This document shows positions 1 to 64,000 of a stretch of 64,000 nt of DNA, in pieces. Under the pieces are notes generated by a model. The model was given only the letters and a program-made list of their open reading frames with translations, ran no database searches and was not told the DNA's origin. The translations under genes were made by a program, and so were the position numbers. This DNA comes from Vicinamibacteria bacterium (lineage in GTDB: Bacteria > Acidobacteriota > Vicinamibacteria > Marinacidobacterales > Marinacidobacteraceae), in NCBI GenBank assembly GCA_963668695.2, contig CAXXLQ010000004.1:1248001-1312000 (forward strand). Reading direction: 5' to 3'. The first letter of the stretch is position 1. Each line of letters opens with the position of its first letter.

Positions 1-363
1 GTTCAGCCAATCGAGTGCCGCGCGATGTTCGTCGGCAAAACGCGCGGCCACCCAGATCACGGTCACAGCCTGCAGACCTGCCGCGTAGGTCAGCAATTGC
101 CCGAGGTGGAGGTGGTCCGTTCGCTCCAGTTGGTTTTCGATCAGAACCCAGGTGTTTGTGCCGAGGTCCTTACACAGGATGTCGGCACGGAACGGGCCAA
201 CTTCCTTTTCCTCCGCCTCGACTTCCAGTTGCATTCCGAGGGCCTCTTCGAGGACGGCGAGATTCTCCGGGCGGGCGAGCCAGGGCGTGAAATCAGCCGA
301 TTCGCTGTTCCAGATCTCCCGTAGCTCGACGCGCTTCAGGCGGCCGAGCGACTGCGTGTTCAT
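1..363 (-). CDS. DUF4268-family protein, N-terminal part (runs off the window edge; absent from the ORF track)
   Basis: Manual translation: MNTQSLGRLKRVELREIWNSESADFTPWLARPENL...GPFRADILC...IENQLERTDHLHLGQLLTYAAGL, typical of this family. AGGAGG RBS at 371-376 (minus strand). Confidence 0.8.
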   Translation of the reverse strand, partial: MNTQSLGRLKRVELREIWNSESADFTPWLARPENLAVLEEALGMQLEVEAEEKEVGPFRADILCKDLGTNTWVLIENQLERTDHLHLGQLLTYAAGLQAVTVIWVAARFADEHRAALDWLN

Positions 364-497
364 CTGATCACCTCCTGCCGACCGTTCAGGATCGGGGTGG
401 GCGGATTCTTCCAGACGCGGGGTGCCCTGCGGGGAGAAGTGGACTTCCGCGATCCGCGGCCGTCGCGATTCTGTTTGTTCGCCCCTACGTGCTGGAC

Positions 498-525
498 GAT
501 GCCGGCCTGAAGGCCGGCGGTCCCT
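498..525. repeat. REP-like hairpin, family C (GATGCCGG-N-CCGGCGGTCCC)
   Basis: gatgccggcctgaaggccggcggtccct. Similar copies at 6631, 6795, 9752, 9857, 11492 and 12568. Confidence 0.6.
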
Positions 526-564
526 ACCGGCCGGCGCCGTCTTGTGAATCGGGGTCTGCGCGGA

Positions 565-2610
565 TCAGCGGTCGGGGCCGGAGCGGTAGAGGCGGCGGAT
601 CGCCTCCTCCAGCACCCCCGGGAAGGATGCGTCGCCGATAGCCTGGAGTGCGGCGAGCGATCCCTCCCGGTCCCCTTTCGCCTCCGCCACCATCGCGAGG
701 TTGTACCGGACCGCCGCCATCTCGAGCGGCGAGCCGGGCCCGATGGCTTCGGCCGCGCGGATGAACGCCGCTTCCGCGGCTTCCAGTTCGCCGGCAGCGA
801 AAGCGGTCAGCCCTTCCGTCAGCGCGCTCACTTCGGCGGCCTCCGGTCCACCGTCCACCCGTAGCAGATAGCTGGGGTCACTCGCCTCGCTTCCGGTGAC
901 GAGCTGGCTCCGGGAAATCACCACCGCCCCCCGATCGACTTCGGCGGCGCAGTCCTCCTGCAGCAGGCCGGCGGGCGGGCCCCAAGCCAAACACGGTCCC
1001 TCATCCGGCTGCTCCCGAAGGAACACCAGCCCCTCCTCCCGTGCGGTAACGCTCACCGGGCGTCCGGGCACGATTTCGAGCACTCGCAGCTCCCCCGGAT
1101 CTCCCGGCCGGACCACGGCGGACAGCACGAGGGGAGATCCGTCGGCTGCTTCGTAGTCCCTTTGCACGACGAAGAAACCCTCGGCGCTGGCTACCCGGAC
1201 CCGGCCGCCCGGAATGGCCCGCACCACGTCTGCGTCCACCTCTTGCGCCGCCTGGAGGAGACGTTCCCCGAAGCGGGGCACGATGCGCGTCAGCAGGGCG
1301 AGCCTCGCCGCATCCCCGGCCTCGAGCTCCGCGGCGGTGCGGAGCAGCGAGGTGCCTCGGGCCGCTGGATCATTCGACGCGCGCAGGACGGCGCGAACGG
1401 CGTTCAGCAGGCGTTCCTCAATGTCTCTCACCGGCTCGGGACCGGCTTCGAGGCGGCGGAGAATCTCGATCATGTCCTCCGGGTCGTCCGGAACATCAAC
1501 CAGCGAGGCGTCCCCGCCCTCGACCGGAGAGTCGTCGAGAAACCGGAATAGGGCGTTCAGGGTGCGGCGGACCGAAGCGCCGGGATCGAGGGAAATGCGC
1601 CACACGGAGAGCCCGGCCCGCGCCGCCAGCCAGAGGGTTTCGGCGTTATCGCCCTCGGGTCGGAAGGCGACCGTGTCCCGCCGGACCACATGGCCGATGG
1701 GGCGGGGCCGGAGCGCAGACCTCGCCGATGCCGTCTGCGGTTCCGGCTGGAACAGACCGGTGCCGGTGAGTTCTGCGATTCGCATGAGGATCGCGAGGTC
1801 CGTGTCCGGGACCGCCGCGATCAGGTCCACCCCCTGGCCCCGGAGCGCGGTCTGCAGTTCGTCGATGACCTCGCCGCACCGGGGGCAGCCCTCCTCCGGG
1901 AAATAGAGAAGAAGGGAACGGCCTTCGGAGTAGGAGCGCTCGCTCGACCAGACGCCTCCTTCCACGGCCAGCGTGAGGTCCGGGAAGGGGGCTTCATAGG
2001 GTGATGTGCCTTCCGGCGGTCTCCTCCGCGACGTTTCGGGAGCCCGAAACCGGAAGCGGTCCAGCGCGGCGGCAAGACCGTTCTCGGTGCGGAACGCGCC
2101 GGTTTCGCGCAGGAGTTCCAGGGCTTCCCGATCCGACCCTCCCGAGCGCGCCCAGGAGCGAAGGAGCGCATCGACTCGCTCGGCGAGAGGCATCCCCGGA
2201 AGATCGGCGAGACGGCGCCAAGTCTCCGGCCGCGGATCGAGCGCGACAGCGCGCCGATACTCCCGTGCCGCTCCCTCCGCATCACCGGTGGCGGCGAGCG
2301 CGTCACCCAGCGTTGCCCGGTAGGCCGCCCGCCGCAGGCGGTACACCGCGTTGGCCGCGCCGGTGAACTCGTCCAGAACGATGCGCCCTTCGGGTACCTC
2401 CTGGCTCCATTCCGGGGGGGAGAAGTTGTCGGAGCGCGTGACCGCATCGAACGCGCTCTCGACGGCCCCGTCGCCATCGCCGGCGTCCAGCAGGCGCCGC
2501 GCCTCCGTGTGTTCGGCGGAACCGGGCGGCTGCGCCCAGGCGCTGGAGGTCGCCGTGACGCCGAGAACGAGGGCAGCCAGAAGTGCCCCGCCCCGCGAGC
2601 GGCGGATCAA
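565..2610 (-). CDS. Secreted TPR-containing protein with a thioredoxin-like CxxC segment
   Basis: Probable TTG start overlaps the upstream stop (TTGA). Signal peptide ending AWA-Q. TPR-like helices at both ends. Central LLLYFPEEGCPRC. Confidence 0.65.
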   Translation of the reverse strand: MIRRSRGGALLAALVLGVTATSSAWAQPPGSAEHTEARRLLDAGDGDGAVESAFDAVTRSDNFSPPEWSQEVPEGRIVLDEFTGAANAVYRLRRAAYRATLGDALAATGDAEGAAREYRRAVALDPRPETWRRLADLPGMPLAERVDALLRSWARSGGSDREALELLRETGAFRTENGLAAALDRFRFRAPETSRRRPPEGTSPYEAPFPDLTLAVEGGVWSSERSYSEGRSLLLYFPEEGCPRCGEVIDELQTALRGQGVDLIAAVPDTDLAILMRIAELTGTGLFQPEPQTASARSALRPRPIGHVVRRDTVAFRPEGDNAETLWLAARAGLSVWRISLDPGASVRRTLNALFRFLDDSPVEGGDASLVDVPDDPEDMIEILRRLEAGPEPVRDIEERLLNAVRAVLRASNDPAARGTSLLRTAAELEAGDAARLALLTRIVPRFGERLLQAAQEVDADVVRAIPGGRVRVASAEGFFVVQRDYEAADGSPLVLSAVVRPGDPGELRVLEIVPGRPVSVTAREEGLVFLREQPDEGPCLAWGPPAGLLQEDCAAEVDRGAVVISRSQLVTGSEASDPSYLLRVDGGPEAAEVSALTEGLTAFAAGELEAAEAAFIRAAEAIGPGSPLEMAAVRYNLAMVAEAKGDREGSLAALQAIGDASFPGVLEEAIRRLYRSGPDR

Positions 2611-3782
2611 CGGAGTCGACGGAGCCGTTCGACCGCCTCGACGAGAGTCTCCCGGTTCTTGCAGAAGGTGAAACGGATCCGTTGGCTGCCTGCGGCCGGA
2701 TCGGCGTAGAAGCTGGATCCCGGTACGGCCGCTACCCCTACGGTCTTTACGAGGTGCTGCGCGAAGGCCACATCGTCCGGGAAACCGAAATCGGAGATGT
2801 CGGTCATCACGTAATACGCCCCGCCGGGCTCGAAACAGCGAAAGCCGACCTCGGTGAGCCCGGAAACCAGCAGGTCGCGCCGTTCTTCGTATCCCTTCCG
2901 CAGTTCCTCGTAGTAGCTCTCGGGGAGCTTCAGGGCCGCCGCCCCCGCCTCCTGCAAGGGAGCGGCCGCGCCCACCGTCAGAAAGTCGTGGACCTTGCGG
3001 ATGGCGGCGGTCAACTCCTCGCTCGCCACCGTCCAGCCGACCCTCCACCCAGTCACCGAGTAGGACTTGGAGAGGCCGCTGATGGTCACGGTGCGGTCCG
3101 CCATCCCGGGCAGGGTCGCGATCGGGATGTGCCGGGCGCCGTCGTAGGTGATGAACTCGTAGATCTCGTCGGTGAAGGCGATGAGGTCGTGCTCGATGCA
3201 GAGCGCCGCGATCCGCGACAGTTCCTGCTTGCTGAACACCTTGCCGCTTGGGTTCTGCGGCGAGTTCACGATGATCGCCCGGGTGCGGTCGGTGACGGCG
3301 GCCCGCAGGGCATCTTCGTCAATCGTCCAGTCGGGTTCCTGGAGGCGCACGTAGCGGGGCACTGCTCCCGACAGGATGGTGTCCGGCCCGTAGTTCTCGT
3401 AAAACGGCTCGAAGACGATGACTTCTTCGCCGGGGTCCACGACCGCCAGCATCGTGGCGATCATCGCTTCCGTAGAGCCGCAGGCCACCGTGAGGTGGCG
3501 TTCCGGGTCCACGTCCATCCCGTAGAGCTCCTGGTAGCGCTCCGCGAGCGCGTTGCGCAGCGACTTCGCGCCCCAGGTAATCGCGTACTGGTTGATGTCC
3601 CGGCGGATGGCCTCGACCGCCGCTTCCTTGATCTCGGCGGGCGCCGGGAAATCGGGGAACCCCTGGGCGAGGTTCACGCCGCCGTACCGCATGGAGAGCC
3701 GGGTCATCTCACGGATGACCGACTCGGTGAAGAGAGCCGCCTTTTTGCTCCCGCGGCGTCGGACTGCCAGGGTCTCGCTCAT
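2607..3782 (-). CDS. PLP-dependent aminotransferase class I/II
   Basis: NLAQGFPDF, NSPQNPSG, DEIYE and SLSK-type SKSYSVTGWRVG motifs. Confidence 0.93.
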   Translation of the reverse strand: MSETLAVRRRGSKKAALFTESVIREMTRLSMRYGGVNLAQGFPDFPAPAEIKEAAVEAIRRDINQYAITWGAKSLRNALAERYQELYGMDVDPERHLTVACGSTEAMIATMLAVVDPGEEVIVFEPFYENYGPDTILSGAVPRYVRLQEPDWTIDEDALRAAVTDRTRAIIVNSPQNPSGKVFSKQELSRIAALCIEHDLIAFTDEIYEFITYDGARHIPIATLPGMADRTVTISGLSKSYSVTGWRVGWTVASEELTAAIRKVHDFLTVGAAAPLQEAGAAALKLPESYYEELRKGYEERRDLLVSGLTEVGFRCFEPGGAYYVMTDISDFGFPDDVAFAQHLVKTVGVAAVPGSSFYADPAAGSQRIRFTFCKNRETLVEAVERLRRLR

Positions 3783-6082
3783 TCACCGCCCGCTTTCTTC
3801 GCCTTGCCCAGTTCCGGATACAGCCGGCGATAGATCATCTCGTTTCGCAGGATGAGCTTCACGTAGTTCCGCGTTTCGGTGAAGGGGATCTCCTCGATGA
3901 ACACCTCCGCCGGGATCGCCATGTTCATGTCGGTCCAGTCCTTCACGCGATGCGGGCCGGCGTTGTATCCGGCGAGCGCCAGTTCCGGCCGGCTCGCAAA
4001 CTGCTCGAGGAGCTGATGGAGATAGCGGGTCCCGAAACGGATGCTCACTCCCGGGTCGTAGAGCCGCGAAGTCCGGTAGCTCACGCCTTCGAGCCGGGCG
4101 AGAGCCCGTCCGGTGGCCGGCATCACCTGCATCAGTCCGCGCGCTCCGACCGGTGACCGGGTCCGCGGGACGAACACAGATTCCTGCCGGATGAGCGACG
4201 CGACCAGGTAGGGGTTGAGCTCCCATTTGTCGGAGCGCTCCTGAATCCGGTCTTCGAAGCGCAACGGATAGAGGAGCCGCCACCAGGCATCGGGCAGCGC
4301 CTCTCCGGCTGCGGAGGTGTGGAACGGCGCGGCGCGCCGGAGCGTCTGGATCGCGCGAACGTGTTTGTTGTCGTCCGCGAGCAGCCAGCCGCGGATCGCT
4401 TCGAACGCCGGGTCGTCGGGGAGTCCACGCCGGGAAGCGGCGCCGGCCGCCTCCAGGGCGCGCTCGCCGAACCCCGCGGCGTAGAGCTCCTCGATCCGCG
4501 CAGCCTCTGCCGTGCGCTGGACCTGGAACCGCTCGAGGAGCCGGTGGGGCTCGCTCAGCGGGCTCGCGAGTGCTTCCCCCCGGCCCATCTCCTCGAGGCG
4601 TTCCGCGGCCATCCTCCCGTAGAACGAGTTCTGATACCCGATGAATACCTCCCGGTAGAGCCGGGCGGCGCCCTCCGGGTCTCCGGTTCTGTCCAGCGAG
4701 CGTCCGGCGAAGTACAGGAATTGACCGGCCATGAACTCGCCCGGGTTTTCGCGCGCCGCGCGCTCGAACTCCTCGGCCGTTCCGCCCAGATTCTCATTGC
4801 GGTACCGGTCCCAGAGCACGTGCCAGCGCGCGAAGAGTCCGTGCTGGCCGTTCGGATAGGCCTCCGCGAGCCGGGTGAGGTATGGCAGGGCGGCTTCCCG
4901 GTCGTTTCGGGCCAACTGGCTGCGGGCCAAGCTGTAGAGCGCCCGCTCGCCGAACTCGTGATCCTGTTCGAGCGCCAGCAGTTCTTCGAGAACCCGTTTC
5001 TGGGTGGTCCGGCGTTCGAGCCGCCGGAGCGACTCCCCGCGGTAGTAGAGGGCCGCCGGCCGGAGGTCTTCGCGCTTTATCCGGGCCAGCGTGCGGAGCG
5101 AGGCGCTCAGCCGGCCTCGGTGAAACTCCTGAATCCCGATCCGGAGCTGAACCAGTTCTCGATCGCCCGCCTTGGCGAAGCGCCCGGCGATCTCCCGGTA
5201 GTTTTCGTGGGCCTTCCGGTGGTTCCCCGCCCGGGCAAAACCCTCGGCCCGCCGCATGGCCCTCGGATACTTCTCGGCAGCGGAGGGTGATTTGACGTCC
5301 CGGCGCTTGTAGAGCCGGGACAGTTGCCGGCCGGCCGGGAGCGACTCCTTGTGGGTCGCCATGTCGTAGTAGAGGGTCTCCAGCCGCCGGGCGGCTTCCT
5401 CCCGGCGGCTGAGCCGTTCCAAAACGGCCGCGGTAGCGGCCAGCGCTTCTCCCCGGAGCTTGAAGGAAGCTTCGGCGATTACCACCTCCAGGTGGGTGAG
5501 GGCCTCTTCGCGCTCTTGGGTCCGGCCGAGGACGCGTCCGAACTCGAGGTGCACCTCAAGCTTGCGTGAATACTCCGGAAACTCGTCGAGCACTCGCCGC
5601 AGCGTGGCGATGGCGTCCTTCCGGCGGGAGCCCGGCAGGCTCTTGCCCAGGAGATGTAGGGCGTCGGCCGTCAGTTGGGCCTCCGAGAGTTCGGGTGCGG
5701 TGAGCCGTTTTTCCGCCTCCGACCAGCCTCCACGCCGCAGGGCGTCCGCGCCCAGCCGATAGGAGGCCGCCGCCCGCACCCGGGCGGACATGGCCGGGTC
5801 ATCGGCGATCGCCTGGAGCGCCTTCTGCCGGTCGGTGCGGGATTCGATGGTGGCGGCGCGGCGAACCGCCGCGAGCCCCGGCGGCGGGGTTTCGAGCGAC
5901 TCCCAGGGGATACCGGAGAACGCGCCGGGATCGGCGGCGGGGGCCGCGGGAGGCGGGGCCCCGGGAGTTGGGGTACCGGTCTGCCCCAGCGTGCTCCCCA
6001 ACAGGAGAAGGAAGGACCCGGCTGCGACCCGCGCTCGGCGCCGGGCGCATGGGCGAAGGCAGGCGAGACCGAACTGCACCAT
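3779..6082 (-). CDS. Lytic transglycosylase (TPR + SLT domain)
   Basis: IRQES, GARGLMQVMP, YNAGP and IPFTETRNYV motifs. TPR-rich N-terminus. Confidence 0.9.
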   Translation of the reverse strand: MVQFGLACLRPCARRRARVAAGSFLLLLGSTLGQTGTPTPGAPPPAAPAADPGAFSGIPWESLETPPPGLAAVRRAATIESRTDRQKALQAIADDPAMSARVRAAASYRLGADALRRGGWSEAEKRLTAPELSEAQLTADALHLLGKSLPGSRRKDAIATLRRVLDEFPEYSRKLEVHLEFGRVLGRTQEREEALTHLEVVIAEASFKLRGEALAATAAVLERLSRREEAARRLETLYYDMATHKESLPAGRQLSRLYKRRDVKSPSAAEKYPRAMRRAEGFARAGNHRKAHENYREIAGRFAKAGDRELVQLRIGIQEFHRGRLSASLRTLARIKREDLRPAALYYRGESLRRLERRTTQKRVLEELLALEQDHEFGERALYSLARSQLARNDREAALPYLTRLAEAYPNGQHGLFARWHVLWDRYRNENLGGTAEEFERAARENPGEFMAGQFLYFAGRSLDRTGDPEGAARLYREVFIGYQNSFYGRMAAERLEEMGRGEALASPLSEPHRLLERFQVQRTAEAARIEELYAAGFGERALEAAGAASRRGLPDDPAFEAIRGWLLADDNKHVRAIQTLRRAAPFHTSAAGEALPDAWWRLLYPLRFEDRIQERSDKWELNPYLVASLIRQESVFVPRTRSPVGARGLMQVMPATGRALARLEGVSYRTSRLYDPGVSIRFGTRYLHQLLEQFASRPELALAGYNAGPHRVKDWTDMNMAIPAEVFIEEIPFTETRNYVKLILRNEMIYRRLYPELGKAKKAGGE

Positions 6083-6198
6083 GTAGTAGAATGCTAAACG
6101 ATTCGCGATACGGCGTCTTAGGGTTCGGCCTTATTCGGTCCCTTCAGGATCTGTGGTTGGTTTTCAGCTGCGGACTTGCCGCCTGAATCGCGCCAAGA

Positions 6199-6574
6199 GG
6201 GGGCGCACTGGGTTCGACGAAGGTACATGAAGCAACGATTGCATGTCGGGGGTCCACCTCTCGTAAACGGTGGAAACAAAACAAAAGCCAACACTGAACT
6301 GGCACTGGCTGCTTAAGTAGCCACGTTCTTCCTGACCACGCCTGCCGGGCGGGAAAGGGCGTCGACCTAGGCGGGCTTTGCCGGCGGTCTTCCCGAGCCG
6401 TCGGTGAGCATCAGGGATAGGTTCCGAGCCGCGATTCGCCGGGTTGATGCGGTGCGGGACCGAAAGAGGGAAAGGCGCCTCCGGGCGCGGGTTCCCGCCC
6501 ACAACCCGGATATGCATGTAGACGTCGTTGCAGAAGACTTTCGGACGCGGGTTCGATTCCCGCCGCCTCCACCA
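6199..6574 (+). ncRNA. ssrA: tmRNA; tag peptide ANTELALAA
   Basis: 5' GGGGGCG pairs with 3' CGCCTCC-ACCA (G3.U). T-arm GGGTTCGATTCCC. Tag ORF GCC AAC ACT GAA CTG GCA CTG GCT GCT TAA at 6287-6316. Confidence 0.96.
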
Positions 6575-6630
6575 TCGCGACAGCGCTACGGCAAAGGGAG
6601 CGCCGCTCGGGAAAGGCAGCGCCCACGGCT

Positions 6631-6821
6631 GGGACCGCCGGTCTTCAGACCGGCACCGCGGTCCGGCGGGCCGGGAAACGCGTATCGCTGATGGGTGTGA
6701 AGCGCGCGCGACAGCGGGTTCTGCGCGTTGGCCCAGTCTATGGGAAGCATCTTCGCGGTTGGCGATGCGCGATCTCGCTGCGCTGCCGCGCAGCGATGCC
6801 GGTCTGGAGACCGGCGGTCCC
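6631..6821. repeat. Inverted pair of family-C REP-like hairpins (REPIN-like)
   Basis: gggaccgccggtcttcagaccggca ... tgccggtctggagaccggcggtccc. The segment 6750-6821 is similar to 9811-9882. Confidence 0.6.
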
Positions 6822-6863
6822 CTGCCCAACGGCCTCTGCCGACTTTCAGCGCCGCGCCGGACC

Positions 6864-8951
6864 TCAGAACACCCAGGACAGCTTGGTGAAGAGCGTGCGG
6901 TAGTTGACGAGTTCGTCGTCGAACTGTGCGGGTCCTTCCTGGTAGGCGAGCTGGAGCGAGCCGAACGGGGGGAAGAACCTCCAGACGTAGAGGAGCTGGA
7001 TCGTCTCGCGCTCCAGTTCGAACATCGGGCTCGAGAGGCTGCCGGTGACGTCGTAGCGGGTCTGGTAGAACGCCTTGAAGAACATGTCCTTGTTCAGGTA
7101 GTAGGTCGCTCGCACGAAGTGGACCCAACTGCTCCGGTCGTGGGGGTCGGGGTCGAACCAGACCCGCTTGAGGTCGTAGGTCGCGGTGAGGGCGTCGGTG
7201 ATCGTCCAATCCACAACGCCTCCGAACTGGTCGAGATCGCTGTCGAAATTGACGCCGCGGCCGTAGTAGCCCGAAATTGCGGTGCCCGTGCGGGTGTCGA
7301 AGGTCAGCTTGGCCTGATTGAGGGAGTTCCGGAAGTGCTTCTCGAAAAGCCCGGGTTCTTCGGCCTTGAACTCCTCCCCGTTGGACACGTCCAGAGTCCA
7401 CCGCTTCAGGAAATTGAGGCCGACCCGGTTGAGGATCTGCCAACTTCGTAGCCGGCCGGATTGGCTCCAGAACTGGTTGTAGTTGATCGAGCCGGTCAGA
7501 TCCTGAAGCCCGTTTCGGTTGATCCAGAACTGCTTCCGCACGTTCGAGTCCACCTCGCGCCGGTCGTCGTCCCGAATGAAGCCGACCCGGTTCATGTTCT
7601 CCCGGACGTTCTCTCCGACGTGCGTGTAGCGGACGTGGAAATGTCCGGTCTGGGAGTCGTAGGAGGGCCGGAAGAAGTACGTCCACGCCCCTTCGTCGTG
7701 GGCGCCGTACGACCGGATGACCTGTGACGTCATACCGAGGTAATCCGAGAAGAACAAGGTCCCGACGAGTCCCAGCGAGCCTTCATTCGCCCCTTCGTAG
7801 GTGCGATTAGCGCCGATGACCCCGACGTTGGAGGCGCCCCCGATCTCCCGGCTCAGCCGAAACGCCGAGTAAACGGCGCCCTCTCCGGAGGCGCTGGAAA
7901 TGGTCGTCGCGGAATCCGTTTGACTGGCCAACCCGTTGACCCGCCACCGGCCGATCTTTCCGTTGGCCTTGGCGCCCCAGCGCATATCCCCGATTCGTCG
8001 GGAGTAGAACTGCACGATGCGGGTGCGGTAGCTCTCCGTGCCTTCCAGGAAGAAGGGACGCTTCTCCGGGTACGACAACTCGTACCGGGTGAAGTTGACC
8101 TGCTCGACGTCGGCCTCGACGGTGGCGAAATCGGGATTGAAGGAGAAATCGATGCCGATGTTGCTCGACGGCGCGTATCGCAGATCGAGTCCGAACTCCG
8201 TAGTGGCCTCCTGGGTCTCCTGGAGAACGCCCTGCACGTAAGGGATGAAGGCGTAGCTCTTGGTGACGGCCTCGGTCAGATCGAGGTCCGTGATGCTGCC
8301 GATCTCGTCGATCCGAAACCACTCCGAAAGGCCCGGGATCCAGTGGCTCTGCTCCAGATTCCTGGGGAGGTAGCGGATCGCATTGAAGCCCCAGGTGGAG
8401 GTTTCCCGCGCGAAGCGGACCGTTTCGAAGGGGATGGCGACCTCGGCGGACCAGCCGCGATCGCTCGTCGCCCCGGCCGACAGCCAGTTGGCGTCCCAGG
8501 TGATGTCCCGCGTGCGCCCGTTGTCCGCCCAACGTTCGTCCTGCTGCGTGCCCAGCGAGTTGACCATGAACACGTAGGCGTTGTTGTCGTCATCGAAGGT
8601 GTCGAGGACGAGGGCCACCGCGTCGTCCTCCCACACCTCGCCGTCCCGCCGGGTGACCGTCCGAGAGATGGCGTCGGGATCCGTGTCGCGGCTGTCGATC
8701 CCGAAATAGACCATCCGTTCGTCGTAGAGCACCCGGATGACCGTCCGTTGGGACGCCGCCGCGCCGGCGACCGGCTGGAGCTGGGTGAAGGCCTCGATGC
8801 CGGCGGCGCTGCCCCAGTCCGCCTCGTCCAGCACGCCGTCGATTTCGATGGGCTCCGACGTTCTCGTCGCTGCGACTTCCTGGGCGGCGAGGCCGGAACT
8901 GCACACGACTACCGCAACCGGTCCGAGGAAGATCGCCAGACAATGGCGCAT
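6864..8951 (-). CDS. CBM9-like/DUF5916 outer-membrane protein
   Basis: Signal peptide, IDGVLDEADW, NPDFATVEAD, YPEKRPFFLEG and YSRRIG motifs; C-terminal Phe. Confidence 0.85.
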   Translation of the reverse strand: MRHCLAIFLGPVAVVVCSSGLAAQEVAATRTSEPIEIDGVLDEADWGSAAGIEAFTQLQPVAGAAASQRTVIRVLYDERMVYFGIDSRDTDPDAISRTVTRRDGEVWEDDAVALVLDTFDDDNNAYVFMVNSLGTQQDERWADNGRTRDITWDANWLSAGATSDRGWSAEVAIPFETVRFARETSTWGFNAIRYLPRNLEQSHWIPGLSEWFRIDEIGSITDLDLTEAVTKSYAFIPYVQGVLQETQEATTEFGLDLRYAPSSNIGIDFSFNPDFATVEADVEQVNFTRYELSYPEKRPFFLEGTESYRTRIVQFYSRRIGDMRWGAKANGKIGRWRVNGLASQTDSATTISSASGEGAVYSAFRLSREIGGASNVGVIGANRTYEGANEGSLGLVGTLFFSDYLGMTSQVIRSYGAHDEGAWTYFFRPSYDSQTGHFHVRYTHVGENVRENMNRVGFIRDDDRREVDSNVRKQFWINRNGLQDLTGSINYNQFWSQSGRLRSWQILNRVGLNFLKRWTLDVSNGEEFKAEEPGLFEKHFRNSLNQAKLTFDTRTGTAISGYYGRGVNFDSDLDQFGGVVDWTITDALTATYDLKRVWFDPDPHDRSSWVHFVRATYYLNKDMFFKAFYQTRYDVTGSLSSPMFELERETIQLLYVWRFFPPFGSLQLAYQEGPAQFDDELVNYRTLFTKLSWVF

Positions 8952-9072
8952 CGGCCTCCGAGTATTCCACCCACCCGTACTGACGTTGACAGGCCTCAGC
9001 GCCGTCGGCGCTGTTTCGCGCTCCCGCGCGATGTTCGCCTTGTCGAGGATGCGCTCGCCGCGGTCGGCGGCC

Positions 9073-9555
9073 TTACCGCAGCAGGCTCACGAAACCGACG
9101 ACGAGGGCGACGATGAGCACCGCCTGGGCCATCAGCGCTCCGAACATCCATCGGATCATGCGCGTTTCCAGGTTTGCCAAGTCCGCCTTCGTGGCGAACT
9201 GGGTGCCGAACTCGGCCAAGTCCGCTTTGGTAACGAATTCGGCCAAATCCGCTTTCGTGGCAAATTCGGCCAGGTCCGCCTTCGTGACCGTACTCTCGCG
9301 CATCTCCCGGAGTTCCGCGCGCACCGGCCGAATCTGCGCCGCCGCGGTCTCCGAAGTCATGGCATGCATCCGCTTTTCAACAGTATAGGCCAACGTCGCG
9401 TCAACACCCACGTCCACCAGGGCGCGGAAGAGAGCGCCTTCCTCGGCCGGTTTCGGGTTGTTGGTTTTGGGATCGCGTGGCGGGCAGCCGGCTGGTGGCG
9501 GAGCCGGCTTCCCGGGTGGTTGGGGGGCGGGTGGTTGCGGCGCGGGGCTGGCCAT
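9073..9555 (-). CDS. DUF1640/CCDC90-like coiled-coil protein with C-terminal TM helix
   Basis: Repeated (A/V)TKADLAEF units, then LETRMIRW and a hydrophobic tail. GGAGG RBS before the ATG at 9555. Confidence 0.75.
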   Translation of the reverse strand: MASPAPQPPAPQPPGKPAPPPAGCPPRDPKTNNPKPAEEGALFRALVDVGVDATLAYTVEKRMHAMTSETAAAQIRPVRAELREMRESTVTKADLAEFATKADLAEFVTKADLAEFGTQFATKADLANLETRMIRWMFGALMAQAVLIVALVVGFVSLLR

Positions 9556-9751
9556 CGGGAACTCCTCCGGTGGGACGCGGCGGAAGACACCGGCGCCTTC
9601 CCCTATGCCCATAGACGGGATTTCGGGTCGTTCCGTCCCGCTTCAGGAGGGTGATGTGGAAAAGTCGGCTTGAACCTGGTGCGCCTGATCGGAACGGCAG
9701 GGGTGGCGTTCTCGCCGTCCCGGGTCTCCAGCTCGCGCTGCGCTCCGGCGC

Positions 9752-9882
9752 GATGCCGGCCCCCACCGGGAGAACTGGCCAGAGGTCGGCGGTCCAAGCC
9801 GTCCCCGCGCTTCTTCGCGGTTTGCGATGCGCGATCTCGCTGCGCGTCGCGCAGCTGTGCCGGTGTGAACACCGGCGGTCCC
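9752..9882. repeat. Family-C REP-like copies; the first carries the 18-bp insertion at 9761-9778
   Basis: gatgccggc[ccccaccgggagaactgg]ccagaggtcggcggtcc and tgccggtgtgaacaccggcggtccc. Confidence 0.6.
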
Positions 9883-9956
9883 TTGCTAACTCGCTGTGCG
9901 GTGTGGGTCGCTAGGGCCGTCTGATCAGCGGTTGCCCGCGCGATATGCCTCCGGCC

Positions 9957-10074
9957 CGGCAAGTCCCGGCGCATCCGGACCAGGTCACGCCGCACGTCGT
10001 CCGGCAGCGGACGCCCAGGGTCGAACCACAATCTTGAGCGTCCTCGAACTCTTCAGAAACCTGTCGGCAGGCAT
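9957..10074 (-). pseudogene. Possible frameshifted remnant resembling a DUF1801 (YdhG-like) C-terminus
   Basis: KSSRTLKI in one frame and WFDPGRPLPDDVRRDLVRMR in another. The similarity is weak and recalled from memory. Confidence 0.2.
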
Positions 10075-10089
10075 CCCTTTCGGTGGCCG

Positions 10090-11277
10090 CTAACGTGGCA
10101 CCGGCTTGTCGAGTGAGTCCCATCCATAGGCTCGTTCGACCCGCGCCGTCAATTCGTCGAGAACGACACCCCCGCGATCACCATTCGTCATGATCGCCAC
10201 GCCGTATCCCTTCACCTTGTGCGCGAGCAGCGTTGCCCGGAAACCCCAGTTCGAGCCGCCATGTCCGAAGTACCAGCCCTGTCCGCGCTTGGAAACGCGG
10301 AACCCGACTCCATAGTCTCCGACACCCACCGGGTTGACCATCTGCTGGGCGCCCAGGGCGGACAACACCGTTCGGTCCCGCCCCTGGAGCGCCCGCTGAA
10401 CATCGAGGGCGAACTTCGCCAGGTCGGTGGGCGTGGTCCACAGGCCGGCGGCGGCCAACTCGGGATAGACGTGCCACTTCGCGTCCTTCGGTTGGCCGTT
10501 GCCGTCGTGGGCCCGGGCGGCGTTCGAGTCCAACTCCGCGCTCAGGGGCTGCTCGAATGTGCTGCGTGTCATTCCGATCGGCCCCAACACCCATTCGTTG
10601 AGCAACTCGGGGAAGGGTTTCTCGGTCGCGTCGGTCAGGGCGAGCTCCATCATCGTGACGCCGCCGCCGGAGTACTGGAACGCCGTCAGGGGCTCTCGTT
10701 CGAGAAGAACCGGACCAACATTGGACGGCCGCTCCCCGTTCAGGATCTGAACGGTCGTCGGTCGCGGGGCGTCGGGGTGGTAGCCCGGAAAACCGAACCC
10801 GTCCCCGGTTCCCGACGTGTGGCTTGCGAGGGTACGGGGAGTCACCGGCCGGTTGCGGGTGTGACGGGTCCCGGGCAGGCGCCAGGAGGTAAGGATTTCG
10901 TTGATGTCGTCGTCGAGTGAGAATCGCCCCTCCTCGCCCGCCCGAACGACGGCCATTGCCGCCACCGGTTTGCTGATGGACGCAGCCTGGAACAGCGTCT
11001 TGGTGTCGACGCGGGTACCGGCCGCGACATCGGCGATCCCGTAGCCTTTGGCCCAGTGGATCCGGAAGTCCTGGATCACGGCGACGCTGACCCCGGGCAC
11101 CCCGGCCAGACTCATGATCTCTTCGAGCGCGTAGGGATCCAGACCCTGGCGGTTCGGCTGCTGCGGACGCTCGATCGTCCGGATCATGGCGTCCACGCCA
11201 TCATCCTGAACGCCGGCCGCGGTCCATGCGCCGATGGGAAGGAACAGGACAAGCGAGAACAGCCAGCGGGTCTTCAT
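10090..11277 (-). CDS. Serine hydrolase, beta-lactamase family
   Basis: FQAASISK (SxxK), LASHTSG, FQYSGGG and FGHGGSN motifs; signal peptide from MKTRW. Confidence 0.9.
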   Translation of the reverse strand: MKTRWLFSLVLFLPIGAWTAAGVQDDGVDAMIRTIERPQQPNRQGLDPYALEEIMSLAGVPGVSVAVIQDFRIHWAKGYGIADVAAGTRVDTKTLFQAASISKPVAAMAVVRAGEEGRFSLDDDINEILTSWRLPGTRHTRNRPVTPRTLASHTSGTGDGFGFPGYHPDAPRPTTVQILNGERPSNVGPVLLEREPLTAFQYSGGGVTMMELALTDATEKPFPELLNEWVLGPIGMTRSTFEQPLSAELDSNAARAHDGNGQPKDAKWHVYPELAAAGLWTTPTDLAKFALDVQRALQGRDRTVLSALGAQQMVNPVGVGDYGVGFRVSKRGQGWYFGHGGSNWGFRATLLAHKVKGYGVAIMTNGDRGGVVLDELTARVERAYGWDSLDKPVPR

Positions 11278-11653
11278 CGAGCAACTCCGTGAGGTACGTT
11301 GAATTCTGAGGCAGGGATCTGTCATGGCGTCATCAAGGCAAGCCAGCCTGGGAGCGTCATGAAGCTTGGGTCACCGAGTCCGGCGCGCCGCTGCGAAGAG
11401 GCGGGTCGATCGGGAACAGAGTACCCGTGCGATCCGCGGCCTGGGTTGCGCGATTCGCCAGCCTGCGGGTCCCTACCAGGAGAACCGGGGCGATGCCGGC
11501 CTGGGGGCCGGCGGTCCTCTTTCGGCCGCCGCCGGCTCAGGGGACAGATCGCGTACATTCTCGATCGGACGAGCCCCGAGTTTCCGTGCGCCGCACCTAT
11601 CGCCGGACTGCCATTCCCCCCGAGCCGAACCGGGGCTACGGGAGTCGAAACTG

Positions 11654-12529
11654 ATGGTCGAGCGCTGTCCGAACTGCGGATCCGAACAGGTCGAGCACTA
11701 CTGTGCCTCCTGCGGGCAGCGCGCGGGCGACCTCCGGACGTCGATCGGCGAATTCCTTCGCGAAGCGGTGGACGAGGTCTTCTCGCTCGATTCCCGCGTC
11801 TGGCGGACGCTCATCGCGCTGTTCCGCCGTCCCGGCTTGTTGACCGCGGATTACTGGCGAGGGCGGCGCGCCCGGTTCGTGACGCCGCTGCGGCTCTATC
11901 TGCTGGTCAGCTTCGTGACCTTCCTGTTCCTCGTGATCGTCGCGCCGAACAGCGTCCTCGATGCGACCGGCACGAATCCCTGGGCGCCGCTGAGGATCGG
12001 TTCGGGTCCTCTGCCATTGGATCTACCGGCCGCGGAGGCGCCGGTCCCTGACGGTGCCGTTGAAGACGGCGATCCGGCGCCGACCGGCGAAGATAGCCCC
12101 GGGTGGTATTCGCAACATGTGCTACGGCCCGCGCTCGAGGCTCCGGAACGCGCACAGAGGCTCTTCCACCAACGGGTCCAGTGGACGGTGTTCGCGCAGG
12201 TTCCCCTCTTCGCCGTATGGCTCAGGCTGTTCTACCGGCGGCGCGAGCGCTTCTTCGTCCCGCACCTGGTGTTCGCCCTGCACTTCCACACGCTGGCGTT
12301 CGTGCTGCTGGTGGCCGGAACCGCCGGGACTCTGATCCTCGGAACCCAAATCCCTTCCGTGATTGCCTATCTTGCCGTCGCCGCGATGCTCTTCTGCTCG
12401 CTCCGGCGGGTCTATGCGGAGGGGGTGCTGAAGACCCTCGTCAAGCAGATCGCCCTGGTGTTCGTGCACGCATGGGCGATCTTGTTCGGTCTGATGGCGC
12501 TCCTGACCGTCACCGGACTCGCGGCGTAA
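11654..12529 (+). CDS. DUF3667 membrane protein
   Basis: CPNCG..YCASCGQ zinc-ribbon-like start, RPGLLTADY..GRRARFVTPLRLYL and HLVFALH motifs. Confidence 0.85.
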   Translation: MVERCPNCGSEQVEHYCASCGQRAGDLRTSIGEFLREAVDEVFSLDSRVWRTLIALFRRPGLLTADYWRGRRARFVTPLRLYLLVSFVTFLFLVIVAPNSVLDATGTNPWAPLRIGSGPLPLDLPAAEAPVPDGAVEDGDPAPTGEDSPGWYSQHVLRPALEAPERAQRLFHQRVQWTVFAQVPLFAVWLRLFYRRRERFFVPHLVFALHFHTLAFVLLVAGTAGTLILGTQIPSVIAYLAVAAMLFCSLRRVYAEGVLKTLVKQIALVFVHAWAILFGLMALLTVTGLAA

Positions 12530-12705
12530 TCGTCCGGATCAGACCGGCGGCGTCGCCGGCGAGCTGGCGATGCCGGCCGGCGATCGGCGCTCCCAGCGCT
12601 TCTTCCCGATTGGCCGGGCTCGGTTTCGCGGCCCTGCCGGGCCGCGGTGGGGACCCGAAGACCGGCGTTCTCCGGGGCCGCGCCATCCGTAGCTGCGTGC
12701 GACTC

Positions 12706-12735
12706 TTGACCCGGAACCCCCTCCGGTCGTAAATT
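12706..12735 (+). promoter_or_regulatory. Putative sigma-70 promoter of the amt-P-II-glnA operon
   Basis: TTGACC-18 nt-TAAATT about 75 nt upstream of amt; GGAGG RBS. Confidence 0.4.
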
Positions 12736-12809
12736 CCGCTCGCGAGACACGGGATACCCGGCCGGGTGGCGGAATTCCTTCCAATGATGCTCCCGAGGAG
12801 GAGGTCCTG

Positions 12810-14126
12810 ATGCTGAAGCGAATTCCGCTGATCGGGTTGGCCGCGCTCCTGCTGGCCGCACCGGCGTTTGCCCAGGACGCGGGGGGCGTGAGCACCGTGG
12901 GGCTCGACACCCTGTTCGTGTTGTTCTCGGCGTTCCTGGTGTTCCTCATGCAGGCCGGGTTCGGGATGCTCGAAGCGGGGTTCATCCGGGCCAAAAACAC
13001 CTGCAACATCCTGACGAAGAACTTCCTCGACTACTGCATGGCGTCGATCGGGTTCTTCGTTTTCGGCTACGCCATCATGTTTTCGGAGGGGAACCAGTTC
13101 TTCGGGACCAGCGGCTTTTTAATGGTGGGCGCCGAATCGGGTGCCGACGTATCGCTCTGGGCCTTCTGGTTGTTCCAGGCGGCGTTTTGCGGCGCTGCGG
13201 CCACCATCGTGGCCGGCGGAATGGCGGAACGGATGAGGTTCCCCGCCTATCTCGCCTACTCCTTCATCATTTCCTCGTTCATCTACCCGATCGTCGGCCA
13301 CTGGACCTGGGGTGGGGGTTGGCTCGCCCAGCTCAACTTCTTCGATTTCGCAGGCTCCACCGTCGTCCACCTGACCGGAGGCGCGACCGCGCTGGTCGGC
13401 GCCATGCTCCTGGGGCCGCGGCTGGGGCGTTTCAACGCCGACGGTAGCGCGAACGCCATTCCGGGCCATTCCGTACCGCTGGCATCCCTCGGCGTCTTCA
13501 TCCTCTGGTTCGGCTGGTTCGGCTTTAACCCCGGATCCGCCCTCGCGGTCGGTGACGGAGAGTTGATTTCCCTGATCGCGATCAATACCAACCTCGCGGC
13601 CGCGGCCGGAGCGGTAACCACGACCTTCCTTTCGTGGACTCTGTTCGGAAAGCCCGACCTCTTCTTCACGATGAACGGGGCGCTCGCCGGCCTCGTTTCG
13701 ATCACCGCCTCCTGCGCGATCGTGAGCCCCGCGTCCGCCATCTGGATCGGCGTGACGGGGGGGGTCGTGATCGTCCTCGGCGAGCGCCTCATGAACATCA
13801 TCAAGGTGGACGATCCCTGCGGCGCCTTCCCGGTGCACGGCCTCTGCGGCATCTGGGGAACGCTGACGGTCGGGCTCTGGGGACGCGAAGAGCTCGGCCT
13901 GGCCAACGAAGGATTGTTCTACGGCGGGGGATTCGAGCAGCTCGGCATCCAGGCGCTCGGCACCTTCGCGTCCGGCCTGTTCGTCTTCATCTCCATGGGG
14001 GCGGTGTTCATCGCCATCAGGGCGGTGCTCGGCCTTCGCGTGGATCGGATGGAGGAGATTCGTGGTCTCGACATGAACGAGCACGGGATGGAGTCCTACA
14101 CCGGCTTCCAGATTCTGGGTTCCTGA
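12810..14126 (+). CDS. amt: Ammonium transporter
   Basis: MQAGF, DFAGSTVVH, WFGWFGFN and DDP...VHG motifs (twin His present). Confidence 0.96.
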   Translation: MLKRIPLIGLAALLLAAPAFAQDAGGVSTVGLDTLFVLFSAFLVFLMQAGFGMLEAGFIRAKNTCNILTKNFLDYCMASIGFFVFGYAIMFSEGNQFFGTSGFLMVGAESGADVSLWAFWLFQAAFCGAAATIVAGGMAERMRFPAYLAYSFIISSFIYPIVGHWTWGGGWLAQLNFFDFAGSTVVHLTGGATALVGAMLLGPRLGRFNADGSANAIPGHSVPLASLGVFILWFGWFGFNPGSALAVGDGELISLIAINTNLAAAAGAVTTTFLSWTLFGKPDLFFTMNGALAGLVSITASCAIVSPASAIWIGVTGGVVIVLGERLMNIIKVDDPCGAFPVHGLCGIWGTLTVGLWGREELGLANEGLFYGGGFEQLGIQALGTFASGLFVFISMGAVFIAIRAVLGLRVDRMEEIRGLDMNEHGMESYTGFQILGS

Positions 14127-14154
14127 CGGGAACTTTTTTCAAGGCTGTTACGAC

Positions 14155-14496
14155 ATGAAGCTAGTCACCGCCCTGGTGCAACCCGAAGTGGTTCCCCTGG
14201 TTCAGGAGGAACTCTTCGGCGCACAGATCAACAAGTTCTCGATCACCGCGGGAGTCGGCCACGGAACCCAGAAGGGATACGAAGCCACCTTCCGCGGGGT
14301 GCAGACGCAGGTGAACATCCTGAAGCGCGTCCGCATTGACGTCGCGGTGAACGAGGACTTCGTGGAACGCGCGGTGCAGGCAATCCTGCGGGCAGCGCAG
14401 ACCGGGCAGCCGGGCGACGGGAAGATCTTCGTCACCGACCTCCACGACTGCATCCGGATTCGAACCGGCGAGCGTGGCTCGCAGGCCGTCGGCTGA
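14155..14496 (+). CDS. glnK: P-II nitrogen regulatory protein (GlnK-like by linkage to amt)
   Basis: GxGxQKG, TGQPGDGKIFV and IRIRTGERG motifs. Confidence 0.9.
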   Translation: MKLVTALVQPEVVPLVQEELFGAQINKFSITAGVGHGTQKGYEATFRGVQTQVNILKRVRIDVAVNEDFVERAVQAILRAAQTGQPGDGKIFVTDLHDCIRIRTGERGSQAVG

Positions 14497-14505
14497 CGTC
14501 CCCCC

Positions 14506-15921
14506 ATGTCTCTTCGCGACGTCCGGCGAGTGATCGCGGACCGGAAGATCCGGTTCGTGGACTTCCGGTTCACCGACCTCCTGGGCGGCTGGCGCCACAT
14601 TTCGTACGCCATCGAGGCCTTCGACGAGGACATGTTCGTCCATGGGATCGGCTTCGATGGTTCGTCGGTCCGCGGCTTTCAGGGCATCGCAAACAGCGAC
14701 ATGCTGCTTCGCCCCGATCCGGACAGCGGCTTCATCGATCCTTTCTACGAGGATCCGACGATGGTCTTCATCTGCAACGTCAAGGATCCGGTGGACCTCA
14801 GCCTGTACACACGCGATCCGCGGAACATCGTCGAGAAGGCCACGCGGTTCCTGGAAACGTCCTCGATCGCGGATACGTGTTTCGTGGGCCCGGAAGCGGA
14901 GTTCTACATCTTCGACGACGTCCGGTTCGATCAGACCGTGAACGAGGCCTTCTATCACGTGGACTCCGGCAGCGGCGCCTGGAACGTCGGACGCGAGGAG
15001 AACCCCAACCTCGGCCACAAGCCGGGCCTGAAGCAGGGCTATTTCCGGATGCCGCCCACGGACCCCTATCAGAATGTGCGCTCCGAGATGGTGACCAATC
15101 TGCGGGATTGCGGGGTGGACGCGGAACTGCACCACCAGGAGGTGGGCAGCGGCGGACAGTGCGAGATCGGGCTGAAATACCAGACGCTCAGCCAGATGTC
15201 GGACGCCATGATGAAGTTCAAGTACGTGGTGAAGAACACCGCTCACCGGCATGGAAGAACCGCGACCTTCATGCCGAAGCCGCTCTTCGGCGACAACGGT
15301 TCCGGAATGCACTGCCACATGAGCCTGTGGAGGAAGGGGCAGAACCTCTTCTACGATGCGGACGGGTACGCCGGTCTGAGCGAAATGGGGATCTACTTCA
15401 TCGGGGGCATCCTGAAACACGCGGGGTCGCTCCTGGCCTTCACCTGTCCCACGGCCAACTCCTACCGGCGCCTCGTTCCCGGGTTCGAAGCTCCCGTGAA
15501 GCTCGTCTACTCCCAGCGCAACCGCTCGGCCGCGATCCGGATCCCCATGTACTCGGCGAGTCCGGGTGCGAAGCGGATCGAGTTCCGCTGTCCCGACCCG
15601 AGCGCCAATCCGTACCTGGCGTTCTCCGCCATCATGATGGCCGGGCTCGACGGCATGATGAACAAGGTCGTGCCTCCCGATCCGGTGGACCGCGACCTCT
15701 ACGAGATGCCCGAAGAGGAGCAGCGTAAGATCGGCGACACGCCGCCGACACTCAAGGCCGCTCTCGACGCGCTCGAGGAGGATCACGACTACCTGTTGCG
15801 GGGGGATGTCTTCACGCCGGATGTCATCGAGACCTGGGTGCGTTACAAGCGGAGCCACGAGCTCGCCTACTTGGACCAGCGTCCGCACCCGGCGGAGTTC
15901 GCTCTCTACTATGACTGTTGA
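14506..15921 (+). CDS. glnA: Glutamine synthetase type I
   Basis: FDGSS, HHQEV, FMPKPLFGDNGSGMH, NRSAAIRIP and RIEFRCPDPSANPYL motifs; adenylylation motif DRDLYEM. Confidence 0.97.
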   Translation: MSLRDVRRVIADRKIRFVDFRFTDLLGGWRHISYAIEAFDEDMFVHGIGFDGSSVRGFQGIANSDMLLRPDPDSGFIDPFYEDPTMVFICNVKDPVDLSLYTRDPRNIVEKATRFLETSSIADTCFVGPEAEFYIFDDVRFDQTVNEAFYHVDSGSGAWNVGREENPNLGHKPGLKQGYFRMPPTDPYQNVRSEMVTNLRDCGVDAELHHQEVGSGGQCEIGLKYQTLSQMSDAMMKFKYVVKNTAHRHGRTATFMPKPLFGDNGSGMHCHMSLWRKGQNLFYDADGYAGLSEMGIYFIGGILKHAGSLLAFTCPTANSYRRLVPGFEAPVKLVYSQRNRSAAIRIPMYSASPGAKRIEFRCPDPSANPYLAFSAIMMAGLDGMMNKVVPPDPVDRDLYEMPEEEQRKIGDTPPTLKAALDALEEDHDYLLRGDVFTPDVIETWVRYKRSHELAYLDQRPHPAEFALYYDC

Positions 15922-15990
15922 TTCTCGCGAGGAATCCCGCCGCCGGAACTCGGATTTGAGCGCCCGGCCAGCGACCAGGGAGGCCCTTTC

Positions 15991-17289
15991 ATGACCCCAG
16001 GAACCATTGGAATCGCCCTTGCCCTCGGGATAACCACGATACTGGCGATCGTCATCTTCATCCGTGCCCACGTGGTGGTCTGCGCCCCCAACGAGGCGGT
16101 GATCTTCTCGGGAAGGAAAAAGGGATACCGGATCATTCGGGGTGGCCGCGGTTTCCGCCGGCCCCTTGTCGAAACGGTGTCGCGGATCTCCCTGAACACC
16201 ATTCCCATTGAAGTGACGGTCAAGAAGGCGCTCTCCGCCGGAATGATTTCCCTCAACGTGGACGGCATGGCGACCGTGAAGATTTCCGGCGATCCGAAGG
16301 GCGGACTCGAAAACGCCGTGGAGCGTTTCCTCGGCAGGAGTCAGCACGAAATCCAGACCGTGGCGAGGCAGACGCTCGAAGGAAGCCTCCGCGGAGTGCT
16401 CGCGACCCGGTCCCCCGAGGAGGCGAACGCCGAACGCCTGGGGGTCGCCGAGGCGGTGGCCGAATCCGCGCAGAAGGACTTCTCGCGGCTCGGCCTGGTG
16501 CTCGACACCTTCAAGATCCAGAACCTGTCCGACACCGAGGGGTACCTCGACGCCATCGGGCGGAAGCGGAGCGCCATGGTCAGGCGGGATGCCAAGGTGG
16601 CCGAGGCCCGGGCCGACGCAGAGGCGCGCGATGTCGCGGCGAACGCCAAGATGAACGCGGTGGTCGCCGAGACGAAGGCGGAAGAGGCCATTGTGGACGC
16701 CGAACACCGGGTCCGGATGCGGCGGGCCGAGCGGGCGGCCACCGCGAACCAGGCCGAGCAGGTCGCCGAAGTGGCGAAGCGCATGTCGCGCGTCGAGGAA
16801 GAGCGCCGGCTCGAAGCGATCCGGGTGGAGCGCAACAAGCTGCGGGAGTCCGCCAACACCATCGTCCCGGCCGAAGCGGCGAGTCAAGCCCAGGAGCTGA
16901 CCTCCCGGGGAGAGGCGTCCCGTATCCGGGAGAACGGAAAAGCGACGGCGGAGGCCCTTGCCGAGATCAAGGCCCAGTGGACCGACGACACGACCCGGGA
17001 AATCATGCTGCTGCAGATGCTTCCCCAGCTCCTCGACAAGGTGACCCACGTGCTCCACGACAACCTCCATGTCGAAAGACTCACGGTGGTGGATTCCGGG
17101 GGCGGTGACGCGCTTCCGAACCACGTGCGCGGCCTCACCGGTTCCATTGCCGCCTTCCTGGAGGAGTTGAAGACTTCGACGGGCGTGGACGTGCCGGCGC
17201 TACTCCGCGGCAGCGGAAACGGCGACGACGACGAGAGTGGAGCGAAACGCGGTTCAGCCCGGGGCCCGCTGGGGCACATAGGCCACTGA
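15991..17289 (+). CDS. Flotillin/SPFH-domain protein
   Basis: N-terminal TM, PNEAVIFSG, NAVERFLG, TLEGSLRGVL and GYLDAIG motifs; EA-rich coiled coil. Confidence 0.88.
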   Translation: MTPGTIGIALALGITTILAIVIFIRAHVVVCAPNEAVIFSGRKKGYRIIRGGRGFRRPLVETVSRISLNTIPIEVTVKKALSAGMISLNVDGMATVKISGDPKGGLENAVERFLGRSQHEIQTVARQTLEGSLRGVLATRSPEEANAERLGVAEAVAESAQKDFSRLGLVLDTFKIQNLSDTEGYLDAIGRKRSAMVRRDAKVAEARADAEARDVAANAKMNAVVAETKAEEAIVDAEHRVRMRRAERAATANQAEQVAEVAKRMSRVEEERRLEAIRVERNKLRESANTIVPAEAASQAQELTSRGEASRIRENGKATAEALAEIKAQWTDDTTREIMLLQMLPQLLDKVTHVLHDNLHVERLTVVDSGGGDALPNHVRGLTGSIAAFLEELKTSTGVDVPALLRGSGNGDDDESGAKRGSARGPLGHIGH

Positions 17290-17646
17290 CAGCCTGTGGT
17301 GGAACCCAGGCGGCCCAGTTCTCCCGGTGGGGGCTCTGCCGGCGATCCATCCCGGCCAAACAGCCTGTAGAGGAACCCGCACGGCGTTCTGCCGGCGATC
17401 CATCCCGGCCAAACAGCCGGTGATGAAACCCACGCGGCGTTCTGCCGGCGATCCATCCCGGCTGAACCGCGTCGCTGCGCGCCGCTCATCGTTGCGTTTC
17501 GGTCGGAATACACCCGGGCCAGTTCTCCCGGTGGGGGCTCCTCCCTCACGCGCCTTGTCAGCCGGGCCCCCACCGGGAGAACTGGCCCCACCGGGAGAAC
17601 TGGGCCTCGCCGGCCTCGGCACTCACCCGGGTTCCACTACAGGCTG
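17290..17646. mobile_element. MITE-like element, family A
   Basis: Terminal inverted repeats CAGCCTGTGGTGGAA ... TTCCACTACAGGCTG. Starts immediately after the flotillin stop codon. Confidence 0.75.
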
Positions 17647-18066
17647 TTAGCCGAGCGGGCCAGGAGGGGGCGCGCTTGGCGCGCACGGTCCCCTGACACC
17701 TGAGACGGGGAAGTCACACGCCCCCCTCCCGGCCCGCCCGCGCTCCGCGCGGGTTTCCGGAGCGGTGCGGGAGCACCGCGGAGACCCCGGAGCGCGGATG
17801 GGGGCGGTCGGAGAAACTGGCTCCCCTCCATCCGCAGCTCGGGAATCGGCACTCCCTTGCCCGCCTCGAGCGGGCTTCGGCGAGTCCCGATTCGAGGCTT
17901 CCTTCTTTTTTTGTGAAAGGGGAGGCCCCTTTCACACATTCCCCCGAAATCGCGGGCAGCGAGCTAGGGCTCGCTGCCGACAGTTCTGCTAGCCGGTCGG
18001 CCGCGTGTCATCCCTCCAGGCGCCGTCCGGGACGGGCGGCGCGCCAAGCCCCGGCGGCAGGCGCCT

Positions 18067-18813
18067 TCAGGGACGCTGGATCGCCTTGGCGATTCCGGCC
18101 GCGAGTTCTTCTTCGCCTGCGAGATAGCGCCGGCCGATTACCTTCAGCGCCTCGCCGAGGCGGTACACGAGCGGCATGCCGGTCGGAATGTTCGTTCGCT
18201 GGATTTCCGCAGGTTCCAAGGCCTCGAGGTGCATGATCAACGCGCGCAGGCTGTTGCCGTGGGCGACCACCAGAACCGGACCCGAGGCGAGATCCGGAAC
18301 GATTCGCTGTTCCCAGTAGGGAATGACCCGGCGCCCGGTGTCCTGAAGGGATTCCCCGCGAGGTAGCCGCTCAGCGGGAACCGCCGCGTAGCGCTCGTCG
18401 AATCGCGGATTCCGCGGATCGTCGAAATCCACCAGGGGTGGCCGGTCTCGAAAGCTGCGCCGCCAGGCCAGTGTCCTTTCCGGGCCGAACTCGCGTTCCG
18501 TTTCCGCCTTGTTCTTCCCCTGGAGCGCCCCGTAGTGCCGTTCGTTCAGTTCCCAGGCGTACCGGGTCGGGATCGCCGGAGACTCCAGCCGGACCAGGAC
18601 CTCCTCGAGCGTGTGGATGGCCCGCCTGAGGACGGAGGTGTGCGCAACCACCGGAACGATTCCGGCATCCCGCATTCCTTCGCCAGCCCGGCGCGCTTGC
18701 GACCGCCCGGTTTCGGTGAGCGCTACGTCGGTCCAACCGGTGAAACGGTTCTCCTGATTCCAGACGCTCTCCCCGTGGCGGAGGAGGACAAGGATTCGTT
18801 CGGAACCGCTCAT
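18067..18813 (-). CDS. gpmA: 2,3-BPG-dependent phosphoglycerate mutase
   Basis: RHGESVWN, LNERHYGALQG, AHGNSLRAL and NIPTG motifs. Confidence 0.95.
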   Translation of the reverse strand: MSGSERILVLLRHGESVWNQENRFTGWTDVALTETGRSQARRAGEGMRDAGIVPVVAHTSVLRRAIHTLEEVLVRLESPAIPTRYAWELNERHYGALQGKNKAETEREFGPERTLAWRRSFRDRPPLVDFDDPRNPRFDERYAAVPAERLPRGESLQDTGRRVIPYWEQRIVPDLASGPVLVVAHGNSLRALIMHLEALEPAEIQRTNIPTGMPLVYRLGEALKVIGRRYLAGEEELAAGIAKAIQRP

Positions 18814-20438
18814 CCGGTCGGGACGAGCGTGATCTCGCTGGCTGCCGGGGCCGCCGGGATTCCGAGCTGTTTCGCGTTCTCCTCGAACATTTCGGAGAGC
18901 TGCTGTGCCTGCCGGTCGTAGGCCGACCCGTCATCCCAGGTCTGGCGAGGATCGAGCACCCGGGACGGAACGCCGGGGCATTCACGGGGAATGTCGAGAC
19001 CGAAGACCGGTTCCTGACTGAACCCCGCCCGCTCGATTTCTCCGCTCAGGGCCGCCCGGACCAGTTGGCGAGTCAGGGCGAGGGGCATGCGGTCGGCAAC
19101 CCCGCAGGGACCGCCGGCCCAGCCGGTGTTCACGAGATAGCACCGTACGTTGTTCTCCTGGATGCGGCGTCCCAGCAAGCGCGCGTACGCCTCGGGCCGC
19201 CGCGTCATGAACGGCGCTCCGAAGCAGGCGCTGAACGTCGCTTGCGGTTCCTTGATTCCCCGTTCCGTTCCGGCGACCTTGGCGGTGTAGCCGGAGAGGA
19301 AGTGATGCATGGCCTGCTCGGGAGTCAGCCGCGAGATGGGAGGAAGTACGCCGAAGGCGTCGGCGGTCAACATCAGCACGACTTCGGGTTGTCCGCCGGC
19401 CCCTGTCCTGGAAGCGCTCGGGATGTGGGTCACGGGGTACGAGGCGCGGGTGTTCTCGGTGAACTCCGCACTGTCGAGATCCAGCCGGCGGGTGTCCTCG
19501 TGCACCACCACGTTTTCGAGAATGGTGCCGAACTTCCGGGTGGTGGCGTGGATTTCCGGCTCCCCGGTCCGGGAAAGCCGGATTACCTTGGCGTAGCAGC
19601 CGCCTTCGAAGTTGAAGACACCGTCAGCCCCCCAGCCGTGTTCGTCGTCACCGATCAACGTTCTTCCGGGATCCGCTGAAAGCGTCGTTTTCCCGGTTCC
19701 CGAGAGGCCGAAGAAGATGGCGAGATTCCCGCCGTCGGGGTCGCAGTTCGCCGCGCAGTGCATCGGCAATACGTCGCGTTCCGGCATCAGCCAGTTCATG
19801 ACCGAAAACACCGATTTCTTGATCTCGCCCGCATAGGCGGTGCCGCCGATCAGGATTTCCTTCCGCTCGAAATTGACGATGACGAAGACCTCGGAACGCG
19901 TGCCGTCCTGATCCGGCGCGGCGCGGAACCGGGGCGCCGCGATGACCGTGTACTCCGGAAGGTGTTCTCCCAGCGTGTCGCGGTCTCTCGTCCGCACGAA
20001 CATGTTGCGCGCGAACAGGCTCTGCCAGGCCTCCGCGGTGATGACCCGCAGGGGCATCCGGAAGCGGGGATGGGCGCCCACGTAGCAGTCCTGCACAAAC
20101 AGATCCCGTCCTTGAAGGTACGCGGTGAGGCGCCAGCGCAACTGCGCGTAGCGCGACTTCGGGAAAGGCTGATTGTGGGGGCCCCACCACACCTCGTCGT
20201 TCGTCGCCGGGCCGCCGACCACGTACTTGTCGGAGGGCGAACGGCCAGTGAACTCCCCGGTACGGACCACGATCGGCCCGCCGTGCGCCAAGGTCGCCTC
20301 CCCGCGAAAGACGGCTTCCTGGGTCAGCGCGGCGCTCGAGAGATTCCAGAAGATGCGGCGGGGGTAGCGGATACCGGCAAGCCGCACGTCGTGGCGACTC
20401 CGGGCGAAACCGAACTGTTCTGTTGCTTGATGGGTCAA
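18810..20438 (-). CDS. pckA: Phosphoenolpyruvate carboxykinase (ATP); start uncertain
   Basis: TGRSP, YAGEIKKS, FFGLSGTGKTTLS, IGDDEH and NFEGGCYAK motifs. The longer ORF in the track reads through a MITE. Confidence 0.93.
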   Translation of the reverse strand: MTHQATEQFGFARSRHDVRLAGIRYPRRIFWNLSSAALTQEAVFRGEATLAHGGPIVVRTGEFTGRSPSDKYVVGGPATNDEVWWGPHNQPFPKSRYAQLRWRLTAYLQGRDLFVQDCYVGAHPRFRMPLRVITAEAWQSLFARNMFVRTRDRDTLGEHLPEYTVIAAPRFRAAPDQDGTRSEVFVIVNFERKEILIGGTAYAGEIKKSVFSVMNWLMPERDVLPMHCAANCDPDGGNLAIFFGLSGTGKTTLSADPGRTLIGDDEHGWGADGVFNFEGGCYAKVIRLSRTGEPEIHATTRKFGTILENVVVHEDTRRLDLDSAEFTENTRASYPVTHIPSASRTGAGGQPEVVLMLTADAFGVLPPISRLTPEQAMHHFLSGYTAKVAGTERGIKEPQATFSACFGAPFMTRRPEAYARLLGRRIQENNVRCYLVNTGWAGGPCGVADRMPLALTRQLVRAALSGEIERAGFSQEPVFGLDIPRECPGVPSRVLDPRQTWDDGSAYDRQAQQLSEMFEENAKQLGIPAAPAASEITLVPTG

Positions 20439-20608
20439 TGCGGGGAATGCGGACGGGGAGCGAAATCGGCGGCCTAGATGGAAGGTGCTGCCGGCCTGGG
20501 ACCGCTGCGCGGTCGGCTGGCGTGCTCCAGGCGTCGCGAACGGCCCATTACGGCACCGGGGTCTCCCGCAGGACGACTCGATCAGGAGTCGGGAGGCGTT
20601 GATTCTAG

Positions 20609-21162
20609 TAGCCGGTGGCGGAACCCGCGTGAGCGCGCCGAGGCCGGTGAGGCGCCCGGCTGACAAGGCGCGTGAGGGAGGAATACCGGGTGTATTCCGA
20701 CTGAAACGCAACGATGAGCGGCGCGCAGCGACGCGGTGAACAGCCGGTGGTGGAACCCACGTGAGCGCCGAGGTCGGCCAGTTCTCCCGGTGGGGGCGAG
20801 GCCCAGTTCTCCCGGTGGGGGTCCGGCTGACAAGGCGGGTGAGGGAGGAGCCCCCACCGGGAGAACTGGCCCGGGTGTATTCCGACCGAAACGCAACGAT
20901 GGGCGGCGCGAAGCGACGCGCAGTTCTCCCGGTGGGGGTCCGGCTGACAAGGCGCGTGAGGGAGGAGCCCCCACCGGGAGAACTGGCCCGGGTGTATTCC
21001 GACTGAAACGCAACGATGAGCGGCGCGCAGCGACGCGGTTCAGCCGGGATGGATCGCCGGCCGAACGCCGCGTGGGTTTCATCACCGGTTGTTTGGCCGG
21101 GATGGATCGCCGGCCGAGCCCCCACCGGGAGAACTGGGCCGCGCGGGTTTCACCACCGGCTG
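20609..21162. mobile_element. MITE-like element, family A (expanded, reverse orientation)
   Basis: CTAG-TAGCCGGTGG ... CACCACCGGCTG, with internally duplicated modules. Confidence 0.75.
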
Positions 21163-21233
21163 CCAGTGCCGAATTCGAACGCCGGCGCGCGCCGGGTGGT
21201 GCTCCGTTCGGCCGCCGTTTGGGCTCTGACCGA

Positions 21234-22013
21234 TCATCCGCTGGCGGTTGGCTCCACTTCGTCGAGCCCGCTCTGGATGGCGTCCCGGACCCGGTCCATC
21301 AGAGCTCCGATCTGCCGGCGGTCCCGGCCATCGATTCCCTTGGTCTCTATGGGGTCGTGATACCGGACCTGGATGGTTCCCGGATAGATGAGCTTGCCGC
21401 CCGGCGAAAGGATGTCCCTGGCCCCGGTAACCGTGATGGGCACGATCGGGACCTCCGCCTGGATTGCGAGACGGAATCCGCCCGTTTTGAACGGGCCAAG
21501 TTCCCCGGTGCGACTACGGGTTCCTTCGGGCGCGATCACGAACGATCGACCACCCTTGAGAGCGGTGACCGCCGCTTCGAGGCTCTCTCGGGCCGCCTTC
21601 ATACCCGACCGGTCCACGGGCGTGAATCCCGCGGCGCGGAGGCCCCAGCCGAGCAGCGGCACCCGGAATGACTCTTTCTTGATGAGCGTTCCGTTGGCTT
21701 TGGGCAGGAGGTAGAGCACCTGCGGCATGTCCGTCAGCGACTGGTGGTTCGGCATGTACACCCGCGTACCGAACGGCTTGACGCGCCAACGATCCACTTC
21801 GCGCATCCGGATACCGCCAATGAACCAGAGAACGGCAATGATCTGGCGTCCGATCTCGTAGCCAAGACGATGCCGGCCGCTGAAGACATCCCCGAGGGGC
21901 ATCAGGAACGCCCCGAGAAACAGCAGAATCGGCAAAACCGCGGCGATTCCAATGGTGCCGAGGATGGCGCGTACGGTCCGTAATGGCCTGCGCCGGACAG
22001 ACTCTCGAACCAT
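21234..22013 (-). CDS. plsC: 1-acyl-sn-glycerol-3-phosphate acyltransferase (PlsC family)
   Basis: NHQSLTD, PEGTRS and FKTGGF motifs. Confidence 0.88.
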   Translation of the reverse strand: MVRESVRRRPLRTVRAILGTIGIAAVLPILLFLGAFLMPLGDVFSGRHRLGYEIGRQIIAVLWFIGGIRMREVDRWRVKPFGTRVYMPNHQSLTDMPQVLYLLPKANGTLIKKESFRVPLLGWGLRAAGFTPVDRSGMKAARESLEAAVTALKGGRSFVIAPEGTRSRTGELGPFKTGGFRLAIQAEVPIVPITVTGARDILSPGGKLIYPGTIQVRYHDPIETKGIDGRDRRQIGALMDRVRDAIQSGLDEVEPTASG

Positions 22014-22076
22014 GAGTATGGGCCGCTCAGGCAGTCACGCGCCGAATTCTTTTCCGGCGCGGATGCGCTTGCCTAG

Positions 22077-22289
22077 CAGCGTGTGGAGGAAGTCGCTGGG
22101 CGCCAGCCCGAGCCCGCGGTGCCGAGCGCCGCTCGGGAGGGGTATCTCCTCGAAACGAAAGACGGTGGAGCGGATCGCGAAGCGATGCGCTCCGCCATCC
22201 CGGGAGGGAAGCGCCCCGCATCCGACCGATTCCGCAGACTTGGGGTGTTTCCCGTCGTGATCGCGAGCGGGGTGCTTCCCCCCGGGGCG
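22077..22289. mobile_element. MITE-like element, family B
   Basis: Flanked by CTAG on both sides (22073 and 22290). Similar to 23167-23384. Confidence 0.6.
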
Positions 22290-22937
22290 CTAGTAGCGGT
22301 TGATGGAGATGGAGACGGGACGCCGCCCGCTGTCCAAGCCCTTGGCCAGCCTCCGCCGCTTGGGCGGTCGCAGGGGCACTACTACGCTGGTGGCGGCGCC
22401 GGCGGCTCTCCCTTCGTGCTCTCCCTCTCGGGCCTCGTGGCCCTCCAGTCCGTTCCGGCTCCGGCGCAGCGCCTCCACGACCTTGCGTTCCACCGCCTCG
22501 AGGGTCTCGTCGGCGACTTCGGCGACCTCGGTCACGGTGAGCTGGTGCGCCCGGTCGAGCATCCGCTTCTCGCGGAAGGAAAGGGTCTTGCGCTCGCTCA
22601 GGTAGAAGAGACCCTTGAGGACGCTGGCGACCTCCACCGGAGAACCGCTCTTCATGCGGTCGGAGTTGTCCTTGTAACGGGTCTTCCAGTTGACCTGTTC
22701 GTCCACCGCGCCGTTTTCGAGAACGTCGAGAACCTCCTCGACGTCACCTTCGGTCATGATCCGGCGCAGCCCGACTTCATTTACCTTGTCCACCGGCACC
22801 ATGACCAGCGTGGACTTCGCCAGCAGGCGCAGACGATAGAAGCTCAGCCCCGCCGCCACGTTGGTGAATTCAATGCTCTCGACGACGCTGATCCCCTGAT
22901 TCGGGTAGATCACCTTGTCTCCCACTTCAAACCGCAT
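22290..22937 (-). CDS. carD: CarD-family transcriptional regulator
   Basis: FEVGDKVIYPNQG, VMVPV, GLR, NWKTRYK and LSFREKRML motifs. Confidence 0.9.
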   Translation of the reverse strand: MRFEVGDKVIYPNQGISVVESIEFTNVAAGLSFYRLRLLAKSTLVMVPVDKVNEVGLRRIMTEGDVEEVLDVLENGAVDEQVNWKTRYKDNSDRMKSGSPVEVASVLKGLFYLSERKTLSFREKRMLDRAHQLTVTEVAEVADETLEAVERKVVEALRRSRNGLEGHEAREGEHEGRAAGAATSVVVPLRPPKRRRLAKGLDSGRRPVSISINRY

Positions 22938-23166
22938 CAATACTCAACGACGCCTCCCGGATAGCATTTTTAGTACGCGAACCCCTGATGCTACCACACT
23001 CGGAAAGACCCGACCGCTGGCACTCCTGGGATTTGGTGACTTTGTCGACTTGCCGGGGTTGGCTCTCGGAACCTCGTCGTTGCCCGCTGCCGGGTGAGAG
23101 GTACGAATGACGGCCCTCGCGACGTCTCCTTCAGGGTCGAGGACGCTTGGGAGGAGGGATTGTCAG

Positions 23167-23384
23167 CAGCCGGTGGCGCAAGTCGCGCAGCGTCAAATTG
23201 CGGCGCGCAGCGCCGCAGGCGACGGGTGTGGGGAGGGGTTTCCCCTCCTCACGAAAGACGGTGGGGTGCATCGCGGAGCGATTCGCGCCGCCATCCCGTG
23301 GGGGAGAGCACCCGCAACCAAAGATCTGAGATTTGGCGCGTTTCCGGTCATGGACGCGATCCGGGGTGCTTTCCCCACGGGCCG
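23167..23384. mobile_element. MITE-like element, family B
   Basis: CAGCCGGTGG end. Shares acgaaagacggtgg...cgccatccc...ggggtgctt with 22077-22289. Confidence 0.6.
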
Positions 23385-23434
23385 TGAGTAGACTGTCCGT
23401 CCGAGCGCCGGTCCGGCGGTGACTTCGGGGGATA

Positions 23435-23522
23435 GCCGGAGTGGCGGAATTGGTAGACGCACGGGACTCAAAATCCCGCGGTCCCTGGGGCCATGAGGGT
23501 TCGAGTCCCTCCTCCGGCACCA
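23435..23522 (+). tRNA. tRNA-Leu (CAA)
   Basis: GCCGGAG...CTCCGGC-ACCA acceptor stem, anticodon loop CTCAAAA, long variable arm, GGTTCGAG T-loop. Confidence 0.96.
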
Positions 23523-23553
23523 GCCCCCTGCTCGCGCTGGGCTCCGTGACCCG

Positions 23554-23892
23554 ATGATCCATCCCGAACTCCTGGAAATCCTCTGCTGCCCGGAGACGCG
23601 CCAACCGGTAAGGGTGGCGCCTGCGGCGCTGGTGGAATCCGTGAACCGCGCCATCCGCGACGGAAGTCTCGAGGCGCCGGCCGGCACTGCGAAGCCCGAG
23701 GCCGTGGACGGCGGCTTGGTTCGGGCGGACGGGAAGTTCCTCTATCCCGTCCGGAACGGGATTCCGATCATGCTGATCGAGGAACGGATCCCGCTTCCCG
23801 CGCTCGGGGATGTCCCCGCAGAGTCAGGCCAGGATGTTGAAGAGGGTGGCGACTCCGGTCATCATCCAGTGGAGACTGGCTCCGGGTCCTGA
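23554..23892 (+). CDS. Trm112-family protein
   Basis: LLEILCCPETRQP ... YPVRNGIPIMLIEE. Confidence 0.85.
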   Translation: MIHPELLEILCCPETRQPVRVAPAALVESVNRAIRDGSLEAPAGTAKPEAVDGGLVRADGKFLYPVRNGIPIMLIEERIPLPALGDVPAESGQDVEEGGDSGHHPVETGSGS

Positions 23893-24279
23893 CAGCAGGG
23901 CCTGCCGGAGCGAACCGGGCGGCTCCGTCATCCGGGCGGCTGCCCCCGTCTCGTCTCCCATCAGGGGCGGTTCCGCGGTCCTCTGGAACACGTCGTCGTA
24001 GAGGCGTTCCAGTCGCTCGTCGGTGCGGGTGAGCGAAGCGTCGAGCCACCAAAACCACAGCGCGATCGGCAGAGCTGCCAGGCGCAGCAACAGCCATCCC
24101 TGCAGGGCGCCGACGCCCATGGCGCCCGCCACCACGGCGACGCTCCCGCGCTTCAACCAGAGCGATGTTCTGGTCACCGAGGCTCGCGCGGTCTGAATCC
24201 GGTCCAAAGCCCCGTCCCGTTCCGTGCGATGGGCCCTCGGCGGTTCGGCGCGCAAGCGGGGACGGCCAGTTACCGGCAT
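23824..24279 (-). CDS. Hypothetical membrane protein
   Basis: Hydrophobic segments; LKRGSV...FWWLDA..T..ERL..LY. Confidence 0.55.
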   Translation of the reverse strand: MPVTGRPRLRAEPPRAHRTERDGALDRIQTARASVTRTSLWLKRGSVAVVAGAMGVGALQGWLLLRLAALPIALWFWWLDASLTRTDERLERLYDDVFQRTAEPPLMGDETGAAARMTEPPGSLRQALLSGPGASLHWMMTGVATLFNILA

Positions 24280-24307
24280 CTCAGCAACCAGTCAGCGATG
24301 GCCTTGG

Positions 24308-24394
24308 CAGCGGGTGGCGAAAGTCGGCCCGTGTCCGCCTGCGGCGCGGAGCGCCGCAGGCGAGGCGTGCGAAGGGGTGCTTTTCCACGGGCTG
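24308..24394. mobile_element. Short family-B MITE-like copy
   Basis: CAGCGGGTGG ... CCACGGGCTG-CTAA. Shares agcgccgcaggcga with the 23167 copy. Confidence 0.5.
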
Positions 24395-24730
24395 CTAATG
24401 AACCGTGGAGGAATCGGTCCCCTGGGGTCGAGGGACATTCTCATTTTCGGCCTGCTCTACGGCGCGCAACTGGGTTTCGAGCATCTTGATGAGGGCAGGG
24501 ATAATCCGGAAGGGAAGCGTGACCCGGGTCTTGGGATCCGCGTGCACGACAGGCTCCCCGGTCGCATCGGTATGGGAAAGATCCTCCGGCTGAATGCCCG
24601 TGAGACTGCAGAAAGTGAGCGTCAGATCGAACGGCGAATGCGTTGCTTCGCAGAAGTTCGCATACACCTCGGGACACTGGACACCGCGCCGAGCCTTGAT
24701 CTTGAACGTTTTCTTCATGTCCATAGACAT
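24395..24730 (-). CDS. DUF3467-like protein
   Basis: EVYANFCEATHSPFDLTLTF ... RVTLP motif. Confidence 0.7.
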   Translation of the reverse strand: MSMDMKKTFKIKARRGVQCPEVYANFCEATHSPFDLTLTFCSLTGIQPEDLSHTDATGEPVVHADPKTRVTLPFRIIPALIKMLETQLRAVEQAENENVPRPQGTDSSTVH

Positions 24731-24769
24731 CTCCAGCAATGGGATCTCCAACTTGGAGGTTACCGTCGG

Positions 24770-24843
24770 TAGCGGGGGGCGGACTTGAACCGCCGACCTA
24801 AGGGTTATGAGTCCTTCGCTCTGACCGGCTGAGCTACCCCGCC
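24770..24843 (-). tRNA. tRNA with CAT anticodon (probably elongator Met); CCA not fully encoded
   Basis: GGCGGGGTAGCTCAG...CTCATAA...GGTTCAAGTCC...CCCCGCTA. Confidence 0.92.
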
Positions 24844-24953
24844 AACCGATATTTCGTCGGAACCGGCCAACCTTATCATCGCGCCAGCTTGGCACGCCGG
24901 TTGCGTTTTGGTGCGTTGTCTCGTGCCCCAAGGCGCGGAAAGGAGCCATTGTT

Positions 24954-25619
24954 ATGAAGAAGATCGAGCGCCCCGCGCCGGTTCGGTTCGGCCCGTTCCG
25001 GACTCTCCTGGTGGCCGTGCCGTTTGGCCTCGCCTCCGTCGGACAGGCAGCGGCGGAACCCCGCCCGGAGCCGGATGCCCGCGTCGCCGCCGTTTCGTCC
25101 GCGGAGGCCGGAATTCAGTCGGCGGTTCAGCCGGGCCGCGAGCGGATGGCGCGCCGGTTCGAGCGCGGGACGGTGATTCGGGAACGTCGCACCCGCCGTG
25201 ACTCCCGCCGTGATTCCCGCGTAGATCAGGCCGGACGCTGGTTCGGACGCCGGGCGGCCGCGGCGCTGGACCTCACTGACGATCAGCGCGATCAGATGCG
25301 ACAGGCGATGCGCGAAATCGGCGACAACCGCCGGGACAGCCGGCGCGAGATTGCCGACGCGCGACGCTCTTTCCGTCAAGCGGCGCGAGACTCAGAGAGG
25401 ACCGCAGCGGAGATCCAGACGCTCGGAGAGGCCCTCGGGAAGGCCCAGGCCGATGCAGTCGTTCGGGGACGCGCCGATCGGGACCGGCTGGCCGGCATCC
25501 TGAGCGAAGAGCAGCGCGCGCGGCTCGCGCAGATGCGCCAGAACCGCGGCGAGCGCGTCCGCCCCGAACGGCGGAACCAGCCGGAAGCGCGGAGCCGGCG
25601 AGGCGCGCGCCGCAACTGA
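24954..25619 (+). CDS. Spy/CpxP-family periplasmic protein
   Basis: Signal peptide; two LTxxQ-type motifs (LDLTDDQR, ILSEEQR). Confidence 0.75.
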   Translation: MKKIERPAPVRFGPFRTLLVAVPFGLASVGQAAAEPRPEPDARVAAVSSAEAGIQSAVQPGRERMARRFERGTVIRERRTRRDSRRDSRVDQAGRWFGRRAAAALDLTDDQRDQMRQAMREIGDNRRDSRREIADARRSFRQAARDSERTAAEIQTLGEALGKAQADAVVRGRADRDRLAGILSEEQRARLAQMRQNRGERVRPERRNQPEARSRRGARRN

Positions 25620-25634
25620 CGGCTGCCTCCTTGG

Positions 25635-26466
25635 CAGCCTGTGGTGAAACCCGCGCGGCCCAGTTCTCCCGGTGGGGGCTCGGCCGGCGATCCATCCCGG
25701 CCAAACAACCGGTAGTGAAACCCACGCGGCCCAGTTCTCCCGGTGGGGGCTCGGCCGGCGATCCATCCCGGCCAAACAGCCGGTGATGAAACCCACGCGG
25801 CCCAGTTCTCCCGGTGGGGGCTCGGCCGGCGATCCATCCCGGCCAAACCGCGTCGCTGCGCGCCGCTCATCGTTGCTGTTTCGGTCGGAATACGCCCGGC
25901 CCAGTTCTCCCGGTGGGGGCTCCTCCCTCACGCGCCTTGTCAGCCGGGCCCCCACCGGGAGGACTGGCCCCACCGGGAGAACTGGGCCTCGCCCCCACCG
26001 GGAGAACTGGCCAACCTCGGCGCTCACGTGGGTTCCACCACCGGCTGTTCACCGCGTCGCTGCGCGCCGCTCAGCGTTGCGTTTCGGTCGGAATACACCC
26101 GGGCCAGTTCTCCCGGTGGGGGCTCCTCCCTCACGCGCCTTGTCAGCCGGGCCCCCACCGGGAGGACTGGCCCCACCGGGAGAACTGGGCCTCGCCCCCA
26201 CCGGGAGAACTGGCCAACCTCGGCGCTCACGTGGGTTCCACCACCGGCTGTTCACCACGTCGTTTCCACCACCGGCTGCGCGCCGCTCAGCGTTGCGTTT
26301 CGGTCGGAATACACCCGGGCCAGTTCTCCCGGTGGGGGCTCCTCCCTCACGCGCCTTGTCAGCCGGGCCCCCACCGGGAGGACTGGCCCCACCGGGAGAA
26401 CTGGGCCTCGCCCCCACCGGGAGAACTGGCCGGCCTCGGCGCTCACCCGGGTTCCACCACCGGCTG
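25635..26466. mobile_element. Family-A MITE expanded into tandem modules (3 x 71 bp + about 3 x 200 bp)
   Basis: Left modules start at 25635, 25706 and 25777. Right modules each end in CACCACCGGCTG. Followed by TTAA. Confidence 0.8.
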
Positions 26467-26540
26467 TTAACCGAAGCGCTTCCTTGTCCCCCGGGGTGTT
26501 CTCCGGGAGACCGGCTGATTGGGAGGCTGCGCGCAACCGC

Positions 26541-26807
26541 TCAGGATGCGGCCTGTTCCTCTTCCTCTTCCTCTTCTTCGAGCGCGACCCGTTCATCGTC
26601 TGTCAGGACGTCGGCCATCTTCCAGACGGGTTCCTGGGGACCCGCAACCAAACCCTCAATATCCGGATCTCCATCCGTGCGCACCGGAATTTCGCGCTCT
26701 TTCTCGATGGACCGCTCCCGGCGCTGCACAGCCTTGGCCCGCTGACGCGCTACGCGCTCCTTTTCCTTCCGGCGCTTGAGGAAGGTCTGTCGGGAGCGGT
26801 TGGCCAT
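26541..26807 (-). CDS. Small hypothetical protein (basic N-terminus, acidic C-terminus)
   Basis: MANRSRQTFLKRRKEKER...DPDIEGLVAGPQ. Confidence 0.65.
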   Translation of the reverse strand: MANRSRQTFLKRRKEKERVARQRAKAVQRRERSIEKEREIPVRTDGDPDIEGLVAGPQEPVWKMADVLTDDERVALEEEEEEEEQAAS

Positions 26808-26824
26808 GGGGTCCGGAATGCTAG

Positions 26825-26980
26825 CAGCGCGTGGGCACAGTGAGGTGAGCGCCGAGTCTGGCCAGTCCTCCCGGTGGGGGCGAGGCCCAGTTCTCCCGGT
26901 GGGGGTCCGGCTGACGAGGCGCGCGAGGGAGGAGCCCCCACCGGGAGAGAACCTGGTCGCGCGACTTTGTCCACAGGCTG
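26825..26980. mobile_element. Family-A MITE, partial or degenerate
   Basis: CTAG-CAGCGCGTGG ... GTCCACAGGCTG; contains 18-mer variants. Confidence 0.6.
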
Positions 26981-27148
26981 CTGGCAGCGTGTGGAGCCGA
27001 GCCAGCCTGGCCGCGTCAGCGTCGACCGTCGGGTGAGGATGGCCGGCCGCGGCCGCCGTTCGCGACGAACTGTTGGTACGGGACGGCTCCCCGCCGGAGG
27101 CCGTATGCTCTTGGGTTTTCCGATTCGTCTCTCCGAGGAGATCGTCTG

Positions 27149-30100
27149 ATGTTGCTTCGACAACTGGTATTCGCACGTATCGCACTCGCCGGTCTGGCGA
27201 TTTCAGCTCTCCCCGCGACCGGCCTCGCTCAGGATTTGCGGATCGAGGCCTCCCACCTCCGGACGATGGAATGGCGGAATATCGGCCCGGCCCGCGGGGG
27301 GCGCTCCCTCTCCTGTACCGGCAGTCCGGGCCGACGCCACGAGTACTACTTCGGGGCCACCGGTGGTGGGCTCTGGAAGACCGTTGACTCCGGGACGACC
27401 TGGTTGCCGGTGACCGACGGTCAGATCTCGAGTTCCTCGATCGGGGCCGTCGCGGTGGCGGAGACCAATCCCGACGTTATCTTCATTGGCGGGGGAGAAA
27501 CACAGCTCCGGGGGAGCATCACCCAGGGCGACGGGGTGTACAAGAGTTCGGACGGGGGTGAGACCTGGCGCCACGTCGGCTTGCGCGACACCCAGGCGAT
27601 CGCCCGGATCCGGATCCATCCGGTCAATCCCGACATCGTCTACGTTGCCGCCCTTGGTCACCCCTATGGGGACAACGAAGAGCGCGGAGTGTTTCGCTCA
27701 CGCGATGGCGGAGCGACATGGGAGCGGGTGCTCTTTGTGAGCCCCCAAGCCGGAGCGGCCGACCTCATCATCGATCGGACGAACCCCGACGTGCTCTACG
27801 CCAGCATCTGGCAGGTCTACCGCAAGGCGTGGAAGATGTGGGGTGGCGGCCCCGATTCCGGGTTCTACCGCTCGGATGATGGCGGAGACACCTGGACCGA
27901 ACTCACCGCAAACCCCGGAATGCCGGAGGGTCCCATCGGCAAGATCGGAGTGACGGTTTCTCCGGCGAATCCGGACCGGGTCTGGGCGATCGTCGAGGCC
28001 CCCGAGGGCGGAGTGTTCCGGTCCGACGACCGCGGCGCCACCTGGCGCCTCACGAACAACGAGCGGAAGCTGCGCCAGCGGGCCTTCTACTACTCCCGGG
28101 TGTACGCGGATCCGGTGGACGCCGACACGGTGTACGCGCTCAACACCGGGTTCTACAAGTCAACAGACGGCGGGGAGACCTTCGACCACGTGATCCGTCC
28201 CCCCCACGGCGACCAGCACGATCTGTGGATCGATCCGAACAACCCTCTCCGCATGTGCAACTCGAACGACGGCGGGGGCAACGTCAGCGTCAACGGGGGC
28301 GAGACGTGGACGGATCAGGACTACTCGACGACCCAGCTCTACCACGTGAACGTGACGAACGACTTCCCCTACCACGTCTGCGGCGCGCAACAGGACAACT
28401 CCACGCTCTGCGTGCCCAGTGAGGGTTGGGACCATATGCAGGCGAGGGGTCCGGGAAGCCGCTGGTACTACGATGCGGGCGGCGGCGAAAGCGGATACAT
28501 CACCCAGCATCCTTCCAACCTGGATGTCTTTTACGCCGGCAGCCAGGGTGCGCTGCTGACCCGGTACAACCGGGCGAACGGCCAGATTCGTGACATTCAG
28601 GTCTACCCGCGGTTCTTTTCCGGGGAACCCGCGAGTGCGCTTCCCGATCGCTGGCAGTGGACCTTCCCGATCGTGTTCTCACCACTCGACGAAAACCGCC
28701 TCTATACGAGTTCGCAGTTCCTCTACCTGACCACCGACGACGGCCAATCCTGGGAAAAGATCAGCCCGGACCTGACCTACGCCGATCCGGAAACGCTCGG
28801 CGAGACCGGCGGTGTGATCACGATGGACATGAACGGTCCCGAGATCTACGCGACGATCTTTGTGGTGGCTCCTTCACAGCACGATATCGACACGATCTGG
28901 GTGGGTTCCGACGACGGACGCATCCACATCACCCGCGATCACGGAGCCAATTGGACGGACATCACTCCGGCGGAGCTTCCGAAGTTCAGCCGGGTGAGCA
29001 TCATCGAAGAGTCGGCCCACCGGCCGGGAACGATCTTCCTCGCGGCCAACCGCTATCAGGTGGACGACCGCGAGCCCTACGTCTTCCGCACCACGGACTA
29101 CGGCGCGACGTGGACGAAGATCGTCAGCGGGATCGCCCCTGGACACTTCGCGCGCGCCGTGCGCGAGGATCCGGTGCGGCAGGGATTGCTCTTCCTGGGG
29201 ACCGAACACGGGGTGTACGCCTCCTGGGACGATGGGGATCGCTGGATGTCCCTGCAGCAGAACCTTCCGGACACCCCCATCCGCGATCTCGTGGTCAAGG
29301 AGGGGGACGTGGTGCTCGGCACCCACGGACGGGGATTCTGGATCCTGGATGACATCCAGCCGCTCCGCCAGCTGACTGCCGCGTCGCTCAACGCGACGCT
29401 GGCGGTCTTCGACCCGGATCCGGCCGTGCGCGGAGTACAGAATGCGGTGCTTCAGTACCACCTCTCGGAGGAGGTGGATTCCGTGGTCGTCGAGATCTTC
29501 GACGGCGCCGGGAACCCCGTGGACCGGTTCGAAGGAACCGAGCCGGACTTCGAGGCCGAACCGGATTTCTCCTTCTTCCGGAGCCGTGGGTCTTCGTTGC
29601 CCACCACCGGAAAGGGTCTCAACCGTTTCAGTTGGAACGGCCGCTACTCCGGCGCGGTCGAGTTCGACGGGATGATTCTCTGGAGCGCGCGGGCCACCAG
29701 TGGTCCGAAGGCGCCTCCCGGTGAGTACCGGGTGAGCGTCACCGCGGCCGGAGTGACCGAGAGCACGGACCTCACGCTGATCGCCGATCCTCGGCTCGAG
29801 GGGGTGACCACCGCCGACCTCCAGGAGCAATTCGACCTGGCCAGCAGGATCCGGGATCGGACCTCCCACGCGAACGAAGCCGTGATCCAGATCCGGGATG
29901 TGCGCCTGCAACTTCAGGACCGACTCGAGGGATCCAGCGACCAGGGGGTGATGGCCGACGGCGGCCGCCTGATCGAGGAGATGACCGAGGTCGAGGAGGC
30001 CATCTACCAGACGAAGAACCGAAGCAACCAGGACCCCCTGAACTTCCCGATTCGGCTGAACAACCGCCTGGCCTCGCTCCGCCGCAGCGTGGAGAACGGC

Positions 30101-30277
30101 GACGCGAAACCCACCGACGGCGCCTACGCCGTGTTCGAGGAGTTGTCAGGCGAGCTGGATCAGCACCTGGGACGACTCGGCGGATTGCTCGGTGAGCGAC
30201 TCGGCGACCTGAACGGAAAGATCACCGCTTCCGGCGGAGACCCGGTGGACGCTGGCCGCTGGAAGACGCCGGAGTAA
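27149..30277 (+). CDS. Secreted VPS10/BNR-repeat beta-propeller (glycosyl hydrolase-like)
   Basis: WRNIGPARGGR, many SxDGGxTW Asp-box repeats, HGDQHDLWIDP and GTHGRGFWILDD motifs. Confidence 0.9.
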   Translation: MLLRQLVFARIALAGLAISALPATGLAQDLRIEASHLRTMEWRNIGPARGGRSLSCTGSPGRRHEYYFGATGGGLWKTVDSGTTWLPVTDGQISSSSIGAVAVAETNPDVIFIGGGETQLRGSITQGDGVYKSSDGGETWRHVGLRDTQAIARIRIHPVNPDIVYVAALGHPYGDNEERGVFRSRDGGATWERVLFVSPQAGAADLIIDRTNPDVLYASIWQVYRKAWKMWGGGPDSGFYRSDDGGDTWTELTANPGMPEGPIGKIGVTVSPANPDRVWAIVEAPEGGVFRSDDRGATWRLTNNERKLRQRAFYYSRVYADPVDADTVYALNTGFYKSTDGGETFDHVIRPPHGDQHDLWIDPNNPLRMCNSNDGGGNVSVNGGETWTDQDYSTTQLYHVNVTNDFPYHVCGAQQDNSTLCVPSEGWDHMQARGPGSRWYYDAGGGESGYITQHPSNLDVFYAGSQGALLTRYNRANGQIRDIQVYPRFFSGEPASALPDRWQWTFPIVFSPLDENRLYTSSQFLYLTTDDGQSWEKISPDLTYADPETLGETGGVITMDMNGPEIYATIFVVAPSQHDIDTIWVGSDDGRIHITRDHGANWTDITPAELPKFSRVSIIEESAHRPGTIFLAANRYQVDDREPYVFRTTDYGATWTKIVSGIAPGHFARAVREDPVRQGLLFLGTEHGVYASWDDGDRWMSLQQNLPDTPIRDLVVKEGDVVLGTHGRGFWILDDIQPLRQLTAASLNATLAVFDPDPAVRGVQNAVLQYHLSEEVDSVVVEIFDGAGNPVDRFEGTEPDFEAEPDFSFFRSRGSSLPTTGKGLNRFSWNGRYSGAVEFDGMILWSARATSGPKAPPGEYRVSVTAAGVTESTDLTLIADPRLEGVTTADLQEQFDLASRIRDRTSHANEAVIQIRDVRLQLQDRLEGSSDQGVMADGGRLIEEMTEVEEAIYQTKNRSNQDPLNFPIRLNNRLASLRRSVENGDAKPTDGAYAVFEELSGELDQHLGRLGGLLGERLGDLNGKITASGGDPVDAGRWKTPE

Positions 30278-30310
30278 CCCACCGAGCCCCGATGTGGTGG
30301 CCGGCGTCGC

Positions 30311-30901
30311 TCAGTCCGCGCCGGCCGCCTCCCGGGGGATTGGTGCCGCGGGCGCGGCCTCCCATGAACGGAGTTCTGAGCCACTCTGAAGTTCGATCTC
30401 GTTCGTCAGCATGAGGTCGCCGTCGAACACGAAGCGGCCGGCAAAAGGCTGGTTGCGCAGGAGTAGCGGAAGCCAGCTGACGTCGTCCTCCCACATGCGC
30501 TCGTAGGGGATGGATTCGACGTCCGCCCAGACCGGCGTGGCTTCCTCGGTTGGTTCCGGTTGCCCGAGGAATCCGTCGGCTCGGAAGACATAGACGTGGA
30601 TCGCATACCCGCTCACGAACTGGAATCGAAGTTCACCCGCGGGATGGATCCCGGTGGGCCGGACCCGCAGCTCTTCCTCGACTTCGCGGATGGCCGCAGC
30701 CCTCGGGGTCTCTCCCGGCTCCAACCGTCCCCCGGGTCCATTGATCTTTCCCCGGCCCAGCCCCCGATGTTTCTCGATCAGCAGGATCCGACCGTTTCGC
30801 ACCACGAAGAGAAGCGTGGCTCTTTCGTCGGGAATCCAGCCGTCCCAGGCGAAACCCTCCAGGAACGCCCGGGCAGCTTGGGAAATCGTGGTTTCGGCCA
30901 A
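30311..30901 (-). CDS. NUDIX hydrolase (8-oxo-dGTPase/MTH1-like); start uncertain
   Basis: Nudix box GGRLEPGETPRAAAIREVEEEL; IPYERMWEDD. Confidence 0.85.
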   Translation of the reverse strand: MAETTISQAARAFLEGFAWDGWIPDERATLLFVVRNGRILLIEKHRGLGRGKINGPGGRLEPGETPRAAAIREVEEELRVRPTGIHPAGELRFQFVSGYAIHVYVFRADGFLGQPEPTEEATPVWADVESIPYERMWEDDVSWLPLLLRNQPFAGRFVFDGDLMLTNEIELQSGSELRSWEAAPAAPIPREAAGAD

Positions 30902-30932
30902 GTCAGTTGTCCACCGGCGGCTACGAGCCGTC

Positions 30933-31922
30933 CTAACCGACCCCGGAGAGCCGGCCGAGGAGCGAACCCTCTCCTTTGCCACCGCGGCCGGTCTGCCGCG
31001 CGGCCTGATGGATCCGGCCGGCCAATCGGCTGAAGGGCAGGGACTGCAGCCAGACCCAACCCGGTCCCGTGAGACTGGCGAAGAAGAACCCTTCACCGCC
31101 GAAGATGGCCGACTTGATTCCCCCCACGGACTGGATGTCGTAGTTTACGGAGGGCGCGAGGGCGACGATGCACCCGGTGTCCACCCGCAGGTTTTCCCCG
31201 GCGGCCAATTCCTTCTTGACGATCGTGCCGCCGGCGTGCAGGAAGGCCAGGCCGTCGCCCTCGACCGACTGCATGATGAAACCCTCGCCTCCGAAGAGCG
31301 CCGTACCGATCTTCCGCTGGAAGGCGATGCCGATCGACACCCCTTTGGCGCCGCACAGGAAGGCATCCTTCTGGGCGATGAGCCGGCCGCCGAGTTCGTC
31401 GAGTTGCACCGGCAGGATCTTGCCTGGGTAGGGTGAGGCGAAGGCCACCTGCTGCTTCCCGGCGCCGCGGTTCACGAACTCGGTCATGAACAGGCTCTCG
31501 CCGGTCAGCAGCCGCTTTCCGGCACCGAGCAGCTTGTCCATGAAGCCGCTCTCTCCACCGGTGCCGAAGATGGTCTGCATCTCGATGCCGGAGCTCATGA
31601 ACATCATGGCGCCCGCTTCGGCGATCGCCCCTTCGCCGGGATCGAGCTCGACTTCCACGAACTGCATTTCCTCGCCGACGATCCGGTAGTCCACTTCGTG
31701 CATCCGGCGCGGCGCCCGAGGACGGGGCGGGGCTGAGCCGGCGCCAATGCCAATCCGCAGTTCCGGGACGCCGGAGACCGGCTTCCAGGAGGTCTCCCCG
31801 AGAGGACACACCAAAGTAGCCGTGGTCCAGCGGCCGGTCTGGAGAGCCTGCAGAACATCAGCGCTGGAGAACGGGCCAAGCGTCCCGCCTCCTTCGGCTA
31901 CGTACCATTGACTGGTTGACAT
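30933..31922 (-). CDS. TIGR00266/AIM24-family protein with N-terminal GYF_2-like domain
   Basis: WYV...GPFS; GEEMQFVEVELDPGE, AEAGAMM, FGGEGF and LQSLPFSRLA motifs. Confidence 0.88.
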   Translation of the reverse strand: MSTSQWYVAEGGGTLGPFSSADVLQALQTGRWTTATLVCPLGETSWKPVSGVPELRIGIGAGSAPPRPRAPRRMHEVDYRIVGEEMQFVEVELDPGEGAIAEAGAMMFMSSGIEMQTIFGTGGESGFMDKLLGAGKRLLTGESLFMTEFVNRGAGKQQVAFASPYPGKILPVQLDELGGRLIAQKDAFLCGAKGVSIGIAFQRKIGTALFGGEGFIMQSVEGDGLAFLHAGGTIVKKELAAGENLRVDTGCIVALAPSVNYDIQSVGGIKSAIFGGEGFFFASLTGPGWVWLQSLPFSRLAGRIHQAARQTGRGGKGEGSLLGRLSGVG

Positions 31923-32156
31923 GATTTCTCCTTTCGCGAACCCGGAGGTGCCGGTCGTTCCCTCAGACCCTTCCGCAGTGAAACCAGAGGAGGCCGCCGA
32001 GGGCGAGCAGCGCCACGACGATGGGCGCGAATGCCAATACGAAGTGCCAGCGCTTCGGGTTCGGTCCGCCCGTGTGCGCCGGCCCGTTCATCGGGCAACT
32101 CTAACTGTCCGGATGCCGGTATCTCCGGCATCCCCAACCCGGTGTTCTTGACCGAC

Positions 32157-33527
32157 ATGGTGGGTCGAAAAGGCCGGTCGCCGGTGTCCGAACCGCTGCG
32201 CCGGGATCTTTTCGTCATTTACCAGGCCGCGCTGCGAGCCGCCGATCCGGAACGGATCCTGGAACGGGATCTCCAGGGAGATTTGGCTTCCGGCTGGTCC
32301 TTCCGGGGAGAGCGTCTGCTGCCGCCGCCTCGCGTGGAGGGAGAACCGGTCTTCCTGTTTGGGGCCGGCAAGGCGGCGGCGGCTCTCGCCAGGGGGGTCC
32401 AGCGCCGGCTCGTCGGGGAGACCGTAGGGGGAAGAGTCATCGTCAAGCACGGCCACCGGATCGAGGTTCCGGGCGTGCTCGTCGAGGAGGCGGGGCATCC
32501 GGTTCCGGACACCAACTCGGTCGCGGCGACGGAGCGGTTGCTCGAGGATCTCGGAAGGATCGGCAAGGACAGCCGGGTCCTCGTGCTGCTGACCGGCGGA
32601 GCCTCCGCGCTTCTCGTCGTTCCGGCCGCCGGCATCACCCTTGAAGACAAATCGCGGGTGAGTTCCCTGTTGCTCGCCTGCGGTGCCGATATCCACGAAA
32701 TGAACACGGTCAGGAAGCACCTCTCGGCGGTCAAGGGCGGAGGATTGATGCCCCTGCTGCCACCCGGGCGAGCCGCGGCGCTCGTCATTTCGGATGTCAT
32801 CGGCGACCAGTTGACTTCCATCGGTTCGGGGCCGGCGACGGCCGATCCCACGACCTTCCGGGATGCCGTGGAGGTGCTCGCGAAGTTTGATTTGACGGGC
32901 CGCGTCCCAGGATCGGTCATCCACCGCCTTCGGGAGGGAGTTGCCGGAGCGATTCCCGAAACCCCGGACTCCCCCGACGACGCGGTTCCCCACCACATTG
33001 TCGCCAGCAACTTCCACTCCCTTCGTGCCGCCGTAGAGGAGGCGTCCCGCCTCGGCTACCTCGCGGAAATCTTCGGCCGCGATCTCTCCGGGGAAGTCCA
33101 CGCCACCGCTCACCGGTTCGCGCGCCGCCTGGCGGTCCTCGGCTCGGAACCCGTCCCGTGGGCGCTTCTCGCGGGAGGCGAGTTGACCCTGCGGGTAACG
33201 GGAGACGGCCGGGGGGGGCGGAGCCAGGAGTTCGCGCTGGTCGCCGCCGGAGATCTCGAAGGCGTTCCCGGAGTGGCGCTGCTCGCGGCGGGCACGGACG
33301 GCACCGACGGCCCCACGAATGCGGCCGGGGCTTTCGCTGACGGGAACTCCTGGAGCCGGGCTCGGGAGAGGGGGGTGGATCCGGTCGTCACGCTTCAAAC
33401 GAACGATTCCTGGTCACTGTTCCGGGAAACCGGCGACCTGTTGATCACGGGCCCGACCGGTACGAACGTCATGGACCTGATGGTGGGACTCAGTGCCGGA
33501 AGTACGGCTGATTCCCGGTTCCGCTGA
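32157..33527 (+). CDS. Glycerate kinase type 2 (TtuD/MOFRL family)
   Basis: GAGKAA, EAGHPVPD, GGASAL, RKHLSAVKGG, GTDGTDGPT and TGPTGTNVMD motifs. Confidence 0.9.
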   Translation: MVGRKGRSPVSEPLRRDLFVIYQAALRAADPERILERDLQGDLASGWSFRGERLLPPPRVEGEPVFLFGAGKAAAALARGVQRRLVGETVGGRVIVKHGHRIEVPGVLVEEAGHPVPDTNSVAATERLLEDLGRIGKDSRVLVLLTGGASALLVVPAAGITLEDKSRVSSLLLACGADIHEMNTVRKHLSAVKGGGLMPLLPPGRAAALVISDVIGDQLTSIGSGPATADPTTFRDAVEVLAKFDLTGRVPGSVIHRLREGVAGAIPETPDSPDDAVPHHIVASNFHSLRAAVEEASRLGYLAEIFGRDLSGEVHATAHRFARRLAVLGSEPVPWALLAGGELTLRVTGDGRGGRSQEFALVAAGDLEGVPGVALLAAGTDGTDGPTNAAGAFADGNSWSRARERGVDPVVTLQTNDSWSLFRETGDLLITGPTGTNVMDLMVGLSAGSTADSRFR

Positions 33528-33568
33528 GCGCCGCCGCTGTTTTGCCGATTCTGCCGGGGAATTGGGCT

Positions 33569-34273
33569 TCAGATGGACTTTTTCGCTGTCCGTTTTTTGC
33601 GGGTCGACCGGCCCGCCGGTCGGATAGCCGCCCGTTGCCAGTGGGGTGCCAGGGACGTCTTCAGCTCTCGGCGCATCAGGGCGATTCGCCGGGCGACGGA
33701 GGAGACGCTGAGCGGCACCTCCCGCAGCCGCGCGATCTGGGGGATGCTGTACCGGCTACGGAAATACAGCTCGAAGAGAAACCGGTTCAGGGCGCGTTGG
33801 CGATCGTCAACGGAAATCTGCCGGAGCATTCGTTCGACGCTTTCCGTGAACTCACGACTTTCCACCGCCGCTTCGGGATCGTCTCCGGCATACTCGAACG
33901 TGCTGTCCGCAAGGGCTGCTTCAAGCCGCCACAGCTCTTCGGGGGCGAAGGTTTCTTCCACCTTCCGGCGGAACGCGTCACGACGGAATTGGTCACGGAG
34001 GAGATTCTCCGCGATCCGGCGGATGTAGCCCGCAAAAGCCTCTTCGCGCTTCCCCTCGAACCGGCTGAGGACCCTGCGCCCGTCTGAGACGAGCCTTTCC
34101 ATTACGTCCTGGGAAAGGTCATCCAGGAGGGTGGTGTCCACTCGCCGGCGGCCCCCGAACTGCGATCGCAACGACGCCCGAATCAGGATTTGGCACCGGC
34201 GAAACAGAACCCCCCACAGGGGGTCATCCCGACGCGCTACCACCAGGCGGCGAAGCAGCTCCCAGGAATTCAT
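33569..34273 (-). CDS. Divergent ECF-type sigma-70 factor
   Basis: DDLSQDV...FAGYIRRIAENLLRD (region 2) and YSIPQIAR...SVSSVARR (region 4 HTH). Confidence 0.7.
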   Translation of the reverse strand: MNSWELLRRLVVARRDDPLWGVLFRRCQILIRASLRSQFGGRRRVDTTLLDDLSQDVMERLVSDGRRVLSRFEGKREEAFAGYIRRIAENLLRDQFRRDAFRRKVEETFAPEELWRLEAALADSTFEYAGDDPEAAVESREFTESVERMLRQISVDDRQRALNRFLFELYFRSRYSIPQIARLREVPLSVSSVARRIALMRRELKTSLAPHWQRAAIRPAGRSTRKKRTAKKSI

Positions 34274-34381
34274 CGACGGCGCGGACGAGACATTGTATTC
34301 CCTTCGGCTCCCTGCAAGAGACCCGTTTTCGGGATCCTACGGAGAACTTAGGCGTCGGGTCGGGTCTGGGAGGCGGCTTCT

Positions 34382-34768
34382 TCACGCGCCTTGGCTCCGA
34401 GGAGCAGAGCCAAGGAGTGCGACAGTCGTGATGGCGGCGAGGGCGCCGTCCGAAGCGGCGAACACCAGGAATACGGGAGGAGAACCTCGGAGCACGAAGT
34501 CCAGCACGAAGAGCAGCGCCCCACCTCCCTTGAGCAGGGGACCCATGATCCAGATGTACCAGCGATTCGCTTCCAGATTCTTCAGGATCGCGAAATACCC
34601 AAGACCGATCCCCAGGGCGAAGAGGCCGTTCAGATTTGCGTGGATCGGGAAAAGCGGCGGCTCGGTGCCGAACAGTCGCCGGACTTCTTCGAGAGCGAAG
34701 AGCAGCGCGCCGCCCAGCAGAACATCGTAGATGCCGCTGACCACAACTACGGCGAAAAGCAGCCTCAT
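34382..34768 (-). CDS. Hypothetical membrane protein (about 4 TM)
   Basis: Hydrophobic ORF starting MRLLFAVVVVSGIYD. Confidence 0.7.
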   Translation of the reverse strand: MRLLFAVVVVSGIYDVLLGGALLFALEEVRRLFGTEPPLFPIHANLNGLFALGIGLGYFAILKNLEANRWYIWIMGPLLKGGGALLFVLDFVLRGSPPVFLVFAASDGALAAITTVALLGSAPRSQGA

Positions 34769-34829
34769 TCGCCCAGAGTAACCGCCGATCCGCCCCTCAC
34801 GGGGCCACTCGGGCGTTGTCATTCTCGAA

Positions 34830-34858
34830 TTACAAGCCCTCGGGGCCCCGGCTATACT
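34830..34858 (+). promoter_or_regulatory. Putative promoter of hslVU
   Basis: TTACAA-17 nt-TATACT. Confidence 0.35.
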
Positions 34859-34926
34859 GCCCGACTACCCCGTGTGGAAAACCGCATGCGGTTACCCGCA
34901 ATCAGCGGGTTGCGCTCGGCTTCGCG

Positions 34927-35499
34927 ATGGTCCAGGCGCGCGGGGGTTCCGCATCAGTTCCCGTGCCGTCCCCTTTCCACTCCACGACCGTGCTGGCCGT
35001 CCGGCGCAGCGGACGGACGACCCTGGCCGCCGACGGGCAGGTCACTCTCGGGGACATCGTGGTCAAGCATGGAGCGCGCAAGCTGCGCCGTATGAGCGAA
35101 GGGTCGGTCCTGGCCGGTTTCGCTGGCGCCACCGCGGACGCTCAGGCGCTCTTCGCGAAGTTCGAGATGAAGCTGGAGGCGCATCGGGGCAATCTGGAGC
35201 GGGCCTCGGTGGAACTTGCTCAGGATTGGCGGACGGACCGGGTGCTCCGGCATTTGGATGCCCTGTTGCTCGTCGTCGACAAGGACCACATGTTCCTCCT
35301 TTCCGGCGACGGGGACCTCATGCAACCGGACGACGGCATCATGGCGATTGGGGCGGGTGCTCCCTTCGCTATGGCTGCGGCGCGGGCGCTGGCCTCGCGC
35401 ACCAGGCTCTCGGCGAGAGAAATCGCCGAGGAGGCGATGCGCGTCACCGACGGCATCTGCATCTACACGAACGGGCAAGTGATGTTCGAAGAGGTGTGA
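34927..35499 (+). CDS. hslV: ATP-dependent protease subunit HslV (with short propeptide)
   Basis: FHS|TTVLAVR, DGQVTLG, LAGFAGATADA, WRTDRVLR and ICIYTN motifs. Confidence 0.95.
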   Translation: MVQARGGSASVPVPSPFHSTTVLAVRRSGRTTLAADGQVTLGDIVVKHGARKLRRMSEGSVLAGFAGATADAQALFAKFEMKLEAHRGNLERASVELAQDWRTDRVLRHLDALLLVVDKDHMFLLSGDGDLMQPDDGIMAIGAGAPFAMAAARALASRTRLSAREIAEEAMRVTDGICIYTNGQVMFEEV

Positions 35500-35523
35500 C
35501 GTCTGGTCAACTATCTCCCTCCA

Positions 35524-36942
<1,419 letters not shown>

Positions 36943-37151
36943 CAGCCGGTGGTGGAACCCGCGTGAGCGCCGAGTCCGGCCAGTTCTCCCGGTGGGGGCG
37001 AGGCCCAGTTCTCCCGGGGTCCGGCTGACAAGGGTGTATTTCGACCGAAACGCAACGATGAGCGGCGCGCAGCGACGCGGTTCAGCCGGGATGCATCGCC
37101 GGGCGAACCCCCACCGGGAGAACTGGGCCGCGTGGGTTTCGCCGCAGGCTG
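36943..37151. mobile_element. Family-A MITE with perfect CTAG target duplication (left copy contains the hslU stop)
   Basis: CTAG(36939)-CAGCCGGTGG...GCAGGCTG-CTAG(37152). Confidence 0.8.
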
Positions 37152-37243
37152 CTAGACCACCCAGCCGACCGATTGCCGGCCCTCAACGGTTGATGCGCGA
37201 GAACGGGCGGCCCGCGCCCGGGATCGGGCACGGGATGTCCCCG

Positions 37244-39082
37244 ATGAGTTGGATCGGGCCTGTCGGGTTCGCGGGTTGGGGCCGCGCCTCGATTGGCGCG
37301 CTCGCCCTCCTTCTGGGGCTCGGTACGGCGGGATGCGGTCGCCGGGGACCTCCGCTCCCGCCGCTACGGGTGGAGCCGGAGACGCCTCGGCTCCTTCCCC
37401 TGCGGGAGGAGGGAGGACAGATCCTGATTCGTTGGTACGCGCCGCGTCTCAGCTCCGGTGGGGACGTGGAGGAGCTACGGCTGCGCAGAGCGATCGTGTC
37501 CTACCGCGTTGTACACATCCATCGTTTGGCCGCCGAGGAACGCGCCACCCAACGTGCGGGCGAGGAAGACACCGAGGAAGAAGGAAGCGGGGAGGTGCCT
37601 CCCGAGGACGAGGCGGTCCCCGAGCCGCCTGAGTCGGAAAGTACCGAGACACAAACGGGCGAGGAAGCTACGTCCGATTCCGAGGTCCCGGAGACCGTCG
37701 AGCTGGCCCCCGAGGGGGAGCCACCCGCTCCCGCCGCGGAAACTGCGCTGACCACCGAACCGGAGGGGGAGGCGGGCGAGACGTTGCCGGACGAGGCGTT
37801 GCCGGCTGCCGAAGGGCAGGAGGAGCCTGCCGCCGGTGAGCTGCCTGCCGAAGAATCGGACCCGGGACCGGGGCCGGGGGAGGCGCCGGAAGAGCCGGGG
37901 GCCACGGAACCCGAAGCGGGAGAGCCTGACAGCGAAGGCCTTGCCCAACCTCCGGAGCCGGAGGACCACCCGGAACCCGAAGAGGGAGAGCCTGACAGCG
38001 AGGACCCTGCCGAACCCCCGGAGCCGGAGGACGACCCGGAGCCCGCGGGGGTGCTTCTCGACTATGACGATCTCGAGTTCGAGGTTCTGTCCGAAGTGGA
38101 CTCGGAAGTCCTCGGGGAAGAGCGGGTCCTGGAACTTCCGGTCGATCCGGAATGGATTGGCCGGCGGTTGGAGATCAGCGTCCGGTACGAGGCCCGCGGT
38201 GGTTCCAGCGAGGAGAGCGAACCGCAATCCCTCGACGTGACCGGACCGCTTCCGCCGGTACGCGAGGTCAGCGTTGAAGTCGGTCCCCAGGCGCTGACTG
38301 TCCGCTGGTTGGATCCACGGGCCGGCTTGGAGTCGGCTTCGACCCTGACCGACCCGATTTTCGAGGTCTTCCGGCGACGGGATGGCCCGGCCGAACGCCT
38401 CGGAAGGTCTTTCGGGCCGACTCTCGCTGATTCCGACGAAGTGATCTGGGGGCAAGCGGTCTGCTACAGCGCGCGGCTCGTCATGGCGGGGGGTGATGAC
38501 GAACGGATGCTCCCCGATCCCGGTCCGGATTCGGTGTCGGGCGATCTCGAGGCGAACGTCGGCACGGAGGCGCCCGGTTTCCAGGACCCCGAAGTCGAAG
38601 GCGTTGCCCCGACCGACCCGTCTCAGGAATCCGCGAGCCCGAACGAGGATCCGGTGTCTTCGGCCCCGGACGCGCTGGAGGCGGCAGGGGCGCCCTGGAG
38701 CCCGATCCCGATCCGGGTCTCCGGGACCGGATCATCGGCGCTCAGCGTCGGGCCCCTGTCAACCGAAGCCTGCGTCACTCCGGTCGATGTCTTTCCACCG
38801 CTGCCTCCGTCGGATCTGCGCCTGTTCTGGCGAGCCGAGCAAACCGAGCTCAGTTGGAGCGAGTCGGTCTCGCAGGACGTTGTCGGATACCACGTCTACC
38901 GCTCCGGCCCGGACGGCTCCGGTTTCGAGCGTTTGACGGAATCGCCCATCGACCAGACCACGTTCGGTGACGGAGCCCGGGATCCGCGGGGGGCCTTTCG
39001 CTACGCCGTGACGGCCATCGACGGCGCCGATCCGCCCAACGAGAGCCTGCCGTCCGAGAGCCGCAGAGCCAATCCGAGATAG
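37244..39082 (+). CDS. Lipoprotein with Glu/Pro-rich insertions and C-terminal FnIII-like domain
   Basis: Lipobox TAG-C-GRRGPPLPP; DVFPPLPP..L.W..GYHVYR..YAVTAID..NES. Start uncertain (37193-37244). Confidence 0.75.
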   Translation: MSWIGPVGFAGWGRASIGALALLLGLGTAGCGRRGPPLPPLRVEPETPRLLPLREEGGQILIRWYAPRLSSGGDVEELRLRRAIVSYRVVHIHRLAAEERATQRAGEEDTEEEGSGEVPPEDEAVPEPPESESTETQTGEEATSDSEVPETVELAPEGEPPAPAAETALTTEPEGEAGETLPDEALPAAEGQEEPAAGELPAEESDPGPGPGEAPEEPGATEPEAGEPDSEGLAQPPEPEDHPEPEEGEPDSEDPAEPPEPEDDPEPAGVLLDYDDLEFEVLSEVDSEVLGEERVLELPVDPEWIGRRLEISVRYEARGGSSEESEPQSLDVTGPLPPVREVSVEVGPQALTVRWLDPRAGLESASTLTDPIFEVFRRRDGPAERLGRSFGPTLADSDEVIWGQAVCYSARLVMAGGDDERMLPDPGPDSVSGDLEANVGTEAPGFQDPEVEGVAPTDPSQESASPNEDPVSSAPDALEAAGAPWSPIPIRVSGTGSSALSVGPLSTEACVTPVDVFPPLPPSDLRLFWRAEQTELSWSESVSQDVVGYHVYRSGPDGSGFERLTESPIDQTTFGDGARDPRGAFRYAVTAIDGADPPNESLPSESRRANPR

Positions 39083-39185
39083 AGGATCGACGGGGGTTCT
39101 GATCGGTCCGGCAGACGGTAGAATCGCATCGGGCGTAGGGTTCAGATTCCGGGCCGGATTCCGGGCCGGTGGGTGCCGGGCGCGA

Positions 39186-39836
39186 ATGCAGATATTTCTC
39201 GACACTGCCAGCCTCGACGAGATCTCGCGCGCCGCCGAGATGGGGCTCGTGGACGGCGTCACCACGAACCCTTCGCTCATGGCGAAGGAAACGGGAAACC
39301 CGCGGGAAATCCTGGCTCGGATTGCCGAGTTGGTTCCGGGCGATGTTTCGGCGGAGGTGCTCTCGACGGGCACCGCCGGCATGGTGGCCGAGGGCCGGGA
39401 ACTCGCCACCATCGCCCCGAACATCATTGTCAAGTGTCCGCTGACACCCGATGGCCTGCGCGCGGTCCGGGAGTTGAAGGAGGAAGGGATTCGCGTCAAC
39501 GTAACCCTCTGCTTCAGCGTTCCACAGGCGCTTTTTGCCGCCAAGGCTGGCGCCTACATCGTGAGTCCTTTCGTGGGTCGGCTCGACGATATTGCCTCTC
39601 CCGGAATGCAGTTGATTGCGGACATTCGGGAGGTCTACGACAACTACGGCTTTTCCACCCAGATTCTGGTGGCCAGCATCCGGAATCCCCTGCACGTCGT
39701 GGAAGCGGCGCGGCTGGGAGCCGATATCGCCACGATGCCCGCGAAGGTGCTGGATCTGCTGATCAGACATCCGCTGACGGACATCGGTCTCGAGCGCTTC
39801 CTGAAGGACTGGGCCGCCGTAACAGTCCGTGAATAG
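39186..39836 (+). CDS. fsa: Transaldolase / fructose-6-phosphate aldolase family
   Basis: FLDTA, GVTTNPSL, NVTLCFS, SPFVGRLDD, ASIR and HPLTDIGL motifs. Confidence 0.95.
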   Translation: MQIFLDTASLDEISRAAEMGLVDGVTTNPSLMAKETGNPREILARIAELVPGDVSAEVLSTGTAGMVAEGRELATIAPNIIVKCPLTPDGLRAVRELKEEGIRVNVTLCFSVPQALFAAKAGAYIVSPFVGRLDDIASPGMQLIADIREVYDNYGFSTQILVASIRNPLHVVEAARLGADIATMPAKVLDLLIRHPLTDIGLERFLKDWAAVTVRE

Positions 39837-40002
39837 AGTGACGCGGCGTTCGACCGGCGATGCATCCCGGCTGAACCGCGTCGCTTCGCGTCGCTCATCG
39901 TTGCGCTTCGGTCGGAATACAACCAGGTATTCCTCCCTCGCGCGCCTTGTCAGCCGGGCGCCTCGCCGGTCTCGGCGCTCACGCCACTCCATCCACGGAC
40001 TG
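39823..40002. mobile_element. Family-A MITE, minimal form (180 bp, no 18-mer)
   Basis: CAGTCCGTG...CACGGACTG termini; internal GAATAC-N6-GTATTC palindrome. Confidence 0.75.
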
Positions 40003-40029
40003 CGGGTCACCTGACGGGGGCTGGACCCT

Positions 40030-41595
40030 GTGTCGGCGAAATCCGGGAAGCGTCGGGAAGCCTTCGCCGAACTTGAAGCGCGGAACCGCGCTGCGGAAGC
40101 GGGGGGAGGCGAGGCGAGGCTCGAACGCCAGCGACGTTCGGGAAAACTGACGGCGCGAGAGCGGATCGCGACGCTTGCCGACGCCGGGTCCTTCGAGGAG
40201 ACCGGGAAACTGGTCGAACATCGTTCGCGCGACTTTGGCCTCGACCGCCGGCGCTATCCCGGGGACGGAGTGGTGACGGGATACGCGCGGATTGACGGAC
40301 GATTGGTCTACCTGTTCGCCCAGGATTTCACGGTTCTCGGCGGCTCGCTGAGTGAGGCGTACGCCGAAAAAATCTGCCGGACCATGGACTTGGCGGTCCG
40401 GCAGGGGGCTCCGATCATCGGACTGAACGATTCGGGCGGGGCCCGCATTCAGGAAGGGGTGGTTTCGCTCGCTGGGTATGCGGATATTTTCCTGAGAAAC
40501 ACGCTGGCTTCGGGGGTGGTCCCCCAGATTTCGGCCATCCTCGGGCCGTGTGCAGGCGGTGCCGTCTATTCCCCGGCAATCACCGATTTCACGATCATGT
40601 CCCGCGGCACCAGCTTCATGTTCGTGACCGGGCCCGACGTGATCCGCGCGGTCACCCACGAGGAAGTGACCATGGAGGACCTCGGCGGCGCGGAAACCCA
40701 CAACACCGTGTCAGGGAACGCCCACTTCCTCGGCGAAAACGACGAGGACTGCCTCGGTCTGATCCGAAAACTCCTGTCGTTTCTGCCTTCGAACAACCTC
40801 GAACAACCCCCGCGGAGTCCGTCGGCAGACCCGCCCGACCGGGAAATCCCGTCGCTCGACAGTCTGGTGCCCGAGCAGTCCGATCAGCCCTACGACGTCA
40901 AGGACCTCATCGGCGAGATAGTGGACGACGGTGATTTTCTGGAAGTCCAGGCGTTGCACGCCGGGAACCTGGTGATCGGTTTCGCCCGGCTCGCCGGAGC
41001 CCCGTTGGGCATCGTCGCGAACCAGCCGGCCGTGTTGGCCGGCGTCTTGGACATTCATGCCTCGGTGAAGGGCGCGCGGTTCGTGCGGTTCTGCGACGCC
41101 TTCAACATTCCGCTCGTCGTGCTCGAGGACGTTCCGGGTTTCTTGCCGGGAACCCAGCAGGAATGGGGAGGGATCATCCGCCACGGGGCGAAGCTGCTCT
41201 ACGCGTTCGCCGAAGCCACCGTGCCCAAGGTCACGGTGATCACCCGCAAGGCGTACGGGGGCGCGTACTGCGTGATGGCCAGCAAACACATCCGCACCGA
41301 CCTCAACTACGCGTGGCCGGCCGCGGAAATCGCGGTAATGGGGCCGGAAGGCGCCGTGAACGTCCTGTATCGCCGGGAACTCGAGCAGGCCGAGGATTCT
41401 GAACAGGAGCGCGCCGATCGCGTGGCCGCCTACCGGGAGCGCTTCGCGAATCCCTACGTGGCGGCGGAGCGAGGTTACGTGGACGAGGTGATCCTTCCGC
41501 GCAGCACGCGCCGGAAGCTGGCTTCCGCACTCTCTTCCCTTTCCACCAAGCGGGACCGGAATCCTCCGAAAAAGCACGGCAACATCCCGCTCTAG
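40030..41595 (+). CDS. pccB: Acyl-CoA (propionyl-CoA) carboxylase carboxyltransferase beta subunit
   Basis: [38 protein letters not shown] and KKHGNIPL motifs. Confidence 0.93.
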
Positions 41596-41672
41596 CGGCC
41601 TGTGGGTACAGTGGTGTGAGCGCCAAGTCTCCCGCGGGAGGACCGGGCCGCCAGGACACTGTCCACAGACTG
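41596..41672. mobile_element. Degenerate short MITE-like remnant at the pccB stop
   Basis: CTAG-CGGCCTGTGG...GTCCACAGACTG. Confidence 0.45.
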
Positions 41673-41769
41673 CCGGGGTGATGGCCGAAAACGTGTACGG
41701 GATGCGTTCCCTGCTGCCCCGGGAGACGTTGCGGCTCGGGGGAAATCCTGGCAGGTGGCCGACCACCTG

Positions 41770-43284
41770 ATGTTCCGCCGCGTCCTCATCGCCAACCGGG
41801 GCGAGATTGCGGTCCGGATCATCCGGGCCTGCCGCGACCTGGGCATTTCTCCCGTGACCGTCCACTCCGAGGCGGACCGGGACAGCCTGCATGTGCGCCT
41901 GGCTGACGAATCCTTCGAAGTGGGAGGAGCGGCCTCGCGCGACAGCTACCTGAACGGCGAGCGAGTGATCGAGGCCGCACATTCCATGGGGGCAGAGGCC
42001 CTGCATCCGGGGTATGGGTTCCTGGCGGAGAACGGGGAGTTCGCGGCTCGCTGCGCCGAGCGCGGCGTCGTTTTCGTGGGACCGCCTCCCGACGCGATGC
42101 GCCGGATGGGAGACAAGGCTGCCGCTCGCGAGGCGGCCATTCAGGCCGGGGTGCCGGTCGTGGCCGGCTCGGACATCGTCTCGGAGGCGGAAGCCGCGCG
42201 GGCTGCCGCCAGGATCGGATTCCCGCTCCTGATCAAGGCGGCCGCCGGTGGCGGCGGCATGGGGATGCGGCTCGTGCGAGAGCCGGCCAACCTCCACGAC
42301 GCTTTCGGGGAGGCGCGATCCGAGGCCGACGCCGCCTTCGGAGACTCGCGGGTGTTTCTCGAGCGCTTCGTGGAAAACGCCCGCCACGTGGAAATCCAGG
42401 TGTTCGGCGACAACTTCGGCTCCGTCGTCCATCTGGGGGAGCGGGATTGTTCGATCCAACGCCGCAACCAGAAACTCCTCGAGGAGAGTCCGTCGCCCGC
42501 GACTTCGCCGGAACTGCGCGCGGCGATGGGAGAGGCGGCCGTGCGTCTGGCGCGCGATGCCGGTTACCGGAACGCGGGGACGGTCGAGTTCCTTCTCGAT
42601 CCGGATGGGCGCTTCTACTTCCTCGAAATGAATGCGCGGCTCCAGGTCGAGCATCCGGTCACCGAACTCGTATCGGGTATGGATCTGGTGGTGCTCCAGT
42701 TGCGGGTAGCCGCCGGAGAACCGCTCGGTTTCGCGCAGGAGGACGTTGCGATTGCCGGGGCCGCCATCGAGCTCCGAATCACCGCGGAGGATCCATTCGC
42801 CGGGTTCGTGCCCGCCACCGGCCGTATCCGCGAGTTCCGCGCCCCGGCGGGTCCTGGGGTAAGGTGCGATGCCGGGATTGCCTCGGGAAGCGTCGTGTCA
42901 CCCCACTACGATCCCCTACTCGCCAAGATCATCGTTTTCGGACCCGATCGGGAGACGGCGCGGCGACGGGCGCTGCGGGCGGTGAGGGAAACGAGACTCG
43001 TTGGAGTAGCGTCGACCCTTCCGTTTTTCGAAAGGGTCCTCGCCGGCGACCCGTTCCGTAGCGGGAACTTCGATACCTCATTCGTCACCGCCCACTGGCC
43101 AGCTCCCGGCTTGGGTGGAGACGGAGACGATTCGAGAGCCCGGGCGGCACTCGCTCCCCTGGCTCTCGCAGCGGCAGCGGCGGAACTCTGGCGGCGCGAA
43201 AGCTCCGCCTCGCAGAACTCTTCCGCCTCGTCCTCCGAGTGGCGATTCGCAGGTGTCTCCGAGGCGCATCGGGACCGGATGTGA
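41770..43284 (+). CDS. accC: Biotin carboxylase subunit
   Basis: LIANRGEIA, HPGYGFLAEN, ERDCSIQRR and EMNARLQVEHPVTE motifs. Confidence 0.92.
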   Translation: MFRRVLIANRGEIAVRIIRACRDLGISPVTVHSEADRDSLHVRLADESFEVGGAASRDSYLNGERVIEAAHSMGAEALHPGYGFLAENGEFAARCAERGVVFVGPPPDAMRRMGDKAAAREAAIQAGVPVVAGSDIVSEAEAARAAARIGFPLLIKAAAGGGGMGMRLVREPANLHDAFGEARSEADAAFGDSRVFLERFVENARHVEIQVFGDNFGSVVHLGERDCSIQRRNQKLLEESPSPATSPELRAAMGEAAVRLARDAGYRNAGTVEFLLDPDGRFYFLEMNARLQVEHPVTELVSGMDLVVLQLRVAAGEPLGFAQEDVAIAGAAIELRITAEDPFAGFVPATGRIREFRAPAGPGVRCDAGIASGSVVSPHYDPLLAKIIVFGPDRETARRRALRAVRETRLVGVASTLPFFERVLAGDPFRSGNFDTSFVTAHWPAPGLGGDGDDSRARAALAPLALAAAAAELWRRESSASQNSSASSSEWRFAGVSEAHRDRM

Positions 43285-43811
43285 TGCGGCGGGTACTCAC
43301 TCTCGACGGACACGACCTTTGGGTCGAGGTACACGTGGAGCCCGGCGACCCCACCCTGAAACTAAGGATCGAGGGCGCCGACGAGGAGTTGGTCGCGCGC
43401 GCGGCCCCCGGCGGGTGGAACGTGACCCACGGACGCCAAACCGCCGAAGCCGGTGTCTCCAGCGGGCGATCCGGAGATCTGGTGGTTCAGATCGCGGGAC
43501 ACACGTATCGCTTCCGGACCGGCCAGGAGGCCACTGGCGCGTCCGGCAGGCGGCAGTCCGGCGCCCGGGGGGCGGCGGGCGGCCGATGCGAAGTGCGAAC
43601 CCCCATGCCAGGCAAGGTGGTACGCCATGTGCGGGAAGAAGGAGACCGGGTCGCCGCGGGCGATGGTGTGCTGGTTTTTGAAGCGATGAAGATGCAGAAC
43701 GAGATCCGGGCCCCGGAGGGCGGAGTCATCGCTAACATGAGGGCTATCGTGGGAACTCCAATGGAGAGCGGCGAACTCCTGTTCGTCGTGGAGCCCGCGA
43801 GATCCGCGTGA
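43284..43811 (+). CDS. Biotin carboxyl carrier protein
   Basis: PMPGKVV and EAMKMQNEI motifs. Confidence 0.9.
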   Translation: MRRVLTLDGHDLWVEVHVEPGDPTLKLRIEGADEELVARAAPGGWNVTHGRQTAEAGVSSGRSGDLVVQIAGHTYRFRTGQEATGASGRRQSGARGAAGGRCEVRTPMPGKVVRHVREEGDRVAAGDGVLVFEAMKMQNEIRAPEGGVIANMRAIVGTPMESGELLFVVEPARSA

Positions 43812-46800
43812 CTTCTTCCGCTCCACCTCGCCGATTCCGCCGTTTCTGGCTTCTGCTGGCGGGTTCTTCCGCCGTTCTCCTCGCTTCGATTGCCGTAATC
43901 CTCTGGGTGTTGTCGAACCTGGATTCGCAGCGGCTGCTCGTTCACGTCACCGGCCGCCTCACCGCTGCGCTGGGCCGCCCCGTTGCGGCGAGCGGTTTCG
44001 AGGTATCGCTTGCCGAAGGTGAGTTCGTCCTTCGGGGTCTTCAGATCGGGAGGGAACCGATGGAGATCGGGCCGGCGCCGCCGGCATTTTCGATCGACCG
44101 CGTCCAGGGCAAGCTGAGTTGGCGTTCGCTCTTTCCGGCGCGCCTCCACATGGAGAGCCTCGCTGTAGAGGGAGTGGGTCTTTGGGGTCTGGATGACGGG
44201 GGAAACCCGCAGCCTGAATCCGCTCCTCTCGGGCCGACGATTCAGGCAGTGACCACGCGGCTGTCTTTCTCGTCGAACCGGATGTCGGTGTCGGGCACCA
44301 CCATCGGGTATCGGAATCGGCCCACCCCCTGGGAAGTGCGCGCGGATGACGTCGCGGTCAGCCTGCACACCGGCGAAGAGGGGGGGGTGGACGGTGAAAT
44401 TCGGTCCGGATGGGGGGTGATCCGTCTTTGGGAGCGGCCGGACCTTCCGATGGCGCTGTCGGCGGACTTCCGGGTCCGCCAGGACGATCTCCACTTCGAT
44501 TTCCTCGAGCTCCGCTCCGACTTGCTCGCGGTTGGCTTCGAGGGAACCATGGACCTGGCCAACGACCTGGCCGGACGGTTGAAGATGGTCGGGGGCGGGG
44601 ATGCTGGTGCTCTCGGTCGTTTCCTGTTCGAATTCGAAGGGATCGATACCCAGGGAGACCCCTGGGTCCAGTTCGACGGGACGGCGGGGTTCCAGGAAAA
44701 CGGTCTGGCGATCGACGGCAGATTCGTACTGCCGGTAAGCCGGTTCTACGGTGTTCCGCTCCGCGATTGGACGGGACTCGTGCACTGGGATCCCGAGCGC
44801 ATTGAGATCCTCTCCTCCGAGGGGTTCGCGTCCGATGGCCCGGCCACCCTCAAGTTGCTGCAGTTGCAACCACGAGAAGACAACCCGGCGGAGATCCTCA
44901 TGAGCGTCCGGGACGGAGCGTTGGCCCCCACCCTCGAAGGCCTGTTCGGCATGCCGACCTCGCTGCGTTCGCGGGTGACGTTGGACGCGGACCTGCTCAT
45001 GCCCCTCGCCGACCCGGGGTTGATGACCGGGACCATCCAGGCCGTAGGGCTGAAGCCGGATGAGACCGGGCCGGAGGAGTTGCCTCTCGGCTTTGAAACC
45101 GACCTGGTGATGGATGACACGGGAACCGAAATCCGCCGCGTCGTCCTCGAAGGAGAGGCCTTTCGCAGCACCCTCGAAGGCCGCTACCCCCGATCTGGTA
45201 ACGCCAGCATCGCGGGAACCGCGCTGGCCGGAGAATCAGCCGAAGCGGACGCTGTCCAGCAGGAGCTTCGCCGTGTCCTCTTCGGGGAAGATCCCGAAAC
45301 GACCTTCTGGGATGTAGCGGGCGCCGGCGGATTTGAAGGCATCGTGCGCGGCCGGTGGCCTGACCTTGTGCTCGAGGGAGAGGTCGAAGGTCAGATGATG
45401 CGCTTCTCCACGATCCACTCGGAGACGCTGATTGCGACCGGCAGGATCGAACGGGACACGATCTGGCTCGACAGCCTGAACGCGCGGCGCGGAGAGGGGC
45501 GGATCTCCGCCTCGGGGAGCTTCGACCGCGCCGCGGTTGAGTACCCGGACATGGAATTCGACGCCGAGTGGGAACAATGGGACGCCCGGGAGATCATTGA
45601 CTTTCTGGAGTGGGATCTCGAAGCGGACGGGATAGCAACCGGCCGGAGCCACACGGTACGGCGGGATGAACGCTATACGGGAGGGGGATCGGTCGTCGGT
45701 TCCGCCGGACACGTTCTGGAGCAGCCCTTCGACCAGGTGACCATCACCTGGAACATGGATGGCGACAAGGCTCGTCTGGCCCCCATGAGCGGAGTGTTTC
45801 GAGATGGAACCGCCGAGGGAGTCCTGGACATCGGGCTTGTCGACTGGGAGATGGAAGGTCTCGTTACCGGGACCGACTACCCGCTGACGCCCGGTCTCGC
45901 ACCCGAATGGATTTCCATCCGTTCCGACTTTCGCCTCGACGTCGGCGGCGATCTGCTGGTTCCCGAACTGCTACTTGAGGCACGCGTCCCCAACGTCGCC
46001 GTACTCGGCTTGTCCCTCGGCCCCGGCGACATCACGGGAACCGTCCACGGCGAAGACTTCGAGGGCAGCGGAGCCCTGGATTCGGGAGCCGCGTCCTTCC
46101 GCATGCAGGGGCGGGTCCCGCTCGGCACCGACGGCGCCGGCACCGTTACGGTTCAAGACGTTGATGTAGCTCCCATCCTCTTCGATGCCCCGGGCGAACG
46201 GGAGATCTCGATCCTCGTTGGCGGATCCGGTGAATTCCACATCGAGAACCCGCTCGACGAATGGATGACCGGCACGGCGACCCTCGAAACCCTGAAACTC
46301 TCGGCGCCGGATTTCGTCGCCGAGTCAGGAGGGCCGACCCACGTCCGCCTCGAGGATGCGCGCGTGCACATCGAAGGACTCCGCCTCCTCCACGATGACA
46401 GCCAACTCGGTCTGGCCGGTTCGATCGGACTCGATGACCAGCTCCTGGACTTTTCGCTCCTGGGGCAGACATCGCTGCGGGTCGCGGCGCCGTTTGTGCC
46501 CTGGCTTGCCGCAGATGGAGATTTCGGTCTGGAGGCCGCGGTCGTCGGTCCCTGGACGGAGCCGGAGGTACTGGGCACGGGGACGATCCGAAACGGCTCT
46601 TTCCGGGTCGAGGGGTTTCCACACGCCCTGAGCGACGTGGAAGGCTCCGTGGACTTCGATCGCCGGACGCTCCGGATTGCCGAAGTCATCGGTCGTATGG
46701 GTGGCGGCGACGCTGTTGTATCCGGCTCGATCTCGATCGAGGACGCGGAGTTCGCCGCTACCGATCTCCGCGTGCAGCTATCCGATTCCAGCTTGCGCTA

Positions 46801-47722
46801 TCCGAGCGATTTGAGCGCGACGGTGGATGCCGACCTGCGGCTTCTGGGCGACCAGACCGGACGCCTGCTCACCGGGGAGGTTCGCCTCGATGACGCGGTC
46901 TGGAGCCGCGAATATGAGTTGTTTGCCAGCATTCTCGCCGACATCAACAGCGTTGGGCGTTCCGGGGAAACGGAGGCGAGTGGTTTTCTGGACGAGCTCC
47001 GGATGGACATCCGGGTGGGGACCGACTCTCCCCTTGCGGTCCGCAACTCCATTTTTCAGCTCGATGCGGCTGCCGATTTCGGCCTCCGGGGGACGGCCGG
47101 GTCACCCGCGGTATTGGGTCGCGCCGACCTCGTCGGGGGTGAGGTGTACTTTGGTGCGCATCGCTTCCAGATCGTCAACGGACGCGCTGATTTCATCGAT
47201 CCCGAAGGGATCGAACCGGTGTTCGACATCGAGGCGGAAACCAGCGTCCGCGGCTATCGCGTGCGGCTGGCCGCGTCGGGAACGGCTGAGCAGATCGACG
47301 CGAACCTGAGTTCTGAACCTCCACTTCGGGAGGCGGACATTCTCCGGCTTCTCTCCGGCGCTCCCGAACAGGATCTCCTGACGGCGGCGAGCGACGACGA
47401 ACTCGCGGCAGCCTCGGCGGCGAGTCTGTTGAGCCAACAACTCAGCAACATGATCGGCCGGCGCGCCGGCAGGGTCTTCGGGATTGACCGAGTGAGCATC
47501 GACCCCTTCATGATCGGCCGGTTCAGCAACCCGACCGCCAGGGTCACCTTGGGCAAACAGGTGACGCGGGATCTCAACGTCCGCTATTCCTCGAGCCTCT
47601 CGGACGCTGACGAGTCCATCATCGTGGTCGAGTACACACCAAGCGGCCCGGTTTCCTGGATTTTTTCGCGGGATCAGGATGGCTCGCTGGGCGTGGATGT
47701 CCGTTTTCACCGGAGCTTCTAG
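43808..47722 (+). CDS. tamB: TamB / AsmA-like protein
   Basis: N-terminal TM anchor, long beta-rich body, LSSEPPL.EADILRLL and LGKQV motifs; upstream of an Omp85 gene. Confidence 0.85.
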   Translation: MTSSAPPRRFRRFWLLLAGSSAVLLASIAVILWVLSNLDSQRLLVHVTGRLTAALGRPVAASGFEVSLAEGEFVLRGLQIGREPMEIGPAPPAFSIDRVQGKLSWRSLFPARLHMESLAVEGVGLWGLDDGGNPQPESAPLGPTIQAVTTRLSFSSNRMSVSGTTIGYRNRPTPWEVRADDVAVSLHTGEEGGVDGEIRSGWGVIRLWERPDLPMALSADFRVRQDDLHFDFLELRSDLLAVGFEGTMDLANDLAGRLKMVGGGDAGALGRFLFEFEGIDTQGDPWVQFDGTAGFQENGLAIDGRFVLPVSRFYGVPLRDWTGLVHWDPERIEILSSEGFASDGPATLKLLQLQPREDNPAEILMSVRDGALAPTLEGLFGMPTSLRSRVTLDADLLMPLADPGLMTGTIQAVGLKPDETGPEELPLGFETDLVMDDTGTEIRRVVLEGEAFRSTLEGRYPRSGNASIAGTALAGESAEADAVQQELRRVLFGEDPETTFWDVAGAGGFEGIVRGRWPDLVLEGEVEGQMMRFSTIHSETLIATGRIERDTIWLDSLNARRGEGRISASGSFDRAAVEYPDMEFDAEWEQWDAREIIDFLEWDLEADGIATGRSHTVRRDERYTGGGSVVGSAGHVLEQPFDQVTITWNMDGDKARLAPMSGVFRDGTAEGVLDIGLVDWEMEGLVTGTDYPLTPGLAPEWISIRSDFRLDVGGDLLVPELLLEARVPNVAVLGLSLGPGDITGTVHGEDFEGSGALDSGAASFRMQGRVPLGTDGAGTVTVQDVDVAPILFDAPGEREISILVGGSGEFHIENPLDEWMTGTATLETLKLSAPDFVAESGGPTHVRLEDARVHIEGLRLLHDDSQLGLAGSIGLDDQLLDFSLLGQTSLRVAAPFVPWLAADGDFGLEAAVVGPWTEPEVLGTGTIRNGSFRVEGFPHALSDVEGSVDFDRRTLRIAEVIGRMGGGDAVVSGSISIEDAEFAATDLRVQLSDSSLRYPSDLSATVDADLRLLGDQTGRLLTGEVRLDDAVWSREYELFASILADINSVGRSGETEASGFLDELRMDIRVGTDSPLAVRNSIFQLDAAADFGLRGTAGSPAVLGRADLVGGEVYFGAHRFQIVNGRADFIDPEGIEPVFDIEAETSVRGYRVRLAASGTAEQIDANLSSEPPLREADILRLLSGAPEQDLLTAASDDELAAASAASLLSQQLSNMIGRRAGRVFGIDRVSIDPFMIGRFSNPTARVTLGKQVTRDLNVRYSSSLSDADESIIVVEYTPSGPVSWIFSRDQDGSLGVDVRFHRSF

Positions 47723-47742
47723 GGTCACGTGGATCAATTCGT

Positions 47743-50700
47743 GTGAGTGACGAGGCTCCGACCGGAAGAACTGCGGGTCGCTGGGTGAGCCCCCGCGAGA
47801 GGATCCGGGCCCCGCGATTCTGCGAACGAGCCGCCCGGCTTAACAGCCTGTGGTGGAACCCGGGGGAGCGCCGAGAGCGGGGAGGCGCCCGGCTGACTAG
47901 GCGCGCGAGGGAGGAATACCGGGTGTATTTCGACCGAAGCGCAACGACGAACGACGCGAAGCGGCGCGGTTCAGCCGGGATGCATCGCCGCTTGAATGCC
48001 GTGCGACTTTGTCCACAGGTTGTTGAGGATTGCTGGCGCAGCCGAGTCCACCGGCTGCTAAGCAGTCCGGGAGCGATCCTCCTCGCCGCTGGCTTGTTGG
48101 CGATCCCGAGCGGGCGCCTTGCCGCTGGCCAGGCCGGCGCCGGTCAGGCGGAAGATCCGTTGTCACAGCGCGTGGAGTCGGTGGTGGTGCGCTGGGCGGA
48201 TGGGAGCAACGAACCGGTACCCGAAGAGGTGTCCCGGCTGATCTCGGTTCGTCCCGGAACCCGCTTCCGGCCACTGGTCGCCCGGCAATCTGTGAAGCAG
48301 GTGTTTGCTCTCGGACGCTTCCGCGACGTCCGGATTCGTTCCGAGGCGGCGTCGGGCGGGGGACTTCGGCTCGTCTTTGAACTCGACCCCATTCCAAGCA
48401 TCGCCCGGTTTAGTGTTGACGGCGCCCCTCCCGGAGAGGATTTGGGGCTGATCGCCACGCTCGGCCTCGAGGTCGGCGAATCCGTTCCGGACGACCTGCC
48501 CGTTCGCGGAGAGGCAGCCGAAGGGTGGTTGCGCTCGCGGGGTTACCTGAGCGCGGAAGTGGACATCCGGAGCGTTCCGGACGGCCGCGATGTACTGCTG
48601 GAGGTGCGGGTGACCTCGGGAGCGCGCGCCCGGGTCGCCTTCATCGAGGCCGTCGGGGTGGAAGACGAGCTCGGCCGGAACCTCATCCCCGCGCTCCGGG
48701 TTTCTCCAGAGGATCCCTGGCTCGAAGCCCAAGTCGCTGCGCGCCTTCCCGAAGTCGAGGAAAGACTTCGGGATCGAGGCTTCCTATTCGCCACTGCCAG
48801 TCTCGATTGGAGGCCCATCGACACGGGAGATGTTCGGGTGGTCCTGTCGGTGGAGCCCGGCCCTGAGGTTACCCTGGAAGTGGAAGGGTTCGGTGCTTCC
48901 GGGGGGGCCGCCGAGCGCGTCGTGAATTCCCTTTCGGAGCGCACGCTCACTTTGGATGCGATCGAAGCGACCAGGCAGCAACTCCTTGCCCAGCTCCGTC
49001 GGGAAGGACACCGGGACGGTACCGTGGTGGTGGAGAGCGTCGAGAGCCCGGATGGGCGGAGGCAGACCTTCCGGTTCTCCGCCGACCCGGGCCCGCGTTA
49101 CGTTGTCGGCGCCGTCTCATCGGAAGGCGCCCCTCCGGAGGAGGCGGATGGCGTCGCCGAAGCCCTTCTGCCGCTGCGGCCCGGCCGCCCCTACCGCGAA
49201 CAAGAGTGGAGGGCCCTGACCGACAGCCTGCGCCGAACACTGCGGCGGCGGGGTTATTTCCGGGCTGAGGTGGTGCCGCTGGAGCCGGGCCCGCCCGTCC
49301 CGGTCGACGAAGGCCTCTCGCTTGATCTCACGGTGCGGGTTGAGCCGGGTCCGGCGGCCTCGGTGCGGGCGGTGCGTTTCGAAGGGGGTTCCGCCTTCAC
49401 CGATACCGACCTGTCGGAGGTGGCCGCCATCGCGCCGGGTACACCCTACGTAGCCGAAGAAATCGTGGGCGCCCGCGAAGATCTCGAGACGTTTCATCGA
49501 AACCGGGGATATCTGGAAGCCGTGGTGGAGGTCGAGGCTCCGGTCGATCCGGTCAGCCACGATGCGGAGGTTGTCTTCCGGATCCGACCCGGCAACTACT
49601 TCACGGTCGGAGGGATCATCGTCGCGGGCCTCGATACCACGAGGGATTCAGTGATCCGGTCCCGGCTTCCTTTTGAAGAGGGCGATCCGCTGGGGAGCGG
49701 CGATCTCCTCGAGGTGCGCCGGCGTCTCGTTTCCATGGGGATCTTTCGCAGCGTCGACGTGAATCTCCTCGAGCCCGAGGAACCCATCAGCGAACGCAAC
49801 GTGCTGATCCAGGTTGTGGAGGGCCCGCGCACCAGCATCGGCTACGGCGCGGGGTACAGCGAACGCGAGCAGGTCCGGGGAGAAGGCGAATGGACCCGGA
49901 ACAATCTCTTCGGGATGGGCCATACCTTGAGTCTGTTCGGCCGTTTCTCGCTCAAGGGCACGCGGATGGTGGCGACCTACCGGGGGGCGGAGAGCGTGGA
50001 GGGCGAGGTCCCCATCTTCGTGAGCGCGTTCCGTGAGTCGCAGGACCGGGAGAGCCTGGATTTCATCCGCTCTGGAATCGGCGTGCAGGTGGCCCGGAGG
50101 GTCCTCGGGCGAAATCTTTTTCTCCGCTATGACCTGACCACGAGCGAGTTGTTCGATCTGAAGATCAATCCGAATCAGATTGACCGCAACTTCGCGGACA
50201 ATCTCTGGCTCTCGGCAGTGTCGGTTTCTGCGGTCACGGACACCCGCGATGACCCGGTGAATCCTCGTCGGGGCCGTTTCGGCATCCTGGATGTGGAGTG
50301 GTCGTCCGCACTTCTCCGCTCCCGAGCGCCATTCCTGAAGGGCCTCGCACAGCAATATCTGTTTTTTCCGGTCGGGGGACAGGTAGTCGTTGCGGTTGCG
50401 GGCCGACTCGGTCTTGCGTGGACTCTGGGCGCGGACGAGCCGGCTCTCGTACCGATCACGGAGCGATTCTTCGCCGGTGGAGCGACCTCCTTGCGTGGTT
50501 ACAAACTGGACCGCGCGGGACCGCTCGACCCGAGCGGTTACCCGCTCGGTGGCAACCTGCTGATCGTCGGCAATCTGGAGGTTCGATTCCCCATCCTGAG
50601 CAGTCTGCGCGGCGCGGTTTTCTCGGATCATGGCGGGGTCTACAGCGAAGTGAACTCCTTTCGGGTGGGAGACCTCGGCCACAACGTAGGCGCTGGCCTG

Positions 50701-50811
50701 CGATGGAACACTCCGCTCGGGCCGCTGCGTTTCGATTACGGAATCCGGCTCGGCGACATCGGTGATGCCCCGCGCAGGCAGTGGCATTTCACGATCGGCC
50801 ACGCCTTCTAG
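47743..50811 (+). CDS. Omp85-family (BamA/TamA) protein with POTRA domains; true start uncertain (47743-48001)
   Basis: RGYL/RGYF POTRA signatures, FFAGGATSLRGY, GLRWNTPLGPLRFDYG and FTIGHAF motifs. Confidence 0.88.
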   Translation: MSDEAPTGRTAGRWVSPRERIRAPRFCERAARLNSLWWNPGERRERGGARLTRRAREEYRVYFDRSATTNDAKRRGSAGMHRRLNAVRLCPQVVEDCWRSRVHRLLSSPGAILLAAGLLAIPSGRLAAGQAGAGQAEDPLSQRVESVVVRWADGSNEPVPEEVSRLISVRPGTRFRPLVARQSVKQVFALGRFRDVRIRSEAASGGGLRLVFELDPIPSIARFSVDGAPPGEDLGLIATLGLEVGESVPDDLPVRGEAAEGWLRSRGYLSAEVDIRSVPDGRDVLLEVRVTSGARARVAFIEAVGVEDELGRNLIPALRVSPEDPWLEAQVAARLPEVEERLRDRGFLFATASLDWRPIDTGDVRVVLSVEPGPEVTLEVEGFGASGGAAERVVNSLSERTLTLDAIEATRQQLLAQLRREGHRDGTVVVESVESPDGRRQTFRFSADPGPRYVVGAVSSEGAPPEEADGVAEALLPLRPGRPYREQEWRALTDSLRRTLRRRGYFRAEVVPLEPGPPVPVDEGLSLDLTVRVEPGPAASVRAVRFEGGSAFTDTDLSEVAAIAPGTPYVAEEIVGAREDLETFHRNRGYLEAVVEVEAPVDPVSHDAEVVFRIRPGNYFTVGGIIVAGLDTTRDSVIRSRLPFEEGDPLGSGDLLEVRRRLVSMGIFRSVDVNLLEPEEPISERNVLIQVVEGPRTSIGYGAGYSEREQVRGEGEWTRNNLFGMGHTLSLFGRFSLKGTRMVATYRGAESVEGEVPIFVSAFRESQDRESLDFIRSGIGVQVARRVLGRNLFLRYDLTTSELFDLKINPNQIDRNFADNLWLSAVSVSAVTDTRDDPVNPRRGRFGILDVEWSSALLRSRAPFLKGLAQQYLFFPVGGQVVVAVAGRLGLAWTLGADEPALVPITERFFAGGATSLRGYKLDRAGPLDPSGYPLGGNLLIVGNLEVRFPILSSLRGAVFSDHGGVYSEVNSFRVGDLGHNVGAGLRWNTPLGPLRFDYGIRLGDIGDAPRRQWHFTIGHAF
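47844..48057. mobile_element. Family-A MITE overlapping the 5' end of the Omp85 ORF
   Basis: TTAA-CAGCCTGTGG...CCACCGGCTG-CTAA. Confidence 0.7.
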
Positions 50812-50900
50812 CGGGCGACTCTTTCTCCGTAGGCGCGACGCCCGCCTCCGCGGTGCTGTCGAGGAGACCCTTGCGCTCCGGGACCAGCGGTCCGGATTAA

Positions 50901-51318
50901 CAGCCGGTGGTGGAACCCACGCGGCGTTCGGCCGGCGATCCATCCCGGCCAAACAGCCGGTGGTGGAACCCGCGCGGCGTTCGGCCAGCGATCCATCCCG
51001 GCTGAACCGCGTCGCTGCGCGCCGCTCATCGTTGCGTTTCGGTCGAAATACACTCGGTATTCCTCCCTCACGCGCCTTGTCAGCCGGACCCCCACCGGGA
51101 GAACTGGGCCTCGCCGGCCTCGGCGCTCACTCGGATTCCACCACCGGCTATTTCACCGCGTCGCTGCGCGCCGCTCATCGTTGCGTTTCGGTCGAAATAC
51201 ACCCGGGCCAGTTCTCCCGGTGGGGGCTCCTCCCTCACGCGCCTTGTCAGCCGGGCGCCTCGCCCCCACCGGGAGAACTGGCCAGCCTCGGCGCTCACCC
51301 GGGTTCCACCACAGGCTG
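50901..51318. mobile_element. Family-A MITE (2 left + 2 right modules)
   Basis: TTAA-CAGCCGGTGG...CCACAGGCTG-TAA. Confidence 0.8.
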
Positions 51319-51397
51319 TAAGACGCACGCTTTCGGCGGGGCTGTGCCAGACTGTCCAGGTGTGTCGGTTCGGACGCGGCCCGGAGGCCCGCAAAGC

Positions 51398-52114
51398 GTG
51401 AAGTACTTACCGTACGCTGGTCGGTGGGCCGCTCGTCTCGCAATGGTCGCCGCTGCCTTGGTGTTTTGCCCCGCCCCGGCGGCTTCCGGAAGCGGCGGCT
51501 CGGGGGCGCTGCGGCAAACCCAGCCAGCTTCGGAGCCCGCAGGGATCGATCGGGTGCTCGCGGTTGTCAACGGCGAACCGATTACGTTCTCTGAAGTCAT
51601 CGAGGCGGTCGCGCTCATGCCGAGAGTCAGACCGCCGCCCGCTCTTGAAGAGGCTCTGGGTCGCCTGATCGATGCACGGCTCATGGAACATGAGGCACGG
51701 CGGTATCCGCAAGAGCCGCCTTCGGAAGAGGAGAGCGAGGCGACGCTGCGGGCCCTCATGGACCGGTTTGCGACCCCGGAGGACTATCGGGCCACACTGC
51801 GGCGCCTCGGCATTGCCGAGGACTATCTACGGAAACGGATCCAGAGGGAGCTGATCGTGGACCGATATGTGGACCGCCGTTTCCGGCCTCTGGTCCAGGT
51901 CGCCCAGCGCGAAGTCGAGGAGTACTACCGGACCGTGCTGCTTCCGGATCTGGATCCCGGTTCACCGGCAACTTTGAGTGAAGTGGAGAGCCTGATTCGG
52001 AATATACTTGGACAGCGCGATCTGAACCGGCGGATTTCCGCTTGGGTGGACGAGTTGAAGTCCAGCGCCAGCATCGTGCGATTGCCGCTCTCCGAGCCGC
52101 CTCCGGCGGGCTGA
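51398..52114 (+). CDS. SurA N-terminal-domain-like periplasmic protein
   Basis: IDRVLAVVNGEPITFSEV, LIDARLM and WVDELK motifs. Confidence 0.75.
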   Translation: MKYLPYAGRWAARLAMVAAALVFCPAPAASGSGGSGALRQTQPASEPAGIDRVLAVVNGEPITFSEVIEAVALMPRVRPPPALEEALGRLIDARLMEHEARRYPQEPPSEEESEATLRALMDRFATPEDYRATLRRLGIAEDYLRKRIQRELIVDRYVDRRFRPLVQVAQREVEEYYRTVLLPDLDPGSPATLSEVESLIRNILGQRDLNRRISAWVDELKSSASIVRLPLSEPPPAG

Positions 52115-52303
52115 ATCGTTCCGGCCCCGCCGGAGCGATTCGAAGGTTCCATCCAGCGGGAAGGGAACGCTTGGTTCGGATGCGGCGTTATTAAGGTCGT
52201 TCCGCTTGGAGACGGAACGGTTAGATTGGCGAGGATGGCACGCTGCGTGCTTACCTTGTCTAGACACAAAGTAGGCCAAATCAGGAGTTGCCAGGAGGGC
52301 GTC

Positions 52304-53338
52304 ATGGACCCTACGACTACAGATTACGAAACCATCGAGTTCGTCGACGAGGCTTTCGATCTCGAGGAAGAAGAGGAAGAGTCCACTGAGGATGAGTTGG
52401 ATGAGGCTCGAGAACTCGGTCTCGCTCCGGATACCCACCAGACCGGCGATCTGGACTCGATGGGGCTCTATCTGCGGGACACGCACCGGCACCGGCTGCT
52501 CACCAAGAATGACGAGCAGCGCTACAGCCGCGCCATGCAGCAAGCCCTTCGCGACATTGAGGGCACCGAGGATCCGGCGAATACGGACGTCAATGCCTTC
52601 TACAAGAACCGGGAAAAGATGATCGAGGGGAACCTGCGCCTCGTCATCTCCATTGCCAAGCAGTCCCGAGGCAAGGGGCTCCCGCTGGGCGATCTCATCC
52701 AGGAAGGCAACATCGGACTCATGCAGGCGGTTCGCAAGTTCGAGCCGGAGCGCAATCTGAAGTTCTCGACCTATGCGACGTGGTGGATTCGGCAGGCGAT
52801 CTGGCGTGCACTTTCCCAAAAGTCCCGCACGATCAAGGTTCCTATCAACAAGCTGGATCTTCACCGCAAGGCTTCCAAGGTTCGGGCGGAACTCGAGCAG
52901 CGGTACCGGAACGATCCTGCGCGACGCGGGAAGCGGCAGTTCCCGACGACCGACGACGTCGCTCGCGAGATAGGAGTGCCCGCGGAGAGGCTTAAGGATG
53001 CGCTCCGTTCGGTGCCGCAGATTGACTCCCTCGATGCGCCGCTGGTTCCTGATGGGACGCCGCGGATCGCGCTGACTCCCGATCCGGATCAGTTGAATCC
53101 GATCGAAGGTGTCACCGATGCCGAACAGCGCCGCCACGTCCGGGATGCCATTTCGGACCTCCCCGATCGGTTGCAGCACGTGCTCAAGCGCCGCTTCGGG
53201 ATTCTGGGTGGCGGTGAGGCGAACCTCGAGGAGATCGGGCGTGAGCTTCACCTGACCCGGGAACGGGTGCGGCAGCTCGAGACCGAAGCGCTTCTCCGGC
53301 TCCGCCAGGATCCGCGCCTCCGCGTTTCCGCGGGCTAA
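52304..53338 (+). CDS. RpoD/RpoS-like sigma-70 factor (lacks region 1.1; group 2-like)
   Basis: [35 protein letters not shown] and TRERVRQLE motifs; AGGAGG RBS. Confidence 0.92.
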
Positions 53339-53536
53339 CAGCCTGTGGTGGAATCCGGGTGAGCGCCGAGGCCGGCCAGTTCTCCCGGTGGGGGCGAGGC
53401 GCCCGGCTGACAAGGCGCGTGAGGGAGGAATACCGAGTGTATTTCGACCGAAACGCAACGCAGAACGGAGCGCAGCGGAGTGGCTCAGCCGGGATGGATC
53501 GCCGGCCGAACGCCGCGTAGGTTTCATCACAGGCTG
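53339..53536. mobile_element. Family-A MITE at the sigma-factor stop codon
   Basis: CTAA-CAGCCTGTGG...TCACAGGCTG-TTAG. Confidence 0.78.
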
Positions 53537-53888
53537 TTAGCCCTCCCGCTCGCCATCCGGCCCCCCCTCCGGAGGGGGGCCGGCAACGCGAGCCGGCGCA
53601 TCGCCTACCTCCCTAGAGGCCAATGGTGTATCGCTACGCACCGCAGGCAACTCATGGCAGCGAACTCTGTTCGCTGTCTGCCTGCTCGGGGGAAAGTGTG
53701 GGAGCCCTCCCCCTTTCACGATCAGTAACGACCAATCGGAACTCGCCGCACTTCGGAAGCCCGGCGCGAAGCGCCGGGCGGTTCTCGGACGGGGCCCGAA
53801 CACCACCGAAGACGACAGGCGCTAACTCGACGCCACCGGTGGCCCCGTCCGGGGAGCGCTCGACGGAATACGCGGGTACGATGGCGCG

Positions 53889-55499
53889 ATGCGCCTTTTT
53901 CTGCCAACCCCTTCCGTCTTTCGGGGCGGGGTGCTTGTCGCCCTCGTCCTGCTGTCTGTCACCCGCTCCGACGCCTGGCAAGCGCGGGAAATAGACCTCA
54001 CTTCGGCCACGATCGCCGAGATCAACGAGGCAGTGGATGCCGGCGCACTGACCGCCGAGCGGCTCGTTGAGTTGTGCCTTGCCCGGATCGCCGCCTACGA
54101 CGATCAGGGGCCACGCATCAACGCCGTCATTTCGCTGAATCCCAACGCCCGGGAGCGAGCCCGGGAGTTGGACGCCGAGCGGGAGCGGTCGGGGCGCCGT
54201 TCGCCCCTCCACGGAATCCCGGTCGTGCTCAAGGACAATTTCGACACCGCGGATATCCCGACCACCGCGGGATCTTTCCTGCTTCAGGATTCGCTTCCCC
54301 CGGACGATGCCTTCGTGGTGCGGAAACTGAGGGAGGCCGGCGCCATTGTGCTGGCCAAGGTGAATCTCAGCGAATTCGCTTCCGGCGGCGCCATGAGTTC
54401 GCTCGGCGGGATCACCCGGAACCCGCACGATCCGGCCCGCACCCCCTCCGGATCGTCGGGTGGGACCGGTGCGGCCGTTGCTGCCGGCTACGGCTTCGTC
54501 GGACTGGGCTCGGACACCGGGGGATCCATCCGCGGGCCTTCCACCGCGAACGGACTTGCCGGGCTCAAACCGACGCTTGGGCTCCTCAGTCGTGACGGCA
54601 TCGTGCCGCTTGCCCTTTCCTTCGACACCGGCGGCCCGATGGCGCGTAGCGTCTACGACGTCGCGGTATCGCTGGGAACCATGGTCGGGGTGGATGAGGC
54701 TGACGCGGCGACGTCGAGAAGCGCCGGGAAGTTCCATGACGACTACACCCAGTTCCTGGATTCCGACGCCCTCGCGGGGGCTCGCCTCGGCGTAGCCCGC
54801 GACTTCATGGGGGTTGATCGCGAGGTGGACTGGACCATCGAAGCGGGCCTCGACGCGATGCGCGACGCTGGCGCCGAAGTCGTCGATGTTCGATTCCCGG
54901 AATGGCTCCTGGAGGTCGAGAGCGACTTCTACACGACCGTCCGCTGGGCGGAGTTTCGCAAGCAGATCGCGGAGTACCTGGAAGATCTCGGCGAGGGCTA
55001 CCCCAAGACGCTGGACGAACTCGTGGACCGTTCGATGGCTTTGCCTTCCCATCGGGACGGCCTTCGTCCGAATCCGGGACGCTGGAGCCTTTTCCTGCGC
55101 GAAAACGCAAGCGGGGACGTCACGGACTACGCGCACATCGCCGTACGAGAACACGCCCTGCCGCTGGTCCGTTCGCTTGTCGAGGGCCTGATGGACCAGG
55201 AGGAACTGGACGCCATCGTGTATCCGACTTCGCCGACACGACCGGCGCTGATTGATCGCCCCGCGGATCTCTATGGACCGTCTCCCATGCGCCTTGCGAA
55301 CATGAGCGGGTTCCCGGACTTGATCGTTCCTGCCGGGTTCACCGGCGGCGGCTTGCCAGTAGGCATTTCTTTCCTCGGCCGGGCGTTCAGCGAGCCGCGA
55401 CTCCTCGCGATCGGTTACGCGTTCGAGCAGCGAGTGAAGGCGCACCGGGTGCCCGAGCACACTCCGCCGCTGCCCGGTGAACGGATCAGCTATCGCTGA
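53889..55499 (+). CDS. Secreted amidase-signature family enzyme
   Basis: LHGIPVVLKD, GSSGG and GSDTGGSIRGP motifs. Confidence 0.92.
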   Translation: MRLFLPTPSVFRGGVLVALVLLSVTRSDAWQAREIDLTSATIAEINEAVDAGALTAERLVELCLARIAAYDDQGPRINAVISLNPNARERARELDAERERSGRRSPLHGIPVVLKDNFDTADIPTTAGSFLLQDSLPPDDAFVVRKLREAGAIVLAKVNLSEFASGGAMSSLGGITRNPHDPARTPSGSSGGTGAAVAAGYGFVGLGSDTGGSIRGPSTANGLAGLKPTLGLLSRDGIVPLALSFDTGGPMARSVYDVAVSLGTMVGVDEADAATSRSAGKFHDDYTQFLDSDALAGARLGVARDFMGVDREVDWTIEAGLDAMRDAGAEVVDVRFPEWLLEVESDFYTTVRWAEFRKQIAEYLEDLGEGYPKTLDELVDRSMALPSHRDGLRPNPGRWSLFLRENASGDVTDYAHIAVREHALPLVRSLVEGLMDQEELDAIVYPTSPTRPALIDRPADLYGPSPMRLANMSGFPDLIVPAGFTGGGLPVGISFLGRAFSEPRLLAIGYAFEQRVKAHRVPEHTPPLPGERISYR

Positions 55500-55510
55500 T
55501 CCGTAGGCCG

Positions 55511-56461
55511 CTAGTCCGGAATCCGCAGTACCCCTTCGGCGACCTCGACCGCCTGGCCGCCGACGCGCACGATGGAGGGTTGGCCGTTCTCGCGCTCGAC
55601 CTCCACATGGATCGAACTGGGGCGTCCGATCTCGTAGCCCTGTTCGATCACCAGACGGACCGGATCCCGACCGCCGTCCTTCGCCAATCCATGCCGGACG
55701 AGCCAAGCGCCCAGCGCCCCCGCGGCACTCCCGGTCGCCGGGTCCTCGGCCACTCCGAGTCCCGGAGCGAACATCCGGGCGTGAGCGGCGTTCTCCTCGT
55801 CGACGCACTGGGTGGAGAAGACCATCATGCAGTCTGAGCCGATTTCCTCCCTGTTGAGCAAGGCCTGCGCCGCCATCGCATCGAACTCCAGCTTTTCGAT
55901 GCTGCGAAGCGACCGTACCGGCACCATCAACTGTGGGAGCGCCGTCGAAACGACCTGTGCCGGCCTGTCGTCGGGCAGGACTTCGTCGGCGCCGATTCCG
56001 AGGCAGGCGGCGAGGGAGTTTCGGTCCGCGAACTCTGCGAAGAAACGCGGAGGCGCCTGCGTCATTACGACCTGTTGCACGGCACCGCCCGAGACTCGGA
56101 TATCCACTGGGAGCACCCCGGCGCCGCATTCCTGATGGATTCGATGGACACCGGTTCCGAGGTTCCTGAGCTTCTCACCAAGCCCCAGTTCCCCGCGCCC
56201 GGCGAGCACAAAGAACGTTCCCACGACGGGGTGCCCCGCCAGTGGAAGTTCGGTGTTGGGGGTGAAGATCCGAAGGCGGCAGAGCGCCTGCACATCGGTC
56301 GGCGGGAGTACGAACGCGGTTTCCGACAGGTTCATTTCTGCCGCGATCCGCTGCATGTCTTCGCCGGAGAGCCCCTCGGCGTCGGTGACGATGGCCAGCG
56401 GATTCCCCGCGAACGCGTGGTCGGTGAAAACGTCCGCCTGAAGGAACCGGTATTCGCGCAC
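55511..56461 (-). CDS. PhzF-family isomerase
   Basis: DVFT..GNPL, EMNLSETAF, ELPLAGHP, EDPATGSA and EQGYEIGRPS motifs. Confidence 0.92.
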   Translation of the reverse strand: MREYRFLQADVFTDHAFAGNPLAIVTDAEGLSGEDMQRIAAEMNLSETAFVLPPTDVQALCRLRIFTPNTELPLAGHPVVGTFFVLAGRGELGLGEKLRNLGTGVHRIHQECGAGVLPVDIRVSGGAVQQVVMTQAPPRFFAEFADRNSLAACLGIGADEVLPDDRPAQVVSTALPQLMVPVRSLRSIEKLEFDAMAAQALLNREEIGSDCMMVFSTQCVDEENAAHARMFAPGLGVAEDPATGSAAGALGAWLVRHGLAKDGGRDPVRLVIEQGYEIGRPSSIHVEVERENGQPSIVRVGGQAVEVAEGVLRIPD

Positions 56462-56474
56462 GAACGCCCCGAGT

Positions 56475-56960
56475 CTATCCGTTAGGAGGGAAGAGGCGAC
56501 CGCTTCGGTTGCGGTTGGGCGTTTGCTGTCCCTGCCGGATGGCTTCTTCCGAAGCGAGTTCATGGGCCCGTTCATTCCCCGGGTGCCCGGAATGACCCCG
56601 AACCCACTCGAACCGAACTGCGGGCCGCTTCGCGCGCGCGTCTGCCATCCGTCGCCACAGGTCAGCGTTCTTCACGGGGCGCCGGCCAGCCGTCTGCCAG
56701 CCGCGACGTATCCACGACGGAAGCCATTCGGTAGCGCCCTTGACCACGTACTGGCTGTCACAGATCACGGTCGCGGATATTCCGTCCGGAACGGCTTCCA
56801 CGGCCCGGATCGCGGCGGTGAGTTCCATCCGGTTGTTCGTGGTCTGCGGTTCGCCGCCGGAGAGAACGCGTTCCTCCCCAGCGCCCGAAAGGATCACGGC
56901 CGCCCAGCCCCCCGGCCCGGGGTTCCCGAGGCAGGAGCCGTCGCACGCGATACGCAGCAT
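56475..56960 (-). CDS. rnhA: Ribonuclease HI
   Basis: DGSCLGNPGPGG, TTNNRMEL, DSQYV and WVRGHSG motifs. Confidence 0.95.
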   Translation of the reverse strand: MLRIACDGSCLGNPGPGGWAAVILSGAGEERVLSGGEPQTTNNRMELTAAIRAVEAVPDGISATVICDSQYVVKGATEWLPSWIRRGWQTAGRRPVKNADLWRRMADARAKRPAVRFEWVRGHSGHPGNERAHELASEEAIRQGQQTPNRNRSGRLFPPNG

Positions 56961-56989
56961 CGACCGGTATCCTACGTTCCAAGTCGCCA

Positions 56990-57547
56990 GTGCCCTGGAT
57001 CCGCATGATTTCCCCCGACGCCCCCGAGGGCCGTACGGGGCGGCTCGGAACTCTCTACCGGCGACACCGGCGTCCTGATGGCCTCGTTGACAACATCCTT
57101 GGGGTATCCAGCTTGAACCCCGAGGCGCTGGAGCACCATCTGTCCCTGTACGAGCACCTGATGCGTGGCGAATCGGGGCTCGAGCTGGCGGAGCGGGAAC
57201 TGATTGCGGTCGCCGTTTCCGTGGTCAACGAGTGCCACTATTGAATCGAGCATCACCGGAGGGGTCTTCTCCGGCTGACGAGAGATCCGGAACTGGTGGA
57301 CGCCTTGCGCCGCGATCCCGCAGGATGTTCCCTTCCGCCGCGCCGCCGTGCTCTCGTTGACTACGCGATCAAGCTGGCGCGGACTCCGGCGAGTCTTGCC
57401 GAGGAAGACCTCGCGCCGCTCCGGAACGCCGGGCTTTCCGACCGCGACATCCACGACGCGTGTGCGGTGGCCTCCTACTACTGCTTCGTGAACCGCATGG
57501 CCACCGGCCTCGGTGTGGAGTTGGAAGAGGCGGGATCCGGGCCTTAG
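56990..57547 (+). CDS. AhpD-like / peroxidase-related protein, predicted selenoprotein (CxxU; UGA at 57242-57244)
   Basis: Two same-frame ORFs join through TGA to give VSVVNECHY-U-IEHH ... FVNRMATGLGV (185 aa). Confidence 0.85.
57256..57274 (+). promoter_or_regulatory. Putative bacterial SECIS element
   Basis: CCGGAG-GGGTCTT-CTCCGG hairpin starting 11 nt after the UGA, with a GGUCU apical loop. Confidence 0.75.
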
Positions 57548-57763
57548 CAGCCTGTGGTGGAACCCGGGTGAGCGCCGAGAGCGGGGAGGCGCCCGGCTGA
57601 CAAGGCGCGTGAGGGAGGAGCCCCCACCGGGAGAACTGGCCCGAGTGTATTTCGACCGAAACGCAACGCAGAGCGCCGCAAAGCGCCAGTTCTCCCGGTG
57701 GGGGGGCGGTTCAGGCGGGATGCATCGCCGCTCGAACGCCGCCTGGGTATTCACCACAGGCTG
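57548..57763. mobile_element. Family-A MITE with TTAG target duplication at the AhpD-like stop
   Basis: TTAG-CAGCCTGTGG...CCACAGGCTG-TTAG. Confidence 0.8.
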
Positions 57764-57817
57764 TTAGCTTCCGGGCCGGTTGGCAGGCTGTTAGCTTCCG
57801 GGCCGGTTGGCAGGCTC

Positions 57818-59782
57818 TCAGCGAACCCCCTGGCTGCCTACGGCGTGGTCGAGTCTTTCGAGTTCTTCGTAAAGAGACGGCAATCGGCTCTTGAGATCCT
57901 CGTAGGTAGCGGTGACCTCCCGGGATCCTTCGCGATCGCCGAAGAAGCCGGGAGCGGCCATGCGCGCTTCCAGGCTCTCGACGGCCGCTTCGGTGTCCGC
58001 GATCGTTTCGAACACTTCCCGCCATTCACGCCGTAATTGCCGCAGGCGGTTCTTGCCCGGTGGCCGGCGCTCGCCAACCGCGGTCGTCTGCTTCGCGTCC
58101 CGCTTCGGCCGCTTGGCCACGCTTGCCGCCCGGGCGTCAGGGGCCGGGGGCCCCTTCTCGGCGGGCGCCGGGGGCCGCTTCTCGGCGGGCGTCGTCGGGC
58201 TGGTTCTCGCGAGGTAGTCCGAATAGTTGCCCCAGTAAAGAGCCGCCCCGCCGCCGCCGATCGCTGCTACCCGGGTGGCCAGGGCGTCCATGAAGTGCCG
58301 GTCGTGGGCGACGAACACGATGGTTCCCTGATAGGTCGAGAGGGCGTTCAGCAGCGCTGCTTTGGCATCCAGATCGAGATGGTTGGTGGGCTCGTCGAGC
58401 AACAGGAGGTTTGCGGGACGAAGGAACAGCCGAGCCAGTGCCAGTCGACTTCGTTCTCCTCCTGACAGGACCTCTGTCTTTTTTTCCACCGTGTCTCCGG
58501 AGAAAAGGAACGCGCCGAGGATGTTGCGGATCTCGGGAAGCATCGAGAGCGGCGCCGCGTCGGCCATGGTCTCCCGCACGCTGCGCGCGGGATCCAGGTC
58601 GTGCCGGTCGGGTCCGTAGTAGGCGATGCGGGCGTTATGGCCGAGTTCACGCGTTCCCGAATTCGGAGGGTCCTCGCCGGCGATGAGACGGATGAGGGTG
58701 GATTTCCCGGCGCCGTTCGGACCGACGAGCGCCAGGCGCTGACCGCGTTCCACGACCAGATCCACGCCGCGGAAGACTTCGTTATCCCCGAACGCTCTTG
58801 CGATGCCGGTAAGCGTCACGAGAATCCTGCCCGAGCGCGGCGGATGCGGCAGTCGCAGTGCTACCCGTCGGGGCTCCGGAGGTACTTCGATCCGCTCGAT
58901 CTTTTCGAGCATGCGGACCCGGCTCTGAACCTGCCGCGCCCGACTGGCCTGGTAGCGGAAACGGCTGATGAAGCGCTCGGTACGTTCGATTTCGGCCGCC
59001 TGCTCAGCAGCCCGCTTCCGCAGGTCGGCGATTTCGGCCGCCCGTTGGGACTCGTACCGGCTGTAGTTTCCGGGGTAGTTGCCAAGGCGACCGAGCCCGA
59101 TCTCGGTGATCCGCGTAACCACGGAATCGAGAAAAAACCGGTCGTGGGCGACCAGCACCAGTCCTCCGCGGTGCCGTGCGACGAATCCGAGCAACCAGGT
59201 TCGGGCCTCGATGTCCAGGTAGTTTGTTGGTTCATCGAGGAGAACGAGATCGTTCGCTTCGACCAGCAACCGGGCGAGGGCGATTCGCATCTGCCAACCC
59301 TGGCTGAAGGTTTCCACGGGGTGGTCCTGATCCGCGGTGGCGAATCCCAGACCGGAAAGCACTTCGCTGATGCGGACATCCATTTCGTATCCGCCGCGGC
59401 GCTGCCACTCCTCTTCCAGTTCTCCGTAGCGTGCGAGGAGTTCCGGCTCATCGCGCGTCTGGGACAGTCGCTCGGCTACCTCCTCCTGCTCCCGGCGCAG
59501 CCGCAGCAGGTCGGCGAAGGCAGTGCGCACTTCTTCAAAGACGCTGCGGCCCGTCAGCTGGAGACCGTCCTGGGGCAGGTATCCGACCCGCTTGCCCTTG
59601 GCCAGCACAACCTTTCCGCCGTCCAGCGGGACTTTTCCCGCCAGAATCTTCAGCAGGGTGGATTTCCCGGATCCGTTGGGTCCGACCAGACCGATGCGAT
59701 CGCCGTTGCCGACCTGCCAGGACACTTCACGGAGCAGGACCTGTTCCCCGTAGGCCTTCGAGACCCCGACGAGCTGGATCAT
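57818..59782 (-). CDS. ABC-F family ATPase
   Basis: Two NBDs (GPNGSGKST, GPNGAGKST, DEPTN twice), no TM segments, C-terminal coiled coil. Confidence 0.93.
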   Translation of the reverse strand: MIQLVGVSKAYGEQVLLREVSWQVGNGDRIGLVGPNGSGKSTLLKILAGKVPLDGGKVVLAKGKRVGYLPQDGLQLTGRSVFEEVRTAFADLLRLRREQEEVAERLSQTRDEPELLARYGELEEEWQRRGGYEMDVRISEVLSGLGFATADQDHPVETFSQGWQMRIALARLLVEANDLVLLDEPTNYLDIEARTWLLGFVARHRGGLVLVAHDRFFLDSVVTRITEIGLGRLGNYPGNYSRYESQRAAEIADLRKRAAEQAAEIERTERFISRFRYQASRARQVQSRVRMLEKIERIEVPPEPRRVALRLPHPPRSGRILVTLTGIARAFGDNEVFRGVDLVVERGQRLALVGPNGAGKSTLIRLIAGEDPPNSGTRELGHNARIAYYGPDRHDLDPARSVRETMADAAPLSMLPEIRNILGAFLFSGDTVEKKTEVLSGGERSRLALARLFLRPANLLLLDEPTNHLDLDAKAALLNALSTYQGTIVFVAHDRHFMDALATRVAAIGGGGAALYWGNYSDYLARTSPTTPAEKRPPAPAEKGPPAPDARAASVAKRPKRDAKQTTAVGERRPPGKNRLRQLRREWREVFETIADTEAAVESLEARMAAPGFFGDREGSREVTATYEDLKSRLPSLYEELERLDHAVGSQGVR

Positions 59783-59897
59783 GGTTTCCGCGGAGAACCG
59801 TATCGTGGGGAACGGCCTTCCGGCCGGGTTTCAGGATGACCGTGGAAACTGCCTCCGCCCGCTGGAACCCATCAGGGTTGGTCATAATGTGGAGTCC

Positions 59898-62800
59898 ATG
59901 AATCGGAGGATCCAGCCCCACCGTCGCCGGCTTCTGCTCCTGGCGGCGGCCGTTGTCCTTTGCTCTGTCGGCGCCCAGACACCCGGGCAGGAAGCGGCCG
60001 CCAGAATGAGTCGTGGGGTAGCGCTGCTCGAGCAGTTTCGGTTCTCGGATGCGGCCGCCGAGTTCGAGAGGGTGGTGGAGCTTCGACCGGAGTCGGTAGC
60101 CGCCCACGTGAATCTCGGAATTGCGTGGTTCAACGAGCGTGACTTCGCAGCGGCTCGTGATTCCTTCGCTCGGGCCCGTGATCTCAATCCCGGTGGGCTT
60201 CACGCGCAGTACAACCTGGGTCTCATCGAGAAGCTCGAGGGCAATACCGAGGCGGCGCTGACCGCCTTCCGGCGTGTCGCCGAGGCCGATCCCGACGATG
60301 CAATGACGCAGTACTACCTGGGCGCCGCCTATGCCGCTGCCGGTCGTCTCGAGGAGGCCGAGACCGCGCTGCGCACCGCCATCCGGCTTCAACCGGAGCA
60401 CGAATCAGCCCACTTCAGCTTGGGGAACGTGCTCGTTCGGGCGGGCCGTCGGGACGAGGGCCGCGCCCAGTTGATGCGGTTCCAGGAACTGAAGAACAGC
60501 TTTTCGGGAGGCGGCGTCTCGGCGGGGCTCCAGTACACCGAGCTGGGGCCCTACGCAGAAGCCGTCGAAGAGCGCCCGGTTCCGCTGCATGGCGGGCAGA
60601 ACGAGCCCGTTACCCAGGGCGCGGCCGGTTTCTCGGAATCCACCGCCGAGTGGAACCTCGCGCTGCCTCCTCTGGACCGGACTCCCGAACCGCCTCGGAC
60701 CCTCCGGATGGAGGACTATTCGACCGATTGGGTGGCGCGGCATCTGCTGCCCCAGCTCGGCTCCGGGGTTGCGATACGGGATCTCGATGGAGACGGGAGG
60801 CCAGAAATCCTCTTCGTGCGGAACGGGACGGTTGTGCTGTTTCGCAACACGGGAGATGGCTTCGAAGTCTGGGAGAACGCCGGACTCGAGGTTTCCGGGG
60901 CGGTCAGCGTGACCGTGGGTGATGTGGACCTCGATGGGGATCCGGACCTCTATTTCGCGGGGGTCGGGCCCAACACGCTGCTCCTCAACCGGTTTGGCGA
61001 GACCGGACCGCTCTTCGCGGCGGCGGGGGTTTCGGGAGCTGAGGGAGACGACGTTTCGGTGGGCGCCACTTTCGCCGACTTCGACCATGACGGCGATCTC
61101 GATCTCCAGGTGTCCAACTACGCCCCTTCTTCGCTGGACGGGTTCGATGGGGTTCCGGAGGTGCTTCGCGTTCCGGATGATCTACCAGGTGCTCCGAACC
61201 GCCTCTATCGGAATGACGGCAGCGGGAATTTCACGGATGTAGCCGAGGAAACCCGGACAGCCGGCGGAGCCCGGCGCAGCCTCTTCGCGCTGTTCTCGGA
61301 CTGGGACGACGACCGGGATGTGGACTTCCTGGTGGTGAATGACGGTAGCCCCGTCCAGGTCTTTTCGAACGATCGGGTCGGGACCTTTACCGAGAGCTCC
61401 GAGGAATGGGGCGTCGAAACGGCCTCCCGGATGCGGGGCGCCGCGGCAGCCGACTACGATCGGGATGGCTTTTTTGACCTTCTGCTCTCGGCCGAGGGGA
61501 ACGCTCTCAACATGCTGCTGCGGGGATCCGGACCTGGCGGTTTTTCTCCGGACGTCGGGTCTCCGTTCCTGCTCCGCGCCGGCGTTCCGGGGGCTCGCTA
61601 CGGCGTCTCCTTCCTCGACGCCGACCATGACATGGATCTGGACCTCCTGATGGTCACCGCCGGCGCCGGAGCGCCTCTGACCTATTACGAGAACACCGCT
61701 GCCGGATTCTCACGCGCCGGAACGTTCGGCGACGGGCTTGAATCCGGAGAAGAAGCGAGGGCGCTGGCGACCGGTGATCTGGACGGTGACGGGGACCTCG
61801 ACGCGGTGATCGGTACGACGCGGGGCCGCGTCCTTGCCTTCCGGAACGATCAGACGGGCGCCGGAAACTGGATGGCGGTGAGCCCGCGGGGCCTGCGCAG
61901 CAATCTCGATGGCGTCGGCACCAAGATAGAGGTCCGGGCTTCCGGGGTCAGCCAGCGCCGTCAGGTGCAGACGACTTCGGGTTACCTGTCGCAGAACGAT
62001 CTTCCCGTGCATTTCGGGCTGGGGGATGCGCTGGCTGCCGACTATGTCCGGTTCCTCTGGCCGGGAGGCGTGAAACAGGTAGAGCTCGACGTTCCGGCGC
62101 AGGCGGTCGCGTCGGTGGAGGAGCTGAACCGCAAGGGCACCTCGTGTCCCGTCCTCTACGCGTGGGATGGGGAACGGATCCGCTTCGTCACCGACTTTCT
62201 TGGCGGCAGCGCTCTCGGAAACCTCCTCGCTCCCGGAACCCACAACTTCCCGGATACTGCCGAAGTCGTGAAGATGGAAGCGTTCCCGCTGGTTCCGCGG
62301 AACGGGGCGTTCGAGATGCGCTGGGTAAACCAGCTTGAGGAGGTCATCTTCTACGATCGCGCGGCACTGTGGGTGGCGGACCATCCGGAGGAGGTGGATG
62401 TCTTCCCGGAGGAACGCCTCATGCCGGGCCCGCCATACCCGGAGCCGGGGCTGATCGCAGTAAGCAACCGGCGCGCTCCCACCGCCGCGTCCTCGTCCGG
62501 CAAGACAGGAGGCGGACGGGACGTGACGGCGGCGCTCTCGCGCGTGGATCGGGACTATGTGGACGATTTCGCCTTGCTCCCGTTCAAGGGATACGCGGAA
62601 CCCCACGCACTGACGCTGACCTTCGACGAGGTGCGCCCCGGCGTTCAGCACGTCCTCCTCCTCTACGGATGGGTGGACTATGCGGATTCCAGTTCCAATC
62701 TCGCGGCCTCCCAGGCGGGCGTCCGGAGCCAGCCTCCGGTCCTCGAGGTTGCCGAAGGCGGTGGGTTCCGGATGGCCGTGGACCGAATGGGATTCCCGGC

Positions 62801-63494
62801 GGGTCTGCCCAAGACGATGGTGGTGCGGCTGGAGGATGCCGCGGTCGAGAGCGGGCGCCCGCTCCGGATCCGGACCAACATGCGGATCTACTGGGATCGC
62901 ATCGAACTTGCCGAGGTCGCCGAGACCTCGATTCAGGAGTGGCGACTGGACGCCGCGAGCGCTGAGTTCGGCTTCGCGGGATATCCCGAACCCCACCGCC
63001 CACGCGGAATCCCTCCCACCGAATACCGATACGGGACTCGCGCCGCCCGGGACATCTGGGGCGCCCACGAGGGGGACTACACCCGCTATGGGGACGTGCT
63101 GCCGCTCCTCGCTGAGATAGACGACCGCTACGTGATCGCCCGGCACGGAGACGAACTACGGCTAGGCTTCGACGCGCAGCAACTCCCGCCGACGGCCCCC
63201 GGAACCCGACGCACGTTCTTTGCATTCGCTGATGGATTCGGGAAGGACATGGACCTGAACTCCGCCCGGCCGCACACCGTCGGGCCCCTTCCCTTCCACG
63301 GGATGCCCAGCTACCCGTATCCCGAAGAGGTCTATCCGGATTCCGAAGAGTTGGCGCGCTGGCGGGCCGAATACAACACGCGGCGTATCGGCCCCGAGGG
63401 GCGGCACGGATTCCTGGACGACGGTGAGCCGCCGGGCGTGACGACCGGCGCTCCCGTCCCGCCCGCTGACGGCAGCCGGGAGCGACGTCGCTGA
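59898..63494 (+). CDS. Secreted TPR + FG-GAP + ASPIC/UnbV (CRTAC1-like) protein
   Basis: TPR N-terminus, DxDxDGDxD repeats, SGYLSQN..VHFGLG and SCPVLYAWDG motifs. Confidence 0.9.
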   Translation: MNRRIQPHRRRLLLLAAAVVLCSVGAQTPGQEAAARMSRGVALLEQFRFSDAAAEFERVVELRPESVAAHVNLGIAWFNERDFAAARDSFARARDLNPGGLHAQYNLGLIEKLEGNTEAALTAFRRVAEADPDDAMTQYYLGAAYAAAGRLEEAETALRTAIRLQPEHESAHFSLGNVLVRAGRRDEGRAQLMRFQELKNSFSGGGVSAGLQYTELGPYAEAVEERPVPLHGGQNEPVTQGAAGFSESTAEWNLALPPLDRTPEPPRTLRMEDYSTDWVARHLLPQLGSGVAIRDLDGDGRPEILFVRNGTVVLFRNTGDGFEVWENAGLEVSGAVSVTVGDVDLDGDPDLYFAGVGPNTLLLNRFGETGPLFAAAGVSGAEGDDVSVGATFADFDHDGDLDLQVSNYAPSSLDGFDGVPEVLRVPDDLPGAPNRLYRNDGSGNFTDVAEETRTAGGARRSLFALFSDWDDDRDVDFLVVNDGSPVQVFSNDRVGTFTESSEEWGVETASRMRGAAAADYDRDGFFDLLLSAEGNALNMLLRGSGPGGFSPDVGSPFLLRAGVPGARYGVSFLDADHDMDLDLLMVTAGAGAPLTYYENTAAGFSRAGTFGDGLESGEEARALATGDLDGDGDLDAVIGTTRGRVLAFRNDQTGAGNWMAVSPRGLRSNLDGVGTKIEVRASGVSQRRQVQTTSGYLSQNDLPVHFGLGDALAADYVRFLWPGGVKQVELDVPAQAVASVEELNRKGTSCPVLYAWDGERIRFVTDFLGGSALGNLLAPGTHNFPDTAEVVKMEAFPLVPRNGAFEMRWVNQLEEVIFYDRAALWVADHPEEVDVFPEERLMPGPPYPEPGLIAVSNRRAPTAASSSGKTGGGRDVTAALSRVDRDYVDDFALLPFKGYAEPHALTLTFDEVRPGVQHVLLLYGWVDYADSSSNLAASQAGVRSQPPVLEVAEGGGFRMAVDRMGFPAGLPKTMVVRLEDAAVESGRPLRIRTNMRIYWDRIELAEVAETSIQEWRLDAASAEFGFAGYPEPHRPRGIPPTEYRYGTRAARDIWGAHEGDYTRYGDVLPLLAEIDDRYVIARHGDELRLGFDAQQLPPTAPGTRRTFFAFADGFGKDMDLNSARPHTVGPLPFHGMPSYPYPEEVYPDSEELARWRAEYNTRRIGPEGRHGFLDDGEPPGVTTGAPVPPADGSRERRR

Positions 63495-63509
63495 ACAATC
63501 GATTGGGTC

Positions 63510-63980
63510 ATGCCGAGAGACGCCCTCCGCACCGAGCTCTACCGGTTGCTCTTCGACGATGAGCAGGGGGCGGCGGCCTTTCTCGCACCCCGAATGCTTG
63601 CGGACCCGCAGTCACTAACCCCGGAGGTGCGGTGGTGCCTGGTCTATCTCCTCCGCGGGATACGCTCGGTGGCAGCCAGCAGCCGTCTCCTGGAACCGGA
63701 CTCGGTGCTCTACCTGGTGGCGCACACGGTTGAGACGGCGCGGACGGCGACCGCCGCCGTGGATGGTCTCTGGTACGAGATCGCGAGGGAGCTGCCGGGC
63801 CACTGGCTGCGACGCTACGAGCAGGGCGAGATTCGGTACTCGCTGGAAGAACTGCGCTACCTGAACCTTCTTCTCGCCCGGATCTGGCTCGTGGAGCGCC
63901 AACGGATCGCGTTCATGGATCCGCCGCTGCTGCCGCGCTACCTGCGCGAGCCGGTGGGGGCGGGGTCAGCGCGGATCTGA
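63510..63980 (+). CDS. Hypothetical protein
   Basis: 156-aa ORF starting 15 nt after the preceding gene, same strand. Confidence 0.6.
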   Translation: MPRDALRTELYRLLFDDEQGAAAFLAPRMLADPQSLTPEVRWCLVYLLRGIRSVAASSRLLEPDSVLYLVAHTVETARTATAAVDGLWYEIARELPGHWLRRYEQGEIRYSLEELRYLNLLLARIWLVERQRIAFMDPPLLPRYLREPVGAGSARI

Positions 63981-64000
63981 CCCCGCGGGAGCTTCAGGCT

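Follow-up and report, generated by a model that had tools for sequence, protein, structure and literature searches.

An 18-nt dispersed repeat in a marine acidobacterial genome, probably among the smallest mobile DNA units known

The 64-kb stretch of acidobacterial DNA analyzed here (the window; 64,000 nt of genome G000) contains many copies of one fixed 18-mer, which raises the question of how this oligomer reached so many different positions. An earlier note on the window, based on its letters, had described empty and filled sites in other repeats and had considered a templated insertion process, the excision footprint of a larger element or a selected protein-binding site.

Copy number and sequence of the 18-mer

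The 18-mer CCCCACCGGGAGAACTGG occurs in 31 exact copies on both strands of the window, where none is expected, since no copy appeared in any of 100 dinucleotide-preserving shuffles of the window (0/100). With up to three mismatches allowed, 37 sites were detected compared to 0.20 expected, comprising the 31 exact copies, five with one mismatch (starting at 20920, 25950, 26153, 26369 and 26862) and one with three (11471). The first estimate of about 35 copies on both strands was thus right. A genome-wide count, which had been recommended, yielded 1,288 exact copies in 4.1 Mb, 640 on the plus and 648 on the minus strand, in addition to 278 copies with one, 65 with two and 48 with three mismatches. 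A single variant, A13G, accounts for 156 of the 278 one-mismatch copies. The observation of a dispersed 18-mer is confirmed and is stronger than first noted.

Genome-wide, the copies group into 490 clusters. Tandem arrays reveal periods of 18 and 25, and inverted pairs, which form 21-22-bp stems according to the clusters and to folding, are frequent. Information content is back to background within 3 nt outside the 18-mer, whose extended conserved form is approximately G-C-[18]-S-C-C. The 18-mer has no hairpin of its own (fold -3.6 kcal/mol, z = -0.06), and its copies show no strand bias with replication direction.

Host repeats, insertion sites and junctions

The host repeats are a MITE-like element, a 71-nt hairpin unit and REP-type hairpins. 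Among 1,287 classified sites, 323 belong to site B, 277 to A, 154 to D, 142 to C and 64 to E, while 146 are tandem; the remaining ones lie in two REP hairpin positions (33 and 24), in classes of 13, 12 and 8, or elsewhere (91). The REP hairpins, which are unrelated to the MITE, carry the 18-mer at three positions and on both strands. The dinucleotide preceding the 18-mer is almost always GC, and GGC^CGG-like sites are often found.

In the window, a REP-type hairpin is interrupted by the 18-mer at 9761-9778 (plus strand, GATGCCGGC^CCAGAGGTCGGCG), and folding indicated that the host hairpin is lost there. Its empty counterpart GATGCCGGCCTGAAGGCCGGCGGTCC at 490-525 (plus strand, host family 'REP-2') folds as an 8-bp hairpin, and this pair (498 empty, 9761 filled) bears out the proposed location inside a REP-like hairpin. 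A diverged plus-strand copy, CCCTACCAGGAGAACCGG (11471-11488), has three mismatches and is close to a dialect common in genus g4.

MITE site A is filled on the minus strand at 17519-17536, 26104-26121, 26320-26337, 51208-51225 and, with a variant right flank, 25901-25918, and on the plus strand at 20852-20869, 20969-20986 and 57622-57639. Site B is occupied on the plus strand at 21120-21137 and 37109-37126, the latter with the rare clean junction CGAAC^GCCGCG; an empty site B, CCGAACGCCGCGTGGG, lies at 21056-21072 (plus). On the minus strand, a 71-nt hairpin unit contains the 18-mer at a site of the B type (17315-17332), and three tandem 71-nt units at 25660-25819 have it at each site B (25660, 25731, 25802). 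Site C harbors two tandem copies of period 18 at 17568-17603 (plus) and single copies with a GGAC junction at 20803-20820 (minus) and 51090-51107 (plus); site A of the latter MITE unit is empty. Site D is filled on the minus strand at 20778-20795, 36980-36997, where a truncated copy follows at about 37004-37020, and 53376-53393, where sites C and A are empty, and on the plus strand at 51264-51281. According to folding, the latter copy forms a 22-bp stem with 51208-51225, and 20852-20869 forms a 21-bp stem with 20803-20820. The series A13G variant, 18-mer (site C), GCCTCGC and 18-mer (site D) was found on the plus strand at 25950-26010, where the site C copy is in tandem, 26153-26213 and 26369-26429. 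In a MITE on the opposite strand, at 26862-26904 (minus), the A13G variant occupies site D and the 18-mer site C. As a side observation at this MITE, a contig of run X9 across 26444-26933 has 18 gap letters, a weak hint. Site E, AACCGCCC^CGCTTTGC, is filled at 57686-57703 (minus), and a one-mismatch copy borders on a partial MITE unit at 20920-20937 (minus). Empty states on the plus strand are a MITE unit in which all sites are empty (20612-20737, with site A as GGAGGAATACCGGG at 20670-20690), a MITE core with empty sites A, C and D (39930-39985) and an empty site D, GCCTCGCCGGCCTCGG, at 17603-17620.

Filled and empty states can be paired: CGAAC^GCCGCGTGGG at 21062 with +18 at 37109, CAGCCGGGC^GCCTCG at 39951 with one copy at 51090 or two tandem copies at 17568/17586, GGAGGAATACCGGG at 20676 with net +18 at 20852, and CCTCGCCGGCCTCGG at 17605 with +19 at 26412. 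All pairs named in the earlier note, and the copy at 57686, proved real on reading the sequence, and at least 12 distinct positions are occupied in all. At several sites, however, the change goes beyond a clean insertion: ATA gives way to G+19+C at site A, and AC to GC+18 at site B. Clean pairs in the genome differ by 19 nt at 87 sites, by 18 nt at 52 and by another length at four, and the +19 class displays 3-4 nt of GGCC/GCC microhomology in four unrelated contexts. Junctions are not uniform but show +18, +19 or replacement of 2-3 nt by 20-21 nt, which is unlike a clean transposase signature; template switching or repair fits as well.

It is conceivable, though rather unlikely, that the 18-mer has no dedicated mobility and is spread by microhomology-mediated template switching in replication or repair. 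The nascent strand would leave a GGCC/GGC site, copy one of more than 1,000 identical GGCC-flanked units and return, and units would be removed by slippage between the same short repeats. The microhomology of the +19-nt events, the variable junctions and the tandem arrays are in agreement with this explanation. However, homology of 3-4 nt is present everywhere at 67% GC, yet the 18-mer alone spreads, and the persistence of the 18-mer and its dialects across genera in different hosts would stay unexplained.

At each of the sites A and B only two states exist (approximately 231 to 232 at A, 166 to 197 at B), and the 345 MITE cores include every one of the 12 combinations of states at A, C and D. 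Most presence/absence states in the big repeat family thus have always the same junction and assort almost freely, for which reason conversion between repeat copies together with slippage fits better than repeated fresh insertion; short-patch conversion would explain both properties. Fixed junctions, free assortment and the very fast turnover of host arrays between species would also suit an ancestral module of one mosaic repeat family, comparable to BIME/NIME arrays, that is shuffled by recombination without any insertion. This is very improbable, though, since it is contradicted by an insert in a single-copy gene (see below); in addition, REP hairpins with no relation to the MITE carry the 18-mer, and its positions differ in other genera.

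Insertion into a unique gene, turnover and distribution

In the window, it is correct that no copy lies in a core coding sequence. The genome has an exception, however: a single-copy AcrB-type efflux gene outside the window (ACR_tran match, E = 3e-237) carries one 18-mer in frame. The insertion adds six codons (PHRENW) at the junction GAGCCCGGC[18]CGGGATG with 1 nt of ambiguity and no target duplication, and the gene sequences flanking it have no repeat homology on either side. The comparison of orthologs for presence and absence revealed that the sister species G000 and G001 share the insert and that the orthologs in the other 26 of the 28 family genomes lack it. It is the only locus among the 1,288 copies in a coding-like frame. 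Hence, the 18-mer is a discrete insertion that does more than move along with its host repeat as a shuffled module. Tandem duplication fails, as had been argued before, because one fixed oligomer occupies many non-homologous positions. An in-frame 18-nt insert in a unique conserved gene, absent from 26 of 28 orthologs, is the cleanest proof of this and shows that a templated insertion process exists. It is the one documented insertion into unique DNA; the remaining context changes are inferred from present-day copies.

Two haplotypes in the G000 assembly, 99.3% identical (265 kb aligned, 0.67% mismatches), were compared. Their 81 common copies contain no substitution, and differing positions amount to 0 of 1,499 in aligned 18-mers versus 41 of 6,701 in the 60 nt on each side (Fisher p = 3.8e-4). 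Gain or loss of whole units makes up seven of 34 indel groups of at least 6 nt, and a MITE of G000 contains two 18-mers (20778-20795 and 20803-20820) more than its ortholog in G001. Copies therefore come and go between near-identical strains, while the 18-mer sequence is far less changeable than the adjoining DNA. The haplotype differences could reflect losses, by slippage between GGCC repeats, or strain exchange instead of gains, and the lack of substitutions could result from conversion by many identical copies instead of selection. Short-read contigs over the window end at the repeats and yielded no count of filled versus empty forms at the level of reads. Whole units differing in a genome without RAYT or reverse transcriptase are compatible with template switching, but it leaves 0 substitutions in the 18-mer versus 41 in equally repeated flanks unexplained.

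Of 24 relatives from the same family, 20 contain the exact 18-mer, compared to none of 16 genomes from two sister families; with its dialects, which differ by genus, it was seen only in part of one acidobacterial family. Outside this group, the matches listed were single ones. Copies per family genome (up to two mismatches) range from 0 to 1,631, the highest numbers being those of G000 (1,631) and G004 (844), and within one genus from 15 to 1,631, a roughly 100-fold difference. Its positions and its host repeats are different ones in genera g4, g5 and g6. The 18-mer is therefore a unit of its own, as shown by its positions, its several unrelated host repeats and its different locations in other genera.

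That the 18-mer stems from an adapter, from faulty polishing or from misassembly can practically be dismissed. No point in favor of it was found. The 18-mer is present in 20 of 24 other family genomes, in many independently deposited assemblies and in the orthologous efflux gene of two species, and the unique DNA between the window repeats occurs in sequencing runs of several studies.

The equal copy numbers on both strands, the genus-level dialects, the frequent inverted pairs with their 21-22-bp stems and the 81 unchanged copies, which are compatible with selection, might indicate a recognition site that is selected by the host, e.g. one that serves DNA uptake or is bound by a nucleoid or repair protein, and that was recruited into repeats. 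This is quite doubtful: the swings in copy number within the family (0 to about 1,600) and the genus make the 18-mer unlike an essential site, only one of 1,288 loci is in a coding-like frame, and new copies are 18-19-nt insertions, not point changes.

Candidate factors and comparison with known repeats

Reverse transcriptase and RAYT had been proposed as mediators, but G000 contains no RVT_1 match, and such matches are present in only four of 28 family genomes (three above the cut-off). Y1_Tnp genes, one or two per genome, were found in 15 of 21 genomes with the 18-mer (at least ten copies with up to two mismatches) and in none of seven others, an association inflated by relatedness. No Y1 match was obtained in G018, G019 and the 18-mer-richest genomes G000 and G004. 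In G000, tblastn with seven Y1 proteins of relatives was negative, and synteny breaks at both loci. Thus, the insertion factor is not a reverse transcriptase and, in G000, not a RAYT. Among six Y1 loci of relatives, five have a REP hairpin on each side of the gene, the two facing opposite ways; reading of the sixth (L159) covered its downstream side. These hairpins differ from the 18-mer, whose core motif is absent at five of seven loci scanned and occurs once each at L155 (approximately 1.3 kb from the Y1 gene) and L159 (approximately 60 nt downstream).

A clade HUH/Y1 (RAYT-type) transposase acting on REP hairpins could nevertheless mobilize the 18-mer in trans, by single-stranded cut-and-paste behind a GGC-type target. 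The association mentioned above would agree with this, as would the fact that the REP family flanking the examined Y1 genes hosts the 18-mer in G000, at three positions. Members of the IS200/IS605 family insert without target duplication, like the 18-mer in the efflux gene. Nonetheless, this explanation is unlikely in view of the Y1-free genomes, the Y1 loci not flanked by the 18-mer, and the missing hairpin and strand bias. The excision footprint of a larger element was not supported either, as neither half-sites nor a larger element bounded by the 18-mer were found. The proposed search for a source locus yielded neither enzyme nor donor locus.

Uptake sequences (DUS/USS) are short words that number in the hundreds to thousands and occur on both strands, with genus dialects and frequent inverted pairs. 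The 18-mer shares all of these traits, but coding DNA is nearly free of it, its copy number differs 100-fold among genomes of one genus, and it is gained as a block. Rickettsia palindromic elements (RPE), palindromes of approximately 100-150 nt, are small repeats able to sit in frame in a protein-coding gene, like the efflux-gene copy; by contrast, the 18-mer has 18 nt, is not palindromic and is located in a gene in one of 1,288 cases. PMC3733652 counts RPE among the CGTC-type repeats and mentions REPs that have entered small palindromes as their targets. With REP/REPIN and RAYT systems the 18-mer has in common its high-copy, lineage-specific and intergenic occurrence in a clade possessing a RAYT-like gene flanked by REP hairpins. 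Unlike REPs, it is not palindromic, lacks a GTAG or CGTC tag, does not flank Y1 genes, is most abundant in Y1-free genomes and is a guest in REP hairpins. In BIME/PU mosaics of E. coli (PMC2884548) and the NIME/dRS3 mosaic regions of Neisseria (PMC3733652), a short fixed motif is likewise placed among other modules in intergenic mosaics whose combinations differ from copy to copy, as in the MITE cores. However, their motifs are palindromic units or inverted-repeat boxes, while the 18-mer is asymmetric and also inserts outside mosaics.

Small dispersed repeats (SDRs) of filamentous cyanobacteria reportedly comprise 21-27 nt, show up as inserts when orthologous DNA is compared, frequently lie within other repeats or hairpins and are patchy among relatives; we know of no enzyme for them. 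They would be the closest precedent (Elhai 2008, Genome Res 18:1484, the SDR reference cited in PMC2884548 and PMC3116915). The view that no element of this kind has been described was thus too strong, as PMC2884548 mentions cyanobacterial SDRs of approximately 20 bp that are possibly mobile. Both are very short, highly uniform, dispersed and maybe mobile. The 18-mer differs in phylum and sequence, is shorter (18-19 nt), has no own hairpin, was seen in frame in a gene and reveals clean +19-nt events with GGCC microhomology.

Taken together, the 18-mer is probably a very small non-autonomous dispersed repeat that is inserted into DNA as a self-contained unit of 18-19 nt. Fresh insertions would be rare. 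Most of the approximately 1,300 copies would be secondary, having been carried along when the host repeats were amplified, added by replication slippage (arrays with periods of 18 and 25) or passed from one paralogous host repeat to another by short-patch conversion. For insertion, a template would be required and, most likely, a factor that is specific for the sequence and may also keep the 18-mer intact. In this marine acidobacterial genome, the behavior of the 18-mer resembles that of a mobile DNA unit and would place it among the smallest ones known.

Boundaries and hosts of the 18-nt word

The 18-nt repeat CCCCACCGGGAGAACTGG (hereafter the word) occurs in 31 exact copies on both strands of the window, while none of 100 shuffles gave any. 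With six more diverged copies the total amounts to 37, in line with the tally of about 35 in the earlier note. The genome holding the window (G000; 4.095 Mb in four contigs, 67% GC) contains 1,288 exact copies, 640 on the plus and 648 on the minus strand, besides 278 copies with one mismatch (156 of them the A13G variant), 65 with two and 48 with three. The copies are grouped in 490 clusters comprising 1 to 12 copies each. No strand bias was detected along the chromosome, ruling out a polar motif similar to Chi or KOPS. Around the aligned word, conservation is restricted to G-C before and S-C-C after it and collapses beyond. Thus, the word is a sharply bounded unit. Across contexts, GC stands directly before it nearly always, and CGG or CCGG often follows directly.

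The word resides in other repeats. One is a MITE-like element that adjoins stop codons with its ends (sites A, C, D, E and F), and another is a 71-nt hairpin unit, frequently in tandem (site B). It also occurs in REP-type hairpins, e.g., GATGCCGGYCTGAAGRCCGGCGYTCC (three positions, both strands), and in two additional small hairpin families. Among 1,287 classified sites, B was the most frequent (323), followed by A (277), D (154), C (142) and E (64), and 146 sites were second or later units of period-18 arrays. The rest comprised two REP positions (33 and 24), smaller classes of 13, 12 and 8 sites and a class of 91 others, in which the third REP position (9761 in the window) was counted. An open frame exceeding 300 nt on both sides was present at 521 of the 1,288 sites, and a coding-like frame (GC3 0.93) at only one locus, which is doubled by haplotype duplicates. 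The genera g4, g5 and g6 carry the word at positions and in host repeats that were not seen in G000, e.g., in TTGCCGGGC[18]CGCCGGACTCCAGTC arrays, where [18] denotes the word, and in the loop of the B hairpin.

The word itself does not favor a hairpin, as the 26 nt around it fold with -3.6 kcal/mol (z = -0.06) and 89 of 200 shuffles fold as well. According to the fold computation, its placement in a REP hairpin destroys this hairpin. Inverted word pairs in the MITE form perfect 21-22-bp stems (z about -5), and the reverse complement followed by the word within 200 nt is three times commoner than the reverse order (241 vs 84). A known RNA family was not recognized at the repeats; with gathering thresholds, Rfam revealed only a tmRNA gene (6199-6574) and two tRNA genes (23435-23519 and 24770-24843) in the window, all away from the repeats. 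RNA contigs over the repeats were uninformative on transcription.

Some additional features of the host DNA were observed. At 37004-37020 of the window, a truncated word copy (CCCAGTTCTCCCGGGGTCCGG) precedes a MITE core without the stretch up to GGTGTATT, which means that the host element is internally deleted. CCGGTGG is present both in the reverse complement of the word and in the terminal sequence of its host MITE (CAGCCGGTGGTGGAAC; at 20740-20760 of the window and at every MITE end); the reverse complement also starts with CAGT, as do the ends of Tc1/IS630 elements. An ORF fragment of IS630-like appearance near 2,886.4 kb of contig C4 may be a partner of the host MITE. At window position 20640, where TTGATTCTAGT meets AGCC..., a MITE array is inserted that is absent at the same place in two relatives (G004 and G008; stretches L117 and L118), and, judging from the empty site, the two ends of the array may bear a short AGT repeat rather than a TA duplication. 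CRISPR-like arrays were also considered. The multi-copy arrays found are satellites with a period of 32 nt (64 nt for two alternating units), composed of GCGACATGTTC and variable letters, which extend over 1.3-3.2 kb at C4 ~574-576, 976-979, 1,574-1,575, 2,554-2,556 and 2,887-2,888.6 kb; they are neither CRISPR nor related to the word. A 22-kb tandem array at C4:2,803,874-2,826,790 (period ~350 nt, units 85-94% identical) is probably a giant repetitive gene.

Insertion of the word and multiplication of its copies

The only coding-like copy is located in a gene for an AcrB-family transporter of 1,035 residues (ACR_tran, E = 3e-237). In an alignment of 28 family genomes, the orthologs of G000 and its closest relative, the sister species G001, read GAGCCCGGC[18]CGGGATG, by which the protein gains six extra codons (PHRENW). 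The 18 nt are missing from the ortholog in the 26 other genomes; G008, for example, reads GAGCCCGCGCGGGATG. Neither repeat homology on either side nor a target duplication was found at the insertion (1 nt is ambiguous). As the orthologous sequences show, the copy was inserted de novo in the ancestor shared by G000 and G001. The templated insertion of a fixed oligomer, proposed in the earlier note, was upheld by independent test, and the pairs of filled and empty host sites (with and without the word) named there were each read and all proved to be real. The feature is real and striking.

In G000, 143 filled sites possess clean empty partners, from which they differ by +19 nt (87 sites), +18 nt (52) or other lengths (4). 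In the +19 class, microhomology of GGCC or GCC is seen in four contexts unrelated to one another, namely site D and the head of the MITE and two positions in REPs; the GGCC repeat at these events is microhomology only and not a target duplication.

Most copies seem to have a different history. Sites A and B show just two states genome-wide in G000 and the junction is always the same, GGA-ATA-CCGGG vs GGA-G[19]C-CCGGG for A (~231 vs 232 copies) and CGA-AC-GCC vs CGA-GC[18]-GCC for B (166 vs 197 copies), which speaks for one founding event per site. Within 345 MITE cores, all 12 state combinations of A, C (0, 1 or 2 copies) and D were seen, and the states are close to free assortment (odds ratio 2.0 for A-C and 1.3 for C-D). 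Head-to-tail word arrays of fixed period, with periods of 18, 25 and 71, make up a subset only. The host arrays change rapidly between species, an intergenic site filled in one being empty in the next, and one orthologous MITE contains two copies (sites C and D) in G000 and lacks both in G001. The DNA compared with close relatives comprised the 64-kb window, a 16-kb stretch and a single gene. At 53335-53545 of the window, the MITE and its G001 counterpart (L142-L145, compared as reverse complement) share an insertion point that follows a stop codon but have opposite orientations and different 18-mer states; this is either an independent insertion into one hot spot or an inversion. Once inserted, the word probably hitch-hiked on the amplification of its host repeat, was multiplied by slippage yielding the periods 18 and 25, and was transferred by short-patch conversion between paralogous hosts. 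On balance, the word is likely to be a micro-repeat that inserts as a discrete unit, the multiplication of its copies being due mainly to amplification of the hosts, slippage and conversion.

Strain-level differences could be studied within the G000 assembly, since it contains ~290 kb twice as haplotype duplicates of 97.6-99.7% identity (C1 vs C4:310-421 kb; C3 vs C4:3,505-3,538 kb; the overlapping head and tail of C4, C4:9-148 kb vs C4:3,775-3,914 kb), an extent that fits the assembly's 9.3% 'contamination' figure. In 265 kb aligned between the duplicates (0.67% mismatches), whole 18-mer units were gained or lost in 7 of 34 indel groups of at least 6 nt (sites A, C and tandem arrays). The 81 copies common to both haplotypes revealed no substitution in 1,499 positions, compared to 41 in 6,701 positions of the 60 nt on either side (Fisher p = 3.8e-4); these flanks are repeat DNA too, and DNA further out differs at 0.67%. 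A few of the common copies have 1-nt deletions. The lack of substitutions indicates that the word is preserved more strictly than its hosts, through selection on recognition or through homogenisation. The unique DNA of the window is represented in short-read contigs from several studies, which end at the repeats. A contig from another strain covers 26444-26933 and includes 18 gap letters; this is a hint only.

Distribution and candidate machinery

Of 24 other genomes in the family, 20 contain the exact word, compared to none of 16 genomes from two sister families. Allowing up to two mismatches, the family genomes contain between 0 and 1,631 copies, with the highest numbers in G000 (1,631), G004 (844), G001 (797), G008 (745) and G018 (388). 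In genus g1 the lowest count was 15, and the genera g3, g6 and g7 have 0-3 copies. Dialects exist, namely CCCTACCGGGAGAACCGG in G023 and the A13G form in G019. A prokaryote-wide scan with one genome per species gave only single matches outside the group, among the matches listed. As to carriage by phages, one match in viral contigs was taken as chance due to its unrelated low-GC context.

Of the processes suggested in the earlier note, insertion by a reverse transcriptase was ruled out, as G000 lacks an RVT_1 gene and only four of the 28 family genomes gave a match, three of them over the cut-off. An excision footprint of a larger element did not hold up either. No element with the word or half of it at its ends was found in G000: recurrent half-sites are lacking, and the 21 inverted pairs 600-3,500 nt apart enclose unrelated, differing ordinary ORFs.

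A RAYT-type transposase gene (Y1_Tnp, hereafter Y1) is missing from G000 as well, tblastn with seven Y1 proteins from relatives gave no match in this genome, and the synteny between G000 and G001 breaks exactly at both Y1 loci of G001. In the family, 15 of 28 genomes harbor one or two Y1 genes. They were present in 15 of 21 genomes carrying the word and in none of the seven lacking it, which is weak evidence because the genomes are kin. G000, G004, G018 and G019 have many copies without a Y1 gene. The single-copy Y1 genes of the relatives are flanked by REP-type hairpins (GATGCCGGYCTGAAGRCCGGCGYTCC and variants), not by the word, which is the classical REPtron layout. Six loci were read (L154 and L155 of G001, L156 of G008, L158 of G010, L160 of G009 and L159 of G014) and hairpins in opposite orientation were seen on both sides at five of them, L159 having been read downstream only. 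A scan of seven loci for the core motif was negative at five and gave one motif each at L155, ~1.3 kb from the Y1 gene, and L159, ~60 nt downstream. Since the hairpins and not the word flank Y1, the word is a guest in the REPs of a RAYT system; in G000 these hairpins are present without the gene. It is conceivable, albeit rather doubtful, that the word itself is a mobile unit, the smallest so far, which is moved in trans by an unrecognised sequence-specific enzyme (either an unknown nuclease/ligase or a RAYT that accepts a substrate without a hairpin). Such an enzyme would insert it after GC in GGC^CGG-like sites, leaving the target unduplicated, could add six codons to genes and would keep the word intact across genera.

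Relation to described repeats and significance

The word does not belong to the REP/RAYT elements, MITEs, IS footprints or uptake sequences. REPs are imperfect palindromes of ~20-40 nt, whereas the word is devoid of a hairpin and does not flank a transposase gene, and G000 is without Y1. According to a passage on REPs, one of their ends has a conserved GTAG or CGTC tag that is unpaired (PMC3733652). Neither tag exists in the word or its conserved flanks (G-C-[18]-S-C-C). MITEs have terminal inverted repeats, a target-site duplication and a length of 50-500 nt, while the word comprises 18-19 nt without inverted ends. For a DNA uptake sequence, a similar density throughout the group and presence in coding DNA are expected, contrary to 0 to 1,631 copies per genome and one coding-like locus. 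What the word has in common with BIME/NIME mosaics is its interleaving with other modules.

Small dispersed repeats (SDRs) of cyanobacteria are referred to in one passage as 'some 20 bp long ... which might be mobile' (PMC2884548; cited in PMC3116915). The word resembles them in being very short, near-identical and dispersed (1,288 exact and 278 one-mismatch copies with sharp edges). Elhai et al. 2008 reportedly found SDRs as insertions relative to orthologous DNA, as is the word in the efflux gene and in the orthologous MITE of G000 and G001. SDRs are also said to be nested in other repeats or hairpins and to be patchy among relatives, which is reminiscent of the hosts of the word and its widely differing copy numbers. 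To our knowledge, no enzyme or mechanism has been assigned to the cyanobacterial SDRs. By these features, SDRs appear to be the nearest described kind. A report on such repeats in these bacteria was not found in the literature searched.

Ever since SDRs were first described in cyanobacteria, the question has been how repeats of ~20 nt spread. The present case offers testable material, with over 1,000 identical copies, a unique gene containing a dated insertion, a defined target preference and strain-level presence/absence within one population. Close relatives are at hand, several as single-contig assemblies, that have or lack the RAYT gene and contain 0 to ~1,600 copies. In practical terms, perfect 21-22-bp stems are formed by the word, short-read assemblies break at it and proteins can acquire codons from it.
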